Origin: an uncultured Actinomycetes bacterium
GTDB lineage: Bacteria; Actinomycetota; Thermoleophilia; Gaiellales; Gaiellaceae
Assembly: GCA_963831405.1 (NCBI GenBank)
Contig: CAWHPX010000011.1
Coordinates: forward strand, 29,148 to 93,147
Length of the DNA stretch: 64,000 nt
Direction of reading: 5' to 3'
A model generated the notes under the pieces. That model was given only the letters and a program-made list of their open reading frames with translations. It was not told where the DNA came from and did not search any database. Shown here one piece after another: positions 1 to 64,000 of this stretch; position 1 is the stretch's first letter, and every line of letters starts with the position of its first letter. The position numbers and the translations under genes were made by a program.

Positions 1-69
1 GCCGCCGATCACGGGGGAACGCTCGAGCGCGACGGCGGCGGCTGGCGGCTCCGGCTGCCCACCGTCTGA
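1..69 (+). CDS. 3' end of an upstream CDS (partial); tail resembles the C-terminus of a histidine-kinase ATPase domain
   Basis: Frame 1 reads AADHGGTLERDGGGWRLRLPTV followed by TGA at 67-69. The G-rich ...LP tail is typical of HATPase_c ends. Too short for certainty. Confidence 0.3.
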   Translation, partial: AADHGGTLERDGGGWRLRLPTV

Positions 70-104
70 GCCTTCCCGCTCGCCCGAAGACGAATCCCGG
101 GAGG

Positions 105-110
105 TAGCGT
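105..110 (+). promoter_or_regulatory. candidate -10 hexamer (TAGCGT) for a leaderless cupin transcript
   Basis: TANNNT hexamer lies 7 nt upstream of ATG 118. No Shine-Dalgarno sequence in between. Confidence 0.35.
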
Positions 111-117
111 CCCCGGC

Positions 118-438
118 ATGCACGCGTTCGGAGTCGGGACCGTGGTCGAGAAGCTCCGCGCCGCCGGCGGCGGCTACGAGATCGTCCACGAGTCGCCCGG
201 GCTCGAGGTCGGCGTGTACGTGCTCGTCGCCCCGGAGCCGGACAAGCAGCAGCCGCACGCCGACGACGAGATCTACATCGTCCTCGAGGGCTCCGGCGTC
301 CTCGACGTCGCGGGCGAGCCGGTCCCCGTGCGCGAGGGCGGCGCCGTCTTCGTCGAGGCGGGCGCCGAGCACCGCTTCAGCGCGTACGAGCACCTCGCGC
401 TGCTCGTCATCTTCGAGCGAAAGCCCCCAGGAGGCTAG
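118..438 (+). CDS. cupin-domain protein
   Basis: 106-aa ORF with a small beta-barrel cupin-like core (IYIVLEGSGVL ... GGAVFVEAGAEHRF). Composition is normal for a real protein. Confidence 0.8.
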   Translation: MHAFGVGTVVEKLRAAGGGYEIVHESPGLEVGVYVLVAPEPDKQQPHADDEIYIVLEGSGVLDVAGEPVPVREGGAVFVEAGAEHRFSAYEHLALLVIFERKPPGG

Positions 439-677
439 AGCTTCGCGCGGAGCTCGGCCGGCCGGAGCAGCTTGTGGCCGAGCTCGGCCTCGGGCGGGAC
501 GAGCTCCCGGACGACCCGCAGCACGAGCTCCGCGTCGTCGCTGAACGGGCTGACGATCCTGTTGCCCTTCAGGAGCGCCTTGCCGCGCGGGCCCGCGTGC
601 ACGCCGAGGTCGCGTTCGACGTATCCCTTGTCGCGCAGGACGTCGTTTGCAGCAGCGACTGCGTCGGCGGCGGACAC
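435..677 (-). CDS. hypothetical small protein (80 aa)
   Basis: The ORF has a balanced K/D/E/L composition, unlike the R/A/P-rich artefact ORFs of this GC-rich DNA. Convergent with the cupin gene. No family recognised. Confidence 0.5.
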   Translation of the reverse strand: MSAADAVAAANDVLRDKGYVERDLGVHAGPRGKALLKGNRIVSPFSDDAELVLRVVRELVPPEAELGHKLLRPAELRAKL

Positions 678-686
678 CGCGCGACC

Positions 687-1427
687 CTAGCCGAAGAGAT
701 CTCGCTCGGGGGGAATCGGGATGTCCGTCGCGCGCCCCGCCCCGCGCACGTCGAGGCCGCGGATGATCGAGACGGGGACGCGGTCGAGCTTTCCCGACAC
801 GAGCTGCGCCGCGCCGGCGAGCTCGTCGGCGACGGCGATCACCGTCGCCTTCAGCTCGTACCCGACCGGGTCGCGGTCGCCCGAGTGCTCGCGCATCACC
901 TCGATGCCCGCCGCACCGATCGCGACGTCCGTCGTTCCCTGCCGCCACGGCCTCCCGAACGAGTCCGTGACGAGCACGCCGACGTCGCGCCCGCTGCGCT
1001 CGCGCAGCTGCGCCCGCAGGGCCGCCGCCGACGCGTCGGGGTCGACGGGCAGCAGCACGAGCGTCCCGGCCTCGGGCGTGTTCGACTGGTCGACTCCAGC
1101 AGAGGCGCAGATGAAGCCGTGACGGGTCTCGCAGATGACGAGCGGCGCCCGCACGCGCACGACGCGCTTCGCCTCGCGCAGGATCCACTCGATGCGCTGA
1201 GGATCGCCCTCCTCACCGGCGATCTCGAGCGCCTGCGACGACGGCTCGACGTCGCCGAGCCGGACGACGCGCCCTTCGACCTTCGAGACCGCCTTCTGCG
1301 CGACGACGACGACGTCGTCGTCGAGGAGCTCGACACGCTCGACGATCATCGCGGCGAGATCGTCGCCCTCGCGCAGCTCCGGCAGGCCCCGCACCGGAAA
1401 GACGGTGAAGCCGTCCTCGATGCTCAC
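687..1427 (-). CDS. cofE: coenzyme F420-0:L-glutamate ligase (CofE / FbiB N-domain family)
   Basis: The translation carries CofE-like blocks (AQKAVSKVEGR, CASAGVDQSN, VTDSFGRPWRQG). Start set at GTG 1427, which overlaps the npdG stop (GTGA). The longer N-terminus of the track ORF is R/A-rich and overlaps npdG. Confidence 0.85.
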   Translation of the reverse strand: MSIEDGFTVFPVRGLPELREGDDLAAMIVERVELLDDDVVVVAQKAVSKVEGRVVRLGDVEPSSQALEIAGEEGDPQRIEWILREAKRVVRVRAPLVICETRHGFICASAGVDQSNTPEAGTLVLLPVDPDASAAALRAQLRERSGRDVGVLVTDSFGRPWRQGTTDVAIGAAGIEVMREHSGDRDPVGYELKATVIAVADELAGAAQLVSGKLDRVPVSIIRGLDVRGAGRATDIPIPPERDLFG

Positions 1428-2041
1428 GGAAGGCCGGTGACCTGCACGCCGGCGTGCCCGCGGTAGCGCTTGTTCAGGTTGACGATCACCGCCGTCAGCC
1501 CCTCGAGCGCGCGGGCGCACGCGAGCGGCCCCGCGTCGAGGCCGCGGCCGGTGACGATCGAGGCGGCGAGCTCGAGCGCGAGCTCCTTCGCGGCCGGGTC
1601 GTCGCCGCACACGAGTGCGTCACCCTCGGCTTTCCCGTTCGCGAGCGACGCGGCGGCGAGCGACTGGAGCCCGGCGACGACGGGAGCGTCGAGCAGCTCG
1701 TCGGTGCGCTCGGCGAGCGAGCGCGCTTCGTCGGCCGGGAACACGCCCTGCTTCGTGAACCGGAGCGCGCTCGCGACGCTCAGCACGGGCGTCTCGCCGA
1801 TCGCCGAGGCGAGCGAGCCGGCGGTCTCGAGCGCGGCTTCCGCCTTGACCGCGAGCACGACGATGTCGACGCCCTGGACGGCGTCGTCGTTCGCGGCGCC
1901 GCGCGCGCCCACGCCGGCGGCCTTCTCGGCCGCCCGTTCGGCGTCGCGCGAGCCGACGACGACGTCGTGGCCCGCTTCGACGAGCCGCTCCGCGAGCGCG
2001 AGCCCGAAATCGCCGGTGCCCCCGACGACGGCGACCTTCAT
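1424..2041 (-). CDS. npdG: NADPH-dependent F420 reductase
   Basis: Rossmann N-terminus MKVAVVGGTGDFGLALAERL. About 205 aa, F420-dependent NADP oxidoreductase-like. ATG 2041 overlaps the cofD stop (ATGA). Confidence 0.8.
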   Translation of the reverse strand: MKVAVVGGTGDFGLALAERLVEAGHDVVVGSRDAERAAEKAAGVGARGAANDDAVQGVDIVVLAVKAEAALETAGSLASAIGETPVLSVASALRFTKQGVFPADEARSLAERTDELLDAPVVAGLQSLAAASLANGKAEGDALVCGDDPAAKELALELAASIVTGRGLDAGPLACARALEGLTAVIVNLNKRYRGHAGVQVTGLP

Positions 2042-2961
2042 GCGGGGACCACGCCGAGCGCCGCCTCCGCGAGCCGCCGCCGCGCCGCAGGCCCGGACAT
2101 GAGCGTGTGCGTGACGATCGCGCGCACGTCGCCGAGACCGTCGACGTCGTCCGCGTCCGCGCCGTCGACCACGAGCGCGTCGATCAAGCCGCCGTAGCAC
2201 GCTGCGACGTGGCGGGGAGACGTACCGCCGGCGAGGCGGTCGAGCATGCGGTCGGCGGGGCCCTTCACCGCACGGCCGCCGATCAGCGGGCTGACGGCGA
2301 CGCAGGGCACGCCGCGGCGCTCGATCGCGCGCCGGATCTGCGAGACGGCGAGGATCGGCTGGACCGAGACGTAGGGGTTGCTCGGTGCGATGAGGATCAG
2401 GTCGGCCGCGTCGAGGGCCGCGACGAGGCCGGGCGCCGCCGCCGCGGCCTCGGCGCCCTCGAAGCGAAGCCCGTCGACCTCGTCGAGATGCCCGCGGGCG
2501 ACGAACCACTCCTGGAAGCTGAGCTCGCCGGCCTCGGTGGCGATCCAGGTGCGCAGCCGGTCGTCGGTGGCGGGCAGAAGCGTCGTCCGGACGCCGAACG
2601 CACGCGCGATGCGCGCCGTGACCGCCGAGAGCGTCTCGCCCGCGCGAAGCGCCTGCGTGCGCACGAGGTGTACCCCGAGATCGCGGTCGCCGAGTGCGAA
2701 CCACGACTCGCCGCCGAGCTCCGACACGGTGGCGAGCGCGCTCCACGTCTCGTCGGCGCGGCCCCAGCCCCGTCGCTCGTCGTTCAGCCCCGCGAGGGCG
2801 TAGACGATCGAGTCGAGGTCCGGCGACACGTGCACGCCCAGCACCTCGAGGTCGTCGCCGACGTTGCCGACGACGGTGACCGACGGCGCACCGGCGACCT
2901 CGACGAGCCCGCGGACGAAACGGGCGCCGCCGACCCCGCCCGACAGAACGACGACGTTCAC
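2038..2961 (-). CDS. cofD: 2-phospho-L-lactate transferase (CofD/FbiA)
   Basis: 307-aa ORF starting VNVVVLSGGVGGARF, with CofD-like blocks throughout. GTG start overlaps the cofC stop. Confidence 0.9.
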   Translation of the reverse strand: MNVVVLSGGVGGARFVRGLVEVAGAPSVTVVGNVGDDLEVLGVHVSPDLDSIVYALAGLNDERRGWGRADETWSALATVSELGGESWFALGDRDLGVHLVRTQALRAGETLSAVTARIARAFGVRTTLLPATDDRLRTWIATEAGELSFQEWFVARGHLDEVDGLRFEGAEAAAAAPGLVAALDAADLILIAPSNPYVSVQPILAVSQIRRAIERRGVPCVAVSPLIGGRAVKGPADRMLDRLAGGTSPRHVAACYGGLIDALVVDGADADDVDGLGDVRAIVTHTLMSGPAARRRLAEAALGVVPA

Positions 2962-3566
2962 GAGGGAGCCTCGACCGGCAGCGCGGCGAGGGCCGTCTGC
3001 GAGCGCGGCCCGAGGCGAAGGTGCAGGCGCTGCAGGTCGGCGACCGTGTCGACGTCGTCTGCAAGGTTCGGGACGGCGACGGAGACGGAATCGACGCCGA
3101 GCTCGGCTGCACGCGCGCGGAAGCGCGCGGCGCTGTCGGGCCCGTAGAGCGGGGCGAACGCCTCCGGCGCCGAGATGCTCAACGCGTTCGTCGTCCCGTC
3201 GAGCGCCTCGACGAGCGCGAGCCCGCCCGCGGGCGTGGCGGCGAGGAGGGCGCGCAGGTCGTCCGGCACGACACAGGGGACGTCGGCGTTCACGACGAGG
3301 ATCGCGCCCGGGTCGAGATCCGCGAGCGCCGCGGCAACGGCCGCGCCCTGCCCGCCGCCCGGATCACCGGTCACCTCGGCGCCCGCCTCGCGGGCGAGCG
3401 CGGCACCGTCGGCGTCCGCCGTCGCCACCCGCGCCGCTCCAAGTGCGAGCGCCGCGGCGAGGACGTCGCCGAGCATCGCGAGCGAGAGCTCGCGCCGGGC
3501 GCGGCGCGAGGCGTGCAGGCGCGTCTTGCCCTCGACGCCGGCAAAAGGAATGACGACCGTCGGCAT
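2958..3566 (-). CDS. cofC: 2-phospho-L-lactate (or PEP) guanylyltransferase (CofC/FbiD)
   Basis: 202 aa. MPTVVIPFAG..KTRL N-terminus and a nucleotidyltransferase-like core. First gene of the cofC-cofD-npdG-cofE chain. Confidence 0.85.
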   Translation of the reverse strand: MPTVVIPFAGVEGKTRLHASRRARRELSLAMLGDVLAAALALGAARVATADADGAALAREAGAEVTGDPGGGQGAAVAAALADLDPGAILVVNADVPCVVPDDLRALLAATPAGGLALVEALDGTTNALSISAPEAFAPLYGPDSAARFRARAAELGVDSVSVAVPNLADDVDTVADLQRLHLRLGPRSQTALAALPVEAPS

Positions 3567-3572
3567 GGGGAG

Positions 3573-3578
3573 ATGCTA
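3573..3578 (-). promoter_or_regulatory. candidate -10 hexamer (TAGCAT on the minus strand) for leaderless cofC
   Basis: The reverse complement of ATGCTA at 3573-3578 is TAGCAT, 6 nt upstream of the cofC ATG at 3566. It overlaps the polX start codon. Confidence 0.3.
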
Positions 3579-5192
3579 GCCAGCGTGACCACCAACCATG
3601 AGATCGCGACGACCCTCGATGCGTATGCCGCCCTGCTCGATCTCGCAGGCGCAGGGCACTACACGGTCCGCGCGTATCGCCGGGCGGCAGAGCTCGTACG
3701 CGAGACACGTGCGCCCGTCGCGGACCTCGTCCGCGACGGCCGCGCGCGCGATCTCCGCGGGATCGGGCCGGGCATCGAGCGGCGCCTCACCGAGCTCGTG
3801 TCGACAGGCCGGCTCGCAGAGCTCGAGGAGCTCGAGCGCGACGTCGAGCCGCAGCTCGTCGCGCTCGGGCGCTTCGTCGGCCTCGGCCCGCAGCGGATGG
3901 TCGCGCTCGGACGGGCGCTCGGCGTCCGCACGGCCGACGAGCTGCGCGAGGCCGCGGCGGCCGGCCGCCTGCGCGAGGCTCCGGGCATCGGCCCCGCCAC
4001 CGAGCAGAAGATCATCGCGGGCCTCGCACGCGAGCGGCCGCAGCGCCCGCGGGCCCTGTTGCTCCCACGAGCGCTCGAGCTCGCCGGCTCGATCGCGCTC
4101 GAGCTCGACGCAGAGGTCGCCGGCGAGGCCCGCCGCCGCTGCGAGACCGTGCACGAGCTCGTCCTCGTCTCATCGTCGCCGGCCGCGCTCGAGCGCCTGC
4201 AGAGCTCGCCGACGGTGGTCGCGCTCGTCGAGCGCGACCGCGACCGCGCCGTCGGCGTCACCGTCGAGGGCCTTGCCGTCGAGCTCGTCGTCGCGCCGCC
4301 CGAGCGGTTCGGGACGGAGCTTCTCCGCGCAACGGGCTCCGCCGCGTACGTCGCGTCGCTCGGGGAGCTGCCGGCCGCACCGGACGAGCACGGCGTGTAC
4401 GCGCACCTCGGGCTGCCGTGGTGCCCGCCGGAGCTGCGCGAGGGGCCGCTCGTCCGCGAGCCGCCCGCCCTCGTCGGGATCGACGACATCCGCGGCGATC
4501 TCCACTGCCACACGACGTGGTCGGACGGAAAGGCGTCGGTGCGGGAGATGGCGGTCGCCGCGCGCGACCTCGGCTACGCGTACGTCGCGATCTGCGACCA
4601 CACGCCGAACGTCCGCGTCGTGCCCGGCCTCGACGCCGACGGGCTGCGTGCGCAGGCGGAGGAGATCGCCGGGGTGAACGGGGAGCTCGCGCCGTTTCGC
4701 GTCCTGCGCGGCACCGAGTGCGATATCCGGAGCGACGGGCGGCTCGACCTCCCGGACGACGTGCTCGCCGCGCTCGACTGGGTGCAGCTCTCCCTGCACG
4801 CGGGCCAGCGGGAGAGCGCGGAGCGGCTGACGAAGAAGGTGACCGAGGCGATGCGGCATCCCGCCGTCCGCTGTCTCAGCCATCCGAAGGGCCGGATCAT
4901 CAACCACCGGCCGCCGAACGCCCTCGTGCTGGAGCGCGTGCTCGAGGTGGCGCTCGAGGAGGGCGTCGCGCTCGAGACGAACGGCCTTCCGAACCGGCTC
5001 GACCTGCGCGACGAGGAGGTGCGGCTCGCCGTCGAGGCGGGCGTCCCGGTCGTCTGCTCGACGGACGCCCACTCGGTGCGCGGCCTCGAGAACATGCACC
5101 TCGCGGTCGCGACCGCGCGCCGCGGCTGGGCGACCGCCGCCGACGTGCTGAACACCCGGCCCCTCGACGAGGTGCTCGGCCTGCGCCCGTAG
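3573..5192 (+). CDS. polX: family X DNA polymerase with C-terminal PHP phosphoesterase domain (PolX)
   Basis: N-terminal helix-hairpin-helix Pol-beta-like region (IGPGIERRL, GIGPATEQKI) plus PHP motifs (DLHCHTTWSDG, ICDH, STDAHS). Start taken at ATG 3573 (GTG 3585 is also possible). The upstream part of the 723-aa track ORF is antisense to cofC. Confidence 0.85.
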   Translation: MLASVTTNHEIATTLDAYAALLDLAGAGHYTVRAYRRAAELVRETRAPVADLVRDGRARDLRGIGPGIERRLTELVSTGRLAELEELERDVEPQLVALGRFVGLGPQRMVALGRALGVRTADELREAAAAGRLREAPGIGPATEQKIIAGLARERPQRPRALLLPRALELAGSIALELDAEVAGEARRRCETVHELVLVSSSPAALERLQSSPTVVALVERDRDRAVGVTVEGLAVELVVAPPERFGTELLRATGSAAYVASLGELPAAPDEHGVYAHLGLPWCPPELREGPLVREPPALVGIDDIRGDLHCHTTWSDGKASVREMAVAARDLGYAYVAICDHTPNVRVVPGLDADGLRAQAEEIAGVNGELAPFRVLRGTECDIRSDGRLDLPDDVLAALDWVQLSLHAGQRESAERLTKKVTEAMRHPAVRCLSHPKGRIINHRPPNALVLERVLEVALEEGVALETNGLPNRLDLRDEEVRLAVEAGVPVVCSTDAHSVRGLENMHLAVATARRGWATAADVLNTRPLDEVLGLRP

Positions 5193-5226
5193 GGCACGAC
5201 GCGCGTCGAACTGCTGTACTCGGCCC

Positions 5227-6111
5227 GTGCGCGTGCTCGCGACGAGACGGCTGCCGGGCGCGGCGTGGGACGAGCTCCGCGACGTCGAGATCGGCCCACT
5301 CGAACCCGGACGCGACGACGTCGAGGTGGTCGTCGTCGCCAACGAGGGCGTCGACCCTGCCGGCTTCCCGTCGCTGCGCCTCGTCGCCAACTTCGGAGTC
5401 GGCTACGACAGGCTCGACGTCGAGGCGTGCCGGGCGAGCGGGATCGCCGTCACGAACACGCCCGGCGTCCTCGACGCCGCGACGGCGGATCTCGCGCTCG
5501 GGCTCATGCTCGCCGCGCGCCGGCGCGTCGTCGAGGGAGACGACCTCGTCCGCGCGGGGCGCTGGGCCACGCCGTGGTCGGCCGGCCCGTTCCTCGGCCG
5601 CGAGATCACCGGTGCGACCGTCGGCATCGTCGGGCTCGGGCGCATCGGCTCGGCGGTCGCACAGCGGGCACGCGGCTTCGAGATGCGCGTGCTGCACCAC
5701 CGGCGCACGCCGAGCCGCGATCCCGGATATCGGCCGCTCGACGCGCTGCTCGCGGAGGCGGACATCGTCACGCTGCACACGCCGCTGACGCCCGACACCG
5801 AGGGCCTCATCTCGCGGCGGCGCCTCTCGTTGCTCCGCGACGGCGCGACGCTCGTGAACACGGCCCGTGGAGCGGTCGTCGACGAGGAGGCGCTCGTCGA
5901 CGAGCTCGTCTCCGGCCGCATCGGCGCCGGGCTCGACGTCTTCGCACACGAGCCGAACGTCCCGGAGCGCCTGCTCGGCCTGCCGAACGTCGTGCTGACG
6001 CCGCACATCGCGAGCGCCACCGTCGAGACGCGCGCGGCGATGACGCGCATCGTCGTCGACAACGTGCTCGCGCTCGAGCGAGGCGAGCCGCTGCTGACGC
6101 CGGTGCCCTAG
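5227..6111 (+). CDS. D-isomer-specific 2-hydroxyacid dehydrogenase (glyoxylate/hydroxypyruvate reductase-like)
   Basis: NAD-binding GIVGLGRIGSAVA, NTARG, DVF..EP and TPHIAS catalytic-region blocks. 294 aa, GTG start. Confidence 0.85.
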   Translation: MRVLATRRLPGAAWDELRDVEIGPLEPGRDDVEVVVVANEGVDPAGFPSLRLVANFGVGYDRLDVEACRASGIAVTNTPGVLDAATADLALGLMLAARRRVVEGDDLVRAGRWATPWSAGPFLGREITGATVGIVGLGRIGSAVAQRARGFEMRVLHHRRTPSRDPGYRPLDALLAEADIVTLHTPLTPDTEGLISRRRLSLLRDGATLVNTARGAVVDEEALVDELVSGRIGAGLDVFAHEPNVPERLLGLPNVVLTPHIASATVETRAAMTRIVVDNVLALERGEPLLTPVP

Positions 6112-6383
6112 CCCTGCCCGGGGCGGCCCGCGGCGATCCAGTCGCGAACCTCGAACCAGTGGCTCGCGGTCAGCGCCTCGCCGAGACGCTCGTCCGTGTG
6201 CACCGCGTAGAAGACGTTGTGCTCGAGGTCGCAGCAGATCGCGACGTCGGAGAGCGCGACGTCGGTGAGGCGCATCACGACGTCGGCGGGCAACTGCGCC
6301 TCCGCGACGGTGTAGTGCTTGAACTGGAGCTCGGGCGCGATCTCCATCAGGTCGGGCCAGTCGGGGCAGCTGCGGCTAGACAT
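6108..6383 (-). CDS. hypothetical protein (91 aa), translationally coupled to wzt
   Basis: MSSRSCPDWPDLMEIAPELQFKHYTVAEAQ... has a non-artefact composition. Its ATG at 6383 lies 8 nt inside the end of wzt (stop 6376-6378). Confidence 0.55.
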   Translation of the reverse strand: MSSRSCPDWPDLMEIAPELQFKHYTVAEAQLPADVVMRLTDVALSDVAICCDLEHNVFYAVHTDERLGEALTASHWFEVRDWIAAGRPGQG

Positions 6384-7587
6384 GCTCGACTCGTTCGGCG
6401 GCCGCCGCCCATCGTCCTTCAAGCCGGACGAGGCCGCGGGCGCCGTCCGCCGGGTAGACGATGAAGACGAGCGCGTCGTCGAACGAGTGATATTGGACCT
6501 CGGCGCCCTCGTCCGTGAGGTCGAGGCGAAGGTGCAGCCGGCCGTCGGCGAACGGGGGCCTCTCCGCTTCGAAGCGGAGAGGCAGCGTTCGGGTCTCCTC
6601 GCGCCAGCCGAGCTCAACCGTCGCCACGGTGCCGCCGGCCACGAGGATCGCCGCATCGTCGCGGAGCTCCCAGCCGAGCCGCGGCGGCGCGATCGACCGT
6701 TCGGCCGTCACGTCGACGGCGATCGTGAACGGCTCTCCCGCGAGCACCTGCTTGCGCTCGTCGCCGTCCGGCCCGAGCAGGGTCACGCGCTCGACGCGGG
6801 CCACGTCTCCGCCCCACTCCTTCAACCCGGCTGCGCGCTCCTCGGGGTTCCGCTCGCCCGCGAGCTGCTGCCGGTACGCGACGACCGCATCGTGGGTGGG
6901 GCCGTCGAATTGCACGATCCCGTCCTTCAGGAGGATCGCTCGGTCGCAGAGCCGCTCGACCGATGCCGCATCGTGCGACACGAACACGATCGTCCCGCCG
7001 CGCTGCTTGAAGTCGAAGATCTTGCCGAAGCACTTGCGCTGGAACGCCTCGTCGCCGACCGCGAAGACCTCGTCGAGCAGCAGGACGTCCGCCTCGATGT
7101 GCGCGGCGATCGCGAACCCGAGCCGCATGTACATCCCCGACGAGTACGTGCGCACCGGCAGGTCGATGAACTCCTCGAGCCCGGCGAAGGCGACGATCTC
7201 GTCGAGCTTCTCGCGGATCGCCACGCGGCGCAGGCCGTGGATCGAGCCGTTCAGGAAGACGTTCTCCCGGCCGGTCATATCCGGGTGGAAGCCGGCGCCG
7301 AGCTCGAGCAGCGAGCCGACGCGCCCGCCGACCGCGACGCGGCCCGAGGTCGGCTTCACGATGCCGGACAGCAGCCGCAGAAGGGTCGTCTTGCCGGAGC
7401 CGTTGCGCCCGACGAGCCCGACGGCGCTCCCCGGCTCGACGGCGAACGAGACGTCGCTCAGCGCGACCACGTCCGAGCCGCGCGTGTGGCGGCGGGCGAG
7501 GAGCAGGTCCTTCAGCGCGCGGTTCTCCCGCGGATAGACGCGGAAGGTCCTCGCAACGTGCTCGACGAGGATCTCGCCGTCTCTCAT
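6376..7587 (-). CDS. wzt: polysaccharide/teichoic-acid-type ABC exporter ATP-binding protein with a C-terminal extension (Wzt/TagH family)
   Basis: Walker A GRNGSGKTTLL, signature YSSGMYMRLGFA, Walker B LLLDEV, and the LELGAGFHPDMTGREN block typical of Wzt/KpsT/TagH. About 150 extra C-terminal residues sit where Wzt proteins carry a glycan-binding domain. Confidence 0.85.
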   Translation of the reverse strand: MRDGEILVEHVARTFRVYPRENRALKDLLLARRHTRGSDVVALSDVSFAVEPGSAVGLVGRNGSGKTTLLRLLSGIVKPTSGRVAVGGRVGSLLELGAGFHPDMTGRENVFLNGSIHGLRRVAIREKLDEIVAFAGLEEFIDLPVRTYSSGMYMRLGFAIAAHIEADVLLLDEVFAVGDEAFQRKCFGKIFDFKQRGGTIVFVSHDAASVERLCDRAILLKDGIVQFDGPTHDAVVAYRQQLAGERNPEERAAGLKEWGGDVARVERVTLLGPDGDERKQVLAGEPFTIAVDVTAERSIAPPRLGWELRDDAAILVAGGTVATVELGWREETRTLPLRFEAERPPFADGRLHLRLDLTDEGAEVQYHSFDDALVFIVYPADGARGLVRLEGRWAAAAERVEHV

Positions 7588-8465
7588 GCAGGCGACGGTA
7601 CTCCCTGCGCCCGCCGGACGATCCCGGCGAGGGTGCGCACGAACGCCGGATCGTCGTTCGGCATCTCGATCCGCTCGAGCCGGACGCCGAGCTCACGCGC
7701 GAGCTCGACCGCCTCGACGTCGAGATCCCAGCGGATCTCGAGATGGTCGGAGACGAAGCCGACCGGCGCGACGAGCACGCGCTCGACACCGCGCGCCCGC
7801 AGGTCGCGCAGGTGGTCGAGGATGTCGGGCCCGAGCCAGGGCTCCCCCGTCGGCGACTCGCTCTGGAACGAGAACGACCAGTCGTCGAGCCCCGCGGCGG
7901 CGGCGACGAGCCGGGACGTCTCGAGCAGCTGCTCCTTGTACGGATCGCCCATCGCGAGCACGCGCTCCGGCAGGGAGTGCGCGGTGAAGACGACGTGCGC
8001 GTCGGTGCCGCGCACCCTGTCGGCGAGCAGCTCGACGAAGCCGGGCTCGTCGTGCCAGCTGTCGACGAAGCGAAGCTCGGCGCGGCCGCCGAGCGCCGCT
8101 TCGAGCTGGTCGCGGTAGCCCTTGATGGAGAGCGCCGAGTAATGCGGCGCGAGGACGAGCCCGACGATCGTGCCGGCGCCTCCCTCGACGGCCGCCTGCG
8201 CGGCGTCCGCGATGCGCGGCGTCCAGTGCTTCATGCCGGTGTAGACCGGGACGCCGAGCTCCCGCTCGAGCGCCGCGCGGGTCTGCTCGGTGATCGCATT
8301 GAGCGGCGACGAGTCCTCGATCCCGAGCCGGCGGTAGCGCTCGACGAGGTCGGCGAGGTTCTCGGGCGCGATCGGGCGGCCGCCGCGGATGTCGGAGTAG
8401 TACGCGGGCACGTCGGCGAGCCGCTCCGGGGAGCCGTACGCCATCAGGACGACCGCGTCACTCAC
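7584..8465 (-). CDS. hemH: ferrochelatase (likely coproporphyrin ferrochelatase type)
   Basis: VVLMAYGSPE N-terminus, FTAHSLPERV and VGFVSDHLE blocks. Its stop overlaps the wzt ATG (ATGA at 7584-7587). Confidence 0.9.
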   Translation of the reverse strand: MSDAVVLMAYGSPERLADVPAYYSDIRGGRPIAPENLADLVERYRRLGIEDSSPLNAITEQTRAALERELGVPVYTGMKHWTPRIADAAQAAVEGGAGTIVGLVLAPHYSALSIKGYRDQLEAALGGRAELRFVDSWHDEPGFVELLADRVRGTDAHVVFTAHSLPERVLAMGDPYKEQLLETSRLVAAAAGLDDWSFSFQSESPTGEPWLGPDILDHLRDLRARGVERVLVAPVGFVSDHLEIRWDLDVEAVELARELGVRLERIEMPNDDPAFVRTLAGIVRRAQGVPSPA

Positions 8466-8472
8466 GTGTCCG

Positions 8473-8478
8473 AGGCTA
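8473..8478 (-). promoter_or_regulatory. candidate -10 hexamer (TAGCCT on the minus strand) for leaderless hemH
   Basis: TANNNT lies 7 nt upstream of GTG 8465, in the 57-nt hemE-hemH spacer. Confidence 0.35.
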
Positions 8479-8522
8479 GCCGCTCGAGGAAGAGCCGCGG
8501 TTCTCCCAGGCGGACGGGCCGG

Positions 8523-9539
8523 TCAGACGCGGGCCTCGACGGTGTGCTCCTGCACGAACGCCGCGAGCTGCGTCAGGACGCCGGGATCGGTCTGCGGGAG
8601 CACGCCGTGACCGAGGTTGAAGATGTGCCCGTCGTGCCTCTCGGCGCGGGCGAGCACGTCGAGCGCCCCGGCCTCGACGCGCTCCCACGGCCCGAGGAGC
8701 ACGGCCGGGTCGAGGTTGCCCTGCACGGCGCGCGCGACGTCCCAGCCGAGCTCGAGCGGCAGCCGCCAGTCGAGCCCGATCACGTCGCCGCCCGCGCGGG
8801 CGAGCGCGCGCAGCAGCTCCTCCGTCGCGCCGGTGCCGAAGTGGATCGTCGGCGCGTCGACCGCGGCGAGGATCCGCCGGGAGTACGGCGCGACGAACTC
8901 GTCGTAGTCCGCGGCCGAGAGCGCCCCGACCCACGAGTCGAAGACCTGGATCACGTCGGCGCCCGCCTCGACCTGCGCGGCGGCGTACCGCGCAAACTGC
9001 GCCGCGAGCTTGTCGAGCAGCGCATGCCACGCCGCGGGGTCGCTGTACATCAACGCCTTCGTCCGCGCGAAGTCGCGCGACGGCTTGCCCTCGACGAGAT
9101 AGCCCGCGACCGTGAACGGCGCGCCGCAGAAGCCGACGAGCGCCTTCTCGGGGTCGAGCTCGCGGCGGACGAGTCGCACGGCGTCGAGGATGCGCCCGTC
9201 GGGCTCGGTCACGCGCAGCCGGTCGACGTCCGCGCGCGAGGCGACCGGGTGCTCGACCACCGGGCCGACGCCCTCGACGAGGTCGACGCCGATGCCCATC
9301 CCGAGCACCGGGGACATGATGTCGGCGAAGAGCACGGCGGCGTCGACGTCGTGGCGGCGCACCGGCTGCAGCGTCACCTCCGCGCAGAGCTCGGGCGTGC
9401 CGGCGACCTCGAAGAACGAGCGCCCCTTCCGCAGCGCGCGGTACTCCGGCAGCGAGCGCCCCGCCTGGCGCATGAACCACACGGGCGTGCGCTCGACCTG
9501 CTCGCTGCGCGCTGCCCGGACGAGGAGCGGTGCGGTCAC
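8523..9539 (-). CDS. hemE: uroporphyrinogen decarboxylase
   Basis: 338 aa with PVWFMRQAGRSLPEY, FDSWVG and NLGHGV blocks characteristic of HemE. Confidence 0.92.
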   Translation of the reverse strand: MTAPLLVRAARSEQVERTPVWFMRQAGRSLPEYRALRKGRSFFEVAGTPELCAEVTLQPVRRHDVDAAVLFADIMSPVLGMGIGVDLVEGVGPVVEHPVASRADVDRLRVTEPDGRILDAVRLVRRELDPEKALVGFCGAPFTVAGYLVEGKPSRDFARTKALMYSDPAAWHALLDKLAAQFARYAAAQVEAGADVIQVFDSWVGALSAADYDEFVAPYSRRILAAVDAPTIHFGTGATEELLRALARAGGDVIGLDWRLPLELGWDVARAVQGNLDPAVLLGPWERVEAGALDVLARAERHDGHIFNLGHGVLPQTDPGVLTQLAAFVQEHTVEARV

Positions 9540-9544
9540 CGGCC

Positions 9545-9552
9545 TAGACTAG
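9545..9552. promoter_or_regulatory. face-to-face overlapping -10 boxes (TAGACT plus strand / TAGTCT minus strand) in the 20-nt hemE/9560 divergent spacer
   Basis: CTAGACTAG core. The plus-strand hexamer 9545-9550 is 9 nt from ATG 9560. The minus-strand hexamer 9552-9547 is 7 nt from GTG 9539. Confidence 0.35.
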
Positions 9553-9559
9553 TCCGGCC

Positions 9560-10258
9560 ATGAACGCCTCCGGCCCCCTCGTCGCGCGCTGGCTCTCGGT
9601 CCGGCGCGCGCAGGTCGAGGCGGGCACGCTCGTCGGGATCGAGATCGAGGTGGAGAACGCCGGCAGCGCACCGTGGCGCACGCGCGGCGTCGAGGACGGC
9701 CTCTTCCTCTCGTACCACTGGCTCGACGAGCGCGGCAACCCGATCGTCTGGGACGGGCTGCGCACCCCGCTCGAGCACACGGTCGCACCGGGCGAGATCC
9801 TCCGGCAGGCTCTGCCGGTCCGGGCGCCGATACCGCCGGGCCGCTACCGCCTCGCGCTCGACCTCGTCGAGGAGCATCGCTTCTGGCTCGCGGAGCTCGG
9901 CAACCGCCCGTACGACGAGGCGGTCGAGGTCGGCCCGCGCGACGCGAGCGGCGCGCGCGTCTTCGGAGCGGAGCCGGGGCCCGACTGGATCGAGCGTGCG
10001 CGCGAGCTGCACCGCGAGGGGTTCGCGGCCGTCGGCGGCGCGATCGACGCGCGGCGCTTCCCCGACCACGCCCCGGGCGGCGGCCGCCATCCGCGCTTCC
10101 CGCATCCGCTCGTCTGCCCGTCGCTCCTGCCGCCGCTCGAGCCGAACACCGAGGTCGAGGGGCTGCCGGCCTACCGCCCGGAGGGAGACGAGCCGTTCAT
10201 GTTCGACGGGCGGCTCGTGCTCAGACCTCGATCGCGATCTGGTCGTCAACGCTCCTGA
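9560..10258 (+). CDS. hypothetical protein with an Ig-like (NBR1-like) N-terminal domain
   Basis: 232 aa. The N-terminal ~110 aa (VEAGTLVGIEIEVENAGSAPW ... LSYHWLDERGNPIVWDGLRTPL ... PPGRYRLALDLVEE..FW) resemble the beta-sandwich domain often found in bacterial glycan loci. The 3' end overlaps wzm convergently. Confidence 0.6.
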   Translation: MNASGPLVARWLSVRRAQVEAGTLVGIEIEVENAGSAPWRTRGVEDGLFLSYHWLDERGNPIVWDGLRTPLEHTVAPGEILRQALPVRAPIPPGRYRLALDLVEEHRFWLAELGNRPYDEAVEVGPRDASGARVFGAEPGPDWIERARELHREGFAAVGGAIDARRFPDHAPGGGRHPRFPHPLVCPSLLPPLEPNTEVEGLPAYRPEGDEPFMFDGRLVLRPRSRSGRQRS

Positions 10259-11018
10259 AGACGAGCGCGCCGGCGACGAGCGCCACGGCGCACGCGACCA
10301 CGAGGTAGAGCGCGTCGCCCCAGAAGGGCAGCGTCCCCTCGAAGAGCGGCGCCCGCACCGCTTCGACCGCGGGCGCGAGCGGGTTCGCCCAGTGGATGAA
10401 CTGCACGACCGTGTGGTGCCGGTCGAGCGCCGTGCCGGCGAGCGGGTAGAGGATCGGCGTCAGGAAGAACAACGGGACGAGCAACGCGGCGACGATGAAC
10501 TCGACGTCGCGGAACAGCACGTTGAGCGAGGCCAGCACGAGCGCGAAGCCGCACACGAGGCCGACGAAGAGGACGCTGAGCGGAATCGCGAGCCACTCGG
10601 TCGCGCGGACGCGCGAGAGGGCGGCGAAGTTCACGACGAGCAGCAGCGCGAGCATCACGTAGAAGCTGACGAGATGCGCGAAGACGACGGAGAGCGGCAC
10701 GAGCTGCCGGGGAAAGCGCGTCTTGCGGATCAGGTTCGCGTTGTCGAGCATCGAACGCGTCGACGACTGCACGGCCGCGCCGAAGAACGTCCAGAGCGCA
10801 AGCCCGGTGAGGAGGAAGAGCGGGTAGTGGCCGCCGCTTGCAAAAGGCGACTTCCACACGACGCCGAAGACGAGGAGGTAGACGCCCATCAGCATGACCG
10901 GGTTCGCGACCGTCCACAGGACGCCGAGCGCCGAGCCGCGGTACTTCGCCTGCAGGTCGCGCCGGAAGAGGTTGCCGAGCAGCTCGCGGTAGCGGATGAC
11001 GTCGAGATACGTGCTCAT
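10221..11018 (-). CDS. wzm: ABC-2 type polysaccharide exporter permease (Wzm/TagG family)
   Basis: MSTYLDVIRYRELLGNLFRRDLQAKYRGSALGVLW is the classic ABC-2 N-terminus, followed by 6 predicted TM segments. Start at ATG 11018 overlaps the upstream methyltransferase stop (ATGA). Confidence 0.88.
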   Translation of the reverse strand: MSTYLDVIRYRELLGNLFRRDLQAKYRGSALGVLWTVANPVMLMGVYLLVFGVVWKSPFASGGHYPLFLLTGLALWTFFGAAVQSSTRSMLDNANLIRKTRFPRQLVPLSVVFAHLVSFYVMLALLLVVNFAALSRVRATEWLAIPLSVLFVGLVCGFALVLASLNVLFRDVEFIVAALLVPLFFLTPILYPLAGTALDRHHTVVQFIHWANPLAPAVEAVRAPLFEGTLPFWGDALYLVVACAVALVAGALVFRSVDDQIAIEV

Positions 11019-11959
11019 CTGCGGGGGAGCCCGTGCCCACTGCGCCGCCCGTAGATCGACACGCCGGCGTAGCGCCCGATGCTCAGGTGCGAAAGCGTGC
11101 CGAGCGTCATGCCGACCTTCGGCACGCGCGAGAGGAGGTAGCCGAACGGCATCGGCGGCCAGCCGTCGGAGCGCTCCATGCGGCGCACGACGACTCCCGC
11201 ACGCGTGAAGGCGCTGAGATACGACCACACGGTGTGCACGTGCTCGTTGATGCCGAGCTCCTTCTCGCCGGCCTGCTCGGGGTTGTCGGAGCTCCGGCCG
11301 ACGCCGCGCGTTCCCTCGTTCAGTCCGGCGACGACTCCGCCCCGCCGCGTCACGCGCGCCATCTCGCGGACCATCTTCGGCAGGTCGAGAGCGTGGTGCA
11401 GCGTGGCGACGCAGTAGGTGATGTCGAAGGTCGCGTCGGCGAACGGCAGGTTCTCTCCGTCGGCCTGCACTCGCCCGAAGTCGCCGTAGAAGGCGCCGCG
11501 ACCGAGGCCGATCTTCGGATCGACGAGGATGTCGGTCGCCACGTACTCACACTCGCGCTCGAGCCAGAAGCGCGCCGCCCAGGCCTTTGCCGCGCCGACC
11601 TCGAGCACGCGCAGCCCGTGCGCGTCCCTGGCGTAGCGGTCGAGGAGCACCTGGAACGAGTGGCCGTTCGCGAGCCAGTTGGGATCGTTCCAGCCGAGCT
11701 CGCGGTTCACGAAGGGGAGGACGCGGTCGACCGCGTCGTCCGGCTCGTACCACCCCTCGGCCCGCGCCTTCTCGAGCCAGCCTCCGGCCTCGATCAGCTT
11801 CTCGCGGGCCCCGGGCAGCTCCTCGTGGAGCATGAGCGGGATCCCGTCCGGAGAGCGCCCGAAGCGCCGGGAGCAGCCGGTGCACACGAGCCCGTCGCCC
11901 TCCTCGCGGAGCGCGTGCCGGCAGAACGGGCAGCGGAGGATCTCGAGGAGCGGCGGCAC
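11015..11959 (-). CDS. Trm112-like zinc-ribbon + class I SAM-dependent methyltransferase
   Basis: N-terminal CPFC...CTGC ribbon, then a methyltransferase core (LEVGAAKAW, ITYCVATLHH, GGVVAG). Start preferred at GTG 11959 (TAGGTT box 7 nt upstream). The track ORF extends to 12007. Confidence 0.75.
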   Translation of the reverse strand: MPPLLEILRCPFCRHALREEGDGLVCTGCSRRFGRSPDGIPLMLHEELPGAREKLIEAGGWLEKARAEGWYEPDDAVDRVLPFVNRELGWNDPNWLANGHSFQVLLDRYARDAHGLRVLEVGAAKAWAARFWLERECEYVATDILVDPKIGLGRGAFYGDFGRVQADGENLPFADATFDITYCVATLHHALDLPKMVREMARVTRRGGVVAGLNEGTRGVGRSSDNPEQAGEKELGINEHVHTVWSYLSAFTRAGVVVRRMERSDGWPPMPFGYLLSRVPKVGMTLGTLSHLSIGRYAGVSIYGRRSGHGLPRR

Positions 11960-11966
11960 GGGGGAG

Positions 11967-11972
11967 AACCTA
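11967..11972 (-). promoter_or_regulatory. candidate -10 hexamer (TAGGTT on the minus strand) for the leaderless methyltransferase-wzm operon
   Basis: TANNNT lies 7 nt upstream of GTG 11959. Confidence 0.3.
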
Positions 11973-12026
11973 CAGGGCGGGAATCCCGGCCCGTCTCCCC
12001 CAAACACCGCTCTTACAGCACTTCGT

Positions 12027-12032
12027 TAGGCT
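12027..12032 (+). promoter_or_regulatory. candidate -10 hexamer (TAGGCT) for the leaderless WecA-like fusion gene
   Basis: TANNNT lies 6 nt upstream of GTG 12039. Confidence 0.35.
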
Positions 12033-12038
12033 GCGCGC

Positions 12039-13853
12039 GTGACGGTCGCGCTGGCTGCCCTTGCTGCGCTGCCGGCGAGTCTCCTGACGATCCGGGCGCT
12101 CCTGCACACTCCGGCCGCGCTGCAGGTCTCCGCCGCGCCCCGCGCAGACCGCTGGCACACGCGCTCGACCCCGCTCCTCGGCGGAATCGGCATCTTCGCC
12201 GGGCTCCTCGTCGCGGCGGGCGTCGCCCTCGCGGCGGGCCTCATGCCCCTCTCGCGCGAGCTCGGCGGCATCCTCGGCGGCTGCGCGATCCTCTTCGCCG
12301 CCGGCCTCGTCGACGACGTCTTCCGCCTGCCGCCGCTCGCGAAGCTCGCCGCCCAGGGCGCGGCCGCCGCCCTCGTCCTCGTCGCCGGCGTGCGGGTCGA
12401 GATCGTCGGCAACCCCGTCGCGGCGACGGCCATCGGCGTTCTCTGGCTGATCGGGATGACGAACGCCTTCAACCTCCTCGACAACATGGACGGCCTCGCG
12501 GCGACGCTCGCGGCCATCGCGTGCGCGTTCTTCGCCGTCGACGCGTACACGGTGCACCCGAGCCACATGATCGCGGTGCTCGCGCTCGGGATCTGCTTCG
12601 CCTGCCTCGGCTTCCTGCCGTACAACCTGCGGCTCAGCCGTCCTGCCGCGGTCTTCATGGGCGACAGCGGCAGCCAGGTGCTCGGGTTCGCCCTCGCGGC
12701 TCTCGGCCTCGCCTCCAGCTGGGCGGTCGCCGGCTCGACGGCGGCGACGTTCCTGCTGCCCGTGCTCGTCCTCGCCGTGCCGATTCTCGACACCACCCTC
12801 GTGACGGTCGTCCGCCTCCTGGAGGGCCGGCCCGTGACGCGCGGCGGGCGCGACCACACGTCGCACCGGCTCGTCTACCAGGGGCTCTCCGACAAGCGCG
12901 CCGTCGTGCTGCTGGGCGTCGTCTCGGCTGCGCTCGGCCTCACGAGCCTCGCCTACAAGGTGCTCGACGACACCCGCATCACGCTTGCGGGCGTCCTCAT
13001 CACCTTCGCCTTCCTCCTCCAGTTCGGGAGCTACCTCGCCGAGGTCAACCGCCCGCCCGTCGAGGCGGACGCCGGCTCCTTCCTCCGCTCGCTCTTCGTG
13101 CACCGGCGCCGGCTCGTCGAGGTGCTCGTCGACTTCGCGCTCATCGCGGCGTCGTTCACGGTGGCGTACATCATCCGCATCGAGGGCAGGGGCAGCATCT
13201 GGGACCGTCACGTCTTCAACCTGTCGCTGCCGGTGCTCCTCGTCGCGCGGTACCTGTTCTTCGTCGGCTTCGGGCTCTACCGCGGCGTGTGGCGCTATGC
13301 GGGGGCGCGCGACGCCGCGAGCATCTTCTCGGCGGTCGTGCTCTCGGAGTGCGCCGCGTTCGGCTTCATGTCGCTGACGATCTCGTGGCGAGACTTCCCG
13401 CGGGGGACATTCGTCATCGACGCCATGCTCTGCACGATGCTGATCGGCGCTTCGCGCTTCTGGGAGCGCGGCGTCGCACACGCGCTGCGCACGGTCGTCG
13501 ACCGCGGAGGGCAGCAGCGGACGCTGATCGTCGGCGCGGGTAGAAGCGGGCGCAGCCTGCTGCGGGAGCTTCGCGAGACGCAGGGCGTCCGCGTGGTCGG
13601 CTTCGTCGACGACGACCCTGCGTTTCGCCGCCGCCGCATCCAGGGCGTGCCCGTCGTCTCGAGCCTGGACGAGATCGGCTGGACGCTCGGACGGCTGTCG
13701 CCCGACACGGTGCTCGTCACGATTCCGGCGGCGGAGCGCGCACGTCTCGAGGCGGTCATCGAAGCGTGCCGCCGTGCCGACATCGCGTGCCGGTTCGTGC
13801 GCCGCGAGGTCGATCTCGACCCGGGACACATCCTCGGAGCAACGGCCGAGTGA
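12039..13853 (+). CDS. polyprenyl-phosphate N-acetylhexosamine-1-phosphate transferase (WecA/MraY superfamily) fused to a CapD/WbpM-like N-terminal TM + CoA-binding-like module
   Basis: Residues ~1-330 carry NAFNLLDNMDGLA and VFMGDSGSQVLGF (PNPT motifs). Residues ~350-604 carry 4 TM segments, YRGVWRYAGARD, and LIVGAGRSGRSLLREL...VVGFVDDD...VLVTIP, with no SDR catalytic domain after it. Confidence 0.8.
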   Translation: MTVALAALAALPASLLTIRALLHTPAALQVSAAPRADRWHTRSTPLLGGIGIFAGLLVAAGVALAAGLMPLSRELGGILGGCAILFAAGLVDDVFRLPPLAKLAAQGAAAALVLVAGVRVEIVGNPVAATAIGVLWLIGMTNAFNLLDNMDGLAATLAAIACAFFAVDAYTVHPSHMIAVLALGICFACLGFLPYNLRLSRPAAVFMGDSGSQVLGFALAALGLASSWAVAGSTAATFLLPVLVLAVPILDTTLVTVVRLLEGRPVTRGGRDHTSHRLVYQGLSDKRAVVLLGVVSAALGLTSLAYKVLDDTRITLAGVLITFAFLLQFGSYLAEVNRPPVEADAGSFLRSLFVHRRRLVEVLVDFALIAASFTVAYIIRIEGRGSIWDRHVFNLSLPVLLVARYLFFVGFGLYRGVWRYAGARDAASIFSAVVLSECAAFGFMSLTISWRDFPRGTFVIDAMLCTMLIGASRFWERGVAHALRTVVDRGGQQRTLIVGAGRSGRSLLRELRETQGVRVVGFVDDDPAFRRRRIQGVPVVSSLDEIGWTLGRLSPDTVLVTIPAAERARLEAVIEACRRADIACRFVRREVDLDPGHILGATAE

Positions 13854-16067
13854 CCGCAGTGACGACGCGGCGCGTCGACGAGGCGCGGCCGCGGACCACC
13901 ACTACCGACCGGCTGCTCGCGGCCGTGCCGCTCGCGAGCATCTACCTCTGGCTCTCGATCGTCTACTGCGTCGAGGCCTGGAAGCGCACGACGCCGTGGC
14001 TCTTCACCGACGAGCTCGAGATGACGCAGATCTCGCGCGCGATCGCGGCGACCGGCCACGCGGCGCGGCGCGGCGAGCCGTACAAGTTCCGCTCGCTCTA
14101 CACCTACATGATCGCGCCGCTCTGGTGGATCAACGACGTTGCGAATGCCTTCTCGGCGATCAAGTACGTCGACGTCCTCGTCATGACCTCGGTCGTCTTT
14201 CCGACGTACTTCCTCGCCCGCCTGCTCATGCGGCGCGGCTGGGCGCTCTTCGCAGCCGCAGGCGCCGGCGCGCTGCCGTCGCTCGCCTATTCCTCGTGGA
14301 TCGTCGAGGAGACGCTTGCCTACCCGTACGCCGCCCTCTGCTTCTTCCTGATCGTCAAGGCCTTCATCGAGAGGCGCCGCGGGTGGATCGCCGCGGCGAT
14401 CGCGGCGTCGCTCGTCGCGCCGCTCGTGCGCGGCGAGCTCGTCGTCGTCCCGATCGTCCTCCTGATCGCGACGCTCTTCGCGCTGTGGTCGAGCGACTCG
14501 TTCCAGCGGCGGCGCGAGTCGTGGTCCGTCGGCGACTATCTCGGGGTCGTCCTGATCGTGCTCGGGGTCGATCTTCGCGCTGAGCGCGGTCGCGAGCCAC
14601 CACTCGCAGCAGTGGTACGGCGTCACGACGTACTGGAAGCACCGCGCCATCGTTCTCGGCGACTGGGCGGCCGGCGCGCTCGCGATCGGCATGGGCGTGA
14701 TCCCGCTCGTCGTCGGTCTCGCCGCGCTCTTCGCCGCGCGCGGCGAGGAGCGCTCGCGCGAGGTGCGGATGTTCCGGAGCGTCGCCTCGGCCGGCATCAT
14801 CGGCTTCGCGCTCTACACCGGCATGAAGGCGGCGTATCTCCAGTCGTCGTTCGCGACGAGGGTCGAGGAGCGCAACCTGATCTACATCGCGCCGCTCCTC
14901 TTCGTCGGCACGGCGCTCGTCTTCGACCGGCGCCGGGTCAGCCTCCCCGCGCTCGCCCTCGCCGGGGCGTACGGCTTCTACCTCGTCGTCGGCACGCCGT
15001 ACCAGATGGGCGTGCAGCTCTACTCGGACGCGCTCGGCTTCGCGATCCTCGAGCAGGCGAATCGCTTCTACGAGTGGACGCCGTCGGCGGCCCAGTGGCT
15101 TCTGATCGGGATTCTCCTCGGCGGCCTCCTGATCGTCGCCGCGCTGACGACGCCGCGGCTGCGAAGGGTCGCGCTCGCCGCGTCCGCGGTGCTCGCCGTC
15201 GGCATTCTCGCCTGGAACGTGACGGGCGAGATCTCCGCCGCGGCCGGGAACGTGTCGATCGCCCGCGACGCGGGCGGCATCCTGCGCCACCCCTTCACGT
15301 GGGTCGACGACGTCGCGAAGCGCAAGCCGACGCTCTACCTCGCGCAGGGCGTCGCCGATCAGCGCGCCGAGTGGCTGCTCGAGTTCTGGAACCGCTCGCT
15401 CACGTACATCAGCAGCTTCGACGGCACGCTCCTCGGGCCCGGCCCGAGCGGGGCGCCGAACATCACCGCCGACGGCAGGCTCTACTGGACCTCGCGGCCG
15501 GACGACCCCGGGCGCGTGTACGACTACGCGGTCGAGGACGGGCCGTGCGTCGATCTCGCGGGCTCGCTCGCGCAGACGCACAGCTATCAGGGCCCGTCGG
15601 AGAGCGGCCTGCAGGAGTGGCGGCTGATCCGGCTCGCGAAGCCGAACCGGCTCCGTGCGGCCTGCCAGGGCATCTACCCGGACGGCTGGACGGGGCAATA
15701 CGACAGCACGTACTTCCACTTCACGAACGCCGACCGGGGCTGGCTGCGCATCGACATCTCGCGGCAGAACTGGCCGGGCAGCCCGGTTCACATCCAGTTC
15801 GGCGCGATCCGCACGCAGTTCAAGGAGCCGGCGGTCGGCACGATCTTCCGGCAGCTGAAGCTCGACGTGCGGAGCGGGCACCCGAGGGTGGTCTGGCTCC
15901 GCGCGCCCGCCGGGCGGTTCGGCGTCCGCGTCGTCGTCGACAGGAAGTTCGTGCCGCGAGAGGTCAGCCCCGCGCGCTCCTCGGATCCGCGCGTGCTCGG
16001 CGCGCAGGTCGACTACCGGTTCTTCAGGAAGCTGCCGCCCGGCGCGACGCCGCAACAAGGAGGGTGA
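13850..16067 (+). pseudogene. GT-C-like polytopic membrane glycosyltransferase with a C-terminal extracytoplasmic domain (paralogue 1); one apparent +1 frameshift near 14560-14572
   Basis: GTG 13850 overlaps the upstream stop (GTGA). N-part (frame of track ORF 13766): TDELEMTQISRAIA loop motif and multiple TM segments. It continues in the frame of track ORF 14691 (IFALSAVASHHSQQWYG...). The span of 2218 nt is 1 mod 3. Clear paralogue of the C-terminal half of 20409-23747. Confidence 0.75.
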
Positions 16068-16633
16068 ACCGGAACCGGAGCAGGAGCCGTGCGAGCGGCC
16101 CGCTCCGCTCGAGCGCCCGGAGGAGCCGGCAGCGCGCGGGTCTGGGGGACGAAGAAGGGCCTCGTGTCGACCCGGTCGAAGCCGGCGGCTCGCAGGTCTG
16201 CGGTGACGTCCGCGAGCGCGTACTGGCGCGGGTTGAGGTCGAAGACGAGCTTCGTCTGCGTGTAGCCGGCGATCTGCTGCAGCAGCGCGCGGCGGTCGCG
16301 CGCGTAGTAGATCGCGCGGAAGATCGTCGTCGCGTGCACCGGCTCCGGCGGCGCGTAGTCGTTCAGGTCGGCGAGCACGATCTCGCGGCCACGCTGCCGC
16401 CCCGCGGCCACCATCGCCTCGCTCGCGTCGACTCCGACGTAGCGCTGCCCGGGCAGGAAGTCGCCGAGACCGCCGTCGCCGCACGCCAGGTCGAGCACGA
16501 TGTCGCCGCTCGAGAGCTCGGGCCCGAGCGTGCGGACGAGCTCGGCCCGGTGGGCGAGGTAGGCCCGTGCGTCGGCGTACTCCCGGTCGGTCCAGCTGCT
16601 CGCCTTCGCCTCGTACTTCTCCCAGCTCGTCAT
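16013..16633 (-). CDS. class I SAM-dependent methyltransferase
   Basis: MTSWEKYEAKASSW..., then VLDLACGDGGLG (motif I) and VGVDASEAMV. The ATG overlaps the upstream GT2 stop (ATGA). The last ~18 codons overlap the convergent gene and look low-complexity, so the 3' end is uncertain. Confidence 0.7.
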   Translation of the reverse strand: MTSWEKYEAKASSWTDREYADARAYLAHRAELVRTLGPELSSGDIVLDLACGDGGLGDFLPGQRYVGVDASEAMVAAGRQRGREIVLADLNDYAPPEPVHATTIFRAIYYARDRRALLQQIAGYTQTKLVFDLNPRQYALADVTADLRAAGFDRVDTRPFFVPQTRALPAPPGARAERAARTAPAPVPVHPPCCGVAPGGSFLKNR

Positions 16634-17395
16634 CGCAGCGCGAGGATCCGCTCGGGATGCTTGCGGAGGAAGCGCAGCATCGCGCGCGCGTGCCAGAGCG
16701 TGTGCCTCGTGAGGAACTTCTTGTCGATCACGGCGGCGTACTCGTGGTGGACGATCGCCGCCGGGACGTACCACCGTTCCCACCCGGCCTTCGCCGCGCG
16801 GTAGTTCAGGTCGATGTCCTCGCAGTACATGCGGAAGCCGGGGTCCCAGCCGCCGATCTCGTCGAGCATCGTCCGCCGCAAGAGGATGAACGCGCCGAGC
16901 ATCGTGTCGGTCTCGACCGGCTCGCCCGGGTGGTCGTCGAGCAGGTAGTGGCGTCGCTGCCAGCGCAGCGGCGGAAAGAGCAGCCTCAGGGGCGTCCGCC
17001 GTACGAGCGTCGCGCCGACGGTCGGGAAGCTGCGCGCGCGACGCTTGCCAGGTTCCGTCGCTGTACAGCATCTTCGGGCCGACGGCGCCCGCGCGCGGAT
17101 GCGACTCCATGAACCCGCGCAGCACCGCGACGGCCCCGGGCTCCGGCAGCGCGTCCGGGTTCGCGATCAGGACGAGCTCGTGGGCCGTGTGCTCGGCGCC
17201 GAGGTTCGCATTCGCGGCGAACGAGAGCGGCGCGTCGTTCGTGATGACGCGCGCGGAGGGCGGCAGCTCGGCCGGGAGGCTGCCGGGCACGTTCGCGATC
17301 ACGAGCAGCTCGTCGACCTGCGCGGCGAGCGCCGGCAGCGAGTGCGCGAGCTCGGCTGCGTGCCCGTGGGAGATGACGACGGCGCTGACCTTCAC
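16630..17395 (-). pseudogene. GT2 glycosyltransferase (rhamnosyltransferase-like); one apparent +1 frameshift in a GCGCGCGCG tract at about 17029-17046
   Basis: N-part VKVSAVVISHGHAAEL...NDAPLSFAANANLG...LIANPD is in one frame. C-part SFPTVGATLVRRTPLR...GAFILLRRTMLDEIGGWDPGFRMYCEDIDL is in another. The span of 766 nt is 1 mod 3. Confidence 0.75.
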
Positions 17396-18406
17396 AAGAG
17401 CGCCTCACGGTAGACATCGGCGGTGAGGCGCGCCGTCCGCGCCCACGAGAAGCGCTGCGCCTGCTCGAGCCCGGCGCGCAGACCAGCGCTCCGGGTCGGC
17501 GAGGACTGCTGCGAGCGCCCGTCCGAGCTCGGGCGGCTCGGCGTAGGCGACGGCGTCGCCGCCGACCTCGCGCACCGCGGGATCGGGCGTCGCGACGACC
17601 GGCGTCCCGCAGGCCATCGCCTCGACGACCGGCAGCCCGAAGCCCTCGTGCCGCGTCGGGAAGATGAGTGCCGCCGCTCCCTGCACGAGGCGCACGAGCT
17701 CGTCGGCCGCGACGAAGCCGCGGACGTCGGCTCCACGCGCGCGGAGCTCGGCGGCGAGGGCCCTGTCTCGCTCCGGCCCGACGACGACGAGCTGCCGCCC
17801 CGCCTCGCGGGCGGCCTCGGCGGCGAGCAGAGGATCCTTCCGCCGTTCGATCGAGCCGGAGAGGAGGACGTAGTCGCCGCGCTCCCCGCCGCCCGGCCGG
17901 AACGCCGGATCGGCGGCGAGCGGCGTGACCACGATCTTCTCCGGCGCGAGGCCGTAGAGCTCGACGAGGTCGCTCTTCGTCCGCTGCGAGATCGCGAGCA
18001 CACGCCGTGCGCGCCGGGCGGAGCGCGGGACGACGAGCCGGAAGATCGCCGTCTCGCGGCGCCCCATCAGCGAGGCGTCGTGCTCGAACGAGAGGTCCTG
18101 CACCGTGAGAACGGCAGGGCAGGGAAGCGCGAGCGGCAGCGAATGGACGAAGTGCACGAGGGCGGGGCGCAGCCGGCGAAGCAGGAGCGGCACGCGCACG
18201 GCCATCCGCAGCTCCTGGCTCCGGGCAGGCAGCTCGACCGGCTCGATGCCGGGCGGCACGAGGTCCGGCCGGCGCGTGATCGCGGCGAACCGGAGCCCCT
18301 CGCCGACGGCCGGCAGCGCGCGCAGGAGGCTCGCGACGTAGGTCTCGTCGCCCGTGCGCCTGCGGCCGAGCACGTCCGCGTCGACGACGACGAGCGGGTC
18401 GCTCAT
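17392..18406 (-). pseudogene. GT4-type glycosyltransferase 1; one apparent +1 frameshift near 17478-17492 affecting the last ~30 codons
   Basis: MSDPLVVVDADVLGRRRTGDETY..., EGFGLPVVEAMACGTPVV. The conserved C-terminus GLRAGLEQAQRFSWARTARLTADVYREALL is in the adjacent frame. The span of 1015 nt is 1 mod 3. Confidence 0.75.
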
Positions 18407-19350
18407 GCCGCCTCGTCGTACACGGCCTGCGTCAGCCGCGCGGTCTCGTCCCACGTGAACTGCCGCGCGCGCTCGACTCCTCGGCCGGGAACGGCGCTCG
18501 CGATGCCCTCCTCGATCGACGCGACGTCGAGCGGGTCGACGAGGGTCGCGGTGCCGCCGGCGACCTCTTCGCAGGCGCCGCCGCGCGACGTCACGACGGC
18601 GGCGCCGCACGCGAGCGCCTCGAGGACCGGGATCCCGAAGCCCTCGTAGAGCGACGGATAGGCAACGCAGCGAGCCCCCCGGTAGAGCGACGCGAGCTCG
18701 GCGTCGCCGACGAAGCCGAGCCAGCGCACGTGGTCGCCGTGCGGCTCGACGCCGCCCCACCCCGGCTCGCCGACCACGCGCAGCTCGACGCCGAGCCTCG
18801 CTGTCGCCTCGATCGTGCGCGCGAGATTCTTCCGCGGCTCGAGGGTCCCGACGGCGAGCACGTAGTCGCCCTCGGCGCGGCTGCCCTCGGGCGTGAACAC
18901 GCCGTGGTCGACCCCGTTTCGCACCACCCGCACCCGCTCGCGCGGGATGCGCACGAGCCGCTCGAGCTCTGCCGCGGTGAACTCCGACACCGCGATCACG
19001 CGGGTCGCCGCCCGCAGCATCGCGGGCACGACTCGTGGGGCGTACGCGCGGGTCCAGGCCGGGAAGGTCTCCGGCTGCCGGAAGACGGCGAGGTCGTGCA
19101 CGGTGACGACGGTGGGGAGCCGCGGCCGGAGCGGTGCGTAGTACGTCGGGCAGTGGATGACGTCCGCGCCGAGGAGCGCCGAGAGCCGGAGCGGGTACCA
19201 CCAGAGCTCGCGCGCGAGCACCGAGGCGCGGCTCGGGCCGCCGAAGGCGACGGGCTCGATGCCGTCGAGCCGGTCGAGGAGGTTGCGGATGTAGCGCGCG
19301 GTGCCGGCGCGCGTCAGGCGGAGCGCGGTCGTGTCGAAGGCGACCTTCAT
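18403..19350 (-). CDS. GT4-type glycosyltransferase 2
   Basis: MKVAFDTTALRLTRAGTARY..., YEGFGIPVLEALACGAAVV, and a C-terminal FTWDETARLT. Intact 315 aa, with ATGA overlaps at both ends. Confidence 0.85.
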   Translation of the reverse strand: MKVAFDTTALRLTRAGTARYIRNLLDRLDGIEPVAFGGPSRASVLARELWWYPLRLSALLGADVIHCPTYYAPLRPRLPTVVTVHDLAVFRQPETFPAWTRAYAPRVVPAMLRAATRVIAVSEFTAAELERLVRIPRERVRVVRNGVDHGVFTPEGSRAEGDYVLAVGTLEPRKNLARTIEATARLGVELRVVGEPGWGGVEPHGDHVRWLGFVGDAELASLYRGARCVAYPSLYEGFGIPVLEALACGAAVVTSRGGACEEVAGGTATLVDPLDVASIEEGIASAVPGRGVERARQFTWDETARLTQAVYDEAA

Positions 19351-20412
19351 CGCGCGGACTCCCAGGCCCGCAGGTGGGCCTCGCCGTTGGCCCGCCACGT
19401 GAACGAGCGGGCGTGCTCGAGACCGCGGCGGACGAGCTCGTCCTTCCGCTCGAGCGCCGTCTCGATCGCGGCTGCGATCGCCTCCGGGTCGCGCGGGTCC
19501 GCGCGCACCGCGGCGTCGCCGCAGGCCTCGTCGAGCGAGGGGTGCGACGACGCGACGACGGGGACGCCGCACGCCATCGCCTCGAGGACGGGCATGCCGA
19601 AGCCCTCGAAGAGCGACGGATACACGACGACGCTCGCGCCGCGGTAGAGCTTCGGAAGCTCGGCGGGGGCGCTGAACCCGAGCCGCAGCACCCCCTCGAC
19701 GTCGAGAGCAGGCTGCGCGCCCCACCCCGCTGCGCCCGGCGACGGCAAGCGCGAGGCCGCCGTCGAGGTGCTTCCACGCCTCGACGAGCGTCGAGAGGTT
19801 CTTCCGGGGCTCGAGCGTCGCAACGGTGAGGGCGTACGGGCGACCGAGGCTCATGCGCCCTCCTTCCGGCACGAACTCGGGCCCGACACCCGGGTAGGCG
19901 ACGTGGATGCGGCCGGGCGGGATGCCGAGCGTGCCGGCGACGTCGTCACCCGTGAAGCGCGAGTTCACGATCACGACGTCGCAGGTCTTCGCGGCGTGCG
20001 CGTACTTCGCCCCGTGCATCCGCCGCGTGCGGTCGTGCACCCACTCCGGATGGTGCAGCGGCACGAGGTCGTGCACCATCGTCGAGCGCAGCCCGCCCCG
20101 CTGCGGCGGGTACCACCAGTCGCCGAAGTGGAAGACGTCGAGCTTGCCGACGACGCGCTCGACCGGCGGCCGGCCGAGCCGGCTCCAGAGCGTCCGGAGC
20201 GCGTGCGCAGCAGGCACGACGGGCAGCACGCGGTCGAGATCCACACCGGCGAGGGAGCGCTCGATCTCGCGCCTGCCGCGTACGCTCGCCGGCGTGAAGG
20301 CGACGATGTCGTGGCCGCCCGCCTCGACGAGGCCGAGCAGCGAGCCGCGGATGTAGTTGCCGACGCCGGTTCGCGGGTGCGAGAGCGGCGCGACGTCGAC
20401 GACGACTCTCAC
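19347..20412 (-). pseudogene. GT4-type glycosyltransferase 3; one apparent +1 frameshift near 19725-19742
   Basis: N-part VRVVVDVAPLSHPRTGVGNYIRG...ATLEPRKNLSTLVEAW is in one frame. C-part AAGWGAQPALDVEG...FEGFGMPVLEAMACGVPVV...FTWRANGEAH is in another. The span of 1066 nt is 1 mod 3. Confidence 0.75.
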
Positions 20413-23400
20413 CCCGAGGCCGGGCCGTACTGGAACGCGGCCACGAGCACGCCGAGCAGCCGCGGGTCGGAGTTGTTGAGCGCCGGGTAGTCGCTCGGAC
20501 GCCGCGCCGGCGAGATGTCGAGATGCACGTGGCAGACGCCGCCGGCCGGCCGGAGCGGGACGACGATCGTCTTGCGCGCGCCCGCCGGAAGCGCGACCTC
20601 GGCCGGCGCCGTCGTGCCCGTGATGCGGATGTGCTGCGTGACGCCGGCGAAGAGCACCGGGTCCGACCTGACGGGAAGGCGCAGCGTGCTGCGGCGGCAG
20701 CCGCGCAGAGTCCAGTCGGCGCTCGGCCCCGTCCACGTGTCCTTGTACCAGCCGCCGACGTCCACCCCCGTGCGCAGCGGCCCGTTCACGCGGTAGAGGA
20801 TCATCTGCTTGTCCTCGTCGGTCGCGACGGGCGTGCCGAGAACCTGCGCCGCCGGGTCGGCGAGCACGTAGCGAACGCGCACGGTGCGCCCCGAGGGATC
20901 GCGCAGGAGCCCCGTCGACTGCTGGATCGTGAGCTTCGGCTCGGAGCCGGCCGCGATCAGCGTGTCCTGCCCGAGGCGGTAGACGTGCTTGATGCTCCGG
21001 TTCCAGAACTCGTTCTCCCAGCCGCGGTACGGGTTGTTCCCCGTCCAGACGATCGTCACGTCGGCCTTCCGTCCCACGGCGTCGTCCACCCAGCTGAGCG
21101 GGACCCTGCCGATCCCGGTCGTGTACGCGGCCCGGGAGAGATTCGCGAACGAGTGGTTCCAGAGCTCGAGCGGCAGCCAGGTGAGGAAGAAGCCGAGCGC
21201 GACGAGCACCGGGAGGACGGGCGCGTAGCGCCGCGGCAGCCAGAGGAACGCCGCGCCGAGGCCGATCGAGACGGTCACGGCGACGAGCGCGACGTTCGGC
21301 CGGCCGACGGGACCGTCCCCGAGCCACCACCAGGGCAGGAGATACGGCGTGTCGGACTGCGCGTTGATGTTCATCAGCTTCAGGAACGGGATGACGCCGG
21401 GAAGCGCGGCGGCGACACCGGCGGCGGCCACGGCGGCGCGTGCGGGCCGCGGCTGCCCGCGCTCGATCCACGCCATGAGCGCGATGAGCAGGAGCGGCGC
21501 GAGGTAGAAGAGGTTGCGCTCCTCGACCCGCTGCGACCAGGTCGACGCGAAGATCGCGACCTCGACCGTGAGGAAGACGCAGAGCGAGACCGCCGCCGCG
21601 CAATACACGCGCAGCGCCCGATCGAGATGACGCGCGTTCGCGGTGAGGACGATCAGCGCCGCGAACGGAACGACCCAGAGCGCAAGGTCGAGCGACGCGA
21701 GGTGATAGGCGATCCAGCGCACGGAGCGCCACACGGGATAGGACGCATCGGTCGTCGTGACGCTGTAGCCGCCGAGGATCCCCGACGGCGACTGCCCGCG
21801 CGCGACCTCGACGACGACGACGACGAGCGCGGCGCCTGCGGCGATCGCGTAGAGCGGCTTCCACACGCCGAGGCGACGAGGCCGGCCGCGTTCGATCCAC
21901 GCGAGCAGAAGCGGCGCGGCGAGCGCTGCTCCCACGAGCGCGACCGCCTGCGCGCGCGTGACGAATGCGAGGCCGCAGACGGCGAGCAGGATGAGCTGGC
22001 GGCGCAGCGTCGGCGACTCGAGCGCAAGCACGAGCGCATACGCGAGCCACGCGAAGATCGGGTAGAACGCGTTCTCGGTCATCAGCGTCCCGCTGTAGAT
22101 CATCGGCGGGATCGCGACGGAGAACGCCGCCGCGGCGAGCGCCGCGCCGGGGCGCACGACGCGTCGCGCGAGCAGGTAGACGGGCAGCACGACGGAGCAG
22201 ATCGCGAGCACGTTCAGGACGCGGGCCATGTCGTACGCGTCCTGCACGGAGCCGAAGAGCGCGTACGCCGGCGAGATCAGGAGCGGATAGACGAAGCCGT
22301 AGTTGGCCGAGGCGCCGCGGAGCGCGAACCGGCCCGTGTCCGCGAAGCTCCGCGCCATGTCCGAGTAGATGAGCTCGTCGGCCATGATCCACGGCGAGAC
22401 GAGCCGGAGCGCGAGCGTGAGCTGCACGACGACGGCGACGATGTAGAGCGAGGAGAGCCACGCCCACATCGGGAGCGATCGCAGCCGTCCCCGGCGGGCG
22501 CCCGGCGCCGGAGCGTGGCCGCTCGGGCCGAGGAGGCCGAGCCCTGCGAGCTCCGGTGCGACGGCGTCGGCCTCGACACCCGTCTCCGCGGCGGCCGCTG
22601 CGACGGCGCGGCCGATCTTCGCCTCGACGGCGGGCGCTCCGGCCGTCTGCTCGAGCGCGGACACGTACCGGCCTGCGACCCGGTCGAGGTCGTGCTCGGC
22701 CCGGACGTAGGCCTGCGCGGCCTCGCCCATCCGCCCGGCGACCCCGGGCTCGGCGAGCCGCTCGAAGGCGCGCACGAGCGCCGCCGTCTCCTCGTCGCCG
22801 CCGACCGGCACCTTGAGCGCCACGTCGCCGGGGAGCTCGGCGAACCAGCCGACGTCGCTCACGACGAGCGGCTTTCCGAGCCCGAGCGTGCGGATCGCAC
22901 TGCCCGACGTCTCCCCCATCGTCGGCGCGCGAAGCTGCACGACCGCGTCGCACGCCGCCATGAGCGCCCAGAGGCGGGCTTCCTCGACGTACGGCTCGCG
23001 AAGCACGCCTTCGCCGTCGAGGCCGAGCCGCTCGAGACGGCCTGCGAGGTCGAAGCCGGGCGCCTCGGCGCCGACGAGGAGGAGGCGCGCATCCGGGTGC
23101 GCGCCGCGAAACTCGTCGAAGGCCCGCAGGAGCTGGGGGATCCGCTTGCTCTCGTTCAGATGGCCGAAGCAGCCGATGAGGGGCGAGCCCTCGACGCGGG
23201 CGCGCTCGACGCCGGGCGGCGGCCAGGCCGGATGCGGGATGTGCCAGAGCGGCCCGCCGTAGCCGTGCTCGCGGATGCGGCTCTCGACGTAATGCGAATG
23301 CGCGATGACGCCGGTGGCCCGGTCGAGCACCTCTCCGGCGAGCGGGAACTCCGTCGGCCGGATCTCCCAGAGCGGCGGGACACGGCCCTCGAGCACGCCC

Positions 23401-23747
23401 CAGCCGAGCATCCGGCCCGCCACGCCGGCCTCCCGCTCCATCGCCGCGAGATAGGCGTGCCCGTCGTGCCGGCCGATCGTCATGCCGGCGACGAGATGGT
23501 GGATCACGAAGTCGTGCAGCACGACGAGGCCGGGCCGGCGGCGCAGCGCGTCGACGATCCAGGCATGTGCGTCCGGATCGTTCCCCACGTGGTAGAGCGC
23601 GACGTCCGCGTCGCCGACCGGACGCGTGCGCCCGGGGCGCACGACCTCGACGTCGACGAGGCGCTCGAGGGCGGGCAGGAGGAGCGCGGAGTAGTCGGCG
23701 ATGCCGCTCGTCGACGGCGGAAGCGGCGAGAAGTAGGCGACCTTCAT
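20409..23747 (-). CDS. in-frame fusion: N-terminal GT4-type glycosyltransferase (about 23747-22560) + GT-C-like membrane glycosyltransferase with C-terminal extracytoplasmic domain (about 22469-20409; paralogue 2)
   Basis: A single stop-free frame of 1112 codons. It runs MKVAYFSPLPPSTSGIADY...GETSGSAIRTLGLGKPLVV, an A/G/P-rich linker, then MWAWLSSLYIV...ADELIYSDMARSFA...RVEERNLFYLAPLL...DPRLLGVLVAAFQY. ATGA/GTGA overlaps at both ends. Confidence 0.7.
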   Translation of the reverse strand: MKVAYFSPLPPSTSGIADYSALLLPALERLVDVEVVRPGRTRPVGDADVALYHVGNDPDAHAWIVDALRRRPGLVVLHDFVIHHLVAGMTIGRHDGHAYLAAMEREAGVAGRMLGWGVLEGRVPPLWEIRPTEFPLAGEVLDRATGVIAHSHYVESRIREHGYGGPLWHIPHPAWPPPGVERARVEGSPLIGCFGHLNESKRIPQLLRAFDEFRGAHPDARLLLVGAEAPGFDLAGRLERLGLDGEGVLREPYVEEARLWALMAACDAVVQLRAPTMGETSGSAIRTLGLGKPLVVSDVGWFAELPGDVALKVPVGGDEETAALVRAFERLAEPGVAGRMGEAAQAYVRAEHDLDRVAGRYVSALEQTAGAPAVEAKIGRAVAAAAAETGVEADAVAPELAGLGLLGPSGHAPAPGARRGRLRSLPMWAWLSSLYIVAVVVQLTLALRLVSPWIMADELIYSDMARSFADTGRFALRGASANYGFVYPLLISPAYALFGSVQDAYDMARVLNVLAICSVVLPVYLLARRVVRPGAALAAAAFSVAIPPMIYSGTLMTENAFYPIFAWLAYALVLALESPTLRRQLILLAVCGLAFVTRAQAVALVGAALAAPLLLAWIERGRPRRLGVWKPLYAIAAGAALVVVVVEVARGQSPSGILGGYSVTTTDASYPVWRSVRWIAYHLASLDLALWVVPFAALIVLTANARHLDRALRVYCAAAVSLCVFLTVEVAIFASTWSQRVEERNLFYLAPLLLIALMAWIERGQPRPARAAVAAAGVAAALPGVIPFLKLMNINAQSDTPYLLPWWWLGDGPVGRPNVALVAVTVSIGLGAAFLWLPRRYAPVLPVLVALGFFLTWLPLELWNHSFANLSRAAYTTGIGRVPLSWVDDAVGRKADVTIVWTGNNPYRGWENEFWNRSIKHVYRLGQDTLIAAGSEPKLTIQQSTGLLRDPSGRTVRVRYVLADPAAQVLGTPVATDEDKQMILYRVNGPLRTGVDVGGWYKDTWTGPSADWTLRGCRRSTLRLPVRSDPVLFAGVTQHIRITGTTAPAEVALPAGARKTIVVPLRPAGGVCHVHLDISPARRPSDYPALNNSDPRLLGVLVAAFQYGPASG

Positions 23748-24778
23748 GCAACGGCCTCGAGCAGGCGCTCGACGCACGAGTCCCAGGTGACGGCGCGGGC
23801 GACGTCGCAGCCTGCCCGGCCGAACGCGCGTGCCTCGTCCTCGTGCTCCCGCAGCCATGCGACCGCGCGCGCGAGATCGGCCACGGTCGGCGCCACGACG
23901 AGACCGGTCTCGTGGTCCCGCACGATGTCGAGCGGGCCGCCCGCGTCGGAGGCCGTGATCACGGGCTTCTGCGAGAGGAACGCCTCGTACGGAACGAGCC
24001 CGTAGTCCTCGTCGACCGGCGCGTAGTAGACCCCGAGGCAGCGCGCGTACAGGTCCGCGAGCTCCTCGTCGCCGACGCGGCCGGTGAACGTCGCGCGGCC
24101 GTCGAGGCCGCGGTCGTGCGCGAGACGCTCGAGCCGGTCGCGGTCGGGCCCGTCGCCCGCGATGACGACGCGCACGCCGGGCTCCTGCGCCGCGGCCTCG
24201 AGCAGCAGGTCGATGCGCTTCGCGCGATCGAGGCGGTTGACCGAGAGGATGAAGTCCTCGTACGCCGTGCAGCGAAACGCGAGCGGCGCGGGCGGCGGCG
24301 CGAGCACGTCGGCGGAGAGGCCCGTCGAGTCGTGCAGCCGGCCGGCGACGATCGACGACGTGGTGAAGATCTTGCGCGCCTCGCCGAGCGAGACGCGGTC
24401 CAGCTCGAGCACCTTCCGCCGCAGCGCCCGGTCCTCCGCCGACTCGGAGAACTGCCCGAGCTCGGTGCGGTCGAGGTCCCAGGCCTGCCGGAACTGGTGC
24501 AGGAGCCAGACGACCTTGCGCGGGTGCCGCACGACGTACGACGGGAACTTCGTGGCGATGACCGCGTCGATCGGCCGGCCGTTCGCCTCCTCCAGGTCGA
24601 GCAGCCGCCAGAGGAAGGCCTGCGTGAGCACGCGCTCTCCCGGATACCACTTGTACGGCACGGTGACGAGCTCGGCCTCGTGCCCGTGCTCGCGCAGCGC
24701 GTGCACGAGCCCGTCCGCGAAGATCTCGGTGCCGCCCCGCTCGAACGGCACCTGCGGCATGCAGACGGCGAGCCTCAT
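23744..24778 (-). CDS. GT4-type glycosyltransferase 5
   Basis: MRLAVCMPQVPFERGGTEIFADGL... and DYGLVPYEAFLSQKPVI (EX7E-like). Intact 344 aa. The upstream part of the track ORF is artefactual. Confidence 0.85.
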   Translation of the reverse strand: MRLAVCMPQVPFERGGTEIFADGLVHALREHGHEAELVTVPYKWYPGERVLTQAFLWRLLDLEEANGRPIDAVIATKFPSYVVRHPRKVVWLLHQFRQAWDLDRTELGQFSESAEDRALRRKVLELDRVSLGEARKIFTTSSIVAGRLHDSTGLSADVLAPPPAPLAFRCTAYEDFILSVNRLDRAKRIDLLLEAAAQEPGVRVVIAGDGPDRDRLERLAHDRGLDGRATFTGRVGDEELADLYARCLGVYYAPVDEDYGLVPYEAFLSQKPVITASDAGGPLDIVRDHETGLVVAPTVADLARAVAWLREHEDEARAFGRAGCDVARAVTWDSCVERLLEAVA

Positions 24779-25089
24779 CGACGCTCGAGCTCGTCGACCC
24801 GCCGCGAGAGCTCGTCGACGAGCCGCAGCAGCGCGTCGTTGACGATCCGCTGCTCGGCGAACGCCGGCTCGACGTACCACCGCATGAGCTTGCGGAAGAG
24901 CCGCTTCACCTGGAACGCGAGGCGGCCCTTCGCGCCGGGCCGGCGCTCGAGCGGCTTGTCGGCGCTGACGGGCCAGAAGCGCTCGGCGAGGGCGCGCATC
25001 GCCGCCGGGTCGCGGGCGTCGCGGTCGATCGCCCGCTTCAGCTCCTCGTAGACCCGGTCGACGTCGGCGTGCAGCTCCGCCTCCGGCAT
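24775..25089 (-). CDS. hypothetical small helical / coiled-coil protein (104 aa)
   Basis: MPEAELHADVDRVYEELKRAI ... RLFRKLMRWYVEPAFAEQRIVNDALLRLVDELSRRVDELERR. The heptad-like C-terminus suggests a coiled coil. Located between a methyltransferase and a GT4, with the stop overlapping the GT4 ATG. Confidence 0.6.
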   Translation of the reverse strand: MPEAELHADVDRVYEELKRAIDRDARDPAAMRALAERFWPVSADKPLERRPGAKGRLAFQVKRLFRKLMRWYVEPAFAEQRIVNDALLRLVDELSRRVDELERR

Positions 25090-25114
25090 GCCGCGAGATT
25101 CTAGTGCCGGGCTG

Positions 25115-25760
25115 TTACGGACTGGTTTGGGCCGTCGCGACCCACTGGTAGGCGAAAAGGCCCGGGCGCAGGCGCCCGAGGGCATGGGCCATCCCGTCGA
25201 GGAGATCGGAGCCGCCCGGCATCGGCGCCGAGAAGTCGAGCCGCACGACGCGGTAGCCGGCCTGCTCGAGCGCCTCCCGGAGGGTCGAGCGTGTGAAGAG
25301 ATGGGTGTGCGAGCGGTCGAGGATGCCGCGGTCGGTGTAGCGCCAGCGACCCGCGAGGAGCGAGAGGCGGATCGCCCAGTTCGCGATGTTCGGGGTCGAG
25401 AGGACGAGCCGGCCTCCGGGCTTGAGGAAGGGCCGCAGCCGGGCGAGGGCGGCGACCGGCTCGCGGAGGTGCTCGACGACGTCGCCGCAGAGGACGACGT
25501 CGAACGACGCCGGCTCGAGCGGCAGCTCCATCGTCTCGACGTCGCCGACGAGCACGCGCTCGCAGAATCGCTCCGCCTCGCGTGCGGCCGCCGGGTCGAG
25601 CTCGAGACCGACGATCGTGTTGCCGCGCTCGGAGAGAGGCTCGCGCGAGGTAGCCGCTCGAGCAGCCGACGTCGAGCACGCGGTTTCCCGTGCCGACCGC
25701 GGCGAGCAGCTTCGCGTGCGCGCGGTGACGGCGCTCGTTGAGCGGGACGTAGCCGGTCAC
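25115..25760 (-). pseudogene. class I SAM-dependent methyltransferase; one apparent +1 frameshift near 25636-25650
   Basis: N-part [40 protein letters not shown] (motif I). C-part LSERGNTIVGLELDPAAA...VVLCGDVVEHL...LKPGGRLVLSTPN in the next frame. The span of 646 nt is 1 mod 3. Confidence 0.75.
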
Positions 25761-26693
25761 GCGGCGTCCACCAGCAGCGCGACGAGCTCTTCGAAGGTGA
25801 CCGAGGGCTTCCATCCGAGCCGCTCACGCGCCTTCGACGCGTCGCCGACGAGTCGGTGCAGCTCCGCCTGCCCGCGCTTGAGCGACTCGTCGACGCGCAC
25901 GAAGTCGCGCCAGTCGAGGCCGACGTGCCCGAATGCGACCTCGACGAGCTCGCGCACGCTGTGCAGCTCGCCCGTTGCGATCACGTAGTCGCCCGGCTCG
26001 TCCTGCTGCAGCATCAGTCGCATCGCCTCGACGGAGTCACGCGCGTAGCCCCAGTCGCGCTCGGCGTCGAGACTACCGAGCGCGAGCTCGCTCAGCTCGC
26101 CTCGCGCGATCGCGCGCGACGGCGTGCGCCACCTTGCTCGGGAGGAAGCTCTCCGGCCGCCGCGGCGACTCGTGGTTGTAGAGGATCCCCGCGCTCGCGT
26201 GCAGGCCGTAGCGGCGCCGGTACGAGCCGACGATGAAGTGCCCGTAGGCCTTCGCGACGCCGTACGGCGTCACGGGCGCGAGCGGGGTCGACTCCGTCTG
26301 CGGGACCTCGACGGGCTCCCCGAAGATCTCGCTCGACGACGCCTGGTAGACGCGGATGCCGTCGTCGACCGCGCGGACCGCCTCGAGCAGCGAGGTGACG
26401 CCGACCGCCGCGAACTCCGCGGTCTCGACGGGGTACTCCCACGAGCGCGGTACGAACGACGGAGAGGCGAGGTTGTAGACCTCGGTCGGCCGGTGCAGGC
26501 GGAGCACGTTCACGAGCGCCGACTGGTCGAGAAGGTCGACCGCGACGAGCTGCACGCCGTCGAGCTGCGGGTAGCCGCGCGACGCGTCGCGCACGGCGCC
26601 GACGACGTCGTAGCCGCGCTCGAGCAGCGACTCCGCGAGATACGAGCCGTCCTGTCCGCCTGCGCCCGTGATGAGCGCACGGTTCGCGCTCAA
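25757..26693 (-). pseudogene. gmd: GDP-mannose 4,6-dehydratase; one apparent +1 frameshift in a CGCGCGCG tract at about 26108-26120
   Basis: [36 protein letters not shown] and [10 protein letters not shown] are in one frame. [26 protein letters not shown]...[12 protein letters not shown] are in the next. Deleting one nucleotide restores the consensus AVARIARGE. TTG start overlaps the flippase stop (TTGA). The span of 937 nt is 1 mod 3. Confidence 0.85.
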
Positions 26694-28180
26694 TGCAGCC
26701 TCCGGACGTAGAGCCAGGCGTCGCTCAGGCCGAGCGAGCGCGTCGCGTAGACGATCGTCCCGTACACGAGCACGCCGAGGAGCGCGGCCGGTACCGGCGA
26801 GAGCGCGAGCGAGAGCCCGCCGAAGGCGAGCGCGCTCGCGACGCCGATCGCGAACGCGAGCCGCGCGAGTCCGAGCGCCGCGATCGCAAGCGCCCGTGTC
26901 GACACCGCGGCCATCAGGCCGAGCATGACGACGAGCGTCGCCAGGCCGATCGCGACGGCGACGCCGGGCAGGCCCCAGGCGGCGCGCAGGCCGAGCCCGA
27001 GCGGGATGCAGAGCCCGAAGCCGGCGAGGGCGAGCGGCACGAGCACGGTCCGGCGGCCGGCGACGAAGACGAGCGGGAAGGTGACCGCGAATCCGACCCA
27101 CGCGATCATCCACGGCGAGAGATAGACGACGAGATGGCCGAGGTCGCGCCCGACGGCGCCGCTGTAGGCGTCGCCGAGCACGAACTGGACGATCCGCCCG
27201 CCGACGAGGGCGAAGACGCCCGTCGCCGCGCCGACGATCGAGAGGCTCACCCAGCCCGCGTGCACGACGTGGCGGCCGGCCGCCTCCGGGTCGAGGCCCC
27301 GGCGGGTCAGAGGCGCCGACGAGATGAGCCCGAGGGAGAACGCGGTCGCTCCGACGAGCGTCGACGCCGCGAGATACGCGTACGAGAAGCTCGTGACGCT
27401 GCCGACGCCGAGCTTCGCGGCGAAGCGCAGCGCGAGCAGGTAGCACCCCTGCAGCGCGAGCGGGACGGCGGCGCCTTCCAGCAGCCGCCACAGGCGAGGC
27501 AGGATGTCGAACCGGTGCGGCGCCTCCCCGGCGAGCGCCCGCTTGCGGACGAGCGCGGCGACGGGGATCGCGAGCGCAACGAGAGCGTTCGCCGCGAGCC
27601 CCCACGCGAGCGCGACGATCCCCTTCGTGTCGGCGAGGGCGGCGAAGACCGCGAGGCCCGTGATTCCCCCGAGGGCGAAGCCTCCTGCCGCCGTCCCGTA
27701 GCTGTCGATCGCGGCGAGCGCGCTCGCGGCGAGGGCGGCGAGGAGCTGCACGAACGCCGCGGGGACGAGGATCGCGAGGGCGCGGCCCGCGATGTCGGCT
27801 GCGCGCGGCGGCAGGTCGCCCGTGATCAGGTCGCCGAGCGGTGCGGAGAACACCGCGACGAGCACGGATACGGGCACCGCGAGCGCGAGGAAGGCAAGGG
27901 CGTAGGCGCGGCTCTCGGCGCCGAGCCTTCCGTCGGCGGCCGCCCGCGTCAGGTCGGGTACGACGACCATCCGGAACGCCTGCGCGGCGAGCACGAGCAC
28001 GAGATAGACGCCGTACGCGCCGAGGAAGCCGTCGGTCTCCGCGTTTCGCCCGAACTTCTGCGCGAGGAGCGCCCCGGCGCCCGCTGCGGCGAGCGCGAGC
28101 ACGACCTGGGCGAGGCCGGTGAGCGCGCCGCTGCGAAGCGCGCTCGGCGTTCGGAGGGTGTTTCGGTTCGCGAGAGCCAT
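26690..28180 (-). CDS. MurJ/MviN-family (MOP superfamily) lipid-linked glycan flippase
   Basis: 496 aa with about 14 TM segments. The N-terminal [20 protein letters not shown]...VVVPDL follows the MurJ pattern. Confidence 0.75.
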
Positions 28181-28194
28181 CGTTGCGCCGACGC

Positions 28195-28201
28195 TACTCT
28201 A
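28195..28201. promoter_or_regulatory. overlapping divergent -10 boxes (TACTCT plus strand for fcl; TAGAGT minus strand for the MurJ-like operon)
   Basis: The plus-strand hexamer 28195-28200 is 6 nt from GTG 28207. The minus-strand hexamer 28201-28196 is 15 nt from ATG 28180. Confidence 0.35.
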
Positions 28202-28206
28202 GGCGG

Positions 28207-29142
28207 GTGCGCGTGTTGATCACCGGGGGCGGCGGCTTCCTCGGTTCGCATCTCGCCGACCGCGTGCGCCGCGACGGGATCGAGCCCTTCGTCGCCCGCC
28301 GCCGCGACTACGACCTGACGAGAGCCGAGGACGTCGCCCGCCTCTTCGCCGCTGCCCGGCCCGAGCTCGTCATCCACCTCGCCGCGGAGGTCGGCGGCAT
28401 CGGCGCGAACCGCGCGAATCCCGGTCGCTACTGGTACGCGAACCTGATGATGGGTGCGCACGTCCTCGAGCAGAGCCGGGAGAGCGGCGCGGCGAAGCTC
28501 GTCATCCTCGGGACGATCTGCGCCTATCCGAAGTTCGCACCCGTCCCGTTCAAGGAGGACGATCTCTGGGACGGCTACCCCGAGGAGACGAACGCGCCGT
28601 ACGGGATCGCGAAGAAGTCGCTCCTCGTGGGCGCGCAGAGCTACCGCGAGCAGTACGGCCTCGACTCGATCTACCTCCTGCCGGTCAACCTGTACGGCCC
28701 GCGCGACAACTTCGACCTCGAGACCTCGCACGTGATTCCGGCGTTGATCCGGAAGATGGTCGAGGCCGGCCGGCGCGGCGAGTCGGAGATCGTCCTGTGG
28801 GGCGACGGGTCGCCGACCCGCGAGTTCCTCTACGTCGACGACTGCGCCGAGGGGATCTGGCTCGCCGCGAGGAAGTTCGACGGCCCGCAGCCGGTCAACC
28901 TCGGCACGGGCGAGGAGATCGCGATCCGCGACCTCGCCGAGCTGATCGGCGAGCTGACCGGGTTCGAGGGCGAGATCGTCTGGGACACCTCGAAGCCCAA
29001 CGGCCAGCCGAGGCGCAAGCTCGACACCTCGCGGGCCGAGCAGCTCTTCGGCTTTCGCGCGCACACGACGCTGCGCGACGGGCTCGAGCGGACGATCGAG
29101 TGGTATCGCAGCCACCGGACGTCCGAAGCGATCGCCGGATGA
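28207..29142 (+). CDS. fcl: GDP-L-fucose synthase (GDP-4-keto-6-deoxy-D-mannose 3,5-epimerase/4-reductase)
   Basis: [34 protein letters not shown] (YxxxK), [10 protein letters not shown] and [15 protein letters not shown]. Start preferred at GTG 28207 (the track ORF begins at TTG 28183). Confidence 0.88.
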
Positions 29143-30830
29143 CGACCTACGCGATCGAGCAGGGCCGCCGCGCCTGGGAGGGGCTTCGGCAGGCACGCAC
29201 GCGCATCGAGGCGGTGCGCCCTGCGGCGATCCTCGTGCCCGCGATCGTCGTCCAGTGGCTCGCGACGCTCGCGCTCGCGCTCGTCGTGCGCCACAACGGC
29301 TGGCTCTTCTACCAGGGAGGCGACCAGCTCTGGTACTGGGTCAGCGGCCGGATGCTCGCGCACGGGGAGCTGCCGATGACGCTCGTCGGCCACGGCTGGC
29401 CCGCCATCCTCGCGCCGTTCACCGCCTTCGGCGGCCCGACGGTCGTGCCTGCACTGCCCGGGGTCCTGCTCCTCAACGTCCTCGTGCTCGGCCCCGTCGC
29501 GCTCCTCGCGATGTACGGGATCGGCAAGCAGATCGGCGGCAGGGTTTTCGGATACTGGGTGACCGCGCTGTGGCTCGTCGTGCCGTTCATCGGCATCAAG
29601 TACACCGACCATCTCTACCACCAGCGCTACACCGAGCTGACGCTGCCGCAGTCCTTCGGGCTGACGGCGCTCGCCGATTACCCGTCGACGGTGGCCGTCC
29701 TCGTCTGCGTCTACTTCGCGCTGCGCGTCATCGAGCGCCCCGACACGATCGACGCTCTGGCCGCGGGGCTCGCGGCAGGGACCGCGATCGCGATCAAGCC
29801 GGCGAACTCGGTCTTCCTGGCCGGCGTGCTGCTCGGGTTGGCCTACCGGCGCCGTGCCGCCGGCGCTGCTCTCGTCCTCGCGGGGCTCGCTCCCGCCGTC
29901 CTGACGCTCGCGCTCTGGAAGTACCGGGGCCTCGGCCACCTGCCGCTCTTCCAGTCGAGCGGCCTGCGCGTGCTCGCCGCCGGCGCCCACCAGCAGGTCG
30001 CCGCCTTCAACCCGCTGCACAAGTACATCCACCTCGACTGGCATCACCTGAACCTGCAGCTGCAGGGGATCAAGGAGCACTTCTGGAGCCTGCGCGTCAT
30101 CGAATGGCTCGTGATCGCCGGCCTCGTCGGCCTCGGCCGCCGCTCGGTCACGCTCCTGCTCGTCGTCGGCGGCTGGTTCGCGGCGTTCGTCCTGACCAAG
30201 GGCACGTACGCCCATGCGAACATCGACGACGCGAGCCTCTTCCGGCTGATGATGCCGGCCTATCCCGCCTTCGTCCTGCTGCTCGCCGGGCTCGTGTACC
30301 TCGTGCCCGGGCCGCGGCGCGCACCCCTTGCCCCGCCGGAGCCGGCGGGGCCCGAGGCGCGCCGCCGCCGGCTCGCGCTCGTCGCCGCCGCAGCGGCGGT
30401 GTTCGCGCTCTACCCGCTGGCGCTCGTCGCGGCGGCTTCTCCTGCTCACGGCCCGAACCCTCGTGCGTACCTCGTGGAGGGCGTCCCCCGGAGCGTCGAC
30501 CCGGCGCTCCGGCTGAGCGCGAGCACGACCGGCGGTCGCGTCCGGCTGACCTGGCGCGCGTCGCAACCGGCTGGCACGGCGGTCTTCTACCGCGTCTGGC
30601 GCAGCAAGGCGCGAGACGGAGGCGCGAGCTGCGTGCCGGTCTCCGGCGGCACGGACAACTGCGAGCTCACGATGACGGACGCCGGCGCGCACGGCGGCGG
30701 ACGTTTCGTCGACACGCCCGGGCCGGGGCGCTGGACGTACCGGCTCGCACTCGCCGCGAACTGGCTCGACAGCCCGCTCTACGGAGACGTCTACTCCGTC
30801 GGGCCGCCGGTCGCGGTCCGCGTTCCCTGA
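29139..30830 (+). CDS. GT-C-like polytopic membrane glycosyltransferase candidate with a C-terminal Ig/Fn3-like domain
   Basis: The ATG overlaps the fcl stop (ATGA). About 11 TM segments. C-terminal soluble ~110 aa ([23 protein letters not shown]...[13 protein letters not shown]). 563 aa. Confidence 0.6.
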
Positions 30831-30837
30831 CCTCGGC

Positions 30838-31188
30838 TCAGGCGTCCACGCGCTGCTCGGCCTCGAGCAGTGCGAGGCGCTGCGCGAGCAGGACGTTCTG
30901 ATCCGAGAGCCGTGAGATCACGGTCGAGTAGTGGAGCAGCACGGCGAGGATAAAGAGGAGGCCGACGGCGAAGAGCACGGCGGGCGGGTAGCTCCGCACC
31001 CCGAGCCAGCCCGCGATCGTGTTCAGCCCGTCGCGCCACGCCGAGAGCACGGTCAGCGCGACTCCCGTCGCGAGCCAGAGGAGCGCGTAGCGCTCGCGGA
31101 GGCGCCGGCTGCGGATCAGCTCGAGCACGACGAGCACGAGCGCGAAGGACGCAACGGCGCCGGCGATCGAGACGGCAAGCGGTGTCAT
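30838..31188 (-). CDS. small membrane protein, DUF2304-like partner of the polyprenyl-phosphate glycosyltransferase
   Basis: 116 aa with 3-4 TM segments and a short C-terminal helix (DQNVLLAQRLALLEAE). Immediately downstream of, and ATGA-coupled to, a Dpm1/GtrB-like GT2, which is the usual DUF2304 context. Confidence 0.6.
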   Translation of the reverse strand: MTPLAVSIAGAVASFALVLVVLELIRSRRLRERYALLWLATGVALTVLSAWRDGLNTIAGWLGVRSYPPAVLFAVGLLFILAVLLHYSTVISRLSDQNVLLAQRLALLEAEQRVDA

Positions 31189-31970
31189 TCGGATCCCTCC
31201 CGTGGGACGACGTCGCGGCGAAAGAGGCCGACGAAGATCGCGAGCAGCACTTTCACCATGTAGTAGATCGAACGAAGAGCGGTGATCGACGACCGGCCGG
31301 CGCCGCGCTCGCGCATCTCGACCGGTACCTCGGTGAGCCGCAGACGGTGGCGAAAGACCATCACCATCGCCTCGACCTCGGGGTAGTCGTGCGGGTAGTC
31401 GCGGGCGAAGAGCGCGATCCCTTCGCGGTTCAATGCCTGGAAGCCCGAGGTCGTGTCGGTCACGCGCTGGCCGACGATGCGCGAGACGACGACTGCGAGA
31501 AGCCGGATGCCGAGGCGCCGCGTCCGCGAGGACCGGTAGCCGTTCTTGCCGAGCTCGGCGAAGCGCGAGCCCACTGCGATGTCCGCCTCGCCGCCGAGCA
31601 CGGGCTCGAGCACGCGGCCGAGTTGCGAAGGATCGTGCTGGCCGTCGCCGTCGACGCGCACGGCGACGTCGTAGTCGTTCTCGAACGCGAACCGGAAGCC
31701 GGTCTGCACGGCACCGCCGATCCCGAGGTTGAAGGGGAGCCGCAGCACGCGGGCGCCCTTCGCCGCGGCCGCCTGCGAGGTGCCGTCGAGCGAGCCGTCG
31801 TCGACGACGACGACGTCGAGCCCGGGATCGAACGCGAGCAGCTCGTCGATCACCCTGCCGATCGAGTGCTCCTCGTTCAGGGCCGGGACGATCGCGACGC
31901 GGCGGAGCTCTCGCAGGCGCGGATCGACGGTCACCCGGGGGACCGTAACGTCAGAGGAAGACGCGAGCAC
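31185..31970 (-). CDS. GT2 polyprenyl-phosphate sugar synthase (Dpm1/GtrB/Ppm1-like)
   Basis: VAIVPALNEEHSIGRVI, VVVVDDGSLDGT, VRVDGDGQHDP and TDTTSGFQALNR match the dolichyl/undecaprenyl-phosphate glycosyltransferase pattern. The start is uncertain (GTG 31970 or GTG 31934). Confidence 0.8.
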   Translation of the reverse strand: MLASSSDVTVPRVTVDPRLRELRRVAIVPALNEEHSIGRVIDELLAFDPGLDVVVVDDGSLDGTSQAAAAKGARVLRLPFNLGIGGAVQTGFRFAFENDYDVAVRVDGDGQHDPSQLGRVLEPVLGGEADIAVGSRFAELGKNGYRSSRTRRLGIRLLAVVVSRIVGQRVTDTTSGFQALNREGIALFARDYPHDYPEVEAMVMVFRHRLRLTEVPVEMRERGAGRSSITALRSIYYMVKVLLAIFVGLFRRDVVPREGSE

Positions 31971-32943
31971 CCCGCCACCAGGCCGAGACGGCGCTGTTCG
32001 CGGCCGCGAGCCCGGCCGGCAGCTCGAGCATCCGCGGGTCGAGGACCGGCGTGAGGAAGCGCGCGAGCTCCGCGTCGGGCACCCGCCGCAGCCGCTGGAC
32101 CGTGCGCCGCCGCCCGGCGAGCCACGCGCGGTTGCGGAGGAGCCACGCCCAGCCGCGCAGCTTCTCGCGCGCCCAGCCCTGACGCCAGGCGAGCAGGACG
32201 AGGCCGAGCTCGACGGCGAGGAGCACCGGGGCGAGGAGGAGCAGGAGCCGCGCCGAGAACGCCGTCGCGACGAAGATCAGCCGGTTCCGCTCGAGGTAGT
32301 ACTCCTTTCGGCGGTCGGCCCGCTCGAGCACGTAGTCGTGCAGGACGTCCGCGGCGGGGTCGACGACGACCCGCAGCCCCCGCAGGCGCGCGCGCCAGCA
32401 GAGCTCGAGATCCTCCTGGTACAGGAAGAGCTCCTCGGTGAAGCCGCCGAGCTCGCGGAACAGGTCGGCGCGGACGGCGAGCGCCGCGCCGCTTGCGTAG
32501 GGGATGTCGCGGACGGCGTCGACCGCGTCCGCCGGGTCGCCGTAGCCGCCCGGCCAGGCGAGCCCGCTGACATGCACCACGTTCCCGCTCGAGTTGAGCT
32601 TGCCGGGGTCGTCGAGCAGCCGCAACCGCGCCTGCACGACCCCGATCGACGGATCCTCGAGCCGGCGCGCAAGCGCGTCCACCGCGCCCGCCTGCGCGAC
32701 CGTGTCGGGATTGAGGAAGACGAGGACCTCGGCATCCGTCTCGCGCGCGCCGCGATTGCAGCCCGCGCCGAAGCCGTCGTTGCGCGACTGCAACACCCGG
32801 GCGCGTCCCTGCGCGGCGTCGATCTCCGGGCCGTCACCGCCGTTGTTCACGACGACGACGTCCTGGCCCTCGAGGGAGTCGAGGCAGCGGGTCAGGGCGT
32901 CACCGCTCCGGAACGCGACCACGATGACGCAGGCGGACGGCAC
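31951..32943 (-). CDS. GT2 glycosyltransferase (rhamnosyltransferase/WbbL-like) with a C-terminal membrane-associated tail
   Basis: CVIVVAFRSGDAL, NDGFGAGCNRG, FLNPD, ASGAALAVRADLFRELGGFTEELFLYQEDLELCWR. Confidence 0.8.
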   Translation of the reverse strand: MPSACVIVVAFRSGDALTRCLDSLEGQDVVVVNNGGDGPEIDAAQGRARVLQSRNDGFGAGCNRGARETDAEVLVFLNPDTVAQAGAVDALARRLEDPSIGVVQARLRLLDDPGKLNSSGNVVHVSGLAWPGGYGDPADAVDAVRDIPYASGAALAVRADLFRELGGFTEELFLYQEDLELCWRARLRGLRVVVDPAADVLHDYVLERADRRKEYYLERNRLIFVATAFSARLLLLLAPVLLAVELGLVLLAWRQGWAREKLRGWAWLLRNRAWLAGRRRTVQRLRRVPDAELARFLTPVLDPRMLELPAGLAAANSAVSAWWRGARVFL

Positions 32944-32987
32944 GCGGCAAGTCTGCAGGCCGTGCGTGAAGAAAGCGTTACGACAAG

Positions 32988-33707
32988 CTAGGCCGGGCGG
33001 CGCGCGCGCACCCGGACGACCTCGCCGAGCCGATGAAGGAGCGGGACCGTGCCGAGATAGCGGTCGACCCGGTCGCCGAGCGCCCAGATGCTCGGGGACG
33101 GCGCCGTCGCGCGTCGCAGCACACGCATGGCGATCCGGAAGCCGCGCGCCTCCTCGAGCTCGAGCCCCGCGTCGGCGATCCGCCGCAGCAGCCAGCTGCG
33201 GGGGAGCAGGAACTCGTGCGGGTCGCCGGGGAGCGGGATGCCCCCGCGGCGCGCGCGCAAGGAGACCGGCTCGAACGCGAAGAGCCGGCCGCCGGGCCGG
33301 AGGACGCGCGCGGCCTCGCGCAGCGCCGGCAGCGGGTCCGGAACGTGGTGCAGCGCCGCGACGAAGAGCACCGCATCGAAGCTCTCGGAGTCGAACGGCA
33401 GCGCCTCCATGTCGCCGACGACGTTCTCGGCGAGGAGCGGATCCTCGTTGCGGATGGCGACGAGCGCCTCGCTGATGTCGAGACCGACGATCTGCAGCGG
33501 CTTCGCCCGGACAAGGAGCGACGCGTAGCTGCCTGCGCCGCCGGCGATGTCGGCCACCCTGTCTCCGTCCTCGAGGTGACGGAGCAGCCAGCCGACGAGG
33601 AGACCGGTCGCGTTGAGCTTCGACGGCTCGACCGCGAAGCGCGCGCGGTCGTCGATGCGATTGCCGTTCGAGTACGCGCGGTTGGCCACCTTGTCGCCGC
33701 GCTGCAC
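32988..33707 (-). CDS. class I SAM-dependent methyltransferase
   Basis: VADIAGGAGSYA (motif I), IVGLDISE, DAVLFVAALHHVPD and LRPGGRLFAFEP. Confidence 0.8.
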   Translation of the reverse strand: MQRGDKVANRAYSNGNRIDDRARFAVEPSKLNATGLLVGWLLRHLEDGDRVADIAGGAGSYASLLVRAKPLQIVGLDISEALVAIRNEDPLLAENVVGDMEALPFDSESFDAVLFVAALHHVPDPLPALREAARVLRPGGRLFAFEPVSLRARRGGIPLPGDPHEFLLPRSWLLRRIADAGLELEEARGFRIAMRVLRRATAPSPSIWALGDRVDRYLGTVPLLHRLGEVVRVRARRPA

Positions 33708-33750
33708 CGCGCGAATATATTCCGGTCGCGGCGCGGTTGTCCAGGCCCGG

Positions 33751-35268
33751 CTAGTACGCGCCGCGGCGCGCGAGCACGGCCGGCAGCGTCTTCACGAGGA
33801 TCGAGATGTCGAGCCAGATCGACCAGTTCTCGAGGTAGTAGAAGTCGAGCCGGACGAGGTCGTCGAAGGTCAGCTCGATCCGGCCGGACACCTGCCAGAG
33901 GCCGGTCATCCCCGGCAGCACGAGGTAGCGCTTTCGATGCCAGTCCTCGAGCTGGACGAAGTCGCGCAACGGCAGGGGCCGCGGCCCGACGAGCGACATC
34001 TCGCCGCGCAGCACGTTCAGCACCTGCGGCAGCTCGTCGATCGAGTACCTGCGCATGAAGCGCCCGATGCGCGTCACCCTCGGGTCGTCCTTGATCTTGA
34101 AGAGCGGCCCCGACGCCTCGTTCGACGACTCGAGCCCCGCCTGGCGCGCGCCCGCATCGACGTACATCGAGCGGAACTTGAACATCCCGAACTCCTGCTC
34201 GCCGAGGCCGACGCGGCGGTCGCGATAGAACACCGGGCCGTGCGAGTCGAGCTTGACCGCCAGGGCGATGAGCACCCACGCGGGAGCCGCGAGCGCGATG
34301 AGGAGGCCGCTCACGGCGAGGTCGAAGCCGCGCTTGATCGTCCAGTCGAGCCCCGCGAAGACGGGCGGCCGCAGCTCGAAGAGCGGGACGCCCTGCCCGG
34401 GGACGTACTCCGCCCGCTGCGTCAGGAGCTCGGTCGTCGTCGGCGCGAGCCGAACCCTCACGCCCGAGCGGTGGGCGCGCTCGACGAGATCGAGAAACGC
34501 GTCGTCGGTGAGGTCGAGGCCGCTGACGATGAGCTCGTCCGGCCGGAGCCGGTCGAGGACGTCGGGGAGGTCGGCCACCCGGCCGAGCACCTCGATCCCG
34601 GCCTCGCCGCCGTCGGACACGACCGCGCCGAGGAACTCGTAGTCGATTCCGCCGCGTCCGTGCCCGAGCGCGCGGCGCAGGTCGACGAGGCGCTCGCCCG
34701 ACCCGAGGAGCACGGCGCGCCGCCGCACGCCGGCAAGACGCCACATGTCGCGGGTCACGAGCTCGTAGGCGGCACGCAGGCCGCCGACCACGAGCACCGA
34801 GAGGACGAAGGCCGTGATGTAGAGGCCGAACGTCGTGTGCTGGTAGCCGGTGCCCACGGCGAACGCCAGCGTGATCACGGTCACGAGGAGGAGCGAGGAC
34901 ACGACGCGCCCCGCACCGGCGCGCCGCTCGCGCGGCGCGTACAGGCCGCCGCGCCAGAACACGAGCACCGTCACGAGCACGAGGAACGGCAGCCACTCGG
35001 TCTCGGCCTTCCAGGGGAGCCCCCAGAGCACGGGCCGCTCGCCGTAGTAGAGCTCGCGCAGCACGAGTGCGATGTAGAGCGCGCCGGCGATGCCGCCGAC
35101 GTCGATCACGACGAGCGCGGCGATGCTGATCAGACGGCGCAGAAGCGCGCGCAGCTGGAGCGTCGAGGGCAGCACCCGCCCGCGGCGGATGTCCTCGGTC
35201 GCGCCGTAGGCGTCCTGCGGACCACCGCTTTCCTGCGAGTCGGTGCGAACAAGGGGCTTGGTCGCCAC
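33751..35268 (-). CDS. polyprenyl glycosylphosphotransferase (WbaP/exopolysaccharide-type bacterial sugar transferase, long form)
   Basis: N-terminal TM bundle, CoA-binding-like middle (AVLLGSGERLVDL...ELIVSGLD) and a C-terminal catalytic domain (KRGFDL, MFKFRSM, DELPQVLNVLRGEMSLVGPRP). GTG start. Confidence 0.88.
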   Translation of the reverse strand: MATKPLVRTDSQESGGPQDAYGATEDIRRGRVLPSTLQLRALLRRLISIAALVVIDVGGIAGALYIALVLRELYYGERPVLWGLPWKAETEWLPFLVLVTVLVFWRGGLYAPRERRAGAGRVVSSLLLVTVITLAFAVGTGYQHTTFGLYITAFVLSVLVVGGLRAAYELVTRDMWRLAGVRRRAVLLGSGERLVDLRRALGHGRGGIDYEFLGAVVSDGGEAGIEVLGRVADLPDVLDRLRPDELIVSGLDLTDDAFLDLVERAHRSGVRVRLAPTTTELLTQRAEYVPGQGVPLFELRPPVFAGLDWTIKRGFDLAVSGLLIALAAPAWVLIALAVKLDSHGPVFYRDRRVGLGEQEFGMFKFRSMYVDAGARQAGLESSNEASGPLFKIKDDPRVTRIGRFMRRYSIDELPQVLNVLRGEMSLVGPRPLPLRDFVQLEDWHRKRYLVLPGMTGLWQVSGRIELTFDDLVRLDFYYLENWSIWLDISILVKTLPAVLARRGAY

Positions 35269-35278
35269 GTGGGGCGGA

Positions 35279-35284
35279 AGTCTA
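35279..35284 (-). promoter_or_regulatory. candidate -10 hexamer (TAGACT on the minus strand) upstream of the WbaP-like gene
   Basis: TANNNT lies 10 nt upstream of GTG 35268. Confidence 0.3.
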
Positions 35285-35324
35285 CTCGGCTCCCTTCGGC
35301 CCGACCGCCGGGAGTCCGGCGTTT

Positions 35325-35413
35325 CACAGCGGGGTCAGACCCTCAGGGTCTGACCCGGCCGTCGAGGGTCTGCCACAGCGGGGTCAGACCCTTAGGGTCT
35401 GACCCCGCCGTCG
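35325..35413. repeat. tandem duplication (period 49 nt) of a ~40-nt palindromic element, each forming an 11-12 bp GC-rich hairpin (GGGTCAGACCC-N3-GGGTCTGACCC)
   Basis: Copy A is 35325-35364 (hairpin 35332-35356). Copy B is 35374-35413 (hairpin 35380-35406). The two copies differ at 2 positions, and an extra GGGTCTG half-site lies between them. The element sits between the stop of 35384-35998 and the WbaP-like start. It could be a U-tract-less terminator or an operator array. Confidence 0.8.
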
Positions 35414-35998
35414 CCCGAGAACGCTCAGCGAGGCGCGCAGCACGACCCGTCGCACCGGGTCGAGCAGGTCGTAGTCGTGGAAGTACGCGTGCACGTACGG
35501 CGGCAGCGGCTGCAGCGAGCCTCGTGCAAGCTCGCCGAGTGAGTGGGTCGTCGGCAGGACGCCGTCGCTCGGCGCGGCATGGCGGATCGTGCAGTCGACG
35601 AGCCCCAGGTCGCGCACCGTCTCCCGGACGGCGTCGTCGGTGTACCAGCCGCCGCCGCAGAAGAACTGCGGCTCGAGCCCGTGCGCGCGCATCCAGTCCG
35701 CCTCGCGGCGGACGCGCCCGGCCGGATCGCCGCCCGACGGACGCGCATGGGTCGGGCTCGTCCAGTGGGTGTGCAACCCGAACGGCGCACGTGACGCGGC
35801 GGCCCGCGCGCGCTCGAGCCAGCGCTCCTCGTCCTCGCCGTAGGCAGTGTCGGGCGGCCGCATCAACGCGATCACGTCGAAGCCGCCGGGGCGGCTTCGC
35901 TGCAGCTCGTCGAAGCGCCGCCACACGGCATCGTCGAGCGGCCGCTCGACGTGGCAGGAGACGATCGCAGCAGGGGAGCTAGGCACACTGTGGCGCAT
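35384..35998 (-). CDS. hypothetical protein (possibly deacetylase/glycoside-hydrolase-like barrel fold)
   Basis: 204-aa ORF with protein-like composition (HVERPLDD..., GLHTHW, FFCGGGWYTDD). Its last 9 codons and stop are encoded by palindromic repeat copy B. The annotated start overlaps the divergent asnB-like ATG, so the true start may lie further in. Confidence 0.5.
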   Translation of the reverse strand: MRHSVPSSPAAIVSCHVERPLDDAVWRRFDELQRSRPGGFDVIALMRPPDTAYGEDEERWLERARAAASRAPFGLHTHWTSPTHARPSGGDPAGRVRREADWMRAHGLEPQFFCGGGWYTDDAVRETVRDLGLVDCTIRHAAPSDGVLPTTHSLGELARGSLQPLPPYVHAYFHDYDLLDPVRRVVLRASLSVLGRRRGQTLRV

Positions 35999-37871
35999 GT
36001 GCGGGATCTGCGGACTCTATTCGCCGAGCTCCGACCTCCAGCCGGCTCTCGTCGACGCGATGCGCACGCGAATCCGCCACCGCGGGCCCGATCAGGGCTC
36101 GACCGCGGCGCTCGGCCCGTGTGTGCTCGGCCATCAGCGGCTCCAGGTGCTCGATCCCGAGCTCGGCTACCAGCCGGTCGCGAACGAGAGCGGCGACGTC
36201 ACGGCGGTGTTCAACGGCGAGCTCTACAACTTCAGGCAGCTCCGCGCGGGGCTCTCCGGGCACGAGGTGCGCGGCCGCGGCGACACCCCGGTCATCCCCC
36301 ACCTCTACGAGGAGCACGGCGTGCGGTTCGTCGAGCACCTCGAGGGGATGTTCGCGATCGCGCTCTGGGACGCCGCACTCGGGCGACTCGTCCTCGCACG
36401 GGACCGGCTCGGCAAGAAGCCGCTCGTCTGGACGACGCTCGCGGACGGGACGCTCGCTTTCGCGTCCGAGCTGAAAGCGTTCCACGCGCTCCCCGGGTTC
36501 CGCGCCGAGCCGGATCTCGGCGCGCTCGACGCCTATCTCGCACTCGGCTACGTGCCCGGCGCCCGCACCGGGCTCCAGGGCGTGCACCGGCTCGAGCCGG
36601 GATCGCTGCTCGTCGTCGAGGACGGGCAGGCGCGCGTCGAGCGCTACTGGCAGCCGCGCATCGCCGCCGAGGCCTCGACCGACGAGGAGTGGCTCGAACG
36701 CGTCCGGACGACGGTGACCGATGCCGTCGTGAAGCGCCTCGTCTCGGACGTCCCGCTCGGCGCGCTTCTCTCCGGCGGCATCGACTCGGCGATCGTCGTC
36801 GCGCTGATGGCGGCCGCGTCGACCGAGCCCGTCCGCACGTTCACGATCGGCTTCGGAGACGATGCATACGACGAGCGCGCGTATGCGCGTGCGGTCGCCG
36901 AGCGGTACGGCACGCAGCATGAGGAGATCGTGCTCGAGCCGGACGCGGCGGCGACGCTTCCCCGCCTCGCCGCGGCGTTCGACGAGCCGCTCGGCGACGA
37001 AGCGGCGCTGCCGCTCTATCTGATCTGCGAGGCCGCACGGCGCGAGGTCACGGTGGCGCTCGTCGGCGACGGCGGCGACGAATCCTTCGCCGGCTACGAG
37101 CGGTATGCCGCCATGGGCCTCTCCGAGCACATCCCGGCGCCGGTGGCGCGGGCGGGCTCGCGATTGCTCCGCGCGCTCCCGGCAGGGCCGCGCGAGCGGC
37201 GCTCGAGCACGTCTCGCGCTGCGCGCTTCCTCGACGCGGCGGCCGTTCCGCGGGCCGAGCGCTACGGACGCTTGATGCAGGTGGTGTCGCTGCAGCAGCG
37301 CGCCGAGCTCTGGACGGACGACGCGCGCGCCGAGATCGGGGCGCTGATCTCGCCGGGCTTCCTGCTCGGCGCGTCGGCGAACGGCGGGATCGCCGGCCTC
37401 CAGCTGCTCGATCTCGAGACCTATCTCCCCGGCGACCTCCTGCCGAAGTCGGATATTGCCTCGATGGCGCACTCGCTCGAGCTCCGCTCCCCGCTCCTCG
37501 ACCACCACGTCGTCGAGCTCGGCCTCGCCCTGCCCGACCGCCTGAAGCAGCGCGGACGCGTCGGCAAGGTCGCGCTCCGCCGCGCGTTCGCGGGCGAGCT
37601 GCCCGAGCTCGTCGCGGCTCGCGGCAAAGCCGGGTTCGGCGTGCCGCTCGCGGCCTGGTTCCGCGGCACGCTGAGACCGCTCGCGCACGACGTGCTCCTG
37701 GACGAGCGCGCGCAGTCGCGCGGCTGGCTGCGCCGCAGCGCCGTCGAGCGGCTCCTCGCCGAGCACGAGGCCGGCGCCGCCGACAACGGACACCGGATCT
37801 GGACGCTCGTCATGCTCGAGCTGTGGCAGCGCACGCACGTGGACCTGCCTGTCGCCGCCGGCGCCGCGTGA
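35997..37871 (+). CDS. asparagine synthase (glutamine-hydrolysing) family amidotransferase (AsnB/WbpS-like)
   Basis: MCGICG N-terminal nucleophile, GLSGGIDSA-type PP-loop (LLSGGIDSAIV), and a C-terminal synthetase domain. 624 aa. Confidence 0.88.
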   Translation: MCGICGLYSPSSDLQPALVDAMRTRIRHRGPDQGSTAALGPCVLGHQRLQVLDPELGYQPVANESGDVTAVFNGELYNFRQLRAGLSGHEVRGRGDTPVIPHLYEEHGVRFVEHLEGMFAIALWDAALGRLVLARDRLGKKPLVWTTLADGTLAFASELKAFHALPGFRAEPDLGALDAYLALGYVPGARTGLQGVHRLEPGSLLVVEDGQARVERYWQPRIAAEASTDEEWLERVRTTVTDAVVKRLVSDVPLGALLSGGIDSAIVVALMAAASTEPVRTFTIGFGDDAYDERAYARAVAERYGTQHEEIVLEPDAAATLPRLAAAFDEPLGDEAALPLYLICEAARREVTVALVGDGGDESFAGYERYAAMGLSEHIPAPVARAGSRLLRALPAGPRERRSSTSRAARFLDAAAVPRAERYGRLMQVVSLQQRAELWTDDARAEIGALISPGFLLGASANGGIAGLQLLDLETYLPGDLLPKSDIASMAHSLELRSPLLDHHVVELGLALPDRLKQRGRVGKVALRRAFAGELPELVAARGKAGFGVPLAAWFRGTLRPLAHDVLLDERAQSRGWLRRSAVERLLAEHEAGAADNGHRIWTLVMLELWQRTHVDLPVAAGAA

Positions 37872-39139
37872 GCCGGCGCGTCGCCTACACGACGCTCGCG
37901 ATCGTGTGCGCGGTGCCGCGCGTCGGCATCCTGCTGCACGAGCGCGACGCGATCACGGCCAACTTCACCGAGAAGAGCGACCTCATCGCCCGCATGTTCG
38001 TGGACCACGGGACCTTCGGCTTCGTGCCGGGTGCGCCCTCGGCCTACACGCAGCCGCTGTACGCGTGGTTTCTGATCCCGGTCTACTGGATCCTCGGCCC
38101 GCACTGGTGGTGGATCGGAATCGCGCAGATCGTCGTCGCCGTGGCAACCGCCTGGCTCGTGTACGAGATCGGCCGGCGGGTGCTCGGACGCGGAACCGGT
38201 CTCGTCGCAGCGGCGATCGCGACGCTGAACCCGTATCTCGTCTGGCACGACGTGCACGTCAACCGGGAGATCCTCGACCAGCTCGTCGCGGCGGCCCTCG
38301 TGCTGCTCACCCTGCGCCTCGTCGACCGTCCGAGCCGCCGGCTCGCCGTGCTGCTCGGGATCGTCTCGGGGGTCTCGATGCTCGGCAACACGCGCCTCGT
38401 GTTCCTGCCGGTTCTCTGCGCCGTGTATGTCGCCTGGCGGCTTCCCCGCGCGCGTGCGACCGCTCTCGTCGCGGCGCTCGTCCTCGCAGGCGCGGCCGTC
38501 GCAGTCGCGCCGTGGCTCGTGCGCAACAGGGTGAGCGTCGGCTGCTGGGCGCTCACGACGGACGGCCGGGCGATGTGGAAGGCGAACAACGCCCGCACGT
38601 ACGGGCTGCTGCGCTCGGGGCAATGGATCGACGACGTCGGCCGGAACCCGCCTCGCCCGCCGGAGCCGGGCCACCTCACACCGGAGGAGGCGAACTTCAT
38701 CTGGCTGCGCACGAACGGCGCGAAGACCCTCCGGCCGGACGAGTGCCTGCAGATGAGCTTCTACACCGATCTCGCGCTCCGGTACTGGCGCCACCATCCC
38801 GGAGGCAAGGCGAAGCTCGCGGCTCTCTCCGCGAAGCTGCTCTGGCAGCCGAACGTCTTCGAGACGACCGGCCGCAGCGGCGCCGGATCGCAGCTCGACG
38901 TCGGGCGCCGGGTCATCGAGCCCGCGTACATGTGGGCGCTCTACGCGCTCGCGGCCGTCGGGCTCTTCGTCGCCCCGCGCGCGTTCGTCGTCTTCGCGCT
39001 GTCGCTTCTCGCCTACCAGACGGCGGCGGCGCTCGCGTTCGTCGGCGCCACGCGGTACCGCATCGCGTGGGACTTCCTGCTCGCCCTGCTCGCCGCCGCT
39101 GCGCTCGAGCGTGCCGTCCGACGGGTGCGCGCCCGATGA
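37868..39139 (+). CDS. GT-C-like membrane glycosyltransferase (ArnT/PMT-like candidate)
   Basis: GTG overlaps the asnB-like stop (GTGA). Loop motif TEKSDLIARMFVDHGTFGF and AYTQPLYAWFL. About 9 TM segments, 423 aa. Confidence 0.65.
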   Translation: MSRRVAYTTLAIVCAVPRVGILLHERDAITANFTEKSDLIARMFVDHGTFGFVPGAPSAYTQPLYAWFLIPVYWILGPHWWWIGIAQIVVAVATAWLVYEIGRRVLGRGTGLVAAAIATLNPYLVWHDVHVNREILDQLVAAALVLLTLRLVDRPSRRLAVLLGIVSGVSMLGNTRLVFLPVLCAVYVAWRLPRARATALVAALVLAGAAVAVAPWLVRNRVSVGCWALTTDGRAMWKANNARTYGLLRSGQWIDDVGRNPPRPPEPGHLTPEEANFIWLRTNGAKTLRPDECLQMSFYTDLALRYWRHHPGGKAKLAALSAKLLWQPNVFETTGRSGAGSQLDVGRRVIEPAYMWALYALAAVGLFVAPRAFVVFALSLLAYQTAAALAFVGATRYRIAWDFLLALLAAAALERAVRRVRAR

Positions 39140-40200
39140 GAGTGATGCACGTGCACCGCATCCGCGGCATCGGCGGCTCCGAGCGGCACCTTCTCACGCT
39201 GCTGCCCGCACTCGCGGAGCGCGGCATCGAGCCGGTTCTCGTCGGCCTCGACGACCCCACCTGGAGCGGGGCCGACTTCTACGGAGCGTTGCGCGTTCCC
39301 TCGGTGCGCCTCCGCTCGTCCCGGGACGTCGACCCCGCACTCTTGCTGCGGCTCGCGCGGGTGCTTCGCGCCGACGTCGTCCACACGCATCTCGTGCACG
39401 CCGACGTCTACGGCGGCGTTGCCGCAAAGCTGCGCGGAGCGAGGCTCGTCTCGACGAAGCACAACGACGACCCGTTCCGCACCGGGCCGTTCCGATACGT
39501 CGAGCGCGGCCTCTCGCGTCTCGCCGACCGGGTGATCGCGATCACCGACTCGCTGCGACGCTTCACGATCGAGGAGGTCGGGGTGCCCGCGGCGAAGGTC
39601 GAGACGATCCACTACGGGCTCGACGAGCTGCCCGAGGCATGGGGTGAGAACCCGCGAGACGGCGTGCCGGCGAACGCGCGCATCCTCCTCGCCGTGTCGC
39701 GGCTGACGCCGCAGAAGGGCATCGACACCGCGATCCGCGCGCTTCCATCGCTGCCGGACGACGCGCTCCTCGTCGTCCTCGGCGAAGGCCCCGACCGGGG
39801 GCAGCTCGAGCAGCTCGCGCGCGAGCTCGGCGTCGAGCGGCGCGTCCTTCTGGCCGGCCGCCTTCCCGATGTCGCCGCCTGGCTTCGCCGCGCGACCGTG
39901 TTCGTCCACCCTGCGCGCTGGGAGGGCTTCGGCCTCGCCGTGCTCGAGGCGATGCTCGCCGGGCTTCCCGTCGTCGCGACGTCGGTCAGCTCCCTGCCGG
40001 AGCTCGTCGCCGACGGCGAGACCGGCTTCCTCGTGCCTCCCGACGACCCGCGGGCGCTCGCCGACGCGCTCCGCCTCGCGCTCGAGCTGCCCGCGCTCGG
40101 CGCAGCCGGACGGGAGCGGGCCCGGACGGAGTTCTCGGTCGCGCGCATGGCCGACCGCACGGCGGCCCTCTACGCGTCGATCCTCGAGTCGAGGCGCTGA
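39136..40200 (+). CDS. GT4-type glycosyltransferase 6
   Basis: MRVMHVHRIRGIGGSERHLL..., WEGFGLAVLEAMLAGLPVV. The ATG overlaps the upstream stop. Paralogue of 40204-41304. Confidence 0.85.
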   Translation: MRVMHVHRIRGIGGSERHLLTLLPALAERGIEPVLVGLDDPTWSGADFYGALRVPSVRLRSSRDVDPALLLRLARVLRADVVHTHLVHADVYGGVAAKLRGARLVSTKHNDDPFRTGPFRYVERGLSRLADRVIAITDSLRRFTIEEVGVPAAKVETIHYGLDELPEAWGENPRDGVPANARILLAVSRLTPQKGIDTAIRALPSLPDDALLVVLGEGPDRGQLEQLARELGVERRVLLAGRLPDVAAWLRRATVFVHPARWEGFGLAVLEAMLAGLPVVATSVSSLPELVADGETGFLVPPDDPRALADALRLALELPALGAAGRERARTEFSVARMADRTAALYASILESRR

Positions 40201-40203
40201 CCG

Positions 40204-41304
40204 TCACGCCGCGCGCTCGAGCGCCCCTTCGTAGAGGAGCTCGGTGCGCTCGGTGCAGAACGTCTGCTGGAAGCGCGAGAGCGCGCGGCGGCGCCCCGCC
40301 TCTCCCATCTCGCGCGCGAGGTCGAGGTTCCCGGCGAGACGGACGATCGCCTCCGCGAGCGGCGCCGCCTCACCCGGCGGCACGAGCAGGCCGGTCTCGC
40401 CGTCGCGCACGAGCTCGCCGAGGCCGCCGATCGAGGCGGCGACGACCGGGCGCGCGCGCTCCATCGCCTCGAGCGCGACCATGCCGAAGCCCTCGCCCAT
40501 CGAGGGCACGACGACGACTGCGGCGCGCTCGATCGCCGCCTGGATCGGCGAGACGTGCCCGAGGAACCGGACCGAGTCGAGCACGCCGAGCTCGCGCGCG
40601 AGCGCCTTGAGCGCGGGCTCGAGCGGGCCGCGGCCTGCGATCTCGAGCTCGAGCTCCGGGAGCTCGCGCTTGGCCGCCGCGAACGCGCGCAGGAGGACGA
40701 TGTGCCCCTTGATCGGGATCAGGCGGCCCACGCAAAGGAGCCGCGGCACGCTGTCTGCGTACGCCTTCGGGTCGCCGTTCGGGTCGATGCCGTAGTGCAC
40801 GATCTCGAAGCTCTCGTCGTCGAAGCCCTCCACGTCCTCGAGATACCGCGCCAGCCCGCGGGAGATCGCGATGTGGACGTTCGCGAGGCTTGCGAACGCA
40901 CGGTCGGCGAGCCCGAAGTACGGGGCCTCGCGGAACTCGTTGAACCCGTGCTTCGTCGAGAACCGGAGCGGCACGCGGGCGACCGTGCCCGCGAGGAGAC
41001 CGTACGCGTCGGCGTGCACGAGGTGCGTGTGCAGGATCACGGGCCGCACGCGCATCAGGTACGCGGTGAGACGCACGAAGGCGAACGGGTCGAAGTCCGC
41101 TCGCAGCGGGATCGAGTCGAGCGGCACGCCGCGGGCGCGCAGCGCGCGGGCGAAGTCCCAGGCGCCCGGCTCGTTCTCGTGGAGCATCAGCATCCGCACG
41201 TCCCAGCCGCGCTCGCGCAGCCGCGGCAGCAGCGAAAGGAGATGCGCCTCCGAGCCGGAGATGCCCGCGACCTTCTGGAGATGGAGGACCGTGCCGGGCT
41301 TCAT
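40204..41304 (-). CDS. GT4-type glycosyltransferase 7
   Basis: MKPGTVLHLQKVAGISGSEAHLL..., GEGFGMVALEAMERARPVV. Intact 366 aa. Confidence 0.85.
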   Translation of the reverse strand: MKPGTVLHLQKVAGISGSEAHLLSLLPRLRERGWDVRMLMLHENEPGAWDFARALRARGVPLDSIPLRADFDPFAFVRLTAYLMRVRPVILHTHLVHADAYGLLAGTVARVPLRFSTKHGFNEFREAPYFGLADRAFASLANVHIAISRGLARYLEDVEGFDDESFEIVHYGIDPNGDPKAYADSVPRLLCVGRLIPIKGHIVLLRAFAAAKRELPELELEIAGRGPLEPALKALARELGVLDSVRFLGHVSPIQAAIERAAVVVVPSMGEGFGMVALEAMERARPVVAASIGGLGELVRDGETGLLVPPGEAAPLAEAIVRLAGNLDLAREMGEAGRRRALSRFQQTFCTERTELLYEGALERAA

Positions 41305-42282
41305 CGGCGCCGAACGGTAGCGAGGAGCGCGTCGGCCCAGTGCTCGACGGAGTGGTTGGCCGCGACGAGAGCACGCAGCTCCGGCCGGCGGCGCCGGTCG
41401 AGCACGCGCAGCCGCTCCGCGAGATCCTGCGGATCGTCGCGGTCGAAGCGCAGCTCGGCGGGCAGCAGGTCGTCGAAGACCGGATTCGACGCGAGCACGG
41501 GCAGGCACGACGCAGCCGCTTCGTAGACGACCTTGTCCGGCGCGCCGGCGCGCATGTTGTTCACGAGCACGTGGCTGCGCGCGAAGAGCTCGGGGATGCG
41601 CGCGCGCCGGACGGGACCGCCGAGATCCGCGTCCGGAAACGAGCGCTGCAGGTCGCGCTTGTAGCCCTCGAACGTCGCATCCGACCCGTGGGCCTCGACC
41701 TGCGCGCCGGCGAGCGCCGCGCCGCGCAGGATGGTCTCGAGGCCCTTTGCGGGCGAGTAGCGGCCGAGCACGAGGATGCGCAGCTTCTCGCCGGCGGGCG
41801 GCTCGGAGCACGCGAACTCGCCGAGGTCGATGCCGTGGCCGATGCCGTGCACCTTCGACGAGCGCAGCGGAAACGACCTGCGATCGACCGACACGACGGT
41901 CGTCGCGAGCTTCTCGGCGAGCCGCAGGACGGCGTGGGCCTTCCAGTGCGTGTACCAGAGGACGAGCGGGATGCGACGCGGCCGCACGAGCGGCGCCGCG
42001 AGCACGACGTAGAGCGGGACCATGTGCGCGACGACGCCGATCGGGCGGGCATCGAGCTCCCGCGCAAGCGCCGCGTGTGAAGCGGGCGCCGCGTTGAGCC
42101 TGGGTCCGCGCGCCGAACTCGTGCACGCGGACGTTTGCCGGCACGGCGCCGTCGGCCGCCGTGTCGCAGAGCACCACCAGCTCGTCGACGCGTTCGGCGA
42201 GCGCGCGCACCATCGGCACGGTCGCAGCGAGCACCGGATCGTCCGGGTCGAGCCGCTGTGTGGCGAAGACGAGCCGCTGCAT
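41301..42282 (-). pseudogene. divergent GT-B-fold glycosyltransferase (paralogue a of 45158-46159); one apparent +1 frameshift near 42070-42082
   Basis: N-part MQRLVFATQRLDPDDPVLAATVPMVRALAERVDELVVL...RGARF. C-part AALARELDARPIGVVAHMVPLYVV...DKVVYEAAASCLPVLAS in the next frame. It aligns colinearly by eye with the intact paralogue. The span of 982 nt is 1 mod 3. Confidence 0.7.
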
Positions 42283-43142
42283 CAGAAGAAGTCGAGGTCG
42301 CCGAGCGTGAACGACCAGTCGCTTCGTCTCTTCGGCAGCTCCGGTGCGTCGGGGGTGAGGCGCTTGCCGATGAAACGGATCGTCCGGGGCGTCGGCACGA
42401 ACCCGGCGGCGAGATAGCGGCGCTCCTCGCCCGGGTTGACCATGGCGACCGCGAGATCCGCCTCCGCCGCGCGCGCCGCGCGGCGCAGGACACCGGCTCC
42501 GCCGACCGCCTCGCAGATCACCGCGGAGGAGAAGCCGTGCCAGACGCTGTGCGTGACGATGGCCCACCCGTCGCCGTCGTCGACGCGCACGTAGGCGCGC
42601 GGCGAGTCCGCGTAGCGCCAGTTCAGGTACTCCGGGTCGCGGACGAGATGATGCGCGCCGAGGTGCACGCTCTCCGTGAACGGCCGCACGTCCGGGCCGC
42701 CGCGAAGCTCGCCGCGGCCCTTCTTCCGCAGCCGCTTCGGCCGCACCCAGATCCGGAGGGACGTCACGTCCTCCCAGCCGAGCCGGCCGACGAGGATCGG
42801 GCCGGCCATCGGGTTCGTGAACCCGAGCGCCCACCCCGCCCCGGCCGCCGCCGCCTGCTCCTCGTTCGCGAGCTCGAGCGTCGAGAAGACCCCGCGCCCC
42901 CGCGCCGCGGGCGTCGTCACCGCGTGCACCGCGAACGCCGCGAGCCCCTGGCTCATCCGGGCGAACGACATGGCGAGCGTGCCGAGAGGGGCGCCGTCGT
43001 CGTCACGCGCCTCGTTCAGGATCCGCGGCCCGGCGGGGTTGCGGTCGAACCACCAGTCGAACTCGGCCGGCGACATCGCCTCCCCGTACGTCTCCTGCAT
43101 CAGCGCGAGGAACTCGTCGCGCCTCGCGGGCTCGACGATCAC
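42282..43142 (-). CDS. GNAT-family acetyltransferase-like protein
   Basis: 286 aa. AVTTPAARGRGVFSTLE resembles the acetyl-CoA-binding motif A. C-terminal second lobe ends in FTLGDLDFF. GTG start overlaps the deacetylase stop. Confidence 0.6.
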   Translation of the reverse strand: MIVEPARRDEFLALMQETYGEAMSPAEFDWWFDRNPAGPRILNEARDDDGAPLGTLAMSFARMSQGLAAFAVHAVTTPAARGRGVFSTLELANEEQAAAAGAGWALGFTNPMAGPILVGRLGWEDVTSLRIWVRPKRLRKKGRGELRGGPDVRPFTESVHLGAHHLVRDPEYLNWRYADSPRAYVRVDDGDGWAIVTHSVWHGFSSAVICEAVGGAGVLRRAARAAEADLAVAMVNPGEERRYLAAGFVPTPRTIRFIGKRLTPDAPELPKRRSDWSFTLGDLDFF

Positions 43143-44026
43143 TTCGAGGACGTGCCCAGCGCCGCGTTGAAGACGCGGCGGGCGCGGGTGCCGGTGACCG
43201 TGTCCTTCACCGCGATGAGATCGCAGGCGCCGGCGAGCACGAGCTCGAAGGTGCGGGACGAGTACGGCTCGACGTTGTAGCGGCGGAGCTGCAGCGGGTC
43301 GCTTGCGGGAGTGTTCGCCCCGGAGACGGCCGTGAACGCGACGTCGTACCCCGCCTGGCGCACGAGGCTGAGATGCACCTGCTTGTAGTGCGCCTCCGAG
43401 CCCTTCACGTACGAGAACGCGCGTACCGGACGGCCGAGGCGCTCCTCGAGGCGGAGCTTCGAGATCGCGATCTCGCGGGCCGCCTCGTCGAGCTCGAGGT
43501 CTGCGAGCGGCCGATGGCTGATGCCGTGCGACTCGATGCGCACGCCGAGACGCTCGAGCTCGCCGAGCTCCTCCCAGTCGACGGTCCGGTTGATCACGCC
43601 GCTCTGCGCGAGGTGCTCTTCGTGCGGCAGCGGCTGGCGGTCGCCGACGAACGCGAGCGGCACGAACTGCACCGCGGGGTAGCCGTGCCTGTGCAGCACC
43701 GGCGCCGCGTTCTCGAGGTTGTCGCGGTAGCCGTCGTCGAACGTGATCAGCACGGCTCCGTCGGGCAGCGCGGCGCCGTCGACGTAGTGGCCGAGTACCG
43801 CGTCGAGATCGACGACCGTGTAGCCGAGCTCTCGCAGCTGCGCCATCTGCTCGTCGAAGATCGAGACCGGCATCGACATCCGGTTGCCGGGCACGTCGTT
43901 CACCTTGTGGTACATGAGGACGCGGAGGCTCCGGCCGTCGCCGTTCACGACGCCGATGCCGTTCGCCGTCTCGCCGATCGCCCGGTAGACGGAGTTCTTC
44001 AGCAGCTGCTTGATCTGCTCGCGCAC
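43139..44026 (-). CDS. polysaccharide deacetylase (CE4 / NodB-homology domain)
   Basis: VLITFDDGYRDN (TFDDG motif), IESHGISH and FSYVKG. Start tentatively at GTG 44026. Confidence 0.8.
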   Translation of the reverse strand: MREQIKQLLKNSVYRAIGETANGIGVVNGDGRSLRVLMYHKVNDVPGNRMSMPVSIFDEQMAQLRELGYTVVDLDAVLGHYVDGAALPDGAVLITFDDGYRDNLENAAPVLHRHGYPAVQFVPLAFVGDRQPLPHEEHLAQSGVINRTVDWEELGELERLGVRIESHGISHRPLADLELDEAAREIAISKLRLEERLGRPVRAFSYVKGSEAHYKQVHLSLVRQAGYDVAFTAVSGANTPASDPLQLRRYNVEPYSSRTFELVLAGACDLIAVKDTVTGTRARRVFNAALGTSSK

Positions 44027-44037
44027 CGGGAGAGAGG

Positions 44038-45161
44038 TTAGCCCGCGAGCACGCCGTCGACGAGGGCGCGCACCTTGGCGGCGTACTCCGGCGGCGTGAC
44101 GCCCCATGACTCGCCCGTGCGGCGTGCGGCGGCCCCGAGGCGCTCGGCCTCGGCCCGGTCGGAGAGGATGCGGACGAGGGCGTCCGCGAGCTCGGCTGCG
44201 TCGTCGGGGTTCACGAGCAGGCCGTTCTCGCCGTCGGCGACGACGTCCGGGATGCCGGCCCGGTTCCCGCCGACGATCGCGCGGCCGCGGCACGCCGCCT
44301 CGAGCGCGACCCTCGGCAGGCCCTCCGAGCGTGAGGGCAGCGCGACGAGCCAGGCGGCGTCCATCGCGAGCGAGACCTCCTCCGGGGCGAGACGCGCCGT
44401 CCACGCCGTCTGCGCCGGCAGCTCGGCGATGAGCTCCCCGGCACGCTCGCGCATCGTCCCGTCGCCGACGATGTGCAGCGTCGCCTCGGGGACGCGCGGC
44501 GCGGCGAGGCGCCATGCCTCGGCGAGCGTGTCGAACGCCTTGTAGCGCTCGAGGACGCCGACGAAGAGAGCGCCGCGGGCGCGCGGGGAGCGGCGCCGGC
44601 CGGCCGCTCGAGGAAGGCCTGTGCGTCGACATACGACGGGAAGACCGCGGCCGGCTCGACGCCGAGCGCCCGGACGAGACCGCTCGTCTGCGTCGAGACG
44701 GTGCGCACCGCATCCGCTCCGCGCACCGCGTACGGCGCGAACGCGTCGTTCAACGGGTTCAGGAGCCGGCGCAGCGGCGAGCCGTAGAGGCGCGTCGCCT
44801 CGTGCCAGTCTCCCTGCACGTCGAGGATGACCTTCGTCCGCGAGCGCGTCCACGAGCGCGCGGCGAGGAACGCCACGAGCTCGTGGACGCCCTGCACGAG
44901 TGCGGCCTCGGGCTGGAAGGCGCGCAGCTCGCGCGCGATGCGGAACGGCAGCAGCAGATAGAAGAGCGCGCCGTCGAGCACCCGCGGCCGAGCGGGGCCG
45001 ACGAGGTGAAACCGATCGTCGCCGGTCGGCCACCCGGCGGGCGCAGCTGCGAGCACGCGGTGGTCGACGACGCCGGCGAGCGCGTCCCACTTGCGCTTCT
45101 GCGCGCCCTCGAGCGGCAGGCGGAAGCGCTCGCGCGAGACGAAGAGCACGCGCGGGCTCAT
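44038..45161 (-). pseudogene. GT4-type glycosyltransferase 8 (paralogue of 46156-47252); frame change near 44572-44612 (one -1 or two +1 events)
   Basis: N-part MSPRVLFVSRERFRLPLEGAQKRKWDALA...VFPSYVDAQAFLERP. C-part ALFVGVLERYKAFDTLAEAW...SRSEGLPRVALEAACRGRAIV in another frame. The span of 1124 nt is 2 mod 3. Confidence 0.7.
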
Positions 45162-46159
45162 GCGCCGGCCTCCTCGAGGACCCGCTCCGCCCAGTGGTCG
45201 ACCGAGTGCCCGGCCGCCACGCGCTCGCGCAGCTCGCGACCCGCACCGCCCGAGTAGCCGCCGATCTTCTCGGCGAGCGAGCTCGGATGGTCGCCGTGGA
45301 AGCGGAGCCCGGCGGGCAGCAGCGCGTCGAAGACCGGAGACGCGGCGAACACCGGCAGGCAGGCGGCCGCAGCCTCGTAGACGACCTTGTCGGCAGCGTT
45401 GCCGTGCGTCGCGTTGACGACGGCGTCGGCGAGGCCGAAGAGCTGAGGCACCGTCGCGTACGGCACCTCGGGCCCGAAGGTCACGCGCCCGTCCACGCCG
45501 AGCTCGCCCGCGAGCGACTCGAGCCGCGGCAGCTCGCTGCGATCGGCGTCGGTGAGCAGCGGGCCGTGCAGGCTGAGCGTCGCGTCCGGCAGCGCCGGCA
45601 GCGCGCGCAGCACGGTCTCCCACCCCTTGACCGGCGCGTACCGGCCGAGCCCGAGGAGCCGGCGGAGGGGCGGGCGGCGCTCGGGCACGCACGGCAGCGC
45701 GTCGACGTCGATCCCGTGCCCGATCGCGCGCACCTTGGGCGAGCGGATCGGCACCGTTCGCACGTCGACCGTCAGCAGGCGGTCGACGACGCGCTCCGCG
45801 GTCTGCAGAGACGGGCCTGCAGCCTGCTGCGTGAACCAGAGAAGCAGCGGGACGCGCAGCGGCTTGGTGAGCGGCGCGGCGAGGAGCGCGAAGATCGGCG
45901 ACATGTGCGCGACGACCGCAACCGGCCGCCGCAAGAGCTCGGGCGCGAGCGCCGCAAGGTAGCGCGCCCCGCGCGCCGCCTGCGACGGCGCGGCGAACGT
46001 GCGCACGGAGCAGTTCGCCGGCAGCGCGTCGCCGGCCGCCGTGTCGGCAATCACCACGACCTCGTCGACGCGCGCGGCGAGGGCGCGGATCTTCGCGAGC
46101 GTCGCGCCGAGCACGGGGTGCCCGGGATCGGCAGCCTGCGTGACGAAGACGAGCCTCAT
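45158..46159 (-). CDS. divergent GT-B-fold glycosyltransferase (paralogue b), intact
   Basis: MRLVFVTQAADPGHPVLGATLAKIRALAARVDEVVVI ... DKVVYEAAAACLPVFAAS. 333 aa, with ATGA overlaps at both ends. Confidence 0.7.
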   Translation of the reverse strand: MRLVFVTQAADPGHPVLGATLAKIRALAARVDEVVVIADTAAGDALPANCSVRTFAAPSQAARGARYLAALAPELLRRPVAVVAHMSPIFALLAAPLTKPLRVPLLLWFTQQAAGPSLQTAERVVDRLLTVDVRTVPIRSPKVRAIGHGIDVDALPCVPERRPPLRRLLGLGRYAPVKGWETVLRALPALPDATLSLHGPLLTDADRSELPRLESLAGELGVDGRVTFGPEVPYATVPQLFGLADAVVNATHGNAADKVVYEAAAACLPVFAASPVFDALLPAGLRFHGDHPSSLAEKIGGYSGGAGRELRERVAAGHSVDHWAERVLEEAGA

Positions 46160-47252
46160 GCGACGAGCTCTCGGATCCGCCGTGCGTATTCCTCCGGCGT
46201 CTGAAGCCACGGGGCGGCGGCCGCACGCGCTCCGTCGCCGAGCCGCTCGGCCAGCGCGCGGTCGGAGAGGACGCGCACGATCGCGTCCGCGAGCGCGGCG
46301 GGCTCTCCCGGCGGCACGAGGAGCCCCGACACGCCGTCCTCCACGAGATTCGGGATGGAGCCGGCGCGCGTTCCGACGACGCCGCGGCCACGGCAGAACG
46401 CCTCGACGAGGACGCGGCCCATCCCTTCCGAGCGGGACGGGAGCACGAGCACCCAGGCGTCGTCCATCGCCGTCGGCCACCTCGGCCGGCGCAAGCTCGC
46501 GCTCCCAGCGAGCGCCTTCGCGCACGAGCGCCTCGGCGACGTCGGCGCGGCTGCCCTTGCCGACGATCCGGAGCGACGCGCCGGGGACGCGGGCTGCAGC
46601 GAGCCGCCACGCCTCCGCGAGCCCGTCGACGTTCTTGTACGGCTCGAGCACGCCGACGAAGAGCGCCGACGGCCTCTCGGGAAGCGGCCGCGCCTCGACG
46701 AGGAACGGCTCGAGGTCCATGAACGCGGGGAACTCCGCGGCCGGCTCGACGCCGAGGCCCTGCACGAGCTGCGCCGTGAACGGAGACACGGTGCGCACGG
46801 CGTCGGCACGCCGCAGCGCGGCGGCGGCAACGGCGTCTCCGAGGCGGGAGAGGATGCGCCGCGCACCCGAGCCGTAGAGGCGTGTCGACGTGCGCCAGTC
46901 GCCGTGCACCTCGACGACGACGCGCGCGGGCACGCGTGCGATCCGCCGCGCGACGAGCGCGGCGGCGGCTTCGTACGCCGTCTGGCAGACGATCGCGTCG
47001 GGCCGGAACTCGCGCAGCAGCTGCGCGATCCGCGGCGGGAGCGCGAGCCAGAAGAGCGGCCCGTCGACCGCGCGCGGCAGAGGACGCACGAGCGTGAACG
47101 TCCCGTCCTCGGTCGGCGAGCCACGGAGCGCAGTGGCGAGCACGCGCAGGTCGAGCTCCGCGGCCAGGGCGTCGTACTTCCTCGCGAGGCTCGGCGTCGA
47201 GCGGCAGCCGGTACCGGGTCCGGGCGACGAAGAGCACGCGGGGCTTCCTCAT
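46156..47252 (-). pseudogene. GT4-type glycosyltransferase 9; two apparent +1 frameshifts (about 47176-47186 and 46471-46481)
   Basis: Three frame segments: MRKPRVLFVARTRYRLPLDAEPRE, then KYDALAAELDLRVLATALRGS...ALFVGVLEPYKNVDGLAEAW...APAEVA, then AMDDAWVLVLPSRSEGMGRVLVEAFCRGRGVV. The span of 1097 nt is 2 mod 3. Confidence 0.7.
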
Positions 47253-48385
47253 CGAGCCACGATACGCAGGAGGGCTTCCTCGAGCGTGGAGAACACACGC
47301 TCCGGCGCATACGCCGCGACGGACGCCCGTGGCCGTGTCGCGGAGCCGGCGCCGGAGCTCGTCGTCGGCGAAGTAACGGCGGATCGCGTCGGCGAGCGCC
47401 TTCGCGTCGCCCACCGGGACGAGCAGTCCGTTCTCGCCGTCGCGCACGACCTCCGCGACGCCGCCCGTCGCCGTCGCGAGCACCGGCGTGCCGGCGGCGA
47501 GCGCCTCGACGACCGTGTGCGGGAAGTTCTCCCAGCTCGAGGAGAGAATCGACGCATCGGCGGCCGCGAAGAGCTCGACGACGCGTGCGCGCGGCTGTGC
47601 GCCGAGGAGGCGAACCCGCCCGCCGAGCCCGAGCTCGGCGATGTCGTGCTCGAGCGCGGGCGCGCTCGTCGCCCTCGCCGGCGATGAGCAGCGCGACCCC
47701 GTCGACCGCCGCCAGCGCCTCGAGCGCGACGCGCAGCGACTTCTGTGCGGTGAGGCGGCCGGCGAACGCGAGCGTCGGGCCGTCGATCGCGAAGCCGCGG
47801 CGAAGCTCCTCGCGCGGCGGCAGCTCCGGCAGCGGCGGCGACGGGTTCGGCAGCACCGAGACGCGCGAAGGCTCGATGCCCCACGAGACCGCGAGCTCGC
47901 GCAGGTACGCGCTCGGCGTGAAGACGTGCGCGGCGTGCTTCAGCTCGACGTCCCGCGCCAGGCGAAGCACGCGAACGGCCGCGCCGCCGCTGCGCCGCTG
48001 GAACTCGTCGACGTCGCCGCCGACGACGCCGCGCCTGCGCGCACGCTCGAAAGCGGGATCCGCGGTGAGCTTGACCACGTACGGCCGCCGCGCGAGCGTC
48101 GCACCTGCGGCGCTGCGGCCGAACATGCCCGTCGTGTAGACGATGTCGGCGCGCGCGGCCCTGCGGGCGACCTCGACGGCGGTCCGCACGTGCACGGCGC
48201 CCTTGGGCAGCGAGCGGCTGATCCAGTGAACCGGGTACGGCTGCTGCGCCGGCGCGCGATCGGCGGTGACGACGACCTCGACGTGGTGCCCGTGCGCACG
48301 GAGGTACGACAGCGACGTCGGGCGCATGGCTGGCCGGACCGCCGACGTCCGGCGGCCAGATCCCGGAGACGACGAGAGCTCTCAC
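47249..48385 (-). pseudogene. GT4-type glycosyltransferase 10; three apparent +1 frameshifts (about 48308-48322, 47655-47670, 47318-47330)
   Basis: Four frame segments: VRALVVSGIWPPDVGGPASHAPDV, then LSYLRAHGHHVEVVV...LLIAGEGDER, then ALEHDIAELGLGGRVRLLG...SWENFPHTVVEALAAGTPVLATATGG...LRDTATG, then SVAAYAPERVFSTLEEALLRIVAR. The span of 1137 nt is 0 mod 3, consistent with 3 x +1. Confidence 0.7.
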
Positions 48386-49671
48386 GGAAGGACGGCTCCG
48401 GTCTCCTGCAGCGGAGACGGCGGCCCGATGTCCTCCGGCCGGATGCGCACGAAGACGAACGCCCACACGGCCGCGAAGACGCACATGCCGACGAGCACCG
48501 CGCCCGCAGCGCCGGTCGCCCCCCAGAGCGCACCGAAGGCGACGACGAGGGGCAGCACGATGATCGTCTCGATCCCGTGCGTGAGGATGCGGAGCCCGGG
48601 ACGGCCGATCGTCACCGGCAGGGACTTCGACCACCCGACGACGAGCTGCACGGCGGCGACGAGCGTGAAGAGACGCGCGGCATCCGCCGCGCCGACGTAC
48701 TGCGGGCCGTTGACGAGCCTGATCAGGTCGGGGATCCAGATGAGAAGCGGCGGCGTCGCCACGATCGAGATGCCGAGCGCCACGAGGCTGTAGCGCCGGA
48801 CGCCGCGAAGGACGACACTCTGCCGGCCCTTCTCCCAGTCACGCGTCTGCTCGGTCAGGAGCACCATCCGCGCCGGGCCCGACAGCGCCTGGAATCCCGA
48901 CTGCGGCGCCTGCGCGACGCGGAAGAGGCCGACCTGCACGGTGTTCGTCACCGCGCCGAGCAAGAGCGGCGCGAGACCGCTGCGCAGCGAGAGCACTCCG
49001 GTCGCTGCGCTCGACTGGAGCACGAACGAGAGGATCTCGCGGCGATCGTCGCCGAGCGGCGTCGACGCCGCGCGCGGGAAGCGCCGGAACGCGGCGAGCG
49101 CCGCGAGCCCGATCGACGCGGTCGAGGCAACCTGCGCTGCAAGCACGCCGGCGATGGCCTCGCGGAGGCCGAAGTGCGCGCCCACCGCGATCCCGGCGAG
49201 GCGGAGCCCCATCCCCCAGGCGAGAAAGAGCGAGCGGATGTCGTACCGGCTGCGCAGGAAGAGGATCGAGCCGGCCAGGCCCTCGAGCGACTGGCTGAGC
49301 GGGATGCCCGCCGCGAGCAGGCAGGGGATCTCGAGCCGGGAGGGCGCGACCTGCGAGAAGACGACGAGCCCGACGGCTCCGAGCAGGGAGCCCGTGAGCT
49401 TGACGCGCATCGCACCCGCGAAGAGGCGCCGGAAACGGCCCCAGTCCTCGCGCGTCGTGTAGCGGAAGCCGTACTTGACGAGCGCCTCCTCGACGGTGAG
49501 ATCGAAGAGCGACTGCAGGAAGCCGGTCGCGAAGATCACGGTCGCGTAGTCGCCGAAGATGCGCGTCGAGTGGAACTCGCGCGTCGCGACGACGGTGCCG
49601 AGGAAGCCCAGCGCGACCGACGAGTAGACGCCGACGGCGGCAATCGAGCGGCGGACGAGGAGCCGGCGCAT
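48382..49671 (-). CDS. Wzx-like oligosaccharide flippase (polysaccharide biosynthesis protein, MOP/PST family)
   Basis: 429 aa with about 12 TM segments and a PST-family-like N-terminus. First gene of a 9-gene coupled operon. Confidence 0.75.
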   Translation of the reverse strand: MRRLLVRRSIAAVGVYSSVALGFLGTVVATREFHSTRIFGDYATVIFATGFLQSLFDLTVEEALVKYGFRYTTREDWGRFRRLFAGAMRVKLTGSLLGAVGLVVFSQVAPSRLEIPCLLAAGIPLSQSLEGLAGSILFLRSRYDIRSLFLAWGMGLRLAGIAVGAHFGLREAIAGVLAAQVASTASIGLAALAAFRRFPRAASTPLGDDRREILSFVLQSSAATGVLSLRSGLAPLLLGAVTNTVQVGLFRVAQAPQSGFQALSGPARMVLLTEQTRDWEKGRQSVVLRGVRRYSLVALGISIVATPPLLIWIPDLIRLVNGPQYVGAADAARLFTLVAAVQLVVGWSKSLPVTIGRPGLRILTHGIETIIVLPLVVAFGALWGATGAAGAVLVGMCVFAAVWAFVFVRIRPEDIGPPSPLQETGAVLP

Positions 49672-49681
49672 CAGGCGAGGG

Positions 49682-49687
49682 TATAGT
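49682..49687 (+). promoter_or_regulatory. candidate -10 hexamer (TATAGT) for the O-antigen-ligase-like gene
   Basis: A near-consensus -10 lies 10 nt upstream of TTG 49698, in the 26-nt divergent spacer. Confidence 0.35.
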
Positions 49688-49697
49688 CGCGGTCTCG

Positions 49698-51023
49698 TTG
49701 GCGACCAGGTTTGCGACCCGAGGTGTGTCGCCCGGCGCGGTCGTGCTGGCGGCGGCGATCCCGATCCTCTTCCTGCACGTCCGGTATCAGCCCGGGCTCG
49801 CGGTCGGCTTCGGCGGCACCACGGTCAACGCGTACCTCTCGGACTTCGCCGTCCTCGCGATCGTCGTCACCGCGCTCGTCGAGGGGGTGCGACGCGGCTT
49901 TTCCGCCCTCAGGCCGGGTCTGCCCCTGTGGCTGCCCGTGGCGCTCTTCCTCCTGTGGGTGCTCGTCGAGGTCGCGCTCGGCCACCGGCACAGCTCCTCC
50001 TATCCCTGGCGGACGCACGGTGTCACGGCGGCGAAGTTCGCCGAGTACGCGCTCATCGCTCCCGCCGTGCCGCTCCTGCTCCGCCGCGGACGCGACGCGC
50101 TGCTGCCCGCCTGGTCGCTCGTCGTCTGGAGCTCCTTCGCGACGCTCGTCGGAATCGCGCAGTTCTTCGGCGCGGCGATCTTCTTCACCGGCGCGGCAGG
50201 CCACCGCCAGGCGTCGTTCCTCTCCATGGCCGACTTCGCGGTGCTCTCGGGAGCGGCGCTCCTCGTCGGCGTCGTGTGCGCCGTGCTGGGGCTCGGCCGC
50301 CGCCTCACAACCGCAGCGCTTGCCACCGGAGCGCTCGGCATGATCGTCGCGGGGGCGCTCGCGGCCATTCTCGGGCTCGCGACGTCGCTCGCAGCTCTCG
50401 CCGTCGTCGTGCTCGTGCGCCGGCGCGACCTGCCGCGCCGGCGCCTCCGGACCGTCGCGGCGGTGGCGGGCGTCGTCCTCCTCGGCGCCGTCGCGATCCG
50501 GATCGGCGACATCACGGACTTCAGCCGCTTTCTCGGCACGTCGTCGGTCTCGGCGCAGCCGCAGGCGAAGAAGGTGCAGACCTACGCTCACCGCACGCTG
50601 CTCGCGTGGCTCGGCTTCGAGATCTGGAAGGACCATCCCGTGACGGGGGTCGGCTGGGAAGGCTCCTCCGAGCCCGCGAGCTTCGGGCCGTACCTGCCTG
50701 CAGCGCATCGCCGCTTCCCGAAGGAGGCGCCGCTCGCCTTCCCGTCGGCTGCGCCGGACCGCCGCTACGGCGTGCAGAACTCGTGGCTCCAGGCGCTCGC
50801 GGATCTCGGGGTGATCGGGCTCGCACTGTGGGCCGCCGTCTTCGCCGCCGCCGCCTGGGTTGCCGTGCGGGCACTCGACTCGTTCACCGGGCTCTACGGC
50901 CTGCTCTCCGTCGCGCTCCTCGTCTGGCTCTGGACGGCGCAGGGCTTCGTCGCCGGCATCCCGCTCGACGCATTCACGTTTCTCGCCCTCGGCGCGGGCG
51001 CGACCCGGCTGCAGCAGGAGTGA
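49698..51023 (+). CDS. O-antigen ligase/polymerase-family membrane protein (Wzy_C-like)
   Basis: 441 aa with about 11 TM segments. A large extracytoplasmic loop contains HRTLLAWLGFEIWKDHPVTGVGWEG and YGVQNSWLQALADLG, the typical Wzy_C/WaaL region. Confidence 0.75.
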   Translation: MATRFATRGVSPGAVVLAAAIPILFLHVRYQPGLAVGFGGTTVNAYLSDFAVLAIVVTALVEGVRRGFSALRPGLPLWLPVALFLLWVLVEVALGHRHSSSYPWRTHGVTAAKFAEYALIAPAVPLLLRRGRDALLPAWSLVVWSSFATLVGIAQFFGAAIFFTGAAGHRQASFLSMADFAVLSGAALLVGVVCAVLGLGRRLTTAALATGALGMIVAGALAAILGLATSLAALAVVVLVRRRDLPRRRLRTVAAVAGVVLLGAVAIRIGDITDFSRFLGTSSVSAQPQAKKVQTYAHRTLLAWLGFEIWKDHPVTGVGWEGSSEPASFGPYLPAAHRRFPKEAPLAFPSAAPDRRYGVQNSWLQALADLGVIGLALWAAVFAAAAWVAVRALDSFTGLYGLLSVALLVWLWTAQGFVAGIPLDAFTFLALGAGATRLQQE

Positions 51024-51109
51024 GCGGGCGGCGCCTGCCGAAGCGTCCGTTACCGTTCGCTTCCGTGCGGCCGACTTACCACGTCGAGGCGGTGGGCTAG
51101 CTGGCCCGT

Positions 51110-52027
51110 GTGCTCGTCACCGGAGGCGCCGGCTTCATCGGGTCGAACCTCGTTCACGGGCTCCTCGAGCGCGGAGACGACGTCCGCGTGCTCGACAACT
51201 TCTCGACCGGCAGCCGGGCGAACCTCGACGGCCTCGACGTCGAGATCGTCGAGGGCGAGCTGCGAAGCTACGAGCGGGTGCACAACGCCGTGCGCGGCGT
51301 CGACGTCGTCTACCATCTCGGCGCGCTCGGCTCGGTGCCCCGCTCGGTGCAGGACCCGCTGACCTCGAGCGCCGTCAACGTCGAGGGGACACTGAACGTG
51401 CTGCTCGCCGCACGCGACGAGGCCGTGCGCCGGGTCGTCTTCTCGTCGTCGACCTCGGTGTACGGCTCCACGAGGCAGCTGCCGACCTCGGAGGACTCTC
51501 CGCCCGATCCGATCTCGCCGTACGGCGTGGCAAAGCTCGCGGCGGAGCGGTACTGCATCAGCTTCTCCCGCGTCTACGAGTCGTTCCAGTCGGTCGTGCT
51601 TCGGTACTTCAACGTCTTCGGGCCGCGCCAGAGCCCGTTCTCGCAGTACGCGGCCGTCGTTCCCCGCTTCGTCACCGCGATCGACGCGGGCGACGCGATC
51701 GAGATTCACGGCGACGGAGAGCAGTCGCGCGACTTCACCTACGTCGGCAACGTCGTCGACGCGACGATCCGCGCCGCCGACGCCGACGGCGCGAGCGGCG
51801 AGATCTTCAACGTCGCCGCGGGTTCGCCGGCGAGCGTGAACCACATCGCGGACACGATCGGGGAGATCCTGGGCAAGCCGGTCGAGCGCCTGCAGCTGCC
51901 GCCCCGCGCGGGCGACATCAGGAACTCGTGGGCCGACCTCTCGAAATCGAAGCGCGTCCTCGGCTATACGCCGGAGACCACGCTCGAGGCGGGTCTCCGG
52001 CGCACGGTCGAGTTCCTGCTCGGGTAG
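51110..52027 (+). CDS. NAD-dependent sugar-nucleotide epimerase/dehydratase (SDR; UDP-hexose 4-epimerase-like)
   Basis: VLVTGGAGFIGSNL, SSSTSVYG, PYGVAKLAAE (YxxxK) and RYFNVFGPRQ. GTG start. Confidence 0.85.
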   Translation: MLVTGGAGFIGSNLVHGLLERGDDVRVLDNFSTGSRANLDGLDVEIVEGELRSYERVHNAVRGVDVVYHLGALGSVPRSVQDPLTSSAVNVEGTLNVLLAARDEAVRRVVFSSSTSVYGSTRQLPTSEDSPPDPISPYGVAKLAAERYCISFSRVYESFQSVVLRYFNVFGPRQSPFSQYAAVVPRFVTAIDAGDAIEIHGDGEQSRDFTYVGNVVDATIRAADADGASGEIFNVAAGSPASVNHIADTIGEILGKPVERLQLPPRAGDIRNSWADLSKSKRVLGYTPETTLEAGLRRTVEFLLG

Positions 52028-53242
52028 CTAGCCGCGCGGGACCTTGACGAACGCGGCCCAGGCCGGCTTCTTCTTGCCGGTGGCCGTCGTGAGGCCCGAC
52101 TGCCAGTTGCCGACGGCCGGCTCGTCGCGCACGAGGAACCAGAGCATCATGTCGATGCGCGGGTTCTTCCTCGCGATCGCGTAGGACTGGGTGAGCCACT
52201 TGGCCTGCGTCTTGTAGGGCACGCCGTAGGTCTTGTCCGGCGGATTCGTCTGGTAGCCGTACTCGGTGATCCACAGGTGCTTCGGGCCGTAGAACTTCGA
52301 CACGAGCTTCAGCAGCAGATTGAGGTTGCCGAGCTGGACGCGCCGCTTGCGCTTGCCCGTCGGCACGAACGTCGGCGACTCGTTCTTGCCGATGTCCGCA
52401 TACGGGTGATGCGCGTAGACGTCGAACTTCTTCATCCCGAAGCGGTGCGCCTGCGTCAGGAAGGTCAACGGGTCGACCGACGCACGCTTGGTCGCCGGTG
52501 CGTCGTTCCCCTTCGGTCCGGTCACACCGCACGCGACGTGCTCGTCGGGCAGGGCGAGACCCGGCGTGTGGACGCCGTTGTAGACCGCATTGCAGATCTT
52601 CGCGTACTGGAACGCGCTCTCGACCCGCCAGGTCTTGCCGACGCGCTTGTACTGCGGCGACAGCCAGATCGGGTTGTTCGGCTCGTTCCAGGCCGTCCAC
52701 ATGTTCACCTTCGGAAGCGGCAGCATCGTCGTCGGGTTCGACGGATCCTGCTGCCAGACCGGAGGCGTCCACAGCCCGCTGTAGCGTTCCGCGGCCGCGT
52801 AGGCGAAGTTCTGGAGATCCTTGAAGTTCTTCGGGGCGACGGTTCTCGCCTTCCCGCCGTTGGCCCACCCCGGCGTGAAGAGGATCGAGAAGACGACCTT
52901 GATGTCGTTCTGCTTCGCGTACCGGACGAGGCGGTCGTAGATCGTCCAGTCGTACGCCTGGTCGCCGGGATCGGTCGCATCGGCGGGCCGAGACTTCGCG
53001 ACGGCCCACTTCGTGCCGCCCCAGTAGAGGTTGACGCGAATGACCTGCGCCTTCAGCGACTTCAGCGTCTCGAAGGCGGAGGTCGGATCGCCGTAGAGCG
53101 TGAACGCCTCGTCGTTGATGCCGACGAGGAGGTGGCTGTTCGTCTTCGAGCTGTGCTTCTTCGGTGAGGCCGTCGCCGCGGACACGGCGAGGCCGGCGGC
53201 GACCGTGACGGCCGTCGCGAGCAGGGCGATGCGTTTAGACAC
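52028..53242 (-). CDS. secreted clan GH-A (TIM-barrel; GH5/GH39-like) glycoside hydrolase
   Basis: Signal peptide [25 protein letters not shown]. Acid/base motif AWNEPNN and nucleophile motif WITEYGY. Lys/Asn-rich with lower GC than the flanks. GTG start overlaps the UXS end by 8 nt. Confidence 0.75.
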
Positions 53243-54173
53243 TCAGTGACTCCCGTGAGTTCGTTTGCAACATGCGCCGCAGGCCGTCCTCGAGGCTGAC
53301 CTGCGGCTCCCAGCCCAGCAGCTGCCGGGCGCGGGTGATGTCGGGTTGGCGGACCTTGGGGTCGTCGACCGGGAGCGCCTCGAAGACGATCTCGCTCGTC
53401 GCCCCGGTGACCTCGAGGACCTTCTGTGCGAGCTCGAGCAGCGTGTATTCCGCAGGGTTGCCGATGTTCACCGGCAGATGCTCCCCACTTTTCGCAAGCG
53501 CAATCAGGCCGCGAATCAAATCCTCGACGTAGCAGAAGCTGCGCGTCTGCGACCCGTCGCCGAACACGGTCAGCGGCTCGTTCGCCAGCGCCTGGCGAAC
53601 GAAGGTCGGGATCGCGCGCCCGTCGTGGGGGCGCATGCGCGGCCCGTAGGTGTTGAAGATCCGGACGATGCACGTATCGACGCCCTGCTGGCGGTGATAG
53701 GCCATCGTCAACGCCTCGGCGTAGCGCTTCGCCTCGTCGTAGACGCCGCGCGGGCCGATCGGGTTCACGTTCCCCCAGTAGGTCTCCGGCTGCGGATGGA
53801 TGAGCGGGTCGCCGTAGACCTCCGATGTCGACGCGAGGAGGAACCGCGCGCGCTTCCACTTCGCGAGGCCGAGCGCGTTGTGCGTGCCGTGCGAGCCGAC
53901 CTTCAGCGTCTGCAACGGCAACCGCAGGTAGTCGATCGGGCTCGCGGGGCTTGCCAGGTGGTAGACGAGATCGACCGGGCCCTCGATCTCCAGATGCGAC
54001 GTGATGTCGTGGTGGAGAAACATGAACTGGTCGCCGCGGAGATGCTCCACGTTCTGCAGCGAGCCCGTCTCGAGGTTGTCGACACAGACCACCCGGAATC
54101 CGTCGGCAACGAGTGCGTCGCACAGATGGGAACCGAGAAAGCCAGCACCTCCGGTGACGACGGCGGTCGGCAT
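53235..54173 (-). CDS. UDP-glucuronate decarboxylase (UDP-xylose synthase)
   Basis: [42 protein letters not shown] and [12 protein letters not shown] are highly characteristic of UXS. Confidence 0.88.
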
Positions 54174-54180
54174 CTCGTCG

Positions 54181-54186
54181 ATGCTA
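54181..54186 (-). promoter_or_regulatory. candidate -10 hexamer (TAGCAT on the minus strand) for the leaderless UXS-GH operon
   Basis: TANNNT lies 7 nt upstream of ATG 54173. Confidence 0.35.
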
Positions 54187-54245
54187 GCGGGGCCTCCGGA
54201 AGGCCGCCCCGGCCTTCACAAAGGATTTACGCCCGTTCCCGCTGT

Positions 54246-54251
54246 TAGCGT
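54246..54251 (+). promoter_or_regulatory. candidate -10 hexamer (TAGCGT) for leaderless 54258 gene
   Basis: TANNNT lies 6 nt upstream of ATG 54258. Confidence 0.35.
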
Positions 54252-54257
54252 CGCGCC

Positions 54258-55490
54258 ATGCGCTGGTGGGGACCGCTCGTGCTGCTCGCCGCGATTCGCA
54301 TCGCGATCCCGCTCGCCGCCGTCGCAGACGAGGGGTCGAGCCTGCCGGGGCTGCCCGCATTCGTGCGCGCCAGGGGCGACGGCGGCCTGACGGGCGACGC
54401 AACCGGCTTCTATGCCGCGACGCGGGAGTTCATGGCCGCCTGGGGCCGGATGCCGCGCGCCGTGCTGGCGCTCGACGCACTGTTCGCGGTCGCCGCGGCT
54501 GCGGCGCTCGTCGTGCTGTGGCGGCGCCGGCCCGAGCTGCGCGCCTGGGTCGCGGCCGCAGCGCTCTTCGCGTTCGGCCTCGTCGTCGCCGTCGACGTCC
54601 ACTGGATGAAGGCGAGCGGTGCGGCGGTGTTCGGCTGGCCGCTTCTCTGGGCGCTGCCGATGACGGTGTACCGCGCGCTCGGCTTCGACCTGACGAAGCG
54701 CGTCGCGTGGGACGTCGGCGTCGCGCTCTCGCTCGCGATCGTCGCGCTGACGGTCGTCGCCGTCGCCTACCTCGGCCGCAACGCGACCGGCCGCCGCCGG
54801 GTCGGCCTGCTTGCGGCGGCATTCTGGACGGCGTGGCCGGTGCTCGTCGGCCTCGTCGCCGGCCACGGCGCGTGGGCGAACGGCCAGTGGGAGGTCGACG
54901 CCGGCCTCCACAACTACAGCGAGCCGCTGTCGACCCTGCTCGTGACGGCGGCTGCGGCGCTCGTCCTGTCGCCCCGCCGCACGCAGCTTCAGCTCGCACT
55001 CGCAGGCTGCGCGCTCAGCGCCGCAACGCTCGTCAAGGTGTCGAACGGGCTGCTCGCTGCAGCCGCGCTCGCCGTCGTCCTCCTGCGCGGACGCTCGCGC
55101 GACGCGCTTCCCTACCTGGCCGGAGCTCTCTCGCTCGCGCCGCTCGTCGCCGTCTACTGGCCGCTCTCGTACCCGAAGCTCTTCGACAACCCGCAGGCAT
55201 GGCCGAGCGATCCATTCGACCCCGGCCACATCGTCACGAGCTGGACGCATTCCTCGATCTTCGATCCGCGCACGCTCGCGATCATCCTGCCGCTCGCGAT
55301 CGTCGGCGCGCTCGCGATGCGCCGGCCGTGGGCGCTCGCGCTCGTGCTCGCCTTCCTGCTCGTCAACCCGGTCTTCTACAGCTTCTACGCGAACACGGCC
55401 ATGCATCCGCGCTTCCTCTACGCAAGCCTGCCCGAGCTCTTCGTCCTGTGGGCGGGCGGCCTACGCGTGCTCGCGGGCGTCCGGCGATGA
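54258..55490 (+). CDS. polytopic membrane protein (weak GT-C-like candidate)
   Basis: 410 aa with about 11 TM segments and no strong motif. Its stop overlaps the ATG of the GT87-like gene (ATGA). Confidence 0.55.
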   Translation: MRWWGPLVLLAAIRIAIPLAAVADEGSSLPGLPAFVRARGDGGLTGDATGFYAATREFMAAWGRMPRAVLALDALFAVAAAAALVVLWRRRPELRAWVAAAALFAFGLVVAVDVHWMKASGAAVFGWPLLWALPMTVYRALGFDLTKRVAWDVGVALSLAIVALTVVAVAYLGRNATGRRRVGLLAAAFWTAWPVLVGLVAGHGAWANGQWEVDAGLHNYSEPLSTLLVTAAAALVLSPRRTQLQLALAGCALSAATLVKVSNGLLAAAALAVVLLRGRSRDALPYLAGALSLAPLVAVYWPLSYPKLFDNPQAWPSDPFDPGHIVTSWTHSSIFDPRTLAIILPLAIVGALAMRRPWALALVLAFLLVNPVFYSFYANTAMHPRFLYASLPELFVLWAGGLRVLAGVRR

Positions 55491-56634
55491 AGGCGTTCGC
55501 GCTCGCCGTGGTCGTCTTCGCGGCCGCGTGCTCCCTCCCGAACGTCGGGCTGTGGAGCGCATCCGGCAAAGCAGACACGGGGCTCTACCGGCTCTACGGC
55601 GAGAAGGTCGTCGACGGCCACATGCCGTATCGATCCGGGTTCTCGCTCGAGTTCCCCCCGGGAGCCATCCCCGCCTTCGCCGTTCCCGCCCTTCCCGGGC
55701 TCGCACTACGTCGTGTGGTTCCACCTCTTCCAGTTCGCGTGCGGCGTCCTCGCGATCGGAGCGGTCGCGTACGCGCGCCGCGGATACCTGCCACCGCTCG
55801 TCCTCGCCGTCGCGCCCGCATGCCTCGGGCCGATCACCCTGAATGCCTTCGACCTCTGGCCGGCGGCGCTCTCCGCGTGGGCCGTGGCGTTCACCATCCG
55901 CGGTCACCCGCGACTCGGAGCCGCCCTGCTCGGCGCGGCGACCGGAGCAAAGCTCTATCCCGCGCTCCTCGCTCCCGCGCTCCTCTCCTACCCCGCCCGG
56001 CGCGAGGCGCTGCGTGCCGCCGTCGTGGGCGTCGTCACCGCGGGCGCCGTCTTCCTGCCGTTCGCCGCCCTCGCGCCCGGCGGGCTCCGCTTCAGCCTCC
56101 AGGAGCAGGCGACGCGGGGGCTCCAGGTCGAGAGCCTCGGCGGCGCGGCGTTCGGGGTCGCGCACCGTCTCGGCGCCGGCGGTGCACGTCGTCGTGAGCC
56201 ATGCACCGTTCTCGTTCGACGTGGGCGGCAGGGCGGCGAGCGCCACGGCGGCGCTGTCGTCCGCGCTCGTCCTCGCCGCCGTCGCGCTCGCGTGGTGGCT
56301 CCTGCGCCGGGGGCCGATCGACGACGCGCGCACGGCGTTCGCGGTGACGGCCGCGGCCGTGGGCTTCGTCGCGTTCGCGAAGGTCCTGTCGCCGCAGTAT
56401 CTGCTCTTTCTCGTGCCGCTCCTCGCGATGGTGCGCTCGGCGGCGGCGTGGGCCGTCGGCCTCGCGACGCTTGCACTCACGCAGGTGTGGGCGCGATTCC
56501 CGGAGCCGTTCCTCCGCACCGTGCACTTCGGCCCCCTGATCTGGGTGACGGCCCTGCGGAACCTCGCGCTCGTCGGCCTCTACCTGCTCCTCGTCAGCCG
56601 GCTCGCGCGCAGCCGGACGACGAGTGCCGCATAG
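55487..56634 (+). pseudogene. GT87/DUF2029-like membrane glycosyltransferase; two apparent +1 frameshifts (about 55693-55703 and 56170-56183)
   Basis: Three frame segments: MKAFALAVVVF...LYGEKVVDGHMPYRSGFSLEFPPGAIPAFAVPALPG, then HYVVWFHLFQF...GAKLYPALL...LQVESLGGAAFGVAHRLG, then AVHVVVSHAPFSF...AKVLSPQYLLFLVPLL. Colinear with paralogue 56580-57746. The span of 1148 nt is 2 mod 3. Confidence 0.7.
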
Positions 56635-57746
56635 AGCGCGACGACGAGAACGTCGCGTCCTGCGACCCACCAGGTGAGCGCAGCCTTGTAGTGGTCGGTC
56701 TCTGCTCCGGCTGCGTGGAACCGATCGAAGACGACGTGCGTGAGCACGAGGACGACCGCAACGAGCGCGCCGAAGCCGATCCCCGCTGCGGGGACGAGCG
56801 GGACGAACCATGTCGTGTACTGCGGTGAGAAGACCTTGCCGAATGCGACGAAGGCGACGACGGCAGCAGACGCAGCGGCGAGCACGTCCCTCCGCCTTCG
56901 TGCGAAGAGCCAGATCGCGAGCAGCACCGCGGCCACGACGACGATCGACGAGATCACGCCGATCGCGTCGGGCAGCGAGCCGACGACGTTCTTCGAGCCC
57001 GGAGGCTCGTCGCGCAGCGTCGCGTGGTAGACGCCGAGCCGGTCGGCGACAAGGAGCACCGCCCCGCCGAGGCTCTCGACCTCGAGGCCGCGGCGAAGCT
57101 GGACCCAGTAGCTGAAACGGAGACCGCCCGGCCCCATCACGGCAAAGGGCAGATGCACGAGCGCGAGCGTCGCGCCGAACCACAGAAGCGCGCGGCGCAG
57201 CGCGTCTCTCCCCCCACGCTCCCAGGTCTCCACGAGGGCGAGCGGGAGCAGCACGAGCGGGAATATCTTCGCCGCGACGGCGAGCGCGAGGAGCAGGTAC
57301 GTCGTGCGCTCGCGACCGCGAAGGAGCGCGAGCACTGCACCGATCGTCAGCGCAGCGGGAAAGAGGTCGTACGTGTTGAGGAACACCGGCCCCGCGAGAA
57401 GCGGCGAGAGGCCCGCCACCACGGCCGCGGCGAGCATGCGGGGCGACGGCGTCCGCATCGCGGCCACCATCAGGACGACCGCGGCGGCGCCGCAGAGCGC
57501 CATGACCCACTTGAAGGTGGTGGGGAACGGCCCCGGCAGGACGCGGATGAGGAGAAAGAGCGGCTGCGCCAGGACCGGGTACTCGTCGAAGAAGTCGCGA
57601 TACGGCCAGAGCCCGGACGTCATCTCGTGCGCGTAGTGGCCGTAATACGCGACGTCGCCGTACCTCGCCCTGTCGAAGAGCCCGCCGGGGCCGACGGCCG
57701 CGCTCACCAGGAAGAGGCCCGCGCCGAAGAGCGCGATCCGCCTCAC
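56580..57746 (-). CDS. GT87/DUF2029-like membrane glycosyltransferase, intact
   Basis: YGHYAHEMTSGLWPYRDFFDEYPVLAQPLF, AAKIFPLVLLP, GLEVESLGG and GKVFSPQYTTWFVPL. GTG 57746 overlaps the upstream stop. The 3' end overlaps the convergent paralogue by 55 nt. Confidence 0.75.
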   Translation of the reverse strand: MRRIALFGAGLFLVSAAVGPGGLFDRARYGDVAYYGHYAHEMTSGLWPYRDFFDEYPVLAQPLFLLIRVLPGPFPTTFKWVMALCGAAAVVLMVAAMRTPSPRMLAAAVVAGLSPLLAGPVFLNTYDLFPAALTIGAVLALLRGRERTTYLLLALAVAAKIFPLVLLPLALVETWERGGRDALRRALLWFGATLALVHLPFAVMGPGGLRFSYWVQLRRGLEVESLGGAVLLVADRLGVYHATLRDEPPGSKNVVGSLPDAIGVISSIVVVAAVLLAIWLFARRRRDVLAAASAAVVAFVAFGKVFSPQYTTWFVPLVPAAGIGFGALVAVVLVLTHVVFDRFHAAGAETDHYKAALTWWVAGRDVLVVALYAALVVRLRASRLTRSR

Positions 57747-59041
57747 CGGCGCGACCAGGCGGCTGCGCCGGTGCCGATCGCCGCCAGCGAGAACCCGAGG
57801 ACGAGGATCGCCCCGACGTTGCGGTTCGGCACGATCCAGGCCCACGTGGTCTTCGCGATGTCGTTTCGCGACGGCACCCACGACGAGTCGTCGAAGCGGC
57901 GCACGCCCCACGTCATCGAGTCGACGCTCGTCAGGGCGGCGGAGGCGAACGCGAGCGCGAACGTCGGCCGCGGGAAGCGCACGAGCGCACAGGGCAGGCC
58001 GAGCGCGAGGAACGGCAGCGCGGGCCCGATGAACCGCGGCCCCGGCGACTGGCCGCCGTAGGGGAGGAAGTACCCGGCCGCGACGAGCACGAATACGAGC
58101 GACAGCACGGAGGCGACCAGTGCCTCCGCTCGATCGCCGCGCCGCCAGAGGAGCCACAGCCCGACGAGCGCTGCGAGCACGACGGGCGAGAAGACGAGGA
58201 GGCCGCGCGTCCCGACGAGGACCTGCCGCAGGCCGTCGAGCGTGGGGACGCCGATGCCGAAGAAGCCGTGGTGCTGCTGCTCCGCGAACGGGTTGGCGAC
58301 GTAGCGGTACGACAGATGAAACGGCGAGCCGAAGGCGGCCCAGTCGTACGCACCGAGGGCGATCGCCCCCGGAACGCCGCCGAGGAGAAACCAGCCGACT
58401 CGCCGGCCCTGACGCACGACGACGTGGACCGCAAGCACGAGCACGACGAGCCCCGCGGCGTACTGGAAGAGCACCGCCGCGCCCGCAAGGAGCCCGCCGA
58501 GCAGGAGCGCAGCCCGTCCGCGGCCGAGGAGAAGCGCGGCGAAGGCCCCGATCGCACAGGCTGCAGCTGCATCGTGCTCGAAGAAGGTCGGCGCGAGCGG
58601 CGCCGCCATCGTCGCGACGCCGAAGATCGCGGCCGTGGCGGCGCCCGCACCCGCGACGAGCCTCTCCGCGAGACGGCCGACGAGCACGACCGCGGCGAGG
58701 AACATGACCCCGGAGGTGAGGACGCGGAGCAACCAGAGAGAGAGGTCGCCTTCCGGGCTCCACGCGCGGGGCGCCTTCGCGATTCCCGCCGCGCGCTCGA
58801 GGGAGTACGCCGGAACGGCGAGGAACGACATCCCGGGCGCCTTGTCCGAATACGAGCGTCCGCCGTACACCGCTCGATCGAAGAGGCTCGGCTCGACCGT
58901 GAGCGTGTGCTGCAGAACGAGATGCCGCGTGAGCTCGTAGCGGGTCCGGTCCTGCGGCCCGGCCAGGGCGACGACGGGCAGTGCCGCGAGGGCGACGAGC
59001 GCGACGACGATCGGCTCGAACCGGTAGCCGGCCAGAGGCAC
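57743..59041 (-). CDS. GT-C-like membrane glycosyltransferase (ArnT-like, YSDKAPG loop motif)
   Basis: 432 aa with about 11 TM segments. The first loop GGRSYSDKAPGMSFLAVP resembles the DKPP(L/G) motif of the ArnT/GT83 type. GTG start. Confidence 0.65.
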   Translation of the reverse strand: MPLAGYRFEPIVVALVALAALPVVALAGPQDRTRYELTRHLVLQHTLTVEPSLFDRAVYGGRSYSDKAPGMSFLAVPAYSLERAAGIAKAPRAWSPEGDLSLWLLRVLTSGVMFLAAVVLVGRLAERLVAGAGAATAAIFGVATMAAPLAPTFFEHDAAAACAIGAFAALLLGRGRAALLLGGLLAGAAVLFQYAAGLVVLVLAVHVVVRQGRRVGWFLLGGVPGAIALGAYDWAAFGSPFHLSYRYVANPFAEQQHHGFFGIGVPTLDGLRQVLVGTRGLLVFSPVVLAALVGLWLLWRRGDRAEALVASVLSLVFVLVAAGYFLPYGGQSPGPRFIGPALPFLALGLPCALVRFPRPTFALAFASAALTSVDSMTWGVRRFDDSSWVPSRNDIAKTTWAWIVPNRNVGAILVLGFSLAAIGTGAAAWSRR

Positions 59042-59047
59042 GCGCGA

Positions 59048-59053
59048 ACGTTA
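59048..59053 (-). promoter_or_regulatory. candidate -10 hexamer (TAACGT on the minus strand) for leaderless 59041 operon
   Basis: TANNNT lies 6 nt upstream of GTG 59041. Confidence 0.35.
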
Positions 59054-59085
59054 CGCGCTCGGGCGCGACGGGGACCCATCGACCC

Positions 59086-59091
59086 TAGACT
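59086..59091 (+). promoter_or_regulatory. candidate -10 hexamer (TAGACT) for the leaderless GH31 gene
   Basis: TANNNT lies 7 nt upstream of GTG 59099. Confidence 0.35.
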
Positions 59092-59098
59092 GGCCCTC

Positions 59099-61369
59099 GT
59101 GGCTCGCCGGGCCGCCCTCGTCTTCTGTCTCGCGAACGCGGCGCTCGTGCTGACGCCGGCGGCGCGCGCCGCCGTCGTCACCTGGAAGGTGACGCATCGG
59201 CCGTTCACGGTCTCGTTCGACGCTGCCGAGCGCGTGCTGACGAGGCAGGCGGGCGGGCTCACCTACGCGCTCGGAGACGGCACCGTGCACAGGACGACGG
59301 TTCCGGTGCGGACGTCGCATCACGGCGCGGCGACCGTGTACGTGCTCGGGACGGACGAGGCGGGCCGCGTCGGACGCGTCACGCTCCAGCGCTCGCGGAG
59401 CGGCGTGAGGGCGGCCTGGAGCATCGAGCCCTCCGACGGAGTGGCGTACGTCCGGACGGCGTTGACGGCCGGGCTCGACCAGCACTTCCTCGGCGGCGGC
59501 GAGCGACGCAGCGCGGTCGACCTCCGCAGGCGGATCGTGCGGTTGAAGGTCTGGAACGCCTGCCACTCGAACGCCCCGGCGACGAGCTTCCTGAGCTCTG
59601 CCGGCTACGGGGTGTCGATCAACTCGACGAGCGTCGGCAGCCTCGCGTTCCCCGGAGCGGTCGACGGCCCGGCGTTCAGCTGCCAGTGGGGCACGACGCC
59701 GTGCCCCGTGCAGAGCAACGTCGGCGCGACGCAGATCTGCGAACGCGGCTCGAAGCTCTCGTACACCGTCTTCGGCGGCTCGTTCCCCGCGGTCCAGCAG
59801 GCGCTCACCGCCGGCGGACGGCGGCCCGTGCTGCCCCGCCCGAGCGAGTTCGAGCTGATCAAGTGGCGCGACGCCGTCGCCGGGCCGGCGGACCTTCTCG
59901 ACGACGTGCAGCAGCTGCGGTCGCGCGGCATCCCGATCGGCTGGGAGCTCCTCGACAACCCGTGGGAGGCCTGCCTCGGCTCGCTCGCCTTCGACCCCAC
60001 CGCCTTCCCGGATCCCGCCGCCACGATCCGGGCGCTCCGCGCGGAGGGCGTGCGCCTGATGCTGTGGGTCTCGCCGCTCGTCGACCCGAGCTGCGGGGCG
60101 GACAGGGGCTACGAGCGGGTCGTCCCGGGCGACGGCGACCTGTCGGCGATCGACCTCACGAGCGTCGCGTCGCGCGCCGAGCTCGAGCGCCGGCTCGAGG
60201 CTCTGCTTCGCCTGGGCGTCGGAGGGTTCAAGGGGGACCGCGGCGACGAGGTCGACCTCGAGCACACGCCGCTCGCAGCCGGCCCCGGCCAGACGCTCCA
60301 CAATCTCTATCCGGTGCTCTTCGAGCGGGCCGTGGCCGACGCAGCCGCCGCGACCGGGCTCGCGCCGCTGCCGGCGATCTTCCGCGCCGGCTTCACCGGC
60401 TCGCCGCCGATCTCGTCCGGGTTCTGGGCGGGCGACCAGACGGGCGACGACCACGGGCTGCGCGCGGCGATCCGCTCCGCGGCGACGGCCGGGCTCGGCG
60501 GCTACTCGACGTGGGGATCGGACATCGGCGGCTACCTCTCGGAGTCGCTCCGCCCGGACGTCTTCATCCGCTGGGCGCAGCTCGGCGCCGTGTCGCCGGT
60601 CTTCGAGGTCGGCGGCCGCGGGCCGCAGGCGCGCTTCTGGCAGTTCGGCGCGCAGACGACCGACCTCTTCCGCGCGTTCGCGGTGCTCCACTACGAGCTC
60701 TTCCCGTACCTCTACGGGCTCGCCGGCCGGGCGCATGCCACCGGCATCCCCGTCCTGCGGCCGCTCGCGTTCGGCTACCCGGACGACGCGGCCGCCTGGA
60801 AGCACGACCTGGAGCTCCTCGTCGGGGACGACCTCCTCGCGGCGCCGGTCGACCGGACGGGCGGCACCGTCGACTTCCCCGTCTACCTGCCGCGCGGCCG
60901 CTGGACCGACGTCTTCGACGGCCGCGAGCGGGCCGGCGGCCGCACCGTCGTGCGCAGGACGCCGCTCGCCGAGCTCCCGCTCTACCTCCGCAGCGGGAGC
61001 GCGATCCGGTTCAACCTTCGAGCGGCGAACGTGTGGCGGCGACCGTGGCAGGTGGACGAGCTCGAGCGGACGGGGCGGACGGGCTGGCTCTACGCGCCCG
61101 GGGGGAAGACGTCCGAGGGCGCCTTCACCGCCGCCTCGACGCGGGACGCGGTCAGCCTGCAGCTCGCCCGCGGCGCCGGGGCGGCGCAGGTGCTCGTGCT
61201 CGGGCGAAGGCGGCCGGCGTCGGTCGAGATCGACGGACGCCGCCTTCCCCCGCGCGGCGACCTGCGGCCGAAGACGGCCGGCTGGCGGCTTCGGTCCGGC
61301 TCGATGCCCGGCGTCCTCCTCAAGGTGCCGGCGGGCGGCCGGGTGACGATCGAGTGGCGGCGCTCGTAG
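59099..61369 (+). CDS. secreted glycoside hydrolase family 31-like enzyme (alpha-xylosidase/alpha-glucosidase type)
   Basis: Signal peptide VARRAALVFCLANAALVLTPAARA. GGFKGDRGDE resembles the YicI-type KTDFGE nucleophile region. FWAGDQTGD and WGSDIGGY resemble the GH31 acid/base region. The upstream 277 codons of the track ORF are antisense artefact. Confidence 0.75.
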   Translation: MARRAALVFCLANAALVLTPAARAAVVTWKVTHRPFTVSFDAAERVLTRQAGGLTYALGDGTVHRTTVPVRTSHHGAATVYVLGTDEAGRVGRVTLQRSRSGVRAAWSIEPSDGVAYVRTALTAGLDQHFLGGGERRSAVDLRRRIVRLKVWNACHSNAPATSFLSSAGYGVSINSTSVGSLAFPGAVDGPAFSCQWGTTPCPVQSNVGATQICERGSKLSYTVFGGSFPAVQQALTAGGRRPVLPRPSEFELIKWRDAVAGPADLLDDVQQLRSRGIPIGWELLDNPWEACLGSLAFDPTAFPDPAATIRALRAEGVRLMLWVSPLVDPSCGADRGYERVVPGDGDLSAIDLTSVASRAELERRLEALLRLGVGGFKGDRGDEVDLEHTPLAAGPGQTLHNLYPVLFERAVADAAAATGLAPLPAIFRAGFTGSPPISSGFWAGDQTGDDHGLRAAIRSAATAGLGGYSTWGSDIGGYLSESLRPDVFIRWAQLGAVSPVFEVGGRGPQARFWQFGAQTTDLFRAFAVLHYELFPYLYGLAGRAHATGIPVLRPLAFGYPDDAAAWKHDLELLVGDDLLAAPVDRTGGTVDFPVYLPRGRWTDVFDGRERAGGRTVVRRTPLAELPLYLRSGSAIRFNLRAANVWRRPWQVDELERTGRTGWLYAPGGKTSEGAFTAASTRDAVSLQLARGAGAAQVLVLGRRRPASVEIDGRRLPPRGDLRPKTAGWRLRSGSMPGVLLKVPAGGRVTIEWRRS

Positions 61370-61379
61370 TGGGACTGGT

Positions 61380-62321
61380 CTAGCGGAGGTCCTTGTTCGA
61401 CTCCATGTCGAACCACATCGCGAAGAGCGTGAACTGCGACCCGGAGATGAGGAGCAGCGCGATCAGGACGACCGTGCCGACGCTGACGTCGTTGCCGGCG
61501 ATGCGGTAGCCGATCTCGATGCCGCCGAGAACGAGGCCCGCGAGCGTCGAGAGGAAGCCGAACGCGTAGAAGAAGACGAGCGGGTGGAAGTCGCGGATCA
61601 CGTACTTCTCGCGCAGGCGCCAGAAGAAGCCCTTCACGAGGAGCCACGAGATGCGCGGCACCACCTTGCGATAGCGGATGCCGGAGCGCTCGCCGACGCC
61701 GTAGATGGGCCGCGACGGAAAGTCGCGCACGCGCGCGTTCCAGACGTTGAGATGCACGAGGAAGTCGTTCGGGAAGCCGTACCCCGTGTAGACGCGGTCG
61801 AGGTCGAGCTCGTCGAGCATCCGCTTCGAGAGAGCGGTGTAGCCCGACTGCGAGTCGGCGATGTGCCAGTACCCGGACGCGATCTTCGTCAGCATCGAGA
61901 GCACGGCGTTGCCGAGGTACCGCGTGCGCGGGATGAGCGTCCACGCCTCGCCCGTCACGAGGCGGTTCGCCTTCGCGTAGTCGAGCTCGCCGCGCACGAC
62001 GGGGAGTGCGAGCAGCTCGAGGTCCGCAGGGTCCATCTGGTTGTCGGCCGCCATCACGCAGGCCACGTCGATGCCGTCGTCGTGGGCGCGCTTGTACCCG
62101 GTGACGATCGCCGCGCCGACTCCGCGGTTGCGCTCGTGCGCGACGATCTCGACGCGTGCGTCGCCGAGCGCACGTGCGCGCTCGACCGTCGCATCGCGCG
62201 ACCCGTCGTCGACGACGTAGATGCGATCGACGAACGCGGGGATGCCGCGCAGCGTCGTCGCGATCAGCTCCTCCTCGTCGTGCGCGGGCACGACGACGCC
62301 GACGCGCTTGCCCTCGAGCAT
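61380..62321 (-). CDS. GT2 glycosyltransferase with C-terminal TM helices (polyprenyl-phosphate sugar synthase-like)
   Basis: VGVVVPAHDEEELIATTL, YVVDDGSRDAT, VMAADNQMDP and ADSQSGYTAL, plus two C-terminal TM segments. The ATG shares 1 nt with the Wzz stop (TGATG). Confidence 0.8.
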   Translation of the reverse strand: MLEGKRVGVVVPAHDEEELIATTLRGIPAFVDRIYVVDDGSRDATVERARALGDARVEIVAHERNRGVGAAIVTGYKRAHDDGIDVACVMAADNQMDPADLELLALPVVRGELDYAKANRLVTGEAWTLIPRTRYLGNAVLSMLTKIASGYWHIADSQSGYTALSKRMLDELDLDRVYTGYGFPNDFLVHLNVWNARVRDFPSRPIYGVGERSGIRYRKVVPRISWLLVKGFFWRLREKYVIRDFHPLVFFYAFGFLSTLAGLVLGGIEIGYRIAGNDVSVGTVVLIALLLISGSQFTLFAMWFDMESNKDLR

Positions 62322-63139
62322 CAGCCGCGGCGGAAGCGGGCGGCGGCGCCGTCCCACACGAGCGCGGCGAGCGCGCCGAGGATGAGCCCGATGAGCGCGG
62401 CGACGACGACCGTGTTGCGGCGGCTGCGGGCGGTGACCTTCTGCGACGCGGCGCCGGTGAGGATCGACGGCGCCTCCACCTGCTTCGCCTGCAGCAGCAG
62501 CTGGCTCGTCTGCAGCTTGTCCGTCTGCGCCTGAGCGAGCCGGATCTGGACGACGAGCTTGTCGGTGGCGGAGAGGCTGCCGCTCTCGAGCGCCGAGTTG
62601 ATCTGCTCGATGTTGCGCTCGTCGTTCGTGATCTGCGCGCTGAAGTTGCCGATCTTCTGGTTCGCGAAGGCGGACACCTTGCCGATGACGGCCTGGGCGA
62701 GCGCATTCGCGGCGCACGACGCGAGCCGGCGCTTCTTCGCCTGCACGCTGATCGAGACGAGCGGCGTCTGCCCGTTCTTCGCGATGTTGCCCGAGACGCT
62801 CTGCGTCGAGATGCCGCCGCGGAAGCTCCCCGCCTTCGCCTTGCACTGCGCGGCGACCTTCTGCACGATGACCTCGGCGTGCGCGATCTGGCGGACGGTG
62901 CTCGGGTTCGTCTGCGCCGCCTGGAGCTGCACGTTGCCGCTCGCCGAGTACGGCTGGCCGAGATAGAGCGTGGCCGTCGCCTTGAACTGCTGGCTTCCTC
63001 CGAGCGAGAGGGCGTAGCCGATGACCGCGCCGGCGACGAGGCCCGCCCCGACGAGCCACCAGCGCGCGGCGAGCGCGCGCCAGTAGCGGCCGAAGTCGAC
63101 CTCCTGCTCGGCCTCGGGATCGAACCGCGGCTCCGTCAC
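62321..63139 (-). CDS. Wzz-like polysaccharide co-polymerase / chain-length determinant
   Basis: N-terminal EVDFGRYWRALAARWWLVGAGLVAGAVIGY (Wzz motif plus TM1), a Q/K/S-rich helical periplasmic region, and a C-terminal TM (VVVAALIGLILGALAALVW). Start at GTG 63139. Confidence 0.75.
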   Translation of the reverse strand: MTEPRFDPEAEQEVDFGRYWRALAARWWLVGAGLVAGAVIGYALSLGGSQQFKATATLYLGQPYSASGNVQLQAAQTNPSTVRQIAHAEVIVQKVAAQCKAKAGSFRGGISTQSVSGNIAKNGQTPLVSISVQAKKRRLASCAANALAQAVIGKVSAFANQKIGNFSAQITNDERNIEQINSALESGSLSATDKLVVQIRLAQAQTDKLQTSQLLLQAKQVEAPSILTGAASQKVTARSRRNTVVVAALIGLILGALAALVWDGAAARFRRG

Positions 63140-63149
63140 GTGACGCCAG

Positions 63150-64000
63150 TCATCCGGCGGCGACTCTAGCGGCTGCCCATGACCACATCCTGGCCAGGCC
63201 GTCCTCGAGCCCGGTCTCGGGCTGCCAGCCGAGCGCCTCGCGGATCCGCGCGATGTCGGCGCTCGTCCGCGAGACGTCGCCCTTCGCACCGCCGACGTGG
63301 CGCACGTCGAGCGTCCGTCCCGAGAGCCGCTCGAGGAGCGCGATCGCGTCGAGCATCGACGCCTCCTCGCCGCCGCCGACGTTCAGGACGGCACCGCGCC
63401 CTCCCCGCTCCATCCCCGCGATCGTGGCTTCGACCGCGTCGTCGACGTAGGTGAAGCTCCGCGACTGCTCGCCGCTGCCGAAGATCTCGAACGTGCCGCC
63501 CGAGAGCAGCGCCTCGCAGACGCGCCGGAAGAACATGTCCGGGCGCTGCCGCGGCCCGTAGACGGTGAAGTAGCGCAGGACGACGGCGTCCAGGGCGAAG
63601 GAGGCCGCGTACGCACGGGCGAGCTGCTCGCAGGCGAGCTTCGTGATGCCGTACGGCGAGATCGGGCGCGGCTCCGTGTCCTCCGGCGTGGGATATGCCT
63701 CCGCTTCGCCGTACACCGACGACGACGACGCGAACACGACCCTGACGCCGGCGTGCGCGCACGCCTCGAAGACGCGCTGCGTCGCGAGCAGGTTGCGGCG
63801 CACGTAGACCGGGAAGATGTCGCCGAAGCTGCGCACGCCCGCCTGCGCGGCGAGATGGAAGACGCCGTCGACGGCGTCGAGGTCCAGGTTGTCTTCTGCA
63901 AGATCGAGCCGCTGCACGGTGAGGCCTGCCGCGTTCGCCTCCTTCTCCGCCGGGTCGTAGTAGTCGGTGAAGCAGTCGACGCCCACGACGTCGTGCCCCG
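63150..64000 (-). CDS. NAD-dependent sugar-nucleotide epimerase/dehydratase (SDR), 5' end beyond the window
   Basis: SSSSVYG, PYGITKLACE (YxxxK), RYFTVYGPRQRPDM and GSGEQSRSFTYVDD. The frame stays open to position 64000 and the Rossmann GxxGxxG N-terminus is missing. Confidence 0.85.
   Translation of the reverse strand, partial: GHDVVGVDCFTDYYDPAEKEANAAGLTVQRLDLAEDNLDLDAVDGVFHLAAQAGVRSFGDIFPVYVRRNLLATQRVFEACAHAGVRVVFASSSSVYGEAEAYPTPEDTEPRPISPYGITKLACEQLARAYAASFALDAVVLRYFTVYGPRQRPDMFFRRVCEALLSGGTFEIFGSGEQSRSFTYVDDAVEATIAGMERGGRGAVLNVGGGEEASMLDAIALLERLSGRTLDVRHVGGAKGDVSRTSADIARIREALGWQPETGLEDGLARMWSWAAARVAAG

Follow-up and report, generated by a model that had tools for sequence, protein, structure and literature searches.

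The question raised by this locus is whether its long run of sugar-polymer genes encodes one product or several, and how that product is finished outside the cell. The window, the whole 64,000-nucleotide stretch analysed here, comes from an uncultured soil actinobacterium of the Gaiellaceae and holds a real, lineage-conserved group of genes for cell-surface sugar polymers. The original prediction described a ~54-kb super-locus, starting at wzm (10221), whose product is plausibly an uncharacterised heteroglycan or a protein/lipid glycosylation system. Our main reading, with a probability of roughly 0.7, is of a composite locus for cell-envelope glycans in an uncultured Gaiellaceae bacterium, conserved across Gaiellales and consisting of four modules. 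The gene content resembles three or four neighbouring pathways rather than one proven product: the ABC-transporter set (WecA-type initiator, Wzm and Wzt) is complete, a separate Wzx/Wzy/Wzz set has its own WbaP-type initiator, and in two more modules a lipid-sugar synthase accompanies GT-C enzymes. The module boundaries are our reading of gene order.

Gene content and conservation

Genes were called by GC3 frame statistics and every call was scanned against Pfam and NCBIfam (Table 1). By these assignments about 43 of the ~47 genes between 10221 and 64000 are glycan-related, so the description of a glycan-rich super-locus from wzm to the window end stands. Its start does not: wzt lies upstream, and the true extent is from ~6.4 kb to beyond 64 kb (~58 kb in the window). 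From wzm to the window end we count 11 clear GT4-type genes and one weak GT-B, a total of 12 that agrees with the 10 GT4-type and 2 divergent GT-B genes predicted. The four GT2 genes, four methyltransferases, one CE4 and one AsnB-like amidotransferase were counted as predicted. The inventory also includes gmd and fcl, UDP-xylose synthase, GH31, Wzm, Wzx, Wzy, Wzz and two initiating phosphoglycosyl transferases. A GNAT proposed at 42282-43142 was unconfirmed. The window holds neither an LCP-type ligase nor any other enzyme for anchoring.

The suggested synteny check found colinear relatives, and gene order is kept in many metagenome-assembled Gaiellales genomes. The window is colinear over 19-40 kb with two related loci (L001 and L002), at ~85% nucleotide identity, and one metagenome-assembled genome carries 'A' and 'C' on the same contig at the spacing seen in the window, 41 kb. 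Of 80 loci retrieved from other Gaiellales genomes by their A-family genes, 41-72 contain the Module I genes, and 46 have wzt near the A-family gene.

Table 1. Genes of the locus, with predicted roles and supporting matches (Module I, 6.4-25 kb; II, 25-34 kb; III, 34-52 kb; IV, 52-64 kb)
Module	Feature	Position	Strand	Evidence
I	wzt, ABC transporter ATPase with Wzt_C glycan-end-binding domain	6376-7587	-	ABC_tran 77.5 bits, Wzt_C 40.9 bits
I	wzm, ABC-2 permease	10221-11018	-	Pfam ABC2_membrane 66.3 bits
I	Methyltransferase 1 with Trm112p-like zinc ribbon	11015-11959	-	Methyltransf_11 51.2 bits, Trm112p 26.8 bits
I	WecA/MraY-type initiating phosphoglycosyl transferase	12039-13853	+	Glycos_transf_4 102.6 bits, NCBIfam WecA 94.9 bits
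I	GT-C enzyme 'A', ~739 aa, C-terminal CBM-like beta-sandwich	13850-16067	+	Paralogy, homologue model
I	Methyltransferase 2	16013-16633	-	Methyltransf_25 30.7 bits; +1 insertion at 16124 near 3' end
I	GT2 transferase	16630-17395	-	Glycos_transf_2 26.8 bits; frameshift ~17030
I	Three GT4 genes (17405-18406, 18403-19350, 19347-20412)	17405-20412	-	Glycos_transf_1, Glyco_transf_4 matches
I	Fusion protein, 1112 aa	20409-23747	-	Glyco_trans_1_4 36.3 bits (aa 189-330), PMT_2 38.6 bits (aa 485-644)
I	GT4	23744-24778	-	Glycos_transf_1 109.9 bits
I	Conserved 104-aa protein	24775-25089	-	No family match
II	Methyltransferase 3	25115-25760	-	Methyltransf_11 58.2 bits; +1 insertion at 25642 relative to L001
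II	gmd, GDP-mannose 4,6-dehydratase	25757-26693	-	Split by +1 insertion at 26111
II	Membrane protein 'D', 14 predicted TM helices	26690-28180	-	Same position in L001-L003
II	fcl-like GDP-6-deoxyhexose synthase	28207-29142	+	NF047922 GDP-L-fucose synthase 302.6 bits (cut-off 500)
II	GT-C enzyme 'B', 563 aa, C-terminal Fn3-like domain	29139-30830	+	AF2 model
II	DUF2304 small membrane protein	30838-31188	-	DUF2304 75 bits
II	Candidate GT2 polyprenyl-phosphate-sugar synthase	31185-31970	-	Glycos_transf_2 84.3 bits
II	GT2	31951-32943	-	Pfam/NCBIfam scans
II	Methyltransferase 4	32988-33707	-	Pfam/NCBIfam scans
III	WbaP/EPS-type polyprenyl glycosylphosphotransferase (second initiator)	33751-35268	-	Bac_transf 213.8 bits; TIGR03025 376.5 bits (cut-off 295.55)
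III	AsnB-like glutamine amidotransferase	35997-37871	+	Asn_synthase 336 bits; TIGR03108 535 bits, under cut-off
III	PMT_2-type GT-C enzyme, 423 aa	37868-39139	+	PMT_2 48.4 bits (cut-off 26.1); at least 7 TM helices
III	GT4	39136-40200	+	Pfam scan
III	GT4	40204-41304	-	Pfam scan
III	Divergent GT-B	41301-42281	-	Pfam scan
III	286-aa protein	42282-43142	-	Acetyltransf_1 at E=0.076 only
III	CE4 deacetylase	43139-44026	-	Polysacc_deac_1 64.2 bits
III	Four GT4 genes	44038-48327	-	Pfam domains; three split across frames, 45158-46159 intact
III	Wzx-like flippase	48382-49671	-	Polysacc_synt 24.4 bits (under 28.2 cut-off)
III	Wzy-like polymerase	49725-51023	+	Wzy_C 51 bits (above 31.7 cut-off)
III	WbpP/WbgU-like UDP-hexose/HexNAc 4-epimerase	51110-52027	+	PDB WbpP 1.6e-70
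IV	Secreted or anchored protein, weakly glycosidase-like	52028-53242	-	DUF5722 26.9 bits, Glyco_hydro_cc 19.4 bits, both under cut-offs
IV	UDP-glucuronate decarboxylase (UDP-xylose synthase)	53235-54173	-	Human UXS1 4.4e-107, 361 bits
IV	Polytopic protein 'C', 410 aa	54258-55490	+	8 TM helices; hhalign link to B family
IV	GT87-type GT-C paralogue	55487-56634	+	GT87 34 bits (above cut-off) on middle frame; frameshifts ~55690, ~56190
IV	GT87-type GT-C enzyme (PimE-like family)	56580-57746	-	GT87 39.5 bits (cut-off 25)
IV	Polytopic protein, possible GT-C	57743-59041	-	GT87 16.4 bits, E 0.0077; NCBIfam LA_3751/LA_3752 putative GT 34 bits
IV	GH31 glycosidase with N-terminal hydrophobic segment	59051-61369	+	Glyco_hydro_31_2nd 131 bits
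IV	Candidate GtrB/Dpm1/ArnC-like GT2 polyprenyl-phosphate-sugar synthase	61380-62321	-	Glycos_transf_2 77.5 bits
IV	Wzz-like chain-length protein	62321-63139	-	Wzz 27 bits (cut-off 25.5)
IV	SDR epimerase/dehydratase, cut by window end	to 64000	-	Epimerase 152 bits

Frameshifts

Ten genes in the window carry 11 single-base frameshifts (~14571, 16124, 17030, 19737, 25642, 26111, 44610, 46470, 47662, 55690 and 56190). If genuine, these would leave 10 genes broken. However, the same genes are intact in relatives, each of the seven sites open to DNA-level alignment is a +1 insertion (at 14571, an additional A compared with L004), and protein identity to orthologues is about equal on either side of each site (87.8% and 88.9% for gmd), so consensus errors in the assembly are the most likely cause. 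The gmd gene matches Pfam profile positions 1-208 and 203-330 in two frames (TIGR01472 188 bits, N-terminal half), and its L001 orthologue is an intact 311 aa. Orthologues also align in two frames at the GT2 gene 16630-17395, at the GT4 gene 19347-20412 (354 aa; +1 insertion at 19737) and at the three frameshifted GT4 genes of Module III (333, 366 and 376 aa in L005). We rejected 16013-17395 as one fusion gene; it is a methyltransferase and a GT2, the former a separate 202-aa gene in L004. The original prediction mentioned neither the frameshifts nor the upstream wzt.

GT-C enzymes

Eight polytopic proteins had been described as GT-C-like. All are where predicted, with 7-12 predicted TM helices each. 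Six have strong evidence for a GT-C type rather than a transporter; for 54258-55490 (a likely case) the evidence is indirect, and for 57743-59041 it is weak. Profile searches put PMT_2 above its cut-off in the C-terminal half of the fusion protein and in 37868-39139, and GT87 above its cut-off in 55487-56634 and 56580-57746, which are 46% identical to each other. Where the window has 55487-56634, L005 and L006 have a 492-aa PMT_2 gene.

Three of the eight ('A', 'B' and 'C') match no Pfam or NCBIfam model. GT-C 'A' (homologues 737-741 aa) is paralogous to the fusion protein's PMT_2 portion (residues 431-1102; BLASTP 4e-29). The AF2 model of P0121, the closest homologue of 'A' (96% identical), has moderate confidence (pLDDT 70) and matches EmbA/B/C best (7.6e-6 to 1e-3), followed by STT3/PglB. 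For the 'B' model (pLDDT 82.5, pTM 0.86), all full-length matches (>390 aligned columns) among the best 22 Foldseek matches are GT-C enzymes (AglB, STT3, ArnT, ALG9, EmbB and PglB), with marginal E-values (7e-4 to 2.5e-2) and TM-scores of 0.3-0.4; the membrane part matches GT-C enzymes only. Protein 'C' aligns with the B family by hhalign (probability 93.9%, E 1.5e-7, 267 columns) and is probably a GT-C enzyme; its family is small and highly conserved (264 clusters among 1.84 billion representative proteins). Each of these families has an invariant acidic residue just past TM1, in the invariant motifs TDELE ('A'), YQGGDQ ('B') and G46-D47 ('C'). The eighth protein, 57743-59041, has a DKAPG motif past TM1 and an hhalign probability of 32% to the B family, and is a possible GT-C enzyme. 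Together this suggests an unusually large number of GT-C-type membrane enzymes, seven to eight, that add sugars outside the cell.

Proposed pathways

The analysis shows family and fold assignments, synteny and conservation; from these we infer donors, acceptors, membrane sidedness and feeding between modules as follows. Cytoplasmic GT4 and GT2 enzymes would build polymers on polyprenyl carriers. Outside the membrane, GT-C enzymes would decorate or link the glycans, supplied by two GT2 polyprenyl-phosphate-sugar synthases, of which one has a DUF2304 partner. Extracytoplasmic glycosylation from lipid-linked donors, as originally proposed, stays the best reading of the sequence. Both GT2 enzymes resemble polyprenyl-phosphate-sugar synthases, in line with their predicted Dpm1/GtrB-like character, and are candidates for that role: their best NCBIfam matches are AglJ and PpgS (103 and 93.7 bits for 31185-31970; 64.7, full length, and 55 bits for 61380-62321), under every NCBIfam cut-off. 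The second has two C-terminal TM helices (248-266 and 284-302), and the DUF2304-like partner predicted for the first is a true DUF2304.

In Module I, a WecA-type transferase would start a polymer on polyprenyl phosphate for GT4 and GT2 enzymes to extend in the cytoplasm. This WecA/MraY-type initiator is fused to the non-catalytic N-terminal module (TM and CoA_binding_3) of WbaP-type transferases (CoA_binding_3 48.6 bits; EPS_sugtrans positions 1-223; 13 predicted TM helices). The methyltransferases probably cap the polymer, methyltransferase 1 being the candidate chain-terminating enzyme, and Wzm/Wzt would export it, with the Wzt_C domain probably reading the cap. The best NCBIfam matches of wzt are TagH and the mycobacterial galactan Wzt, both under cut-offs. 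Once outside the membrane, the polymer would be acted on by 'A' and the GT4-GT-C fusion, which are paralogous GT-C enzymes of the PMT_2 type. The fusion protein's layout (N-terminal cytoplasmic GT4, PMT_2 GT-C and C-terminal beta-rich domains) is kept in L001 and L003.

Module II would draw on GDP-6-deoxyhexose from Gmd and Fcl. This pathway is present, as predicted for GDP-fucose; L-fucose itself is probable, and the NF047922 match is under cut-off. The fcl stop overlaps the start of 'B'. The GT2 and its DUF2304 partner may make a polyprenyl-phosphate sugar or prime an oligosaccharide on polyprenyl phosphate, and 'B' would transfer the lipid-linked product outside the membrane. No flippase was identified for the lipid-sugar modules; membrane protein 'D', with no match in Pfam, NCBIfam or PDB and no detectable relatives of known function, is a candidate by position only.

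In Module III, the WbaP-type transferase, about eight GT-B enzymes, the amidotransferase (a candidate for uronate amidation), CE4, Wzx and Wzy would produce a repeat-unit heteropolysaccharide with its own PMT_2 GT-C enzyme. Module IV would combine a UDP-xylose synthase, the second GtrB-like synthase, four GT-C-type proteins ('C' and three GT87-like), GH31 and Wzz. The predicted UDP-xylose synthesis is solid; the next enzyme class after UXS1 scores 147 bits. One of two predicted secreted glycosidases holds up, the GH31 (best NCBIfam match alpha-xylosidase, 171.7 bits, under cut-off), which is absent from L005 and L006 and has no match in any fetched locus. The other, 52028-53242, was unconfirmed, with Pfam scores under cut-offs and no PDB match.

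Comparison with known systems

The original prediction likened the locus to mycobacterial arabinogalactan/LAM, with no Emb/Aft-like sequence recognised by eye. Profile scans likewise found no Emb/Aft (Arabinose_trans), GlfT, UbiA-type, DprE or decaprenyl-arabinose genes in any scanned window protein. The analogy therefore applies to assembly logic and no further, and an arabinogalactan orthologue is rejected because Emb/Aft, GlfT and decaprenyl-arabinose genes are absent. No characterised orthologous cluster turned up, in keeping with the uncharacterised system predicted.

Two systems are closer analogues. Streptococcal GacI/GacJ/GacK/GacL is a published precedent (bioRxiv 10.1101/180810) whose logic of a lipid-sugar synthase feeding a GT-C enzyme the window would share. 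In the lactococcal Rha-CWPS (Wps) dual-chain pathway, with WpsA/WpsB and the GT-C enzymes WpsH and WpsJ, a Wzx-flipped polymer is joined to an ABC-exported rhamnan (PMC10821137). A further published precedent is the GT136 three-component systems, whose GT-C enzyme bears a CBM (PMC11127046). The proposed feeding of GT-C enzymes by the window's GT2 synthases can also be likened to mycobacterial PpgS/Rv3779. By analogy with GacIJKL, Wps and PpgS/Rv3779, the likeliest mechanism is of a known kind; the locus applies familiar working principles with several enzyme families never described before.

Gene inventory

The locus, which runs from wzm (10221) to the end of the window, holds about 47 genes, about 43 of them with a glycan-related assignment from Pfam and NCBIfam. 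Raw ORF lists are mostly noise because the window is about 72% G+C. Genes were called by codon-position GC statistics, and the calls in and around the locus were scanned against Pfam and NCBIfam. The window contains no Rfam RNAs or tRNAs.

Most of the original prediction's inventory holds. Its 10 GT4-type and 2 divergent GT-B transferases agree in total with the 12 found here (11 clear GT4-type genes or domains and one weak GT-B), and its counts of four GT2 enzymes and four methyltransferases are unchanged. The CE4, the AsnB-like amidotransferase, gmd, an fcl-like gene and GH31 are likewise present, as are Wzy, Wzz and a Wzx-like protein. The UDP-xylose synthase (UXS) matches human UXS1 at 4e-107, far above other SDR classes. 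A proposed GNAT (42282–43142) was not confirmed, reaching only E=0.076. Of two proposed secreted glycosidases, the GH31 protein stands (its best NCBIfam match, below cut-off, is an alpha-xylosidase), whereas the second (52028–53242) stays under Pfam cut-offs and is without a PDB match. We also considered 16013–17395 as a GT2-methyltransferase gene fusion, which was ruled out by the presence of two separate genes in relatives.

Features of the window with their positions and assignments (cut-offs: PMT_2, PF13231, 26.1 bits; GT87, PF09594, 25 bits)
Position	Feature	Assignment
687–2961	Coenzyme F420 genes, upstream of the locus	F420-0:gamma-glutamyl ligase, F420-dependent NADP oxidoreductase, CofD
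3021–5192	PolX-type DNA polymerase/PHP-domain protein	HHH_8, DNA_pol_B_thumb, PHP
5227–6111	D-2-hydroxyacid dehydrogenase, after the PolX-type gene	
6376–7587	wzt	ABC_tran + Wzt_C
7584–8465	hemH	
8523–9539	hemE	
9560–10258 (+)	232-aa gene	Without assigned function
12039–13853	WecA-type initiator	Glycos_transf_4, 103 bits
13850–16067	A, GT-C-type	
17405–18406	Clear GT4-type	
18403–19350	Clear GT4-type	
19347–20412	Clear GT4-type	
20409–23747	Fusion protein	N-terminal domain clear GT4-type; aa 485–644 PMT_2, 38.6 bits
23744–24778	Clear GT4-type	
26690–28180	D, 14 predicted TM helices	
29139–30830	B, GT-C-type	
31185–31970	GT2, lipid-sugar synthase candidate	
37868–39139	Polytopic GT-C-type	PMT_2, 48.4 bits
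39136–40200	Clear GT4-type	
40204–41304	Clear GT4-type	
41301–42281	Weak GT-B	
44038–48327	Four further clear GT4-type genes	
51110–52027	4-epimerase	WbpP/WbgU-like
53235–54173	UDP-xylose synthase	
54258–55490	C, probable GT-C-type	
55487–56634	Polytopic GT-C-type	GT87, 34 bits (middle frame)
56580–57746	Polytopic GT-C-type	GT87, 39.5 bits
57743–59041	Polytopic, weak GT-C candidate	GT87, 16.4 bits (below cut-off); NCBIfam LA_3751/LA_3752 putative GT, 34 bits
59051–61369	GH31	
61380–62321	GT2, lipid-sugar synthase candidate	

Initiation and export

The original prediction began the locus at wzm and overlooked wzt, which lies upstream, separated from wzm by hemH, hemE and the 232-aa gene. This order, interrupted by heme genes, recurs in about 50–58 of 80 loci fetched from related genomes. 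The ABC-transporter-type set is complete: Wzt, Wzm (10221–11018; ABC2_membrane, 66 bits) and the WecA-type initiator. The second-best NCBIfam match of Wzt is the mycobacterial galactan exporter. For the other route, a WbaP-type initiator passes TIGR03025, and Wzy_C (51 bits against a 31.7 cut-off) and Wzz (27 bits against 25.5) are above threshold; Wzx (Polysacc_synt, 24.4 bits) is below its cut-off of 28.2.

The WecA-type initiator is chimeric, with a WecA/MraY-type catalytic domain behind a non-catalytic N-terminal module of TM helices and CoA_binding_3. Such a module normally lies N-terminal to a WbaP/WcaJ-type catalytic domain. The chimeric architecture is conserved in 70 loci.

Frameshifts

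Eleven single-base sites break the frame in 10 genes: 14571, 16124, ~17030, 19737, 25642, 26111, ~44610, ~46470, ~47662, ~55690 and ~56190. The genes affected are A, methyltransferases 2 and 3, the GT2 at 16630–17395, the GT4 at 19347–20412, gmd, three GT4 genes between 44 and 48 kb and the GT87 gene at 55487–56634 (twice). Orthologues of these genes are intact, identity is equally high on either side of each shift and the seven sites aligned at the DNA level are +1 insertions in the window, so we regard the frameshifts, on these alignments, as assembly consensus errors of insertion type. Automatic annotation of the window sequence will split the ten genes. A Logan contig is 100% identical to the gene for B.

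We consider it very unlikely that the frameshifts are genuine and stem from very recent pseudogenisation, with the locus decaying in this strain and its products no longer made. Decay would fit the presence of 11 disruptions in 10 genes within 54 kb, with none apparent in the first 10 kb, and at least four sites (14571, 16124, 25642 and 26111) lie outside homopolymer runs, which is atypical of nanopore errors. However, about 1.9 sites are expected in the first 10 kb, so that zero is not significant, and the seven DNA-aligned sites all go in the same direction. In the gene translations made, we saw neither deletions that break the frame nor stop codons within it, and the GC3 coding signal and protein identity are as high after each shift as before. 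Over 6.9 kb aligned with L004, a related locus of 95% nucleotide identity, indels are limited to two insertions of one A each.

Polytopic GT-C candidates

All eight polytopic proteins that the original prediction had singled out for GT-C-like hallmarks have 7–12 predicted TM helices by hydropathy, and none looks like a transporter. Profile searches place four of them above the PMT_2 or GT87 cut-off. A has no Pfam or NCBIfam match, the PMT_2 model included, and B has no family match in either library. When Pfam was searched at E up to 10, A, B, C and D all went unmatched, and PDB sequence-profile searches, run for D and for the aligned families of A, B and C, gave nothing useful.

Homologues of A are 737–741 aa long, so A is one gene. 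It is a paralogue of residues 431–1102 of the 1112-aa fusion protein (BLASTP 4e-29, 25% identity over 719 aa), and the two have in common a PW(L/I)x(T/A)DEL motif right after TM1. The stand-alone A corresponds to the C-terminal 680 residues of the fusion protein, whose architecture of GT4 domain, PMT_2 domain and beta-rich C-terminus is conserved in two related loci (L001 and L003).

Fold comparison covered B and, via the 96%-identical homologue P0121, the A family. The AlphaFold model of P0121 (pLDDT 70) best matches EmbA, EmbB and EmbC (7.6e-6 to 1e-3), then STT3 and PglB, and its C-terminal domain matches CBM folds. For the membrane part of the B model (pLDDT 82.5, pTM 0.86), all matches among the top 22 are GT-C proteins (AglB, STT3, ArnT, ALG9, EmbB and PglB; E 7e-4 to 2.5e-2); the C-terminus is predicted to be Fn3-like. 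Taking both families, E-values span 7.6e-6 to 2.5e-2 with TM-scores of 0.3–0.4.

The C family is small (in 1.84 billion representative proteins it forms 264 clusters at 50% identity) and C is highly conserved, with identities of 77–95% for the 120 nearest database proteins listed. With a deeper alignment (A4), hhalign matches C to the B family at 93.9% probability (E 1.5e-7, 267 columns); a shallow alignment (A3) gave E 0.003, which is suggestive only. The match omits the N-terminal catalytic-loop region. When 28 divergent C-family members were searched against Pfam, no family was common to them. Neither C nor B matches A by hhalign, which makes A and B/C separate GT-C lineages at the sequence level.

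An acidic residue in the first extracytoplasmic loop is a classical GT-C hallmark. In the loop after TM1, T53, E55 and E57 of A are invariant and D54 is present in at least 90% of sequences; G61-D62 of B and G46-D47 of C are invariant. The corresponding motifs are ADEL in the fusion protein and YRDFFDEYP in 56580–57746. We infer which side of the membrane this loop faces in the candidates. Extracytoplasmic GT-C chemistry at the locus is supported as a prediction.

The protein at 57743–59041 is a weak GT-C candidate. Its hhalign probability against the B family is 32%, and neither BLASTP nor hhalign matches it to its GT87 neighbour. It has a DKAPG loop motif, which we take to recall the (E/D)KPP motif of ArnT/PMT_2.

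D is a conserved 496-aa protein encoded between gmd and fcl. It has no match in Pfam, NCBIfam or PDB, no detectable relatives with known function, and no match to the Wzx of the window. By position only, D is a candidate lipid-sugar flippase.

At least one of C, 57743–59041 and D could instead be a polymerase, ligase, acyltransferase or transporter, which we think somewhat unlikely. None of the three has a family match above cut-off, D has 14 TM helices and resembles nothing of known function, and the alignment of C to B does not cover the N-terminal region of the catalytic loop. On the other side, C aligns to the B family at 94% probability over those 267 columns and carries the invariant Gly-Asp after TM1, while the GT-C-type matches of 57743–59041 are weak but consistent and come with the DKAPG motif. 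D was never claimed as a GT-C protein in the original prediction.

Candidate lipid-sugar synthases

Two GT2 enzymes had been read as Dpm1/GtrB-like, one with a DUF2304-like partner. The partner is clear (75 bits against a 25.5 cut-off) and C-terminal helices fit, whereas the synthase matches stay below cut-offs. For 31185–31970, the best NCBIfam matches are AglJ (103 bits), PpgS (93.7 bits; cut-off 370) and dolichyl-phosphate hexose transferase. The same families are the best matches of 61380–62321, again below cut-offs; this enzyme has two C-terminal TM helices, like GtrB and ArnC, and is no more than 6 kb away from C and the GT87 group. The stop of 31185–31970 overlaps the DUF2304 start by 4 bases, and the DUF2304 gene and B have ends 8 bases apart. 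This GT2/DUF2304/GT-C arrangement is that of GacI/GacJ, WpsA/WpsB and PpgS/Rv3632 (bioRxiv 10.1101/180810; PMC10821137).

Some or most of the GT-C enzymes might glycosylate proteins or lipids, as in the Ppm1/Pmt protein O-mannosylation of actinobacteria or the PimE-type mannosylation of glycolipids, with the polysaccharide genes as mere neighbours. Protein O-mannosyltransferases and ArnT belong to PMT_2 and PimE to GT87 (PMC12041525), and a Dpm1/GtrB-like GT2 adjoins the GT87 group. We nevertheless find this unlikely. The C-terminal CBM- or Fn3-like beta-sandwiches of A and B are as in the glycan-modifying Emb and GT136 enzymes (PMC11127046), GT-C genes overlap or abut polysaccharide genes (stop/start overlaps of the WecA-type gene with A, fcl with B and AsnB with the PMT_2 gene), and no phosphatidylinositol or PIM genes were seen.

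Conservation among relatives

The sources of the close homologues are all either soil metagenomes or genomes that carry a Gaiellaceae, Gaiellales or Thermoleophilia label. We kept 80 loci around A-family genes, all from metagenome-assembled genomes. The block is contiguous and conserved in related Gaiellales genomes: L004 has 95% DNA identity over 10.1–17.0 kb, L001 and L002 show the gene order of the window over 19–40 kb, contig_35777 has A-type and C-type genes 41 kb apart as in the window, and contig_6518 keeps the spacing of A and B.

The right part is more variable among relatives than the left. Left-part genes, from wzt to 25 kb, are found in 41–72 of the 80 A-family loci of other Gaiellales, with median protein identities of 51–86%. 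It is above all this part that is conserved across dozens of species-level genomes, and the probable product of the locus is therefore a core surface polymer of the order.

In place of the GT87 paralogue at 55487–56634, relatives have a 492-aa PMT_2 GT-C protein (L005:11260–12738, L006:3666–5144), which looks like a cassette-like replacement of GT-C types. The GH31 gene is replaced in L006 by three genes without assigned function and is absent from L005; none of the 80 fetched loci had a match to it. Beside its B-type gene, L003, a more distant relative, has an insertion (11634–16266) encoding a GT2, a 487-aa protein, an MptA_B_family (PF26314) GT-C protein and a further GT2. Species thus differ in how many GT-C genes the locus has.

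One pathway or several

The original prediction read the whole 54 kb as one pathway making a single arabinogalactan/LAM-like heteroglycan, whose assembly from polyprenyl-phosphate sugars would be largely extracytoplasmic. This fits a contiguous, syntenic block that holds eight GT-C-type genes and two candidate lipid-sugar synthases, and likewise the Emb matches and CBM-like C-terminus of the A-family model and the resemblance of Wzt to the mycobacterial galactan exporter. We consider it improbable. There are two independent initiators, one WecA-type and one WbaP-type, and two export routes, Wzm/Wzt and a probable Wzx/Wzy/Wzz. The presence of about 16 GT-B and GT-A enzymes in the cytoplasm implies mostly intracellular polymer synthesis, no scanned protein matches Arabinose_trans, GlfT, UbiA-type or DprE families, and the right-hand part differs in relatives (PMT_2 or GT87 at 55.5 kb, GH31 present or absent). 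The extracytoplasmic GT-C chemistry predicted in that reading is supported; its single product is not, given the two initiators and export routes.

The region appears to be a composite of three or four pathways, which we describe by its four modules. In Module I (6.4–25 kb), the WecA-type initiator would be followed by GT4/GT2 extension, methyl capping and Wzm/Wzt export, and the product would then be acted on by two paralogous PMT_2-type GT-C enzymes. Module II (25–34 kb) would combine GDP-6-deoxyhexose supply, the GT2/DUF2304 pair and B. Module III (34–52 kb) would use the WbaP-type initiator, about eight GT-B enzymes, the amidotransferase, CE4, a PMT_2 GT-C protein, Wzx and Wzy. Module IV (52–64 kb) would comprise UXS, the GtrB-like GT2, C and three GT87-like proteins, GH31 and Wzz.

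We give a probability of about 0.2 to the reading that the Gaiellales make a core wall glycopolymer parallel to mycobacterial arabinogalactan/LAM but unrelated to it, much of it finished outside the membrane by at least three GT-C families new to Pfam and NCBIfam (the Emb-like A with its CBM, B and C). If this is true, the GT4-GT-C fusion enzyme, whose halves should act on opposite membrane faces, would form a physical link between one step in the cytoplasm and another outside it, and the donors could include lipid-linked sugars without precedent. A polyprenyl-phospho-6-deoxyhexose (e.g. fucose) is a candidate donor because fcl overlaps the start of B, and a xylose donor because UXS adjoins the GT-C group.

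In soil, the Gaiellales rank among the most abundant Actinomycetota, and the order is almost uncultured. Literature searches on Gaiellales envelope glycans turned up no study of the envelope chemistry of the order. The principle of lipid-sugar synthase plus GT-C enzyme is well established. What is new here is the GT-C families outside existing models, the fusion of GT4 with GT-C, and the fact that the locus is conserved across an order without described envelope chemistry. The value thus lies in breadth and new families, not in a new mechanism. For CAZy-type classification, A, B and C are candidates for three new families of GT-C enzymes; the databases contain hundreds to more than 1000 relatives of A and likewise of B, without an existing model. 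The locus also offers a test bed for 6-deoxyhexose or xylose delivery via polyprenyl-phosphate donors.

Comparison with known systems

With its many GT-C enzymes grouped beside a Wzm/Wzt exporter and a WecA-type initiator, the locus recalls mycobacterial arabinogalactan/LAM. Further likenesses are the A-family model, which best matches Emb structures and has a CBM-like C-terminal domain, the GT87 (PimE) family, and the MptA_B_family gene of L003. Orthology to the arabinogalactan/LAM cluster was ruled out, since Glf/GlfT, a UbiA-type DPPR synthase, DprE1/2 and Emb/Aft are absent from the Pfam and NCBIfam scans of the called genes. Arabinose_trans, the test for Emb/Aft (GT53/GT85) membership, matched no protein, and not the A family even at E up to 10; the A family resembles Emb at the fold level only. 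The original prediction had likewise recognised no Emb/Aft-like sequences. Unlike the mycobacterial system, the locus has no Galf or Araf donor genes, includes a Wzx/Wzy module, and has 6-deoxyhexose, xylose, HexNAc and possibly an amidated uronate as predicted sugars.

Closer, by analogy, would be the GT136 systems, the GacIJKL system and the lactococcal dual-chain Rha-CWPS, the last two offering the closest documented logic. The three-component pentofuranose systems of GT136 (Kelly et al. 2024; PMC11127046) run from lipid-sugar synthase to flippase to a GT-C enzyme with a C-terminal carbohydrate-binding module that acts on a finished ABC-exported polymer, a logic the Gaiellaceae locus may share. 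Unlike them, it has no phosphoribosyl-type synthase that we found and no detectable MATE flippase. The libraries scanned returned no GT136 match.

As in the lipid-linked glycosylation systems GacI/J/K/L of Streptococcus pyogenes and PpgS/Rv3632/Rv3779 of mycobacteria, a GT2 with PpgS among its best matches and a DUF2304 protein (30838–31970) adjoin a GT-C gene (29139–30830). Unlike those systems, the GT2 has 93.7 bits against the 370-bit PpgS cut-off, B has no detectable sequence similarity to GacL or Rv3779, and no flippase was recognised, D being the sole candidate. Since the adjacent genes are for GDP-6-deoxyhexose, a different sugar may be involved.

In lactococcal Rha-CWPS, a TagO/RgpCD rhamnan and a WpsA/WpsB-primed PSP are joined by the GT-C enzymes WpsH and WpsJ (PMC10821137). 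The Gaiellaceae locus would similarly combine an ABC-exported polymer (WecA/TagO-type initiator) with a second, putatively Wzx-flipped polymer, and a GT2 with a small DUF2304-type membrane protein would, by analogy, act on polyprenyl phosphate. As in that pathway, GT-C enzymes would polymerise or attach glycans outside the membrane. The Gaiellaceae locus differs in having no rhamnose (rml) genes and a classical WbaP-type initiator for the second polymer. The host belongs to the Thermoleophilia, its GT-C enzymes are of other, partly unclassified families, and it has eight GT-C-type genes where lactococcal Rha-CWPS has two or three.
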